From the NCBI GenBank assembly GCA_964035545.1, contig CAXIUT010000191.1, forward strand, positions 1 through 23,224: a stretch of 23,224 bases of DNA, read 5' to 3'. Below are positions 1 through 23,224 of this stretch, in pieces. How positions within the stretch are numbered: position 1 is the stretch's first letter; every line of letters begins with the position of its first letter. The notes under the pieces are model-generated. The model was not told where the DNA came from and did not search any database. It was given only the letters and a program-made list of their open reading frames with translations. This stretch comes from Bugula neritina (lineage: Eukaryota; Animalia; Bryozoa). Both the position numbers and the translations under genes were made by a program.

Positions 1-423
1 CGAGGCTGGCTAAAATCTGTTCGTACGAATACGCAATCTTGCAACGTACGAAACGCTGCCAGTATGCGCAAAATTATCGAGGTGTCAAAACGAGCTGCTT
101 CACTCGTTCTTCACATAAAGCCGATGTGTGGTCTGATGGCTTAAATTTGTGTGAAGATTTGCGGGTGAAAAAGAAAAACAGGTGTCGGGTTAGATACGGT
201 AGCCGCGTTTGAATTTTTGCTGCGCGAGGTGTGCCAGAGCATCTACGGCTTGGCCTTCATCTGCGTGGTAGCTGGTCTTGAGTTTGCCACCAGAGCCGAT
301 ACGTCCCCATTCGCGAACGAGGGTCGCGCCTCCAAAGAGATCGCGCTGCACGGTCATCAAATAGAAGCGGCGCATCTTGTGTATAGGGTCGATCCGGCGC
401 AGCTTAATGCGGCTTGGAAAAAC
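1..423. repeat. Terminal direct repeat, left copy (circularisation overlap)
   Basis: Sequence 1-~423 matches 22800-23224 apart from small indels and substitutions (e.g. gaagattt/gaagatttt, gaagcggcgc/gaagcgcgc). Confidence 0.95.
5..45 (+). promoter_or_regulatory. oriT right arm and putative nic site (CAATCTTG^C, between 41 and 42)
   Basis: 5-41 is the reverse complement of 22762-22795 (allowing three missing bases there). It ends in ATCTTG/C, which resembles the MOBP nic motif (RP4 TATCCTG/C), and lies just upstream of mobC on the circle. Confidence 0.65.
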
Positions 424-471
424 CTCAGCTTGTGCGGGATTATCTGAGCTAGGATAGTCTGCTGTGTTCAT
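190..471 (-). CDS. Stand-alone WGR domain protein
   Basis: RFYLMTVQRDLFGGATLVREWGRIG...KFKRGY matches the WGR domain pattern. Confidence 0.9.
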   Translation of the reverse strand: MNTADYPSSDNPAQAEVFPSRIKLRRIDPIHKMRRFYLMTVQRDLFGGATLVREWGRIGSGGKLKTSYHADEGQAVDALAHLAQQKFKRGYRI

Positions 472-548
472 GGATTTATCATATCCCAGCAGCGCAGATA
501 TGGAAGACTTCGAAGCTCAAATTTTCAAACTGCCCAACGATAGAATTA

Positions 549-1481
549 TCATTCTTCATCAGATCTTGCAGCTTGAATCTTCTGCATAAGCGACATTTGA
601 TCAAGTATAGCCATCAAGCGAGACGTCATCATATCAGGCTCCGAAACATCTGGTGGCGTATAGTTTGAATGGGCTGTGAGGAGCAGTCGCTCACGCTGAA
701 GCATTTGCTTGAAAGTAAGATCACCTTCAGAGAGAGCCTCGTAGTAATCTCGTCTCTCATCGAAGTTCGCATCTTCGCCAGGATCAGGTAACATTCCACC
801 AGTCCAGACCTCTGTTGCATGGCCCAGATAATCCAAAAGAAGATCCATCGCGAGCATCATGCGGTGCGCATCTTGTGGGCGATAAAAATTCCCAGGCTCG
901 CTACCATGAATTACGTAATGACGATTAAGTACCGAAAGGGAAAAATCCACACTGGGATCTTTCGTGTTGCGGTAGAGCCAGTTCTTCAAAAACTCGACTA
1001 ATCCATCGCGATAAGCCGCATGGGTGTTTCTAATATCTTCAGTTGCTTCCCACAGCGGAGCCTTGGAAAGTTTATCAATTAGCAGCGGAAAATTTTTACC
1101 TTCAACATCAAGGTATGAGCGCAAAATTCCTTCAAAGGCTGTGAGCATCAACAAAATGGACGCTGCATACTCTCGCTTATAAAACGAGAAAACACCCATC
1201 TCGACAATATGAGCAAATTTACTGAAGTGCTCGGTTTTCATACCCCTCCAAACAAGTCGCGCACGAAAATTTGGATGAAACACCACATCCATCATGCTCA
1301 TGTACAAGAGCTTTTCTGCTTCTCGGCGCTCGCCATCCGTTTGGGGCGAGCTTGCTTCAATTTGGTCGATTGCTCTGACAATTTTCTGATAATCCGACCC
1401 GATCATATAGGTCGGCGCAAACCAGCCAAACTTAGAAAGCCTGCGTGTTAAATCACGGTGATGTTCTGGCCAGTTTTCCAA
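549..1481 (-). CDS. Hypothetical protein with HEPN-like motifs
   Basis: 310-aa ORF (TTG start, 5 nt after the H-NS stop). Contains helix YAASILLMLTAFEGILR and an Rx4H motif, NRHYVIHG. Confidence 0.6.
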   Translation of the reverse strand: MENWPEHHRDLTRRLSKFGWFAPTYMIGSDYQKIVRAIDQIEASSPQTDGERREAEKLLYMSMMDVVFHPNFRARLVWRGMKTEHFSKFAHIVEMGVFSFYKREYAASILLMLTAFEGILRSYLDVEGKNFPLLIDKLSKAPLWEATEDIRNTHAAYRDGLVEFLKNWLYRNTKDPSVDFSLSVLNRHYVIHGSEPGNFYRPQDAHRMMLAMDLLLDYLGHATEVWTGGMLPDPGEDANFDERRDYYEALSEGDLTFKQMLQRERLLLTAHSNYTPPDVSEPDMMTSRLMAILDQMSLMQKIQAARSDEE

Positions 1482-1486
1482 GAGCG

Positions 1487-1792
1487 CTAAATCGCAAACG
1501 TCTCGATATCTTCACCCCGCTCAATCGCTTCAACTATCCATTGGGGTCTGCGCCCCCTACCCGTCCAAGTCATTTCAGCATTTTCTGGGTGGCGATATTT
1601 TGGCGCACTCACGGCCTTCGACTTCTTGCCTTTTCCAACAAGCTCACTGAGCGTAAAGCCCATCTCCTTGGCTTGGGCTTCGAGCTGTTCGCGCGCCTGC
1701 GAAACGCGGCGTTCTTCAAAAGAGGTGATCGCTTTTTCAACGTCTTTTCTGAGCTTCTTCAGCTCCGCAAGCGGCATATCGTTTAAGTTCAT
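1487..1792 (-). CDS. hns: H-NS family nucleoid-associated protein (HvrA/Spb-like)
   Basis: C-terminal PKYRHPENAEMTWTGRGRRPQW signature and an N-terminal coiled coil. ATG 1792 follows AGGAG, so it is preferred over the ORF-track start at 1846. Confidence 0.93.
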   Translation of the reverse strand: MNLNDMPLAELKKLRKDVEKAITSFEERRVSQAREQLEAQAKEMGFTLSELVGKGKKSKAVSAPKYRHPENAEMTWTGRGRRPQWIVEAIERGEDIETFAI

Positions 1793-1856
1793 TTTAAGAT
1801 CTCCTGAATTTGCAAAGGCCTTAACAGCAAGAACCACAGGCGACAAGAAATGAGAC

Positions 1857-2195
1857 TTAATCCTCGTTTAGGCCAAACTTCTTTTTCAGCTCACGATCAA
1901 AACTTCGCAGCGCCTCTACGCTTCGGTAGCCTCGCTGATCGCGAACATCGATGATATAGGCCGTGTCGCCGCGAATGGTGTAGAGAAACGCAAAAGCCGT
2001 GCGCTGAATACTCACCTCCCAAACATCCGCGAAATCCTCAAAAGTCTCTCTCGGCGGAGAAAGTTCGCAAATTCTGCGCTGCGCCGCATCGAAGTTCTGA
2101 AAAGCCCTTTTTTGATTAAGCTGAGGGTTCGTTCGGTAGTATTGCATCATCCAGCGCAAGCCAGGTTGGGACGATGCGAGAAATTGAATTTTCAT
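1857..2195 (-). CDS. RelE/ParE-family type II toxin
   Basis: 112 aa, 3 nt downstream of an RHH antitoxin. Ends FAFLYTIRGDTAYIIDVRDQR, as in the ParE/RelE fold. Confidence 0.75.
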   Translation of the reverse strand: MKIQFLASSQPGLRWMMQYYRTNPQLNQKRAFQNFDAAQRRICELSPPRETFEDFADVWEVSIQRTAFAFLYTIRGDTAYIIDVRDQRGYRSVEALRSFDRELKKKFGLNED

Positions 2196-2198
2196 AGA

Positions 2199-2471
2199 CT
2201 ATTTTCTGAAAATATCAGGTTCGGGGAATGGCGCATCTTCAGGGCCTTCCATCCATGCGTGAATTGCCTCTGGCGAAATCGTCGGCGCGCCTTGCTCGAT
2301 CAGCTTCAAACCTGTCTCGACAAGCTCACGGGTTGCTTCACGCTCTTCCACAAGGTTCAAGATTGCTTGGTTGGCCATGAATGACGCAGAGCGTCGATCA
2401 TAACTTGCGATCTTCTGGAGGCGCTCCTTCAAATCAACATCCATCCTGGTCGTAAAAGTCGCTGTTGGCAT
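2199..2471 (-). CDS. CopG/RHH-family antitoxin
   Basis: TFTTRMDVDLKERLQKIASYDRRSASFMANQAI is a ribbon-helix-helix, followed by an acidic tail. ATG 2471 follows AGGA; 2480 is an alternative start. Confidence 0.85.
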   Translation of the reverse strand: MPTATFTTRMDVDLKERLQKIASYDRRSASFMANQAILNLVEEREATRELVETGLKLIEQGAPTISPEAIHAWMEGPEDAPFPEPDIFRK

Positions 2472-2500
2472 GGTGTGCATCCTAAAATTTGATTATGTGA

Positions 2501-2541
2501 TACATTGTACGACAATGTACTCATCAGTGTGTAAATGTCAA
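2501..2541 (-). promoter_or_regulatory. TA promoter (TTGACA-16-TACATT) with overlapping palindromic operator
   Basis: Minus-strand TTGACA at 2541-2536 and TACATT at 2519-2514. The inverted repeat TACATTGT-acg-ACAATGTA (2501-2519) overlaps the -10. Confidence 0.7.
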
Positions 2542-2614
2542 AAGAAAGACCTCTCAAAATTTGCAGATCAAGGGTTTTCGGGTAAAATGCCAGCATACTT
2601 CCTATCTTTGATCT

Positions 2615-3550
2615 ATGCGCGCTGACCAAGCCAGAACTATCCCGATTGACCGCTACCTGAATGCTCAAGGTATCAAGCCTGCGCGCGCTCGTCTGGGTGG
2701 GCGCGAGCTTTGGTATTCTAGTCCTCTGCGCCAGGGAGATGAGACACCTTCGTTCAAAATCGATACGCTCAAAAACCTCTGGTACGATCATGGGCTTGGA
2801 GAAGGTGGGAACATAATCGACCTGGTCACGCATCTCTCTGCGTGTGATGTGCGAGACGCCTTGCGTCACCTCGAACGCACCGGCCTCTATAGTCTTGCTG
2901 GCAATACTGGGTACTCGCCTACTCTGCCATCAGGAAATTATGCCAGCTCAGGATCTTCTAAATCTGCGGGTGAAAAAGAAAAGCAGCTTAAGAACAGCGC
3001 GTTTCAACTCGTCTCAAAAAGCGCGCTGACACATCCTGCCCTGCTGAATTATCTCAGTGGGCGCGGGATCGACCTTGATATAGCCCGTAAATATGCCTCT
3101 CAGGTCGATTTTAAGGCCCCTCAGAGCGGCGGAACTTACTTTGGGGTGGGTTATCCTGCTGGTGAGGGTTTTGAGGTGTGTAACGCGCTGTTTAAGGGCT
3201 TTGTCGGAATCGGCAAAGCTCCGAGCTTTCACAAAGGCACTCAGAGTAACAAGCTCCTGGTCTTCGAAGGCTTCATAGATTTTCTCAGCTACCTGACCAT
3301 GAAAGGCGTTAAAATCGCTGATGGAGATGTTCTTGTGCTGAACTCAACGGCGTTCAAAGCGAGAGCTTTGCCCCATGTGACCAACCCGCAGTACGAAGAA
3401 ATCCAGCTTTTCTTAGATAACGATGATGCTGGCAGTGCTGTCACGAAGTTCATTTGCGAAGCGGATTGCGCGGGAACAGTTTCTGACATGCGCCAACACT
3501 ACGCGACCCACGCGGATCTGAACGACTGGCACACAGGTCGCAAGCTGTAA
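2615..3550 (+). CDS. DnaG-like plasmid primase (CHC2-like N-terminus + toprim)
   Basis: N-terminal WYSSPLR..ETPSFKID..KNLWYDHGLGEGGNIIDLV; toprim motifs VFEGFIDFLSY and FLDNDDAG. Confidence 0.88.
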   Translation: MRADQARTIPIDRYLNAQGIKPARARLGGRELWYSSPLRQGDETPSFKIDTLKNLWYDHGLGEGGNIIDLVTHLSACDVRDALRHLERTGLYSLAGNTGYSPTLPSGNYASSGSSKSAGEKEKQLKNSAFQLVSKSALTHPALLNYLSGRGIDLDIARKYASQVDFKAPQSGGTYFGVGYPAGEGFEVCNALFKGFVGIGKAPSFHKGTQSNKLLVFEGFIDFLSYLTMKGVKIADGDVLVLNSTAFKARALPHVTNPQYEEIQLFLDNDDAGSAVTKFICEADCAGTVSDMRQHYATHADLNDWHTGRKL

Positions 3551-3687
3551 CTAGGTTTCTCTTTTTCACCCTCTGAAAAACTAAAAATAAGAAAAGCAAC
3601 ATTCAACGACATAAGGCTGTAGGCCGTTGTTGTTGTTGTTTAATAATACAACTCTTTAATAAGTTTAGAGCTCTAAAAATGGCTTTG

Positions 3688-3700
3688 TATCAATACCTTA
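3688..3700 (+). promoter_or_regulatory. Putative IHF site next to the iterons
   Basis: TATCAATACCTTA fits WATCAANNNNTTR and lies 10 bp before the first iteron. Confidence 0.45.
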
Positions 3701-3710
3701 AAGGGTGCTA

Positions 3711-4041
3711 GGTGAGAAGATTTGTGAAATCAGGTGAGGAAATTTGTGAACTTGGAGGGCGAATAGGTGAGGAAATTTGTGAAGTTAAGTGAGAGAATTT
3801 GTGAAGAGTTTAAACCACCCCTAGGAGCCCTGTAATACGCTGATAAACAATAATAAAAATATATTCCTCTAACGTTAGCCACATCTTTAGGTGAGAGAAT
3901 TTGTGAAGTGAGGAGTGAGATCGTATTCTGATATGTTTTCCTGCGCTTTGGTAAGCCAATCGCGTACATCTAGAGCCTTTAAGGTGAGAAGATTTGTGAA
4001 GCTTAGTAGAGCGGGTATTCCAAGGTGAGAGAATTTGTGAA
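3711..4041 (+). repeat. Iteron origin (oriV): seven 18-bp direct repeats RGTGAGRRRATTTGTGAA
   Basis: Copies start at 3711, 3733, 3766, 3788, 3890, 3983 and 4024, with an AT-rich stretch at ~3843-3865. They lie directly upstream of rep. Confidence 0.92.
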
Positions 4042-4064
4042 GTTGGTGAGCGGTATAGTAAAAA

Positions 4065-4135
4065 GGTGAGAGATAAGTTTGACTCTTCTCACCTATAATT
4101 ATAATGGTGAGAAGTTCTAGCAAGAAATTCTCACC
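4065..4135. promoter_or_regulatory. rep promoter/operator with inverted half-iterons
   Basis: GGTGAGA 4065, TCTCACC 4087-4093, GGTGAGAA 4106 and TTCTCACC 4128-4135 interleave with TTGACT (4079) and TATAAT (4094, 4100). Confidence 0.75.
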
Positions 4136-5495
4136 CATGGCAGTTACAAGCAATAAGTCGACAAAAAATGTCGTTCCAAAATCCTCTACCGAGATCGTAA
4201 GGAAGAACGTTTCTGCCGTGCATATCGGTGCGCGCCTATCTCTCATGCAGCGTAAGCTGGTGAACGCGATGCTGCTCAACGCCTATGATACTTTGGTCGT
4301 TGAGGACACCCATAGCGTAAACGTAAGTCTGCTGATGGAAATGATTGGTTTTGATAGCCGAAACCAGGAACACCTTAAATCAGCCATTAGAGGTCTTACA
4401 CAGAAAAGCGTTGAGTGGGACATAATGGAAGACGACGGGACACAGGTCTGGGAAGTCTCCACCCTGCTCTCGTATGCCAGTATTCGCAAAGGTGTTTGCA
4501 CGTATCGCTATGACAAGAGCCTTGCTGAAAAGCTAAGAAACCCAGATATTTACGCGAAAATTAGTCTGAGCGTTGTGCGAGAGATCCGCAGCGTTCACGC
4601 ACTTGTCTTGTACGAAAATTGCTATCGCTATGTGAATATAGGCCATACTCCAAAGTGGGACATTGATGTCTTCAGAAAGCTCATGGGGGTCGATACCGCT
4701 GTAAGTTATAAGCAATTCAAGGTGCTTAAACGCGATGTGATTACCCCTGCTATCAAAGAGATAAACAAGGTTTCGAACATTCAAATTGAGCTTGAAACGG
4801 TGATGAAAGGTCGGACGGTCGTTGCGGTGCAATTCATCATAAGGCCGAATAAACAGCTCGCCTTGCTCGGGCTCGAACTGGAAGATGATGTGACCTCAAG
4901 CAGAGCTTATAAAGCTCTCATCGAGTGTAAGATTGGGAAAAAGTGGGCGTATGATCTCGTTGAAGAACACGGCGAAGAGTATGTTCTTGAGAAAATTGAA
5001 CTTACCGATGCGCGGATGCGTGAAGGGAAGATCAAGTCTTCAAAAGCAGCATTCCTTCGTGCCGCCTTACAGGACGATTATCATAGTGATGTAGCGGAGA
5101 AGAGGCGACAGAGAGACGTGGCTGATGCAAATCGAAACGCTCGCCTTAAGCTTGAGGCAGAACTAGCGGCAGCGAAAAAGAACCTCAAAAAGCTGGAGAA
5201 GATGTATCGTGAAGCGTGCTTGGACCTCGTAACACAAGAGATTGAAAATCTCGACGATGAACAACGTGCATCAACAGAGGCAGCGTTCCGGTCTTCCCTA
5301 TCCAGCAAAATTTATACGGATGACTTTGTAAGATCGAGCTGGGCTGGGCGCTTGATCTTCACCGATGTGTATCAGTTCTGGGAAAAGCGCGGCGTAAGCT
5401 TTCCTGAACCTGATGAGATGATTGCGGATGGCGGTTCTCGAACAACCTCCCAAGAACGTTCGCGGATAAAGGAACTCGAGAGCCAGCTCATGTGA
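4104..5495 (+). CDS. repB: Rep_3 (RepB-type) replication initiator
   Basis: LSLMQRKLVNAMLL, ALVLYENCYRY and YKQFKVLKRDVITPAIKEIN are winged-helix Rep_3 motifs, and the gene is adjacent to iterons. The true start may be ATG 4137. Confidence 0.9.
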   Translation: MVRSSSKKFSPMAVTSNKSTKNVVPKSSTEIVRKNVSAVHIGARLSLMQRKLVNAMLLNAYDTLVVEDTHSVNVSLLMEMIGFDSRNQEHLKSAIRGLTQKSVEWDIMEDDGTQVWEVSTLLSYASIRKGVCTYRYDKSLAEKLRNPDIYAKISLSVVREIRSVHALVLYENCYRYVNIGHTPKWDIDVFRKLMGVDTAVSYKQFKVLKRDVITPAIKEINKVSNIQIELETVMKGRTVVAVQFIIRPNKQLALLGLELEDDVTSSRAYKALIECKIGKKWAYDLVEEHGEEYVLEKIELTDARMREGKIKSSKAAFLRAALQDDYHSDVAEKRRQRDVADANRNARLKLEAELAAAKKNLKKLEKMYREACLDLVTQEIENLDDEQRASTEAAFRSSLSSKIYTDDFVRSSWAGRLIFTDVYQFWEKRGVSFPEPDEMIADGGSRTTSQERSRIKELESQLM

Positions 5496-5507
5496 GATGC
5501 ATAGACC

Positions 5508-5552
5508 TTTTAAACACTTAAAACATTTTAAACAGTTAAAAATGTTTTAACG
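5508..5552. repeat. AT-rich 9-bp tandem repeats, candidate centromere/par operator
   Basis: TTTTAAACA CTTAAAACA TTTTAAACA GTTAAAAAT GTTTTAACG, immediately upstream of a TTGACA (5572) and parA. Confidence 0.6.
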
Positions 5553-5631
5553 TTTTATTAATCATTAAATGTTGACAAGTTGAGTAATGTTTATAGGGTT
5601 CTAGCTATTAATAATTTATATGATGTGAAAA

Positions 5632-6249
5632 ATGTCTAAAACAAAAATAGCAGTGTATAACGAAAAGGGCCGAGTTGGGAAAACCCCTCTCTCGCTCGAG
5701 ATAGTCCTTCGCTTGGGCTATAACTATGCAACCAACCAGAACAGGCCGCGCAAGGATATCGAAGATATTATCCCAGATGGAGAGTTCTTGCAGGTCGGCC
5801 CAAATGAAGCTTTCCCTCAGTTAGACGATGATTTTCCTGTGGTTTTCGACTTGGCTGGTGAGCTTGTAGGCTACGAGCGAAGTATCGTCTCGGCGCTTGA
5901 GCAAGTTGATCTCATCATAGTGCCAGTTGTGAATGAGGCAGATGCTATTATGGGAACAGCGTATGCCATCACCGAGATTAAGACGCTGGATACTATCACG
6001 GCTGATTTCGTGATAGTGGCGAACATGCTCAAGAAGCCCGCTGAAGCCGAAGAAGTTGCGGCTCAGCTCATACCAATGATTGGTGAGGAAATTCCAATTT
6101 TGCCGATCAGGTACTCAAAGGCGTTCGATAGAATTCTGTCAAAGGGAACGTCTATCCGTGATCTAGTCAAGCAAGGCGGACTCAATAAGTGGAGCTTCAG
6201 CAATGTGGCCGCCGAGATTGATGAACTGATGTCCTATATAAGTAAGTAA
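5632..6249 (+). CDS. parA: ParA-family partition ATPase (type Ib-like, short)
   Basis: Deviant Walker A NEKGRVGKT, Walker B VVFDLAG, plus VDLIIVPV and VIVANM. Confidence 0.85.
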   Translation: MSKTKIAVYNEKGRVGKTPLSLEIVLRLGYNYATNQNRPRKDIEDIIPDGEFLQVGPNEAFPQLDDDFPVVFDLAGELVGYERSIVSALEQVDLIIVPVVNEADAIMGTAYAITEIKTLDTITADFVIVANMLKKPAEAEEVAAQLIPMIGEEIPILPIRYSKAFDRILSKGTSIRDLVKQGGLNKWSFSNVAAEIDELMSYISK

Positions 6250-6254
6250 ACGCT

Positions 6255-6515
6255 ATGAAAAAGAAAACATTCGGTAACACCGCAGCAGTTGAACCTCTTA
6301 AACCAAGAGGGATCTTGAACACTCACAAAGCTGAAGAGAAGGCCGCAGCACCGAAAAAGCGCGGTAGACCACCAAAGGAAACTGATCCGCTTCAGTCGAA
6401 GCTAACCCTCTACTTTACTGAATCTGAGATGGAGCAGATCAAAGAGAAGGCTGGTCTGGTTCCGTTGGCGAAGCATCTGCGCCATTACCTTTTAGAAGGT
6501 GGTTACTTTAAATAA
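6255..6515 (+). CDS. Small centromere-binding protein candidate (AT-hook + RHH)
   Basis: 86 aa directly after parA. Contains KKRGRPPK followed by KLTLYFTESEMEQIKEKAG..PLAKHLRHYL. Confidence 0.7.
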   Translation: MKKKTFGNTAAVEPLKPRGILNTHKAEEKAAAPKKRGRPPKETDPLQSKLTLYFTESEMEQIKEKAGLVPLAKHLRHYLLEGGYFK

Positions 6516-6675
6516 GGTAATAACTTTATAAACTGTGGTAAATGTTTATTGAACGAATTTGATAGGTAAGTGCAGTAACCTTGCTCGACCCTACAATCAG
6601 CATGTAAAAATTAGGAAAATCAAACGGGAGGGTTAGCAATCTATGCGTGAGTCACTCTTTCGTAACAGATCGCGA

Positions 6676-6703
6676 ACAAGGGATAACGGGTGTTATGTGA
6701 TGC
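6676..6703 (+). other. dif-like (XerC/XerD-type) site candidate
   Basis: ACAAGGGATAA-CGGGTG-TTATGTGATGC has the 11-6-11 layout with an ATAA-N6-TTATGT core. Confidence 0.45.
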
Positions 6704-6759
6704 ACGTTGGGGTTGAGATTGAAGATACTTTTTAGACCACTGTGGCAAGCTATCCGATA

Positions 6760-7311
6760 TTAGAAAAACCGTCTAACCCGCCTTATGTAGTCCTGATATT
6801 TGGAGCCGTACTGCGTTTTAAGCCAAGGCTCTTCAGCGAATGGTGCCGCTATCAGAATAGCTATTCCTGCAAGGCCGACGTTGGCCGCTGATTCCGATGC
6901 CGATAGAATAATCCAGCCTCCAACTATCGCGATATCCGCCACGTATTGCGGGTTGCGAGAATAGCGATACATACCCGTTGTTCGCAACGAACCTTTAGCA
7001 CCCCCTGTTTGCGGAACGCCGAAGTGTGCGACCTCTGACCAAACAACGATATTGCCTGCAACGATCAAGGGAATGCCCAAACCGAACCGCAACCAATTTG
7101 GCACCGATAGGCTACCCCACTCTAAAATTCCCAAGGCAATCAGAATACCAAACAGCGTGAAGGTAGGAACCCAAACCACGATTGGTGTTAACGCCGTGTA
7201 GCGCTTAGGCGGCCATAGGCGATGCGTGGGAACCACGATTGACCAGATCATTGCAACGAATGTTGCCGCCGCAACGCTCAGACCGAGACTAGCCAATATA
7301 CTCTGCATCAT
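6760..7311 (-). CDS. Isoprenylcysteine carboxyl/phospholipid methyltransferase (ICMT/PEMT) family membrane protein
   Basis: LRTTGMYRYSRNPQY and EEPWLKTQYGSKYQDY..RVRRF motifs, with several TM segments. Confidence 0.88.
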   Translation of the reverse strand: MMQSILASLGLSVAAATFVAMIWSIVVPTHRLWPPKRYTALTPIVVWVPTFTLFGILIALGILEWGSLSVPNWLRFGLGIPLIVAGNIVVWSEVAHFGVPQTGGAKGSLRTTGMYRYSRNPQYVADIAIVGGWIILSASESAANVGLAGIAILIAAPFAEEPWLKTQYGSKYQDYIRRVRRFF

Positions 7312-7907
7312 ACTTGAACGTGCTTGTGATTAAGCACCTCCCGCTTTTCCGTAAGGGCTTGACGGACGATTTGGAACGCCGAGGACAAAAACAAACCTGC
7401 CATGATTGTCGCAACGATGAGATCAGGCCAACCGCTCGCCGTTCCCCATACGCCAAGGGCGGCAAACATAACCGCCACGTTGCCAATGGCATCGTTGCGT
7501 GAACATAGCCAAACTGAACGCACGTTGGCATCGCCATCTTTGTAACGCACCAACAGAAGCACGCTAGCCAGATTGGTCAATAGCGCCAGAAAACCAACAA
7601 AGCCCATAATTTCTGCCGTTGGCACTCCAACGTAGAAGACCCGATACACGGTTGATCCCAAGACCCACAAACCCATCAAAAACAAACTTATGCCTTTGAA
7701 CAGTGCGGCGTTAGTCCGTGCGCGCAGTGAAGCTCCGATAACAGCAAGCGAAATTCCATAAGTGAGTGCGTCGCCTGCAAAGTCTAGTGCGTCTGCTTGC
7801 AACGCTTGTGATTTTGCCAAATGTCCTGCCGTCATCTCCACGAAAAACATAATCGCGTTAAGGGCTATGACGATCCAGAGCCGTCGTTTGTAATCGTTTG
7901 AAACACC
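7308..7907 (-). pseudogene. CDF-family cation (Co/Zn/Cd) transporter, 5'-truncated by IS30
   Basis: SQALQADALDF and SVWLCSRNDAIGN motifs. The frame continues upstream of Met 7850 as GVSNDYKRRLWIVIALNAI up to the IS end at 7908, with no native start codon. Confidence 0.8.
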
Positions 7908-9025
7908 TGTGAGCGATACGTGAACCGCGACTCCTGTTGGCTTCAGGATAGGGCGATCACCGCAGTTCCACCATCATCTTTTCACGGAAGACTTCGGCTG
8001 GTGTTTTCCATCCGAGGCATTTGCGGGGCGTGTTGTTGAGCCGATCACAGATCTCTTTCATGTCTTGATCGGTCATTGACCTGATATCTCGCTTTCGCGG
8101 AAGCCACCGTCTTGCTCGGCGATTTGTGTTCTCCACCGTACCTTTTTGCCAAGGCGAAGAGGGGTCGCAGAACCATGTTTGCGTCCCAATCTCCGCTTGA
8201 AGATGCGGCCAGTTCATAAATTCAGAGCCTCGATCAAAGGTGATCGATCTGCGTGCCTGGTGGGGGAGGTCTTTGATGGCTTTGATGATCTTACCCATCA
8301 CAGGCTTCGTTCGCTTGTTGGGGTTCTTCAGGATCACAGTGAAGCGGCTCACGCGTTCAACCAACGATGTAACATTGCTCTGGCCAAGCTTCTGTTCAAA
8401 CAGCATTAAATCTCCCTCCCAGTGCCCAAACTCTCGTCGGTGGGCAACATCATCTGGTCGGAATAAGATACTGACGTCACGATGGAATTTGGGAGGATGC
8501 TTTTTACGCGCACGGCGTGGCCTTCGCGCGACACGATGCGTTGGCAAGTACCACCAAAGTTCATCACGCAGGCCTTCTTTGGAATAGATGTGACGATAAA
8601 TCGTTTCTTGGCAAACTCGCACTGGGGCGTTTTCATGGATCATCCGATTACCAATCTGCTCTGGCGTCCAGCCATTTTTCAGCCGCTCAATCACACGCTT
8701 GCACAGTTCTGGATATTTGATCAGCTTACGATCTCGCGCACGACGATCTGCACTCATTCGATGCGCCGCATCACCGTAATAACCATCGCATTTCGGCATG
8801 CTCTCATCGCTGAAGAAATTCCTCTTCAGTTCTCTGAAAATCGTTGATCTGCAGCGCTTCAAAACACGCGCCATCTCATCAACAGGGACTTTGGCATGTC
8901 TCCAGCGTTCAATCTTACGTCGTTCTATGATACTCAGTTGCGTATAAACGGCTCCCATACCGATTCCTCTCGTCAGATAACATGTTGTTTTCTAACAAGA
9001 GTCGCAGTTGGGGGTAGCGCGCACC
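7908..9025 (-). mobile_element. IS30-family insertion sequence (~1118 bp)
   Basis: Imperfect terminal IRs TGTGAGCGATACGTGAACCGCGACTCCTGTTGG (7908-7940) and GGTGCGCGCTACCCCCAACTGCGACTCTTGTTAG (reverse complement of 8992-9025) enclose the transposase. No target duplication is seen. Confidence 0.9.
7957..8958 (-). CDS. IS30-family DDE transposase
   Basis: N-terminal HTH, WTPEQI, HWEGDL, TFDRGSEF and PWQKGTVENTN. Confidence 0.96.
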   Translation of the reverse strand: MGAVYTQLSIIERRKIERWRHAKVPVDEMARVLKRCRSTIFRELKRNFFSDESMPKCDGYYGDAAHRMSADRRARDRKLIKYPELCKRVIERLKNGWTPEQIGNRMIHENAPVRVCQETIYRHIYSKEGLRDELWWYLPTHRVARRPRRARKKHPPKFHRDVSILFRPDDVAHRREFGHWEGDLMLFEQKLGQSNVTSLVERVSRFTVILKNPNKRTKPVMGKIIKAIKDLPHQARRSITFDRGSEFMNWPHLQAEIGTQTWFCDPSSPWQKGTVENTNRRARRWLPRKRDIRSMTDQDMKEICDRLNNTPRKCLGWKTPAEVFREKMMVELR

Positions 9026-9038
9026 TTCCTGGAGCCTA

Positions 9039-9066
9039 AACGCGCATAAGCCCTTATATGTGATGT
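9039..9066 (+). other. dif-like (XerC/XerD-type) site candidate
   Basis: AACGCGCATAA-GCCCTT-ATATGTGATGT. The left arm shares GCGCATAA with the E. coli dif XerC arm, and the right arm is 9/11 identical to that at 6693-6703. Confidence 0.45.
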
Positions 9067-9081
9067 ATAGAATCTTAAGGG

Positions 9082-9621
9082 CTAACCCCACATCCCCACA
9101 AACTGCTTCTCGTTATACTTGGCATATATAGCTGTGTTGGTGATTGACACATGACCAAGGTAAATCTGCACAGCCCGAATATCAAAACCGTTGTTGATCA
9201 TATAAAAACCACAGCCATGACGCAGCATGTGCGGGTTTACGCGGGGCAGGGCAGCGTCTTTGCTGCACTGCTCAAGGATCTTGTTGACAGAGCTCCGCGC
9301 AAAAGGCGTTCCGCGCTCTGAGACAAAGAGCCAGGGAAGTTCAGAAACCCGTTCACGCAAATACCGCCTGAGAAGCCTTAGCTCATCTCCGGCCATCGGG
9401 TGCATTCCATCGATGCCGTTTTTGTTACGCTTCACGAAGAGGGTAGACTGCTCCAGGTTCAACTGTTCAAGTTGAATACTACACAGCTCAGACACGCGTA
9501 GCCCGTGACGGTAGAGCATCAACACGACCAGCTCGTTACGAGCTGGGTTTCTGGTCTTTCGTGCTGCCTTGCGTAGGGCCTCGACCTCACTGGCAGTGAC
9601 CCAGTTTTTGACGGTGTTCAT
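9082..9621 (-). CDS. FimB/FimE-like tyrosine recombinase
   Basis: 179 aa, catalytic domain only: YRHGLRVSEL, HPM, PHMLRHGCGF, YLGHVSITNTAIY. Confidence 0.92.
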   Translation of the reverse strand: MNTVKNWVTASEVEALRKAARKTRNPARNELVVLMLYRHGLRVSELCSIQLEQLNLEQSTLFVKRNKNGIDGMHPMAGDELRLLRRYLRERVSELPWLFVSERGTPFARSSVNKILEQCSKDAALPRVNPHMLRHGCGFYMINNGFDIRAVQIYLGHVSITNTAIYAKYNEKQFVGMWG

Positions 9622-9753
9622 ATAACTTTCTACAAAATATAAGTTGGTGTTCTGTCTGAACCGTCCTGAAAGCCTAACAAAATAGGGCAGGGGGCAACAG
9701 CACTTTCAACATTATATACATTTTGTGGAAGGTTACAAAATACATCGAATCTT

Positions 9754-9781
9754 TTGACAAGCCTCACTCTGTCCATACAAT
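9754..9781 (+). promoter_or_regulatory. sigma70 promoter of brnTA
   Basis: TTGACA (9754-9759), 16-nt spacer, TACAAT (9776-9781). Confidence 0.75.
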
Positions 9782-9788
9782 GCATCAT

Positions 9789-10067
9789 ATGATACAAGTA
9801 CGATGGAATATCGAGAAGGCGAAGCGCCTTCATGCGCACACAGATAGAAAGGGTGTTGGCTTTGAGGACTGCGTGATTGCGATAGAGGATGGAAGGGTAC
9901 TTGCTGATGAACCCCATCCTCAAAGGGAAAACCAACGGTTGCTGATCTTAGAAATCGATAGCTACGCGCATGTTGTCCCGTATGTTGAAGAAGAAGACGG
10001 AACCCTTTTTCTTAAAACGGTTTTTCCAAGCCGTAAGCACCACGCAAAATATTTGGCTAACGAGTAA
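9789..10067 (+). CDS. BrnT-like type II toxin
   Basis: WNIEKAKRL...RKGVGFEDCV and YAHVVPYV...LFLKTVFPSRK match the BrnT/DUF497-like pattern. The start is placed at ATG 9789, after the promoter. Confidence 0.82.
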   Translation: MIQVRWNIEKAKRLHAHTDRKGVGFEDCVIAIEDGRVLADEPHPQRENQRLLILEIDSYAHVVPYVEEEDGTLFLKTVFPSRKHHAKYLANE

Positions 10068-10071
10068 AATT

Positions 10072-10356
10072 ATGAACACTGAACCTAAAATTGGTGAATA
10101 CATCGACGATGAAGAGCGAGAGCTGGTCGAAGCTCTTGAGGCAGATGACTATGAGCCTGGTGAAAGCTCGCTAACGCCAGAACGCCTCGCAATGATGCAG
10201 GAAGCCGCCCGTAATACTCTCAATGAAGAGAGGCAGAAAATTTCACTGCGCGTACCAAGAACTGACCTTGCTCGCCTGAAGGCAAAAGCCATGCGAGATG
10301 GCATGCCTTACCAGACGATAATCAACTCACTCATCCACAAACACGTCTCTCAATGA
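10072..10356 (+). CDS. BrnA/CopG-like antitoxin
   Basis: Acidic N-terminus and C-terminal RHH KISLRVPRTDLARLKAKAMRDGMPYQTIINSLIH, 4 nt after the toxin. Confidence 0.88.
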   Translation: MNTEPKIGEYIDDEERELVEALEADDYEPGESSLTPERLAMMQEAARNTLNEERQKISLRVPRTDLARLKAKAMRDGMPYQTIINSLIHKHVSQ

Positions 10357-10365
10357 ACTGTTAAG

Positions 10366-10397
10366 AAATAGCCGAACTTTCACCAGATCGGCTATTT
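10366..10397. terminator. Hairpin between convergent operons (possible bidirectional terminator)
   Basis: AAATAGCCGA-12 nt-TCGGCTATTT between the antitoxin stop (10356) and the TbpB-like stop (10421). It overlaps a candidate recombinase site. Confidence 0.5.
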
Positions 10398-10420
10398 TGT
10401 AGAGAGTTACTGGCTTGAGA

Positions 10421-11365
10421 TTAGTCAGCTAGGAAGATGGTGCTCACAAGCCCATTGTCACCGCGAGCTATGCCTGTGCCCGCGACTTCATCAGGAATTT
10501 TGTTTCCTGCATCGTATCCATGGAAATTACCACCAGACTGCTGAACGGTATTCGGTCCAGTGAGATCTACGGGCGCACCTCCGTTCGTGGTTGCTATGTT
10601 GCCGCCCGTGAATGAACTGCCAGAAATACCCATTCCAGTAATTTGGATCATGTCTACAGGTGATGCGACAACACTACCTGTAGCTTGATCCCGCGCTGTG
10701 AAGTTTGAAACGGTTACATCTACATTTCCATTAAGAAAATCTGCCGTGACGCTGCTTTGACCATTCTCCAAGTCTAAGCCAAGAGTATTGGTGGCAATAA
10801 CACCAGACGCTTCTCCAGTATATGTTCCACCACCTTTATTCGGCATATCAGCCGACGACGTTGCAATTCCATAGACGCCGGAAACATCGTAGTTTGTGCC
10901 ACCAGCAGAGTATGTTTGTGTGTACTTCTGCACGTACTCATATGATCCGGTTGTGCTAAGTGTCAGAACCGATGAACCATCAGTGAGACGTCTATTCGCG
11001 TCTGGGCCGTCAGAATCCACGAGTGAATATGTTCCGTCATTAAACGATGTATTTCCTGAGTTGTGAACAAGCGATCCGGTTGGGCGTACCACAAGAATTT
11101 GGCCTGAAGAATTATTTGTCTGAAATGCTGATCCTGCCAGCGCGCTTGTAGAAGCGTTAGTGCTTGACAGTGTTTGGTAGTTTGGCGTCACGGTTCCTGC
11201 GGTTCCTGCGGTTCCTGCGGTTCCTGCGGTTCCTGCGGTTCCTGCGGTTCCTGTGGGTGGTGGAGTTGTCATCTCTGGCAAATTACAGCAAGGAGTTGGT
11301 CCGGTGGCAATCAATGTGCCAATGCAAGCAACGGCTACGGTTACTTTGTACAGAAGCAGTTTCAT
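10421..11365 (-). CDS. Transferrin-binding-protein-like (TbpB C-barrel) surface protein
   Basis: DMPNKGGGTYTGEA, SSVTADFLNGNVDVT, ISGSSFTG and GNFHG...PDEVAG, after a hydrophobic N-terminus and a P/T/G linker. Confidence 0.75.
   Translation of the reverse strand: MKLLLYKVTVAVACIGTLIATGPTPCCNLPEMTTPPPTGTAGTAGTAGTAGTAGTAGTVTPNYQTLSSTNASTSALAGSAFQTNNSSGQILVVRPTGSLVHNSGNTSFNDGTYSLVDSDGPDANRRLTDGSSVLTLSTTGSYEYVQKYTQTYSAGGTNYDVSGVYGIATSSADMPNKGGGTYTGEASGVIATNTLGLDLENGQSSVTADFLNGNVDVTVSNFTARDQATGSVVASPVDMIQITGMGISGSSFTGGNIATTNGGAPVDLTGPNTVQQSGGNFHGYDAGNKIPDEVAGTGIARGDNGLVSTIFLAD
11191..11253. repeat. Perfect 9-bp tandem repeat (CGGTTCCTG)x7, encoding (GTA)n linker
   Basis: Read directly from the sequence; in frame within the TbpB-like gene. 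Confidence 0.95.
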
Positions 11366-11760
11366 ACAGATATCCTAAAATTAACAAAACTCATTGCGGC
11401 TCCTATGAGCACGCCGATCAAACCCAAGAAAAGATCCATCCAATCAAACGTGCCAAAATTCGAATAGTTACTGATAGCGTCTGGGGTAATGCTATCCAAC
11501 CGCCCCTTCATTTCAGGATGTTGTGATACTTCGAACAAAGTAACGATTAGTCCTACTAAAGCTCCTGAAAAGGTTACATCTTTTACGCCTCTATATGGAT
11601 AAGCTAGCAGGTATGTAAAAAAGAGAGCGTGCGAGAATGCTGGTAAGGACTGCAACAATAACCCTTCACTGACACCCAACCACGCGCGGATTGGATATAT
11701 TGCGCTTCCCATCAAAAACATACAAACAGCAAGTGTTGCCAGAGCTATCTTTACGTTCAT
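11362..11760 (-). CDS. Small membrane protein, VanZ/DUF2809-like
   Basis: Four hydrophobic segments with SLPAFSH, FEVSQ and GTFDWMDL motifs. ATGA overlaps with both neighbours. Confidence 0.65.
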   Translation of the reverse strand: MNVKIALATLAVCMFLMGSAIYPIRAWLGVSEGLLLQSLPAFSHALFFTYLLAYPYRGVKDVTFSGALVGLIVTLFEVSQHPEMKGRLDSITPDAISNYSNFGTFDWMDLFLGLIGVLIGAAMSFVNFRISV

Positions 11761-14700
11761 AAGAACATGAAGACATCTGCGTCGATCTGACTGGTAGTTA
11801 AGCCATAGAAGAGGATACTTGTGCCTTCTGCGTTGAAGACTGCGCCATCCGCACTGTCGCTCATGAAAGATGTAACATTTGAAGCGTTCACGGTTGTAAA
11901 CTCCAAAAGTCTGAGAGCATCGTCTCCATTTCCAAAATCACTACCCGAAACGACGACGCTATATCCACTTGTGTCGTTGAAAACTACATTCTCTACATTG
12001 AACGTGCCAATGGTATTATCGCCCTCGTTTGGCTTGAAGATAAACGTATCCGCTCCTCGTCCCCCCATAAGGAAATCATTACCTGCCCCCGCAATGAGTA
12101 TGTCCGAGCCTGCGAAAATACCGTTACTTGCTTCACCGCGAATTACATCATTGCCATTTCCACCATCGAGCGTATCAGCTTGAAAACCACCCAATAGAAG
12201 ATCTGAGTCTTCGCCGCCTGACGTGTGATTGATGCCTAGTTTCGACACGATCTTATCGTGTCCTTGCTGTCCTGATACTGTTTGGCTTTGAAGCGAGCTG
12301 ATGATCAAATCATCTGCGGCACTACCATAGACCGTATCAGAATTTTGCTGACCAAGAACACTGAGCACCTCAGAGATGAAGATGTTGTTCGCCTCATCCA
12401 CTTCATCCTCGTCATTATCGCTATCCAGCTGAAGCACGACGCGCCCCGATCCTTCTTGCAGATCAGATGGTGCGAAGAAATTGAGAGTAATGTCTGACTT
12501 TTCATTCCAAAGGAGCGGATTCACTTCCACTTTTCCGAGAAGGACAGAGTCACTGTCGAGTGTTCCGTCGTCAGTCAAGTAGGCGTTGACGGCAATTACT
12601 GATGAGGTTGACCCAATTTCAATATCAAATGGTGAGAAGCTGATGGGTGCATCGCCTCTGTTAAGGGCGCTAAACCCAAAGCTGAAATCTTCCCCTGCGA
12701 CAATCGAAGTCGGGATAGAGGCCTCTCCATCAAACCGAAGATCAGGCTGTGGGCTGTCTTTTACAATGACGTAGTGAGAAACGAGTGAAAGCTGTTCGCT
12801 ATCGTCAGATGAGCGAAGCTCCGTGAGCACGTAGTGCCCGCCAAGAGTACTATCGAGATCGATCTCTACGCGTGATTGGTAGTTCTGGTTTTGGCCTTGA
12901 GTCATTGAAGCAAGAACTGCTGATGTAAGAAGTTTATCTCCTTCATCCAGCTCATCATTTTCAGAAAGGTATGTACGGATAATTTCGCCGCCAGGCGTTA
13001 TAGTTGGGCTGAAGTTCTCATAGCTCACACCAAAATACAAAGTTCCCCCAAGATACGGGAAGTCTTCGCCGCCCCAGCCTGTTGCCCTGATGTCCACGAC
13101 TGGAGCTGGCTGCACAGTTACTGCGTGAGCGGTCTCAACTAGAAGCGCATTATCATCCGCAACAACGCGATAGATGAGGTTTTGGAGCCCTTCTTCATTG
13201 TCTTCGGGCGTATACTGGTAATCTACGCGATGGCTTTCACCGGCTTCTATGACGGGCAAAATGAGTGATATGACCTCACGATCACCCCCATCTTTTGAAC
13301 CATCAGCAGACAGAAAAATTTCTACGCGCTCTGTGCCGCTACTGGCCGCGCCTCCTGAGTTCGTGAATACAACAAACGCGTTTTGCTGCTCTCCTACAGT
13401 GAGATCAACAGTTTCACTGCGACCTTGGTATTCCAAGAAAGCTTCAGTGGGAGGCGCAACATCATCGTTGGTGATCGTAGTGTGAGCTATTGCCTTCAGA
13501 GGATCAATCTTGGCGGTTCCATCTGGCGAGCTTAAGCCGATTGAGAGAACCTCGTCTGGCGCAACTATGTCATCGCCGTCTACTAAAAGTGTTATGGTCC
13601 GGCTGGCTGTGTCGCCATCAGCGAAAGTTACCGATCCTGAACGATTTCCAGCTCCGTCGGTGATAGAGCTACGCCCTGAAAGCACCGACCACTCAACGGT
13701 CTGTGCACCTTGGCTACCTCCTGCACGTGAAATCTCAAACGGAATTTCTGTTTGCTCTCCCGCACTTCCTTCAAAAACTTCTTGGGATTGTTCGGTAATG
13801 CGAATGAGGCCAGCGCCACCTGTTCCAACAAAAACTGAAGCATAAGCAATGTTGTTGCCTTCATCGGCCTCTTCCACAGTTTCAGCATGATCTGCTTTGA
13901 TGCCTATGAAATATTCACCTAGCCCAAATACATACCCATACCAACCTTCGGTTGCTTCAACGGCTCCAGCTTCCAAGCTTGGAAAGTAAGGTTCGATGAA
14001 TACCCTTTCACTCTCATCGAACGTGGTATCGCTCGAGATATACATCGCAACAGAATAAGCACCTGAAGCTGATTGGCCGCGATTGAAGACGTCAAAGTCG
14101 AAATAGAATTCTTCTCCAAGGTCTGGATCTACAGTGGTGATAATGAGGTTTTCTACTGATAGATCTGCGGGTCCAAGATCTTTTGGTACCAGTGTCATCT
14201 GCGCAGAGGCGATATTGTTGGCTTCGTTTGTCTCATCCCAGCGATGAGCAGAATCCACCTCGCCAAAGACGGTGTAGGTGTGACCAGGCTCCAAATCACC
14301 AGTTGTAATGTAAACCGTCGAAGAGTTATTGGCAGATCGAGATCTGTCTGAAACTTCAACGTCATCAGAGTTCCCATAAACATCATCATAGGAAACGGTG
14401 ACCGTTACGCGATGAAGATTGTCTGGCGAGTCTGTTAGGTTTTTGGTTTTGTAGAGTAGAGCGAGTGTCCCACCCTTTTCGGTATCCGTTGCGCCATAAA
14501 GATTGAATGCAGAGAACACGTAGTCTTGCAGTGGAGCAGCGGGGGGAGGGTCTTGAATAGTAAGTTTGCGTCCTGAAGAAATATTGTCCCCTAACTGGGC
14601 CTCGGCTCCAGCGCTGGCTGAATTAGCGCGCGCGAAGAAATAATATTCACTTCCTTGAGCAAATGAACTTGTAATCGAAGCGGGAACAGTGACCGAAACC

Positions 14701-16175
14701 TCTCGTGTGTCACCTCCTGCAATATTGATATCTTGCGACCCAACTACGACTGCATTACTCAATGAAAACGTTGGTGAGCTAGAGTAGTAAAAAGTGGTCT
14801 GCGTCATTCCTGTCGCTTCATCACCATCGTTCTTAATCCGTGCAGTCAGCGTAATAGGGGCGCTTTGTTCGATCAGGCTATTATCTAGCCAGAGATCTAC
14901 AATGCGTTGGTTCGGTGGCGTACTGTCGGGTTCCCCAGGATTTCCGCCTGGATCGGCGGCTTCGGGTTCAATTTGTATGAAAAAGGAAAAGCGATTGTTG
15001 TCTTCATTAGAGCCTTCATCTGTACGATCCTGCACGTCTGCCGCTAGGACCACCTCATAGGTTCCAGGTGTAATATCCTCTGGGATCATGAAGCTTGGCG
15101 AGGTTAGTTGTTGCGCTTCACCTCCACGGAGAATTTTTGTCAAACCAGATTTAAAGCCTGAGCCAATTTCGGATGCAGTACCAAATGCCCAGAACGATAT
15201 GGTCGAGCTAGTCGCACCTTGGTTGACTACTTCGTAGTCGAAAGAAACTTCGTCTCCAGGCTTGAAAACCCGCGAGAATGTTGCGTTCTCTGAAACAGCC
15301 TCGTTTTCAAAAAATACGTTATCGATGATAAGATCGGCGGGGCCCGTATCGGGTGGATCTACAACGACAGGAGGATCGGTTTCATCCTGAGGAAACGAAA
15401 TCTGCAAATCGAACGTTTCACGCTGCGTGATATTCTCGCCTGATACAACGATGTAGTAACCTTGGTCCGGGGTATAGAACCAGTCTACATGCTCATCCTG
15501 TGTTCCAGGGTTTCGAGACTGAATACCTTGGCCCGCAATAGGGCGTCCCTGGTAGTCTAACACTTCTAGATCGAGCTCTCCCGTAAGTCCCAAGAGATCG
15601 ACATTGATTGGGCCGCTACCAGCCGTTTCGATATAAAAAATCCGGTGATACACACCGTCTTCAAGCTCTACGGCGTAGGTCTTATACTGTGAAACAAAGC
15701 TAAGTTCGTCATAGCCCTCATCATTATCAATCGTTCCCGTTGTAGAAAGAGTCGAACCTCCTTGCGCGGAAACAGCACCTTGGATGTCAGAAATCGTTAG
15801 GCTTACCTTATCTCCGTCTTTGTTTTCTGGCCGTCTATCACCTTTGATCGCAACCTTAATCTGCTCCTTGTGATACCCATCCGACAAGCTCTCGAACGGT
15901 ATTGTTACCGTAAGATTATTCAGCTCATGAAAATCATCATCGGTATCATTAGATGTGTTCACAACAAAGGTCACATCTTCGTACGCAACACCTCGAACTT
16001 CGACATCAAAGGTTAGGTAATTTTCACCGTCATAGTCGCCTTCGCTCACGGAAGAACCGTTCAGATAAAGCTTCGGCTTCGGTGCAAGACTGGTGCCACC
16101 GGAGAACTCAACTAAATCGTGATTATCTTCATAAGTTGCTGAAGCATATACTAACTTTACCTCTCGCCCATTCAA
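11757..16175 (-). CDS. Large RTX/T1SS-type protein: Calx-beta x2, PPC-like, ~7 CARDB-like repeats, Ca-binding nonapeptides
   Basis: Repeated xDLxV..VxNxG..ExxExNN units; GSVTFADGDTASRTITLLVDGDD; GGNGND, AGAGND and GGRGAD repeats; C-terminus DADVFMFL; no N-terminal signal peptide. Probably the C-terminal part of a longer gene. Confidence 0.88.
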   Translation of the reverse strand: MNGREVKLVYASATYEDNHDLVEFSGGTSLAPKPKLYLNGSSVSEGDYDGENYLTFDVEVRGVAYEDVTFVVNTSNDTDDDFHELNNLTVTIPFESLSDGYHKEQIKVAIKGDRRPENKDGDKVSLTISDIQGAVSAQGGSTLSTTGTIDNDEGYDELSFVSQYKTYAVELEDGVYHRIFYIETAGSGPINVDLLGLTGELDLEVLDYQGRPIAGQGIQSRNPGTQDEHVDWFYTPDQGYYIVVSGENITQRETFDLQISFPQDETDPPVVVDPPDTGPADLIIDNVFFENEAVSENATFSRVFKPGDEVSFDYEVVNQGATSSTISFWAFGTASEIGSGFKSGLTKILRGGEAQQLTSPSFMIPEDITPGTYEVVLAADVQDRTDEGSNEDNNRFSFFIQIEPEAADPGGNPGEPDSTPPNQRIVDLWLDNSLIEQSAPITLTARIKNDGDEATGMTQTTFYYSSSPTFSLSNAVVVGSQDINIAGGDTREVSVTVPASITSSFAQGSEYYFFARANSASAGAEAQLGDNISSGRKLTIQDPPPAAPLQDYVFSAFNLYGATDTEKGGTLALLYKTKNLTDSPDNLHRVTVTVSYDDVYGNSDDVEVSDRSRSANNSSTVYITTGDLEPGHTYTVFGEVDSAHRWDETNEANNIASAQMTLVPKDLGPADLSVENLIITTVDPDLGEEFYFDFDVFNRGQSASGAYSVAMYISSDTTFDESERVFIEPYFPSLEAGAVEATEGWYGYVFGLGEYFIGIKADHAETVEEADEGNNIAYASVFVGTGGAGLIRITEQSQEVFEGSAGEQTEIPFEISRAGGSQGAQTVEWSVLSGRSSITDGAGNRSGSVTFADGDTASRTITLLVDGDDIVAPDEVLSIGLSSPDGTAKIDPLKAIAHTTITNDDVAPPTEAFLEYQGRSETVDLTVGEQQNAFVVFTNSGGAASSGTERVEIFLSADGSKDGGDREVISLILPVIEAGESHRVDYQYTPEDNEEGLQNLIYRVVADDNALLVETAHAVTVQPAPVVDIRATGWGGEDFPYLGGTLYFGVSYENFSPTITPGGEIIRTYLSENDELDEGDKLLTSAVLASMTQGQNQNYQSRVEIDLDSTLGGHYVLTELRSSDDSEQLSLVSHYVIVKDSPQPDLRFDGEASIPTSIVAGEDFSFGFSALNRGDAPISFSPFDIEIGSTSSVIAVNAYLTDDGTLDSDSVLLGKVEVNPLLWNEKSDITLNFFAPSDLQEGSGRVVLQLDSDNDEDEVDEANNIFISEVLSVLGQQNSDTVYGSAADDLIISSLQSQTVSGQQGHDKIVSKLGINHTSGGEDSDLLLGGFQADTLDGGNGNDVIRGEASNGIFAGSDILIAGAGNDFLMGGRGADTFIFKPNEGDNTIGTFNVENVVFNDTSGYSVVVSGSDFGNGDDALRLLEFTTVNASNVTSFMSDSADGAVFNAEGTSILFYGLTTSQIDADVFMFL

Positions 16176-16993
16176 CTTATCGATCCTTCCTCGAGTTTTG
16201 TACCGACCTGGAAGTGAAGATGTGCGCCACCTGTTACCCCTGATAGGCCAATCGTTCCGATTGCTTGCCCTTTTTGAACAAAGTCACCAATTTTAACTCC
16301 ACTATTATCGACTGAATTTTGTCCCAAATGTAGATACGAAGCGTAAAATTTCCGACCATCATCTGACACATGCAGGACTGTTATCCAGTTACCGAACTTA
16401 CCTGGGCCTTTGTCTGAATTAACACTGTTGTCAGTGCTTTGGGCGTCATCAAAATAGCCAACAACTAACCCATCGGCGGCGGCACGAACCGTCGTCCCAA
16501 CGGGTTGCGCAAAATCCCAAGCAGCGTCATCGTGTATCGTTGGTGTATCACCAATGTGACCGCTTGGCCCCTGAGATGTAATCTGTGGGTTCGCGACTTC
16601 GGAGCCGAAAGGGTAGTCAACCACAATCGGTGTCGTAGGATCATTCGCAACGTTGCCTAAAACAAAAATATCATCAAAAAAAACAACTCTTTGAATATTT
16701 TCTATTTGAGCAACTGTGGATCGATCTTCATGCTCTAAAGTTGGATATTCAAGGAACTCTCCAATACTGTACTTTTCCGAATTATCCTTAACAATTAGAG
16801 TGTTCGTGCCACCTACGCCATCAAATATTTTAAAGCTAGAACCCAAATAGAAAACATTGTCTGAGTTATCGCCATCAGAGTTCAACGTGTCTTTTATAAT
16901 TTCAAATTCACCATTCGAAAATGAGATTTCTTCCCATTCACCGCTTAGCTCAGGTCTAAAATAGCTGTTTACGTTAGAAATTCCATCAAACAA
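16172..16993 (-). CDS. M23-family metallopeptidase domain ORF (probable middle of fused toxin)
   Basis: HDDAAWDF, GTTVRAAADG, FGNWITVLH, YLHL and GAHLHF motifs, preceded by a degenerate RTX-like module (DGVGGTNTL...IENIQRVVFFD). Confidence 0.88.
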   Translation of the reverse strand: MFDGISNVNSYFRPELSGEWEEISFSNGEFEIIKDTLNSDGDNSDNVFYLGSSFKIFDGVGGTNTLIVKDNSEKYSIGEFLEYPTLEHEDRSTVAQIENIQRVVFFDDIFVLGNVANDPTTPIVVDYPFGSEVANPQITSQGPSGHIGDTPTIHDDAAWDFAQPVGTTVRAAADGLVVGYFDDAQSTDNSVNSDKGPGKFGNWITVLHVSDDGRKFYASYLHLGQNSVDNSGVKIGDFVQKGQAIGTIGLSGVTGGAHLHFQVGTKLEEGSIS

Positions 16994-17016
16994 ATTTTTG
17001 AAAATGCCCTCTGTTT

Positions 17017-18030
17017 TTACCCTACTTTTCCTTCAAAGTTTTCCGTCAACCAGCCATCAACGAAATTCAAACTAGCTGATATCGCGCCAATTGCATCACT
17101 GTCGGGAAAAGCAATATCTGCAAGATCGACAGAAGATTTTAGAAATTCATAATTTTCATATAATTCGTATATAGAATAAGCTATTGCGAACGGCCCACCA
17201 ATAGCACGAGCAAGTAAACCCGCCCCTACTTCAAGAGCGGACACCCCCAAAAAAGAGGTCAGCGCATTCGCGTCAATATCCAAATTAGAATTTTCGACAA
17301 ACTGGCGCAACTCATTAGCAGTGAGTTCTTCTTTCTTTACAATATCTGCAGCTAATTTACCAAGAGACGCGACACTTAAACCAATCGCAGCAGCACCAAC
17401 TGTTCCAGAAGATTTATCTAAATCAAATCCGGAATGTATCTTTGCCTTTATGTCAGGATCAATATTGTGAAATGTTTGCCCAGACGTGATTTTAGAAAAA
17501 TTATCACTATCCAGATATTTGGAAAAAGGTTTTCCAATCTTTTTGAAATTTGGATCAGTAGTAACCAAGTACAAATTTGGGAGTTCTTTTACTTCATCAA
17601 ATATCTTAAAGTGATCAAAATCAATAGAAGGCGCTAAAGCCTGCTTTACACCTCTCAACTCTCCAATCAAATTAGATTTTGCTTGTGCTGGAGTAAGCCC
17701 CTCGGCGTCCATCTTTACTTGAACACCCAAGATATATGATCGCAAGAAAATAGTGTATTCAGGTGAGTGACTACCATGCTTTGCTAGCGAGTATTGACCC
17801 TTCTCAATACCTAGCAACGCGTCTTCTATAGGTAACGGAACTCCATTATATTCAGAATCAAAATCAAAATCGATCTTATCGAGAAAGCTTATGATATCTT
17901 CATCATAGTATAAGCTCGTAGGGTCTTTTAAGCTTTGAGGGATAACATGGTGGGCTTGCCACTTACCCAGCTTGAGAAGCTCGCTATCAGAATATGAATT
18001 CTCAAGTGATTTTCGCAAAGCATCGGCCAC
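17017..18030 (-). CDS. AHH (HNH/EndoVII-fold) nuclease toxin domain + Gly/Ala-rich hydrophobic helices
   Basis: WQAHHVIP...FDFDSEYNGVPLP...KHGSHSPEY matches the AHH pattern. The GTG start follows GGAG, 1 nt after the upstream stop. Confidence 0.82.
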   Translation of the reverse strand: MADALRKSLENSYSDSELLKLGKWQAHHVIPQSLKDPTSLYYDEDIISFLDKIDFDFDSEYNGVPLPIEDALLGIEKGQYSLAKHGSHSPEYTIFLRSYILGVQVKMDAEGLTPAQAKSNLIGELRGVKQALAPSIDFDHFKIFDEVKELPNLYLVTTDPNFKKIGKPFSKYLDSDNFSKITSGQTFHNIDPDIKAKIHSGFDLDKSSGTVGAAAIGLSVASLGKLAADIVKKEELTANELRQFVENSNLDIDANALTSFLGVSALEVGAGLLARAIGGPFAIAYSIYELYENYEFLKSSVDLADIAFPDSDAIGAISASLNFVDGWLTENFEGKVG

Positions 18031-18031
18031 A

Positions 18032-18653
18032 TTAAATCTCCACGCATTTATTTACTAACAGACATTGAATTGCCGTTTCATTTAGTATTTCGAATAAATT
18101 GTCGGAAATATACAGCATGTCCCTACCCAGTACCGTTGAGTCCATCCAAATATCAAAACTTGATATCTTTGATTTGTGAACGGATAGCGGTATATTCAAA
18201 TTGTTATGATCAATTTTTCCATAAACTTTCCCATCGACACTTTGGCATTCCACAAAACGATCTCTGCACTCATTAGAAATCGCCTTCACAAACTTTTCAA
18301 TTCTTATCAAAAAATATTCTGAATTCTGACGCACTTTTACTATCAAGTACACTTGAATAAATGGGCACCAAGTCAACTTTGTTTTTTGCATTTTTTAATA
18401 GAAAATTCGCCACAATATCGTCACAAAACCAATAGTGACCACGTCCAAAAAAATTTGGCAACCACTCCTGTGTCGAGAACTTCACTTTTACTTCGTAGCG
18501 ATCTAATTTGGGAAATTCACCAAGAAATATGGAGCGGCGTGATTCTGTGCTAAAAAATTCCTTCGGGCAATCAACTATCTCGACCCACGCCTTTTCACCC
18601 AGCGGATATAGATCAAAGGATCTTGGAATTGTATGGGAAATTTGCTTTGTCAT
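18032..18653 (-). CDS. Imm11/DUF1629-like immunity protein (split by one frameshift at ~18310-18390)
   Basis: Overlapping ORFs 18297-18653 and 18032-18391 join to ~207 aa with LPNFF..WFCDD..FL..VDLVPI / YFLIRI..DIW..LYISDNLFEIL. The gene is adjacent to an AHH domain. Confidence 0.65.
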
Positions 18654-18739
18654 AATATTTAATTTTTCAAAAATACTTATTACTTTTACCTTAGTGAATT
18701 AAATATAAATGCAAGCGCAAAAAAAATTAATTCGAAAAC

Positions 18740-19484
18740 TTAAGAAAACCCGTATGCATTTATCACTTCAATAAATTCTACCTGCGATCCACCAACATCA
18801 GGATGGTTCTTTTTAACCTTGCGTCTATACGCTGCCTTTAACTCATCAGGGCTATAGCTCCTTGACGGATCAAGTCCCAAAATCATCAAGCAACGCGTTC
18901 TTTCATCTTCAGCAGGCGATGGATTCTTTGCAGCACTTCCTCGACCTTTTTGAGGATTGGTAGCGGCTCTGTTCTTTCGTGTCACCCGCTTTGTCCCTTT
19001 TATCTTGAGTCGCCTTAGCCTTCCGCCGAAACCCTCTAGCCTCATCCTGCCAACCAGCACGGGCACTCTGCCTCTGTTCTTGCGGCTTATACGCTTGGCG
19101 CCGCGTTTCCTCTCTCAGCTCATGTTCCCGCTCTTCCAGTTCTTGCTCACGCCTACGGATGTCCTCAAACGCGCTGCGATACCGAAACGCATAGATCAAA
19201 TCTCCGAGGTTCCCCGCCCATGCCAGCGCTGAGAAAAAAAGTCCCCACATGCGCCACGCCCAACACGAAAATGCCGCCCAGGATGGGGCCCAGCATCGCG
19301 GACGGGTTCGTAGAGAAACAGACCAAAATAAAGAATGAGCAGGATTTTCCACCAGGACAGGCGCTTGGTGAGCTTGCCTAGATATTTGCCAGCGAGGAAT
19401 AGAACTATCAGCAGAAACAGAAACGCCGGATTGAATAGAGCTGTCAGGGCAAGGCGCCTGAAGATCCTCAAAGTAGTCTATCAT
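18740..19484 (-). CDS. Membrane-anchored J-domain (DnaJ-like) protein, frameshifted in assembly
   Basis: The pieces give N-terminal TM helices (FLFLLIVLFLAG, WWKILLILYFGLFLY), a coiled coil, and C-terminal ILGL..ELKAAYRRKVKKNHPDVGG with HPD. Confidence 0.78.
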
Positions 19485-20942
19485 TGCAGCGGCACCCTTT
19501 GATTTTCGCTGCGCCTTGCTGTTTACTGAGATGCGCTGCGCCGTAGCGTTTCGGAACGCGGGACAACTTGCGGTGCTGGAAATAGGGTGTGGTTTCAATA
19601 ATTGCAGGGTTTTTGTTTGCACTGACCAAAAGCGCCTGCGTGTCTCCCATTCTTCGGATCGCATCAGCGTTGAGCAGATTGTACTCGTGCCGCTGCTGCG
19701 TGATGTCTTCGATCTTATCCCCTTCGAACCTCGATGACCTTTCCGGCTATGGCCTCAAAGAAACGCGCCGTCTCTTGGTCTGAGCCGCTATAGGCAAGAT
19801 AGGTGGTAAAGCCGCCTTGGATGCTCTGCGCGTAGTCTCGACCATAACGGGCAGAAAGCTGGCTCAGGGATTGCAGCACAATCGATAGGCTCACTTTGTA
19901 ACCCCTGATCGTGTTCGCCACGGATACGAAGGACGGTATCGTGGAGTGACCAAATTCATCATAGAGAATGTAGAGCGGAAGTGTAGATTTCGTGGGCATC
20001 TTTCGCATTGAAGCGTTGAACACGCTGCGGAAAAACACGCTCGTCCAAAATCCATAATATTCAGCCAAATGCGGCGGCGTTATAAAAAACACAGCCGTCT
20101 TTTCATGGCGGATGGATTCCAGGCTGAAGCTGCTACTGGCGGTCAGCTCGATCAAGTTCTTGTTGGTGAAGGCTTTCAGGGCCGTCAGCGCTGTAAGAGC
20201 GAAGCTCTGCACCGCGTTTGGGTTTCCCGTCACGGCTCCCTTCCATTCTTCCCACAGGCTTGAATCCTCTGGGTTGCTCGGATTGTAGGCCCACTTGATT
20301 ACAAAGTCGTCCAGGGGTGAGCCGTCCTGCCCAAAATTCTGAAGGCAGTGATACAAATTCCCCAGGGTGTAATAACTGGGGTCACTGTATCCTGCGCGCT
20401 GCAAAAGTTTGAGGCAAGATAGAGATCATGCGCGTTGCGCCGTGTTCCAAAACTCATCCTTGGAACTACCTGACCCCTGCTTTGATAAGAATTTCCGCAA
20501 TCTGCTCGATTTCAATATCGTCCTTGGCTTCAAGCAGAGGATTGAAGTTTGAGCTGCTGGCAAGATCTTCAGGATTTATCGCAATGACCTTGAAGCCACG
20601 TGATTGCAGATAGCCTGAAGTTTCCGCGAACACCTCGCCTTGGGGTCATTCACCACAATGGAGCAGTTTCGTTTCGCGCGATCCAAAACCGACGGTATAA
20701 TATACCGACTGGTTTTCCCCGCTCCCACGCGGGCAATGACCGCTACGTTTTGAAAACTCTCACGCTCAGGACAGCCGGCCTTCATTACCATCCATGAGCA
20801 GGCCTGTGTTGCGTGAAGAAAGCAGGGTGCTGGTTTCTGAACCTGTGAGCATACGCGCGCCGCCTTGTCGCTTCAGGAACTTCCCAAAGAGTAGGGCATA
20901 TCCCGCGTTCTTACTCAACTCACTCAAAAATCTTCCCAGCAC
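19481..20942 (-). CDS. VirD4/TraG-like type IV coupling protein, frameshifted in assembly
   Basis: Walker A ARVGAGKT, IVVNDPK, Walker B ILYDEFG and SIVLQSLSQLSARYG are spread over several frames. Boundaries are approximate. Confidence 0.85.
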
Positions 20943-21102
20943 CTTCAGCCTCTCTCAGATGTTCACGTGTCTTGCCATGTTGTTTGGTTTTTAGATGCTT
21001 GAGTAAATGCAGATAACGGTTCTGGATGCCTCGCAAGCTTGCCTGAGTGGCAAGGCGCACGGTGGCGGTCAGCTCGCGCAGGATGGCTTGGACGCTCTGA
21101 CC

Positions 21103-22264
21103 TCACCTGCTGCGTCCACCTTTGCTCTGTCCATCCTTGCCTGTAATCGTGCGGGCTACTTCGTCCTTGGTTTCTCTCAGCTCATCCATACTGCGTTTCC
21201 AAGCATTCTGGATAGGTGAGAGGCCTTCGCCTTGCTCTTCAGTTCGACCATCTTCGGATTTTACTCCAGAAGGATCAGGAACGACGCGTTCCCCCTCATC
21301 CACGATCTGTACCTTCTGCGGTTCTCCTGGCGCACTTCCCATATCTCGCTCCTGTGTTTGCTCTTCTTGCGTACCATCTGGCGCTTTGCGCTGCGTATCA
21401 TGCTCGGTCTCACGACTTCGCTTCCCAGCGTCTTTTTCTTTTTCACCCGCAGCCTTTTTCTCAGCTCAACGCTTCTCTCATCCTGACGTTCAACATCTAC
21501 CCCAGAGAGCCGGATTTCGATCTGATCGGCCACCTGCAAATCCAGCGTCTTCAGGCGATGCTTTTTGCCTGTCTCCAGATCCACCACGCCGACGGTCTTC
21601 CCTCGAACATAGAGGTCGAGGCCCTCATGGCCGAGCGCTGCGAGAAGGCTGTCACGGTCTTCGCTGGCCTCATAAGCGCTGCCGATACGCTGCAAGATGT
21701 CTTCACGCTTCGGACGCTGCCCTGTGCGGCGTTCTAGCTCGGCTTCCCTCTTGCCGCGTCCACGCTCTGAGCGTTTTCCAATCGCGAGTTTCTGTTCCAG
21801 CTCAGGGTAGTCTGAAGCACGTGCGCTTCGAGCTTCACTTGGATGTCTCGAAACTGGTGTTTGGTGAGACGCTGGCGTTTCACCTCGCCTGAGCGATTGG
21901 CAGAGATCATCAGGTGCATATGGTAGGAATGATCCTTGTCCTGGTGCAGGCCACCATAGACCAGATTGTCCGGGCAACGCGCCGCGATGTATTCACGCGC
22001 GATCTCATGCAGGCGCTCTTTCTGCTCTTGCGCGCTGAGGCCCTTGCGCGGGTTATCGAGATGATTTCGTGAAACAGGTAGGTGCCGTTTTTGCGTTTCT
22101 GCAATAAACTCCGCATTGCGCTCATACTCATCTCTGATGCTGCGGTGGTCACGTCCTAGCAGATTGTGCCGCAGCGTGAATTCTTCCTGCCCCTCTTCGC
22201 GGTCAATATACTCCAAGAGCTGACCAAAGCTTGGCACCTTGCGGCTCATGGATTTGATTATCAT
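21103..22264 (-). CDS. MOBP-type relaxase, frameshifted in assembly
   Basis: Motif I (LLEYI), motif II (YLFHEIIS) and HUH motif III (LHQDKDHSYHMHLMISAN), followed by a charged C-terminal tail. Confidence 0.88.
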
Positions 22265-22674
22265 GCAGAGCCGCCTGGTGGTTTAGGTTTTGCGTGCTGC
22301 TTCGCTGCGGCGATGGCCTTTTTCAGCTCAGCTTCCAGAGACTGGATGTAGAGAAAGGGCGTGCGTGTCATCGAGGACCTGCCGGACGCGATTGGAGTGG
22401 TGCGCCATCTGATTCACGTTGTTTTGCAATATTGCGAACCGTGCGGGTCCAGGTCAGCAAGCTGCTCAAGCAGATCTTCTGGCACAGAGGCTTCGAGCTG
22501 GCCTTGATGGGCCTGTAGGGCGCGGCGTTTAACATGGGCGGAAAGGCTCTCTCCAGAAGCCTGGCCGCGCGTGACAAAGTCACGATGTTCAGCCACGCTC
22601 AAAGTAAGGTTCACGCGTTTCGCCTGAGCCTTGTTGCTTTGTCGGTATTCTCTCTGGTAGCTCTGTCTATCCAT
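22261..22674 (-). CDS. mobC: MobC relaxosome accessory protein, frameshifted in assembly
   Basis: RHH KRVNLTLS..EH..SLSAHVKRRAL, then across frameshifts VRNIA-NNVNQMAH (MobC motif). The stop overlaps the relaxase ATG. Confidence 0.82.
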
Positions 22675-22739
22675 TGGGCCTTAGGGCGATTAGGGTTCAA
22701 AGGGAAATGCGCCTGAGCAGTCTTTCCCTTGTCTGGGGT

Positions 22740-22845
22740 GCAGGGGTGAAAAACCCCCTGCCAAGATGCGTATTCGCGAACAGATTTTAGCCAGCAACGC
22801 GAGGCTCAAAAATCTTGTTCGTTACGAATATGCAATCTTGCAACG
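22740..22845. promoter_or_regulatory. oriT: short hairpin plus ~37-bp inverted repeat ending at putative nic (22840/22841)
   Basis: GCAGGGG-N8-CCCCTGC at 22740-22761. Arm 22762-22795 is complementary to 5-41 (degenerate copy at 22804-22840). Lies upstream of mobC. Confidence 0.7.
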
Positions 22846-23224
22846 TACGAAACGCTGCCAGTATGCGCAAAATTATCGAGGTGTCAAAACGAGCTGCTTC
22901 ACTCGTTCTTCACATAAAGCCGATGTGTGGTCTGATGGCTTAAATTTGTGTGAAGATTTTGCGGGTGAAAAAGAAAAAACAGGTGTCGGGTTAGATACGG
23001 TAGCCGCGTTTGAATTTTTGCTGCGCGAGGTGTGCCAGAGCATCTACGGCTTGGCCTTCATCTGCGTGGTAGCTGGTCTTGAGTTTGCCACCAGAGCCGA
23101 TACGTCCCCATTCGCGAACGAGGGTCGCGCCTCCAAAGAGATCGCGCTGCACGGTCATCAAATAGAAGCGCGCATCTTGTGTATAGGGTCGATCCGGCGC
23201 AGCTTAATGCGGCTTGGAAAAAAC
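22800..23224. repeat. Terminal direct repeat, right copy (includes 3' part of WGR gene, 22991-23224)
   Basis: Duplicate of 1-~423. Confidence 0.95.

Follow-up and report, generated by a model that had tools for sequence, protein, structure and literature searches.

Several systems that start DNA synthesis on single strands at defined sites are known in plasmids and other mobile elements. The IncQ plasmids (RSF1010/R1162) carry ssiA and ssiB, sites of about 40 nt with a hairpin, both located inside oriV and serving both strands, which are used by the plasmid primase RepB'; this protein is also made as a fusion to the relaxase MobA and is not known to be a Toprim/DnaG-type enzyme. The sso of rolling-circle plasmids and ICEBs1 and the ssi of the G4 and phiX174 type are strand-specific starts of complementary-strand synthesis as well; these are folded structures of 100-300 nt and depend on the host RNA polymerase, host DnaG or the PriA primosome. 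In ColE2-type plasmids, Rep is itself a primase; it binds one fixed origin, located singly next to rep, where a short primer of unique sequence is made, and ColE2-type origin copies are not known to occur inside genes. In the T7 and DnaG primases, the N-terminal domain reads a short template word (about 3-5 nt, e.g., GTC or CTG, and present everywhere in genomes), the 3' nucleotide of the word is not copied, and synthesis starts with a purine; DnaG primers are about 11 nt long.

The window, i.e., the entire stretch of 23,224 nucleotides analysed here, is a circular contig of about 22.8 kb with a 424-nt end overlap and a noisy assembly: positions 1-424 repeat 22801-23224 with 94-100% identity and homopolymer indels. 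This small, marine plasmid contains a genuinely repeated 18-mer. In a scan of the whole window, 160-177 (+), 2965-2982 (+) and 21434-21451 (-) match the 18-mer exactly, and three mismatches separate it from a near copy at 3557-3574 (-), which corresponds to the 17/19 match placed at 3555-3573 by the first-pass annotation, so that all four copies described there exist. Another exact match at 22960-22977 (+) had been missed; because the contig is circular with an end overlap, this is the 160-177 copy seen twice, and the independent copies number three exact and one degenerate. By chance, 0.05 matches are expected, the average over dinucleotide-preserving shuffles, and none of 100 shuffles has as many as 5. 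Like IncQ, this is a mobilisable replicon that encodes its own primase and has candidate sites on both strands next to iterons, and the primase and the relaxase form one functional module, with independence from host priming as the presumed benefit; unlike in IncQ, the sites are scattered, with copies near oriT and oriV as well as in the genes for the relaxase and for the primase itself.

The primase gene (2615-3550, +) encodes a protein that, by its predicted fold, is a two-domain T7/DnaG-type primase (Pfam, NCBIfam, AlphaFold2 and Foldseek). A Pfam search detects Toprim_2 (E 1.4e-9), and the NCBIfam dnaG model gives a partial match to aa 35-160. The AlphaFold2 model (pLDDT 90.8) consists of an N-terminal ribbon (ZBD) fold and a compact Toprim-containing RNA-polymerase domain, connected by a flexible linker; Foldseek identifies similarity to 2au3 (E 5e-9), 1nui, 1d0q (rmsd 3.2 A) and T4 gp61; Aquifex DnaG ZBD+RPD and the T7 gp4 primase fragment are among these matches. 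The characteristic Toprim glutamate and DxD motif are present, with E218 and D268 invariant and D270 nearly invariant among 69 sequences. The fold, the two domains and the flexible linker are shared with T7 gp4 and DnaG, from which the window protein differs in the loss of all four zinc ligands. The name "CHC2 zinc finger" implies such ligands, whereas direct reading of the sequence finds none of the four in the N-terminal domain (SPLR...YDHG where DnaG has CPFH...CFGC), the family consensus has no Cys at the ligand positions, and the Pfam Zn_ribbon_DnaG score (21.2) is below the cut-off (24.9). We are aware of no study of template specificity in this primase family.

The exact copy at 2965-2982 (+), hereafter site A, is read in sense within the primase interdomain linker, which is disordered in the structure model, and encodes AGEKEK (aa 118-123). 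Site D (3555-3574, -) is noncoding and degenerate: its 11-nt purine core contains one change, GAAAAAGAGAA, and the G-rich 5' part is degenerate. This site is located 5 nt after the primase stop codon and 135 nt (about 140 bp in the first-pass annotation) before seven oriV iterons (3709-4054, +), which lie upstream of a Rep3-family initiator gene (4104-5495). Site C (160-177, +; its end-overlap duplicate is at 22960-22977, +) is exact and intergenic, 12 nt past the stop codon of an opposite-strand WGR gene, on the transferred strand and 118 nt 3' of the predicted nick, in agreement with the previously estimated distance of about 120 bp. The nick is predicted between positions 41 and 42, in an oriT nic-type core (GCAATCTTG/C, 33-42, +) preceded by an inverted repeat (22777-22795/5-23). 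Site B (21434-21451, -) is exact, in sense, and belongs to the C-terminal tail of a MobA/VirD2-type relaxase (21163-22674, -), the gene for which is split over three frames with shifts near 21809 and at about 21470. AGEKEK had been assigned to both coding copies; this is correct for 2965, but the 21434 ORF as assembled reads LRVKKK, and AGEKEK is obtained there, in the homologous frame, once the relaxase frame is restored by comparison with L061, an intact homologue.

Each of the four site classes is found again, in the same position and on the same strand, in plasmids and integrated elements with about 40-55% protein identity, and the sequences that flank the conserved sites are unrelated between these relatives. 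Site A is present in 14 of 14 alpha-clade primases; those found without the use of the motif are L124, L125, L127 and L128 (and L126). Site B is found in seven other elements (L024, L053, L061, L063, L100, L111 and L121), the peptide being [A/E]GEKEK in every intact relative. Homologues of site C are identifiable in 10 relatives, 87-281 nt (871 nt in L063) 3' of the nic core and on the same strand. The equivalents of site D (in L053, L063, L119 and L127, and in L092 about 650 nt beyond the primase) are all inside a conserved T-rich tract and have an exact purine core. The nic core itself is conserved in 10 of 10 relatives examined and invariably shares a strand with the purine reading of the oriT-side copy, which bears out the assignment of the + strand as the transferred one and implies that the clade has a fixed strand layout with respect to transfer. 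The pyrimidine (putative template) form is on the transferred (+) strand at sites D and B and on the retained strand at sites C and A; sites A and D are convergent. The description of the motif as placed around oriT and oriV is, in this respect, valid for the clade, but the four positions are not independent evidence and count as one observation because synteny is conserved within the alphaproteobacterial clade.

In a sample found without the motif (L124, L125, L127, L128 and L148), all 19 synonymous Glu/Lys choices inside the motif are A-ending, compared to 51:49 elsewhere in the same genes. Nonsynonymous changes within the motif are as frequent as synonymous ones, the CACCCGCA part encodes HPQ or, in a different frame, SPA, depending on the clade, and reverse-complementary copies encode unrelated peptides, again in different frames. 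Given that the synonymous positions are frozen while the flanks differ, the target of selection is the DNA, as had been proposed; the noncoding copies at conserved positions and the clade-dependent frames point the same way. The same observations make it barely tenable that the motif lacks a dedicated function and reflects a conserved peptide (AGEKEK, or FSF in Bacteroidota), recombination scars or a host-genome repeat such as an uptake sequence. The genome scan described below itself selected for exact DNA, the FSF peptide is conserved in 8 of 35 sequence clusters, and in four Hyphomicrobiaceae loci the motif has an unrelated context, namely the spacer of an IS21-family element, all of which would suit such an origin. 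However, among the matches listed there are at most 1-4 copies per contig, always in mobile-element contexts, and the high copy number of a host-wide repeat (DNA uptake sequence, Chi-like or REP element) is not seen; a search of IMG/VR yields only 1 + 4 background matches. This explanation is largely refuted by the noncoding conserved copies, the frozen synonymous sites and the differing frames.

The first-pass annotation offered, as an alternative to priming, that the copies are distal Rep sites. A Rep3 half-site that acts at a distance, in copy-number control or looping, would account for the resemblance between the iterons of the clade, which all begin with AGGTG(A), and the GGGTGA within the motif, and for the position of site D 135 nt from the iterons; but the shared stretch (GGTGA) is only 5-6 nt. 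The 3' halves of the iterons differ from plasmid to plasmid (the window, L053, L063, L119, L121 and L035), tracking Rep proteins of about 50% identity, whereas the 18-mer is constant. Furthermore, Hyphomicrobiaceae contigs of 0.23-1.17 Mb contain the motif together with a relaxase and a primase, in loci of 8 kb where Rep3 has no match, and no Rep3 was detected in the motif-bearing Bacteroidota elements. Site D and the copy in Telluribacter adjoin iterons; sites A, B and C are elsewhere. The motif does not co-vary with Rep, as an iteron or operator site of Rep3 would, and is found in loci without a Rep3 match; the distal-site variant, disfavoured by the same chromosomal elements, is highly improbable.

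An exact-match scan of 185,579 species genomes for the 18-mer yields at least 120 loci. Among the matches listed, at least 31 loci have the motif less than 8 kb from a homologue of the window primase, relaxase or coupling protein, about 27 of them with the motif in or beside a primase gene; these primase-linked loci span Pseudomonadota, Bacteroidota, Thermodesulfobacteriota and Campylobacterota. The motif-bearing primases form at least three separate clusters on the primase tree, and the only protein common to all motif contexts is the primase. Thus, the proposed tie to the primase is upheld, in that the motif tracks the family across four phyla, within or adjoining the gene. Outside the alpha clade, the position of the 18-mer in or beside the primase varies and both orientations occur, as they do in nearly every element. 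Conversely, the motif is absent from 154 of 160 motif-independent primase loci (L124-L283) and present in 6, and of 35 sequence clusters only about 9-10 show enrichment of a short core. Being rare among the primase homologues, the exact 18-mer is not needed by the family as a whole and is clade-restricted.

These contexts include several that would be expected of a site bound as duplex, by the primase or another factor, with a regulatory or architectural role (primase autoregulation, or coupling of relaxosome and replisome) and no primer synthesis. In many Bacteroidota, from several clades, a purine copy is 13-57 nt upstream of the primase start codon; the asymmetric motif comes in inverted pairs, as if bridged by a dimer; and 18 bp is a typical length for a protein-binding site. 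In the window, however, none of the predicted promoters overlaps any of the four sites, two of which are intragenic and two of which follow stop codons; control of primase expression hardly accounts for the copies in the relaxase tail, at oriT and at oriV, and besides the primase no DNA-binding protein common to all motif-bearing elements was found. We consider such a role unlikely.

Paired copies are also compatible with base pairing, in mRNA or in the transferred single strand, that would control translation or stability or join the ends of the T-strand. Nearly all elements have both orientations, and in the window each transcript and the T-strand contain one purine and one pyrimidine copy (2965/3557 and 160/21434). 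In Chitinophagaceae, the copies form an 18-bp inverted repeat with a 30-nt spacer within the linker coding region; in the L172 clade, the motif arms form a 9-bp hairpin; and in Telluribacter, a purine copy abuts the primase start codon and its complement is at aa 90. Nevertheless, pairing is improbable: it would permit covariation, which is at odds with a sequence that stays the same from phylum to phylum; the degeneracy of site D affects precisely the G-rich part that would give stability; the shared core in gut clades comprises no more than 9 A/T-rich pairs; local folding does not differ significantly from that of shuffled sequences; and the partners in the window are 0.6 and 1.5 kb apart.

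The best explanation, which we favour tentatively and which falls somewhat short of being probable, is that the 18-mer serves the T7/DnaG-type primase encoded by the element as its cognate cis-acting initiation signal, similar to ssi or sso but linear rather than a hairpin; to this extent, the priming interpretation of the first-pass annotation is partly supported. On single-stranded DNA, the primase would take the pyrimidine-rich complement of the motif as the template, and the N-terminal ribbon domain would recognise the 3' part of this template, the complement of the G-rich TGCGGGT. Synthesis might start opposite the C that adjoins the recognition part and give a purine primer, G-AAAAA-G-AAAA, of about 11 nt; this is the best-kept part of the motif across all four site classes. 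A primer at site B, near the end that enters last, would allow the whole transferred strand to be copied in the recipient, and one at site D, just past the primase gene, would have the early-entering leading region copied back to the nick. At site C, about 120 nt behind the nick on the retained strand, a primer could serve replacement synthesis in the donor. Sites A and D flank oriV and may be used in vegetative replication, and the presence of a copy within a tolerant linker of the primase would keep the enzyme and its site genetically linked. An association with origins is seen in two unrelated replicon types, at site D with its Rep3 iterons and in Telluribacter, where an exact 18-mer is located between a dense iteron array and the primase ATG, adjoining an AAA_25/HTH protein; the order of iterons, motif, primase and AAA_25/HTH protein resembles the IncQ origin region.

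Several considerations speak against priming. By analogy, the known DnaG and T7 words are about 3-5 nt rather than 18, and the putative recognition domain is, by its sequence, devoid of the zinc ligands. No consistent hairpin is predicted at classes A-C (25 sites, both strands, DNA parameters), where z is mostly between -3 and +1, and class D has only a small T-run/A-run stem; a conserved or significant hairpin of the kind reported for IncQ ssiA and ssiB is not found around A-C. The opposite template polarity would make an equally coherent story, convergent sites A and D do not correspond to any obvious origin layout, the copy upstream of the start codon in many Bacteroidota would be just as well placed to control primase expression, and the motif is missing from most homologues of the primase.

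If the motif indeed primes, the system would be distinct from each of those described. In contrast to IncQ, the enzyme has a T7/DnaG fold and the site is linear, an 18-nt word with no conserved hairpin. The proposed uncopied 3' recognition part followed by a purine-started primer of about 11 nt is as in T7 gp4 and DnaG, but here 18 nt are conserved, at four sites per element. Sites B and D are placed where a strand-specific signal of the sso/ssi kind would be useful, although those signals use host enzymes and not one encoded by the element; no Rfam family has a match in the window. As is the case for ColE2, a plasmid enzyme would start at a defined sequence instead of a short generic word; the protein family is unrelated, and the window has several sites.

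A broader and more doubtful proposal is that of a "self-marking" primase: a widespread zinc-less family of T7/DnaG-like primases, encoded by conjugative and mobilisable elements, would recognise a long polypurine/polypyrimidine word that is written into its own dispensable linker and beside oriT and oriV. The alphaproteobacterial 18-mer would be the best-defined form of this word; other clades would have it as the TTTTCTTTT tract, which underlies FSF, combined with the purine copy that precedes the start codon. If this holds, the enzyme and its start site would travel as a unit across phyla, free of host priming, and the family would include very common elements of human-gut Bacteroidales.

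Except in a few model plasmids, little is understood of how the transferred single strand is first primed in a new host, and the primase family considered here is abundant, in marine Rhodobacterales plasmids, in integrated elements of Hyphomicrobiaceae and in mobilisable elements of gut Bacteroidales. An 18-nt candidate substrate with defined strands and positions makes the priming question directly testable. The motif clearly exemplifies how a cis-acting DNA element can lie concealed within coding sequence and be detected via frozen synonymous sites, and it may serve as a metagenome marker for this class of mobile elements.

A search of the window with the 18-mer TGCGGGTGAAAAAGAAAA identifies exact copies at 160(+), 2965(+), 21434(-) and 22960(+), and a copy with three mismatches at 3557-3574(-); a shuffled window gives a mean of 0.05 matches. 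The window ends (1-424 and 22801-23224) are 94-100% identical, with homopolymer indels between them and greater divergence in the first ~30 nt, so that the window represents a circular contig of ~22.8 kb whose ends overlap, taken from an assembly that is noisy and probably based on long reads. The match at 22960 is thus the copy at 160 counted twice, and the window holds four independent copies, of which three are exact and one is degenerate. All the copies listed in the first-pass annotation, the exact ones at 160, 2965 and 21434 and the near copy at ~3555, are recovered. Similarity around the copies stops at ~19-25 nt, indicating that the motif is a discrete short element. A small hairpin at 22740-22761(+), in the interval separating the start of the relaxase gene from the inverted repeat of oriT, contains in its loop and stem an 11-nt partial copy, GGGGTGAAAAA (22743-22753), which was rejected as a further site because relatives do not have it.

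The primase gene (2615-3550(+), Pfam and NCBIfam matches) is followed by seven iterons (3709-4054), a Rep3-family initiator (Rep) gene (4104-5495(+), domain match) and a ParA-like gene (5632-6249(+), weak domain match). The genes preceding the primase are all on the minus strand, namely a WGR-domain gene (190-471) and an H-NS-like gene (1487-1846), both with domain matches, a 310-aa ORF (549-1481) and two small ORFs in 1857-2480. The latter have counterparts on the Octadecabacter plasmid pOA238_118, where a ribbon-helix-helix protein and the adjacent protein match them at 67-77% identity, and they show ~33% identity to a RelE/ParE toxin on that plasmid; judging from these annotated homologues, they are likely to be a toxin-antitoxin pair in the leading region, adjoining the H-NS-like and WGR genes. 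A 146-aa ORF (2429-2869(-)), antisense to the primase N-terminus, has tblastn matches in relatives only at their primase genes and is most likely a shadow of conserved primase sequence, not a gene.

Elsewhere in the window, an IS30-family element (7902-9026, gene at 7957-8958(-)) is 72-81% identical to plasmid copies in Phaeobacter, Sulfitobacter and other Rhodobacterales; no other part of the window has a match in PLSDB at the DNA level. The ORF 10421-11365(-) includes about seven tandem copies of the 9-bp unit CGGTTCCTG (11182-11271), which on the coding strand would encode a repeated three-residue peptide. In the 1472-aa product of the ORF 11757-16175(-), only residues ~1275-1400, towards the C-terminus, resemble a known family, the RTX-type calcium-binding repeats, far below the family cut-offs; an ORF resembling M23-type peptidases (16172-16993(-)) comes after it. 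The region 16500-18900 has a G+C content of 0.37-0.40, compared with ~0.48 elsewhere in the window, its ORFs show no family match where tested, and it is possibly acquired cargo.

The MobA/VirD2-type relaxase (21163-22674(-)) and coupling protein (~19500-20940(-)) were delineated by homologue comparison. Both genes (19498-22674(-)) are split over three frames relative to their intact homologues in L061, a related plasmid contig (73-83% identity for the relaxase, 62-80% for the coupling protein), reflecting either assembly error or real decay in this one assembly. The ORF over 21434, as assembled, reads LRVKKK, whereas the L061-guided frame of the motif segment reads AGEKEK; the peptide originally proposed for the relaxase-tail copy thus holds once frameshifts are allowed for, not in the assembled frame.

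A search of PLSDB for a near-identical plasmid found none; by protein similarity, the nearest entries are pOA238_118 and a Sulfitobacter plasmid of 25.7 kb, in which the primase is 53% and Rep 49% identical. A genome scan for the exact 18-mer added contigs assigned to Sulfitobacter, Neomegalonema and Hyphomicrobiaceae, as well as contigs in bins labelled Flavobacteriaceae and Gammaproteobacteria. Two contigs from such bins, L063 (uncultured Flavobacteriaceae) and L061 (Gammaproteobacteria), have modules 56-94% identical to the primase, Rep, relaxase or coupling protein of the window and cluster among plasmids of Rhodobacterales; for these plasmid contigs, the taxonomic label of the bin is probably wrong. 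Among the relatives, four classes of sites recur with constant position and strand: class A (2965-2982(+) in the window), sense in the primase linker; class B (21434-21451(-)), sense in the relaxase tail and always in the [A/E]GEKEK frame; class C (160-177(+)), which is noncoding and lies past the nick but ahead of the first gene of the leading region; and class D (3557-3574(-)), noncoding and antisense, directly after the primase stop, where a T-rich tract leads up to the iterons. The flanks of these sites are unrelated between relatives. Classes A-C conserve a 19-mer, whereas in class D the 11-nt purine core GAAAAAGAAAA is best kept (exact in relatives, one change in the window) and the G-rich 5' end is retained only in part. 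The conservation in related primase-encoding plasmids that the first-pass annotation proposed as a check is found in these relatives, with the same position and strand.

The layout of oriT is similarly stable. An inverted repeat (22777-22795/5-23) precedes the core GCAATCTTG|C at 33-42, which we take to resemble the IncP/Ti-type nick sequence. This core is present in 10 of the 10 relatives examined. In each it has the relaxase gene on one side and the oriT-side motif copy on the other, and it is on the strand that shows this copy in purine form, at a distance of 87-281 nt 5' of the motif (871 nt in L063). Relaxase genes usually enter the recipient last; by this rule, the + strand is predicted to be the transferred one and the leading region to extend from 42 to ~3000. 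Transfer of the + strand from a nick at 42, as suggested previously, agrees with the layout kept in all ten relatives. The motif would then have its purine form on the transferred strand at 160 and 2965, and the same strand would show the pyrimidine-rich complement at 3557 and 21434. In two related loci, L111 (3625-3671) and L121 (3583-3630), the complement of the oriT-side motif forms the T-run after a G+C-rich hairpin of the convergent gene and may thus also act there as the tail of an intrinsic terminator.

Conservation of the peptide alone was considered as an explanation. The primase family was sampled by alignment of the Toprim half only, thus avoiding ascertainment by the motif (80 metagenome and 80 IMG/VR loci). 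In this sample, the linker motif is found in all five relatives with more than 52% identity and in one at 38%. In five of the motif-bearing genes (L124, L125, L127, L128 and L148), every codon for Glu or Lys within the motif ends in A (19 of 19), compared with GAA:GAG and AAA:AAG ratios of ~51:49 in these genes, and substitutions inside the motif change the amino acid about as often as not. The frozen codons, together with noncoding copies at conserved positions, antisense copies and frame differences, rule out a purely peptide-level explanation and bear out the earlier view that selection acts on the DNA.

The associations of the motif suggest which protein could read it. The alternative in the first-pass annotation, distal Rep sites, does not survive the comparison of iterons: those of six relatives share only the 5' AGGTG(A) and have plasmid-specific 3' halves, as expected of sites co-evolving with Rep, whereas the 18-mer is invariant and occurs also in elements where Rep3 is undetected. 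Many motif-bearing elements have no H-NS and WGR genes, and the primase is the sole protein common to all contexts. The gene order around it varies: relaxase and primase are divergent across oriT in the alphaproteobacterial clade, and in Bacteroidota (43 loci) a small gene and a MobA/VirD2 relaxase gene closely follow the primase, all three co-directional. In Telluribacter, the exact 18-mer has a dense iteron array on one side and the primase start on the other, with an adjoining AAA_25/HTH protein gene, paralleling site D next to the Rep3 iterons. In one such locus (L008, ~4570-4990), dense short repeats TTGTCCCA and their complement, in both orientations, immediately upstream of the motif and primase, have the appearance of a plasmid origin with an IncQ-like layout.

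The 311-aa primase matches Toprim_2 and, below threshold, the DnaG zinc ribbon in Pfam, and partially dnaG in NCBIfam. An AlphaFold2 model built from 69 homologues (pLDDT 90.8) consists of two folded domains joined by a disordered linker (residues ~91-128) that contains AGEKEK. A PDB sequence search gave only spurious weak matches, but the fold search with Foldseek identified Aquifex DnaG (ZBD and polymerase domain) and a T7 gp4 primase fragment, along with the zinc-binding domain of Bacillus DnaG and T4 gp61. The Toprim Glu and DxD are conserved in the family; the four zinc ligands are missing from both the window primase and the family consensus.

The exact-match genome scan yields at least 120 loci and rules out a host-wide repeat or uptake sequence. 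Among the matches listed, 31 of 120 loci have a primase, relaxase or coupling-protein homologue within 8 kb, and in ~27 the motif is in or directly beside the primase gene. The primase gene of Chitinophagaceae holds two copies, antisense at aa ~92 and sense at aa ~108, which constitute an 18-bp inverted repeat around a spacer of 30 nt; in Telluribacter, a sense copy precedes the start codon by a few nt and the antisense copy is at aa 90; and a Desulfuromonadaceae and a Sulfurimonas contig each have an exact antisense copy at aa ~85. Antisense copies overlap the peptide FSF, and the adjoining CACCCGCA reads HPQ in one clade and SPA in another. The loci with the motif at the primase gene also include Hyphomicrobiaceae contigs (0.23-1.17 Mb) that look like integrated elements. 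In four Hyphomicrobiaceae loci (L007, L013, L093 and L104), the exact 18-mer is in the spacer between the two genes of an IS21-family insertion sequence, a context with no link to primase or relaxase. Some loci derive from human-gut metagenomes and are bacterial contigs, with no human sequence encountered. The motif is not family-wide in primases: 154 of the 160 independently sampled loci have no match at up to two edits, and in a tree of 94 primases the motif-bearing genes fall into at least three clusters (five by parsimony) with motif-less genes between them. The relaxase family has only two members in PLSDB, both with a primase, which is pseudogenised in the distant one (Desulfotalea); the motif was not found in that plasmid. 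IMG/VR, scanned for the 18-mer and a one-A-shorter variant, gave background matches only. In the literature searched, no paper contains the 18-mer or studies this primase family, and nothing useful emerged on PrmN1 or Bacteroides primases.

A shorter core recurs in other clades. In gut-type clades with FSF, TTT encodes the second Phe in 61 of 61 cases (background 49%) and TCT the Ser in 57 of 61 (background 23%), and the next residue is R, Q, P or H, all with C-initial codons, or G. The sense-strand 9-mer AAAAGAAAA has 49 matches within 300 nt before the primase start in 129 loci, most 9-mers of the same composition giving 2-23; its contexts are of at least 8 distinct kinds, and in several of them the 5' flank is G-rich or an inverted complement adjoins the 9-mer. 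When primases are clustered at 60% identity (35 clusters), FSF is present in 8 clusters and the 9-mer near the 5' half of the gene in 9-10, against 2-6 for controls. This modest signal weakens the claim of a family-wide core, and we regard the short core as recurrent, not universal. Four gut-type loci (L145, L226, L228 and L229) have, 90-200 nt upstream of the primase and after the preceding gene, repeated 12-mers AAAGTGAAGTGA, direct or inverted, and TATATATA-containing repeats, possibly an oriT or origin.

Our preferred reading, held with less than even confidence, is that the motif is the cognate priming signal of the element's own primase. The pyrimidine strand would serve as template, with its ACCCGCA part recognized but not copied, and the primer would be the 11-nt purine core, a role that fits the retention of this part in degenerate class D. 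The positions of the template-form copies also fit: the transferred strand would have them close to the end that enters last (B) and a short way past the primase gene (D), and the retained strand would have one directly behind the nick (C). The scheme accords with how T7 and DnaG primases work, but it leaves the need for 18 nt unexplained, and its polarity could be reversed. An autoregulatory element for primase expression is a rival that we keep alive, given that Bacteroidota copies sit just before the primase start codon; in the window, however, none of the predicted promoters overlaps a site, so that an operator of the classical kind is disfavored for this plasmid. Inverted copies may pair with each other, although pairing alone would not freeze the motif sequence across phyla. 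Returning to priming, the closest system in function is IncQ RepB' with ssiA/ssiB. Rfam detects no known RNA family in the window at gathering thresholds. Folding found no hairpin of the classical ssi type at the motif sites, and the enzyme fold differs from that of RepB', so that these sites would be ssi-like in their working but outside the ssiA/ssiB family. The function that we infer yields a sharp experiment, and the comparative signal behind it is strong and unexpected.

Follow-up and report, generated by a model that had tools for sequence, protein, structure and literature searches.

The window analyzed here, i.e., the whole stretch of 23,224 nucleotides, is a complete ~22.8-kb Roseobacter-type plasmid. 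The replication protein that it encodes has its nearest matches on plasmids of Octadecabacter and Sulfitobacter. The ORF list gives a co-directional block of minus-strand genes at 10421-18653 (Table 1), which an earlier note on this DNA had described as tightly coupled. This description holds: the genes share their direction and meet at a 1-nt gap (18031), three 4-bp overlaps (16172-16175, 11757-11760 and 11362-11365) and a 23-nt gap (16994-17016). No terminator-like sites were found at the block junctions. The domains are present in the order previously stated, namely AHH, helical domain, M23, Calx-beta/PPC/CARDB and RTX; however, they are not parts of one protein but are distributed over three ORFs in different frames. 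A 337-aa ORF with a GTG start encodes AHH and the helical domain, a 273-aa ORF with a TTG start encodes M23, and a 1472-aa ORF, also with a TTG start, encodes Calx-beta/PPC/CARDB/RTX. Each of the three has a Shine-Dalgarno-like motif 7-11 nt 5' of its start. Together they contain no cysteine in 2082 aa and have pI values of 4.0-4.7 (AHH 4.7, M23 4.3, RTX 4.05); this Cys-free, acidic makeup is the composition of T1SS substrates. As the earlier note had stated, the whole plasmid yielded no T1SS genes. The G+C content is ~0.34-0.41 across the immunity-gene pieces, AHH and the N-terminal region of the M23 ORF, rising to ~0.48 at the M23 domain and beyond.

Table 1. Features of the minus-strand gene block, with positions in the window
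Feature	Position	Strand	Details
Imm11-like gene, 5' piece	18297..18653	-	118-aa ORF, ATG start; position held by Imm11 in relatives
Imm11-like gene, 3' piece	18032..18391	-	119-aa ORF, other frame; homologous part from residue 25 (EYFLIRI), ~18319
7-bp tandem direct repeat (tcagaat x2)	18316..18329	-	Seen in the sequence; site of the Imm11-like frame change
AHH + conserved helical domain ORF	17017..18030	-	337 aa, GTG start; Pfam and family alignment
AHH (HNH/EndoVII-fold) domain	17698..17967	-	Residues 22-111; Pfam, AlphaFold
Conserved ~130-aa all-helical domain	17041..17433	-	Residues about 200-330; alignments A1, A3, A7
AHH/M23 junction	17020..17032	-	Both frames open only here; A4 run 17026-17029; downstream ORF in -1 frame
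M23 ORF	16172..16993	-	273 aa; 130-aa N-terminal part without family, M23 domain at residues 158-264
M23/RTX-carrier junction	16175..16205	-	After HLHFQV, both frames open; A4 run 16196-16199; TTGA start/stop overlap; -1 frame
RTX carrier ORF	11757..16175	-	1472 aa, TTG the sole possible start; Pfam and NCBIfam RTX models
132-aa protein	11362..11760	-	Four hydrophobic segments; start overlaps RTX ORF stop (ATGA)
314-aa protein	10421..11365	-	Signal-peptide-like N-terminus, (GTA)n repeat, weak TbpB barrel-like C-terminus

The two overlapping ORFs upstream of AHH together make up a frameshift-split gene, and the stop of the 3' piece sits 1 nt ahead of the AHH start. Neither piece of this gene, previously called Imm11-like, matches Pfam Imm11, and the 5' piece has no Pfam match of any kind, but comparison by hhalign revealed that both are collinear with the Imm11 proteins of relatives. 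Residues 25-109 of the 3' piece match columns 111-197 of Imm11 alignment A5 (E 2.5e-5, probability 75%), while residues 66-98 of the 5' piece weakly match columns 66-98 of an alignment of six Imm11 proteins from relatives (E 0.045). It is in profile comparison only that the upstream gene appears to resemble Imm11, weakly so for its 5' piece. The frame change in this gene lies at a 7-bp repeat, whereas the plasmid's remaining frame breaks lie at homopolymers; such a repeat is atypical as a read error.

The AHH nuclease is well supported by Pfam (E 7e-7, 29.6 bits against a gathering score of 22.3). The AHH, N, H, H and Y motif positions are present and the N-terminus of the ORF aligns with the starts of its relatives (A1); in the AlphaFold model, pLDDT is 80-93 for the blocks that form the core (residues 31-60 and 91-130). 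The helical domain is marked by the motifs NSNL ... GGP ... YE[LI]YENY ... AFP and has seven predicted helices (pLDDT 68.7). The Gly/Ala-rich hydrophobic helices noticed earlier correspond to two moderately hydrophobic segments of this domain (residues 208-232 and 254-287; Kyte-Doolittle 19-residue means ~1.6). No structural analogue was found in the PDB, by sequence or by fold, so that a role of the domain in membrane entry is purely conjectural.

The M23 peptidase was likewise confirmed (Peptidase_M23, Pfam E 4e-15), with further matches in NCBIfam and the PDB, the latter including the sequences of zoocin A and lysostaphin. The domain has HLH and YLHL motifs, its first motif being H-x5-D as in family protein P0014. 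The ORF contains no Met, TTG is its sole possible start, and no relatives were found beyond the M23 domain. The RTX carrier begins with a Calx-beta-like domain and PPC, followed by six or more CARDB domains, Calx-beta, CARDB and RTX, which agrees with the stalk proposed earlier, although the Pfam match to Calx-beta is weak. RTX repeats lie at residues about 1275-1400, and the 72-aa acidic C-terminus ends in DADVFMFL. In line with the T1SS-type C-terminus that had been claimed, alignment of the last 200 aa with Rhodobacterales 'calcium-binding proteins' extends to the extreme C-terminus of the latter, tblastn reaching residue 1471, and the RTX ORF in relative L015 has a similar C-terminus. No close homologue of the 1472-aa protein was found in 5.8 billion clusters. 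The VanZ-like label given earlier to the 132-aa protein found no support; it belongs to no Pfam or NCBIfam family and has no plasmid relative. The TbpB-like label of the 314-aa protein reflects a weak TbpB_B_D match that falls below the Pfam cutoff (E 0.006, 17.5 bits versus 26); seven perfect tandem copies of a 9-bp unit (11191-11253) underlie its (GTA)n stretch, and no plasmid relative was found for this protein either.

A full HMMER scan over 1.84 billion representatives revealed a rare family, with 11 clusters sharing the AHH plus helical module, five of which are long single polypeptides with RTX repeats at the end. N-terminal AHH, helical domain and C-terminal RTX occur in one chain in P0003, P0004, P0005, P0010 and the L012 protein; the isolate Marinibactrum halimedae likewise encodes a long single chain, of 2840 aa, that terminates in RTX repeats. 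At the level of loci, the module is joined to an RTX region in six (L001, L004, L006, L012, L014 and L015). Each family protein has one copy of the helical domain, placed after the head at residues ~200-420 by HMM, with the exception of P0009 and P0013, which are both N-terminally short. The only non-AHH head found on this domain is that of P0012. In P0007, P0010, P0011, P0013 and P0012, the helical domain is succeeded by a Hint domain (starting with Cys) or a self-processing module (SPM), and the link to RTX is direct, via Hint or, in P0012, via the SPM. Precomputed Pfam matches place an SPM in P0012 and in a neighboring RTX gene of L004, which lacks the helical domain; the similarity of the window to P0012 is confined to the helical and RTX parts. 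In L001, L002/L003, L004 and L015 the gene immediately preceding the toxin is an Imm11/Imm43 gene, with 0-3 nt gaps or an overlap. L006 and L012 have upstream genes of a different family, present in L012 as four paralogues in tandem. T1SS genes adjoin the toxin in two loci, C39-ABC plus HlyD (MFP) in L006 and HlyD (MFP) in L012. The toxin-first layout with upstream immunity, which the earlier note had inferred, is therefore seen in relatives, but in the window the warhead, M23 and RTX are not in one frame and the immunity gene is interrupted. Nothing equivalent to the M23 and CARDB parts was found among the relatives.

At both junctions between the toxin ORFs, the downstream ORF is in the -1 frame and an A4 run is present. 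In the 400-nt overlap of the contig ends, four single-base indels distinguish the two copies, and three or more of these fall in T or A runs. The TraG-like and relaxase-like genes retain their full length but switch frame at least five times, with no nonsense codons. The 4.4-kb RTX ORF and the rep, IS30 and primase genes have no frame breaks, which indicates that indel errors are not frequent mid-contig. The split in L015 is the effect of a 34-bp tandem duplication. Based on the end-overlap indels, the shared offset and the A4 runs, we judge the splits in the window to be secondary, arising from homopolymer errors of long-read assembly or from real decay, and less probably a designed multi-gene state. 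Fused genes being normal in relatives and the M23 and RTX ORFs being TTG-only speak for this judgment.

On balance, the locus is probably a copy of a rare T1SS (RTX) protein family, organized as a mirror-image polymorphic toxin, with secondary breaks. This reading is weakened by the lack of T1SS genes on the plasmid, by an M23 and CARDB stalk seen in no relative, by the low density of indel errors mid-contig and by the 7-bp repeat in the immunity gene. Further points counting against such breaks are that the ORFs are separate as given, with stops and frame changes in the sequence and SD-like motifs ahead of each start, that each break coincides with a domain boundary, and that P0008, a stand-alone 336-aa AHH plus helical ORF with the same end point, occurs in two assemblies (L002/L003), followed by an overlapping RTX ORF. 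The latter points would fit a functional multi-cistronic operon, in which AHH plus helical toxin, M23 and RTX stalk are separate proteins, made by coupled translation and acting together, as does the unbroken long RTX ORF, since read errors are thus not dense here. In such an operon the stalk would, for example, bind targets, and the Cys-free acidic effectors would be exported alone or handed over after secretion. T1SS exports unfolded chains via a C-terminal signal, whereas separate AHH and M23 proteins would have neither RTX repeats nor a recognizable T1SS signal; two consecutive TTG-only genes are unusual, an interrupted immunity gene is dangerous if the DNase is active, and most relatives are fused. 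We therefore regard this operon as rather unlikely. Less probable again is a chance juxtaposition of a roseobacter T1SS adhesin or surface protein, a stand-alone M23 wall hydrolase and an orphan, silent Imm/AHH cassette from recombination. In favor of it are the G+C shift, a hint of mosaic ancestry, the lack of relatives of M23 and the stalk in all family loci, the frequent occurrence of RTX 'calcium-binding proteins' on plasmids of Rhodobacterales and the broken immunity gene. However, the six fused loci and the AHH module directly followed by an RTX ORF in L002 make adjacency by chance unlikely, and the three ORFs share their composition, with tight spacing and terminator-free junctions.

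CyaA and MARTX toxins have N-terminal or internal enzyme cargo, a hydrophobic or translocation region, RTX repeats and a C-terminal T1SS signal, and their targets are animal cells. The hydrophobic domain of Bordetella CyaA pushes the N-terminal enzyme across the host membrane, and MARTX cargo is released by autoprocessing; we know of no dedicated immunity gene for either. A CyaA-like action on eukaryotes such as algae or protists, with the upstream gene guarding producer DNA before export, would agree with the order of enzyme, hydrophobic helices and RTX, with the life of roseobacters, the host group, alongside algae, and with the need of a cytoplasmically made DNase for an immunity gene whatever its target. 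We give this reading only a slim chance: M23 acts on peptidoglycan, several immunity paralogues in a row, as in L012, are a typical trait of bacterial conflict systems, and the pairing of AHH with Imm11/Imm43 is listed among toxin-immunity pairs that act between bacteria (PMC3482391).

The earlier note did not recognize this architecture as a characterized system, and we found no paper describing AHH-RTX toxins; nevertheless, parts of the logic are shared by the FrpC/FrpD hypothesis, which alone comes close, by X-T4SS effectors and by CyaA. Like other polymorphic toxins (CDI/CdiA, Rhs, MafB, LXG), the family has the AHH and Imm11/Imm43 pairing catalogued by Zhang et al. 2012 (PMC3482391), variable heads on a conserved neighboring domain (P0012 versus AHH members), Hint autoprocessing beside the toxin and tandem immunity paralogues (L012). 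In contrast to them, its toxin is N-terminal and its immunity gene upstream, the reverse of the defining layout; one non-AHH head was found, and export would be by T1SS, which is absent from the secretion routes catalogued for AHH (T2SS, T5SS, T6SS, T7SS and TcdB/TcaC; PMC3482391). FrpC of Neisseria meningitidis and ApxIVA, the 'clip-and-link' proteins, are large T1SS RTX proteins as well, whose N-terminal fragment is freed by a calcium-dependent self-processing module as carried by P0012, and the product of the gene upstream of FrpC in the same operon, FrpD, binds the N-terminus of the RTX protein (PMC7078468). According to one hypothesis (PMC6759196), FrpC/FrpD represents a T1SS effector whose immunity gene lies upstream, but no enzymatic domain is known in the N-terminus of FrpC, and the lipoprotein FrpD is not related to Imm11. 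In the Xanthomonadales T4SS effectors (X-Tfe/X-Tfi), the toxin domains have to be N-terminal because the secretion signal occupies the C-terminus, immunity is encoded upstream in a small operon, and one S. maltophilia X-Tfe has an AHH domain (PMC6759196); their signal and system are XVIPCD/VirD4 rather than RTX/T1SS, and they have neither RTX repeats nor the helical domain of the family. The M23 bacteriolysins lysostaphin and zoocin A, which are secreted and antibacterial, also link an M23 catalytic domain to a targeting region, but they are Sec-secreted, Gram-positive and equipped with cell-wall-binding domains, while the M23 of the window lies upstream of a CARDB/RTX stalk and has the H-x5-D first motif.

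Export, cleavage, toxicity and immunity are predicted activities. The working chain, of the kind found in relatives, would consist of an N-terminal AHH DNase, the ~130-aa helical domain, and a C-terminal RTX block with secretion signal, joined directly, via Hint or, in P0012, via the Asp-Pro self-processing module, with a translationally coupled immunity gene immediately upstream. In the producer, the DNase would be neutralized by the immunity protein, and the unfolded chain would be exported, C-terminus first, by the T1SS of the host. Extracellular calcium would then fold the RTX part, and the N-terminal AHH plus helical unit would be released or presented; the helical domain may aid crossing of the target membrane, after which AHH would cut the target DNA. 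The M23 and Calx-beta/PPC/CARDB middle, which is specific to the window, would add cell-wall cleavage and surface binding.

The toxin locus is real, and it is of greater interest at the level of its family than as the copy in the window. A co-directional, tightly packed minus-strand block, proposed in the earlier note, is present between positions 10421 and 18653, and the domains assigned there (AHH nuclease, Gly/Ala-rich helices, peptidase M23, Calx-beta/PPC/CARDB and RTX) were recovered, with a weak match for Calx-beta. These domains had been read as parts of one protein, but AHH with the helices, M23, and the stalk with RTX occupy three ORFs in differing frames. As the sequence stands, the toxin head and the RTX signal belong to separate polypeptides. 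The first ORF encodes 337 aa from a GTG start, and its residues 22–111 match Tox-AHH PF14412 with 29.6 bits against a curated threshold of 22.3 (E 7e-7). The published motif set [AG]HH, N, H, H and Y (PMC3482391) is present, with QAHHVIP, NGVPLP and KHGSHSPEY matching conserved columns of the family alignment of the AHH and helical module (A1). Two Gly/Ala-rich, moderately hydrophobic segments follow AHH, and the ORF has no sequence match in PDB.

The M23 ORF (273 aa) lies 23 nt downstream in another frame, contains no Met, and has a TTG as its sole possible start. Canonical M23 enzymes carry the zinc and catalytic motifs HxxxD, H and HxH. The domain scored 56 bits in Pfam against a threshold of 28.7, with YLHL and HLH present, while its first motif is H-x5-D, as in the related protein P0014, and not HxxxD. 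Truncation of the domain at the junction was considered; P0014 likewise stops 8 residues after HLHFEI. The third ORF overlaps the second by 4 bp in yet another frame and encodes 1472 aa from a TTG start, comprising PPC, at least six CARDB units, a weak Calx-beta match and, near the C-terminus, GGxGxD nonapeptide repeats (HemolysinCabind, E 2e-13, residues ~1275–1400). Its C-terminus can be aligned with Rhodobacterales calcium-binding proteins right up to their ends, and the acidic 60-aa tail ending in DADVFMFL is consistent with an uncleaved C-terminal T1SS signal. Two further genes are coupled to the operon, for a membrane protein and for a repeat-bearing secreted or lipoprotein-like protein. 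Neither of the names suggested for them was borne out: the VanZ-like ORF had no Pfam or NCBIfam match, and TbpB_B_D reached 17.5 bits against a cutoff of 26 (E 0.006) in the other. The perfect tandem repeat within the latter gene could vary in length from strain to strain.

Coordinates of features in the window and in the gene neighbourhoods of relatives
Feature	Sequence	Position	Strand	Detail
Recurring contig end	window	24-422; 22823-23222		~400 nt
Regions compared at contig ends	window	1-430; 22790-23224
18-nt repeats (GTGAGAGAATTTGTGAAG-like)	window	3709-4054		seven copies, directly upstream of rep
Rep3/RepB-type initiator	window	4104-5495		~50% identity to Octadecabacter and Sulfitobacter plasmid initiators
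Cation-efflux gene	window	7308-7850		lacks its first profile positions
IS30 element	window	7908-9021		80% identical to Phaeobacter copies
Tyrosine recombinase	window	9082-9935		split, 101-aa and 179-aa ORFs in different frames
314-aa protein	window	10421-11365	minus
9-bp tandem repeat	window	11191-11253		seven copies, perfect, in frame, encodes (Gly-Thr-Ala)n
132-aa membrane protein	window	11362-11760	minus
Stalk and RTX ORF	window	11757-16175	minus	1472 aa
M23 ORF	window	16172-16993	minus	273 aa
A4 runs at toxin junctions	window	16196-16199; 17026-17029
AHH and helical ORF	window	17017-18030	minus	337 aa
Imm11-like gene, 3' piece	window	18032-18391	minus
7-bp tandem repeat	window	18316-18329
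Imm11-like gene, 5' piece	window	18297-18653	minus
J-domain gene	window	18740-19066
TraG/VirD4-like gene	window	19516-20909		frame changes near 20768, 20625 (C4), 20465 (G4) and 19719 (G4)
Relaxase-like gene	window	21534-22264		one frame change, near 21815
P0012 locus	L009	8001-20287
Four tandem paralogues	L012	4073-7110
34-bp perfect tandem duplication	L015	3890-3990

Word-based homologue searches returned nothing for the AHH ORF, matches at the level of RTX/Calx only for the RTX ORF and one distant M23 protein for the M23 ORF, and in tblastn searches of plasmids neither the AHH ORF nor the 132-aa and 314-aa proteins had a match. Run in full over 1.84 billion representatives, HMMER revealed 11 clusters. 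Five of these are long proteins (1018–2956 aa) that open with AHH at the very N-terminus, pass through a shared helical region and carry RTX repeats beyond it. The genome-collection scan found two loci only, a 2840-aa protein of the isolate Marinibactrum halimedae and a fragment from a Hahella MAG; none was found in the metagenome-contig scan. The shared region is an all-helical domain of ~130 aa with the motif NSNL ... GGP ... YE[LI]YENY ... AFP, present once per protein and mostly within residues 200–420. It stands behind a non-AHH head in P0012 and at the very start of P0009, which is apparently headless; all remaining members carry AHH. What follows it differs: RTX repeats at once in P0005, P0009 and the M. 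halimedae protein (L012), a Hint domain beginning with Cys in P0007, P0010, P0011 and P0013, and a self-processing module (SPM) in P0012 according to precomputed Pfam. The SPM is known from FrpC and ApxIVA as a calcium-dependent domain with Asp-Pro self-cleavage (PMC7078468). The 337-aa ORF of the window stops where the release or carrier modules start in relatives. In BLAST neither the M23 nor the RTX ORF was similar to the SPM region of P0012, the post-helical linkers of relatives did not resemble the N-terminus of the M23 ORF, and neither the M23 part nor the Calx-beta/PPC/CARDB stalk has a counterpart in any family relative, which makes both unique to the window locus. At the P0012 locus, the gene for the non-AHH head, helical domain, SPM and RTX repeats directly abuts (0 nt) another giant RTX/Laminin_G_3 gene downstream (>3000 aa), and is preceded by two small unannotated genes (179 aa, with weak GNAT similarity, and 147 aa).

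We examined the helices as a translocation domain of the colicin or diphtheria type, a reading that was not supported: Foldseek, queried with AlphaFold models of the full-length AHH ORF (pLDDT 59.7) and the helical domain alone (pLDDT 68.7), gave no PDB match better than E 0.6 and detected no structural analogue of the helical domain there. The domain is a candidate entry module.

The gene upstream of AHH had been read as Imm11-like immunity. Its position agrees with this, at a 1-nt gap from the AHH ORF, but it is not intact, consisting of two overlapping ORFs whose reading frame changes at a 7-bp tandem repeat. Neither piece matches Imm11 PF07791, even at E up to 10, and BLASTP against the Imm11 proteins of relatives found no match. 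When the pieces were aligned with hhalign to six of those proteins, residues 25–109 of the 3' piece matched columns 111–197 (E 2.5e-5, probability 75%) and residues 66–98 of the 5' piece matched columns 66–98 (E 0.045). Because these profile matches are collinear and adjoin each other at the 7-bp repeat, they provide moderate evidence, not proof, that the pieces belong to a single, divergent Imm11-like gene whose frame is interrupted. A short tandem duplication is the same kind of lesion as that of the relative's locus L015, where it measures 34 bp.

In the neighbourhoods L001, L002/L003, L004 and L015 of relatives, the AHH gene is directly preceded by an Imm11 or Imm11/Imm43 gene, and the 224-aa upstream gene of L014 shows faint similarity to the Imm11/Imm43 genes of other loci. 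L004 also has a second, convergent RTX gene with an SPM and without the helical domain, preceded by its own weak Imm11 gene. The upstream genes of L006 and L012 belong to another family, adjoining a DUF4261 gene. In M. halimedae (L012), four tandem paralogues between the DUF4261 gene and the AHH-RTX gene, 55–65% identical, 220–265 aa long and without a Pfam family, have a relative in the 226-aa gene found upstream in L006 and constitute a candidate new immunity family. Linked T1SS genes were likewise seen in these two relatives, a C39-ABC transporter and HlyD-type gene immediately upstream in L006 and an HlyD-type gene in L012, and not on the window plasmid. The M. halimedae NBRC 110095 locus is intact, adjoins a T1SS gene and belongs to a cultured isolate. 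The window and all relatives have an N-terminal toxin with an upstream immunity gene, and the proposed layout, warhead first and immunity upstream so that the C-terminus remains the export signal, fits the construction of the relatives.

The plasmid origin suggested earlier was confirmed by the end overlap, the Rep3/RepB initiator and the plasmid gene content. Because the contig ends recur over ~400 nt, the window amounts to an entire circular replicon (~22.8 kb) with the overlap untrimmed. The seven 18-nt repeats upstream of rep are probably iterons of the replication origin. The plasmid also encodes primase-like, H-NS-like, TraG-like and relaxase-like genes, and a Roseobacter-group bacterium is its most likely host. 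The IS30 element sits between the cation-efflux gene and the recombinase, and the J-domain gene follows TraG in the same order as on a small Desulfotalea psychrophila plasmid. As had been noted, no T1SS genes are linked: no ORF anywhere on the plasmid is large enough for an ABC transporter, membrane fusion protein or TolC. Eight window proteins had no exact-sequence match in the genome collection. G+C is ~0.34–0.41 over 16604–18653 (immunity pieces, AHH and the N-terminal part of the M23 ORF), ~0.48 over 10421–16603 (M23 domain onward), 18% in the 87 nt upstream of the operon, and climbs sharply to more than 0.54 beyond 18800. A promoter and terminator scan returned signals no better than in shuffled sequence.

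The frame breaks in the toxin genes are, on balance, probably secondary, arising through error or decay. Real decay of a once-fused gene may be the cause, although we hold this tentatively; an assembly artefact masking an intact gene is a little less likely. It is unlikely that the genes form a genuinely split, functional operon, even though the breaks all coincide with domain boundaries, each following start is preceded by a Shine-Dalgarno-like motif, and P0008, a stand-alone homologue with the same end point, occurs in two assemblies. Fusion is the rule among relatives, and the split in L015, where the AHH-Hint ORF is parted from the RTX ORF, is visibly due to the frame-shifting tandem duplication. 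The three ORFs of the window are also alike in being acidic and free of Cys (none in 2082 aa, pI 4.0–4.7), and the absence of any Met from the M23 ORF points the same way.

The quality of the sequence bears on the same choice. Four single-base indels, of which at least three lie in T or A runs, and a scrambled first ~30 nt distinguish the two copies of the contig end, which points to an unpolished long-read assembly. Both toxin junctions share a -1 offset, with an A4 run in the short stretch open in both frames. The TraG-like gene spans the full length of its Desulfotalea plasmid homologue yet has at least four frame changes, three at G4 or C4 runs, and neither it nor the relaxase-like gene, which also switches frame, contains a nonsense codon. 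On the other side, the 4.4-kb RTX ORF, rep, IS30 and the primase gene are free of frame breaks, and the break in the immunity gene is a 7-bp repeat, not a homopolymer. Programmed -1 frameshifting was rejected: neither junction has an X XXY YYZ heptamer, and the split relatives L002 and L015 are offset by +1. The remaining probability falls to other readings, such as unlinked juxtaposition or a eukaryotic target.

Polymorphic toxin systems carry a C-terminal toxin with downstream immunity (Zhang et al. 2012), whereas the order is reversed in the window and all relatives. Polymorphic toxins vary their heads on a shared scaffold; here the variation amounts to the one non-AHH head and the one apparently headless protein. 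For AHH, Zhang et al. 2012 (PMC3482391) list T2SS, T5SS, T6SS, T7SS and TcdB/TcaC as trafficking routes, T1SS being absent, and Imm11 and Imm43 as immunity. Bayer-Santos et al. 2019 (PMC6759196) observed similarity between a T4SS effector and the N-termini of many RTX proteins, and put forward the hypothesis that FrpC acts against bacteria as a T1SS effector, the product of the upstream gene, FrpD, being its immunity protein; the X-Tfe effectors they describe combine a signal at the C-terminus with toxin domains at the N-terminus (AHH in one case), and the immunity genes lie upstream. In the full-text literature, with most subscription journals outside its scope, this was the only paper found on AHH together with RTX and T1SS, and no published description of the AHH-helical-RTX family or of the helical domain was found. 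The earlier note did not recognise the architecture as a characterised system; with the work of Bayer-Santos et al., the concept does have a published hypothesis.

The mechanism we propose builds on the observed domain content and order, the family architecture and the synteny with immunity genes and, in relatives, T1SS genes; its steps we infer from what is established about AHH/HNH nucleases, Imm11, RTX/T1SS, Hint and SPM. The immunity protein would block the DNase inside the producer, and the host T1SS would export the chain, whose RTX block calcium would fold. Where Hint or SPM is present, the AHH and helical unit would be freed; the helical domain may then mediate membrane passage, and AHH would degrade the DNA of the target. 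Plausible roles are wall breaching or a second periplasmic toxin for M23, and surface binding or reach for the stalk.

T1SS is seldom counted among the routes for interbacterial enzyme toxins. We tentatively suggest, as a possibility short of an even chance, that these RTX/T1SS proteins represent an unnamed class of "reverse" polymorphic toxins, with exchangeable N-terminal heads, a ~130-aa helical entry domain, Hint/SPM release and upstream immunity, to which the window adds M23 wall cutting and a CARDB stalk. The window copy is a poor experimental start because its frames are interrupted. The AHH/Imm11 pair, unambiguous as toxin and immunity, is a clean and testable case when fused to RTX carriers, and the AHH-RTX family could show T1SS delivery of nuclease toxins together with a gene order flipped by the C-terminal export signal. 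The family also links Hint and SPM self-cleavage to cargo release, which bears on the function of FrpC-like RTX proteins; if true, a "reverse" polymorphic toxin class would give a function to the long-puzzling RTX proteins of the FrpC/FrpD type.
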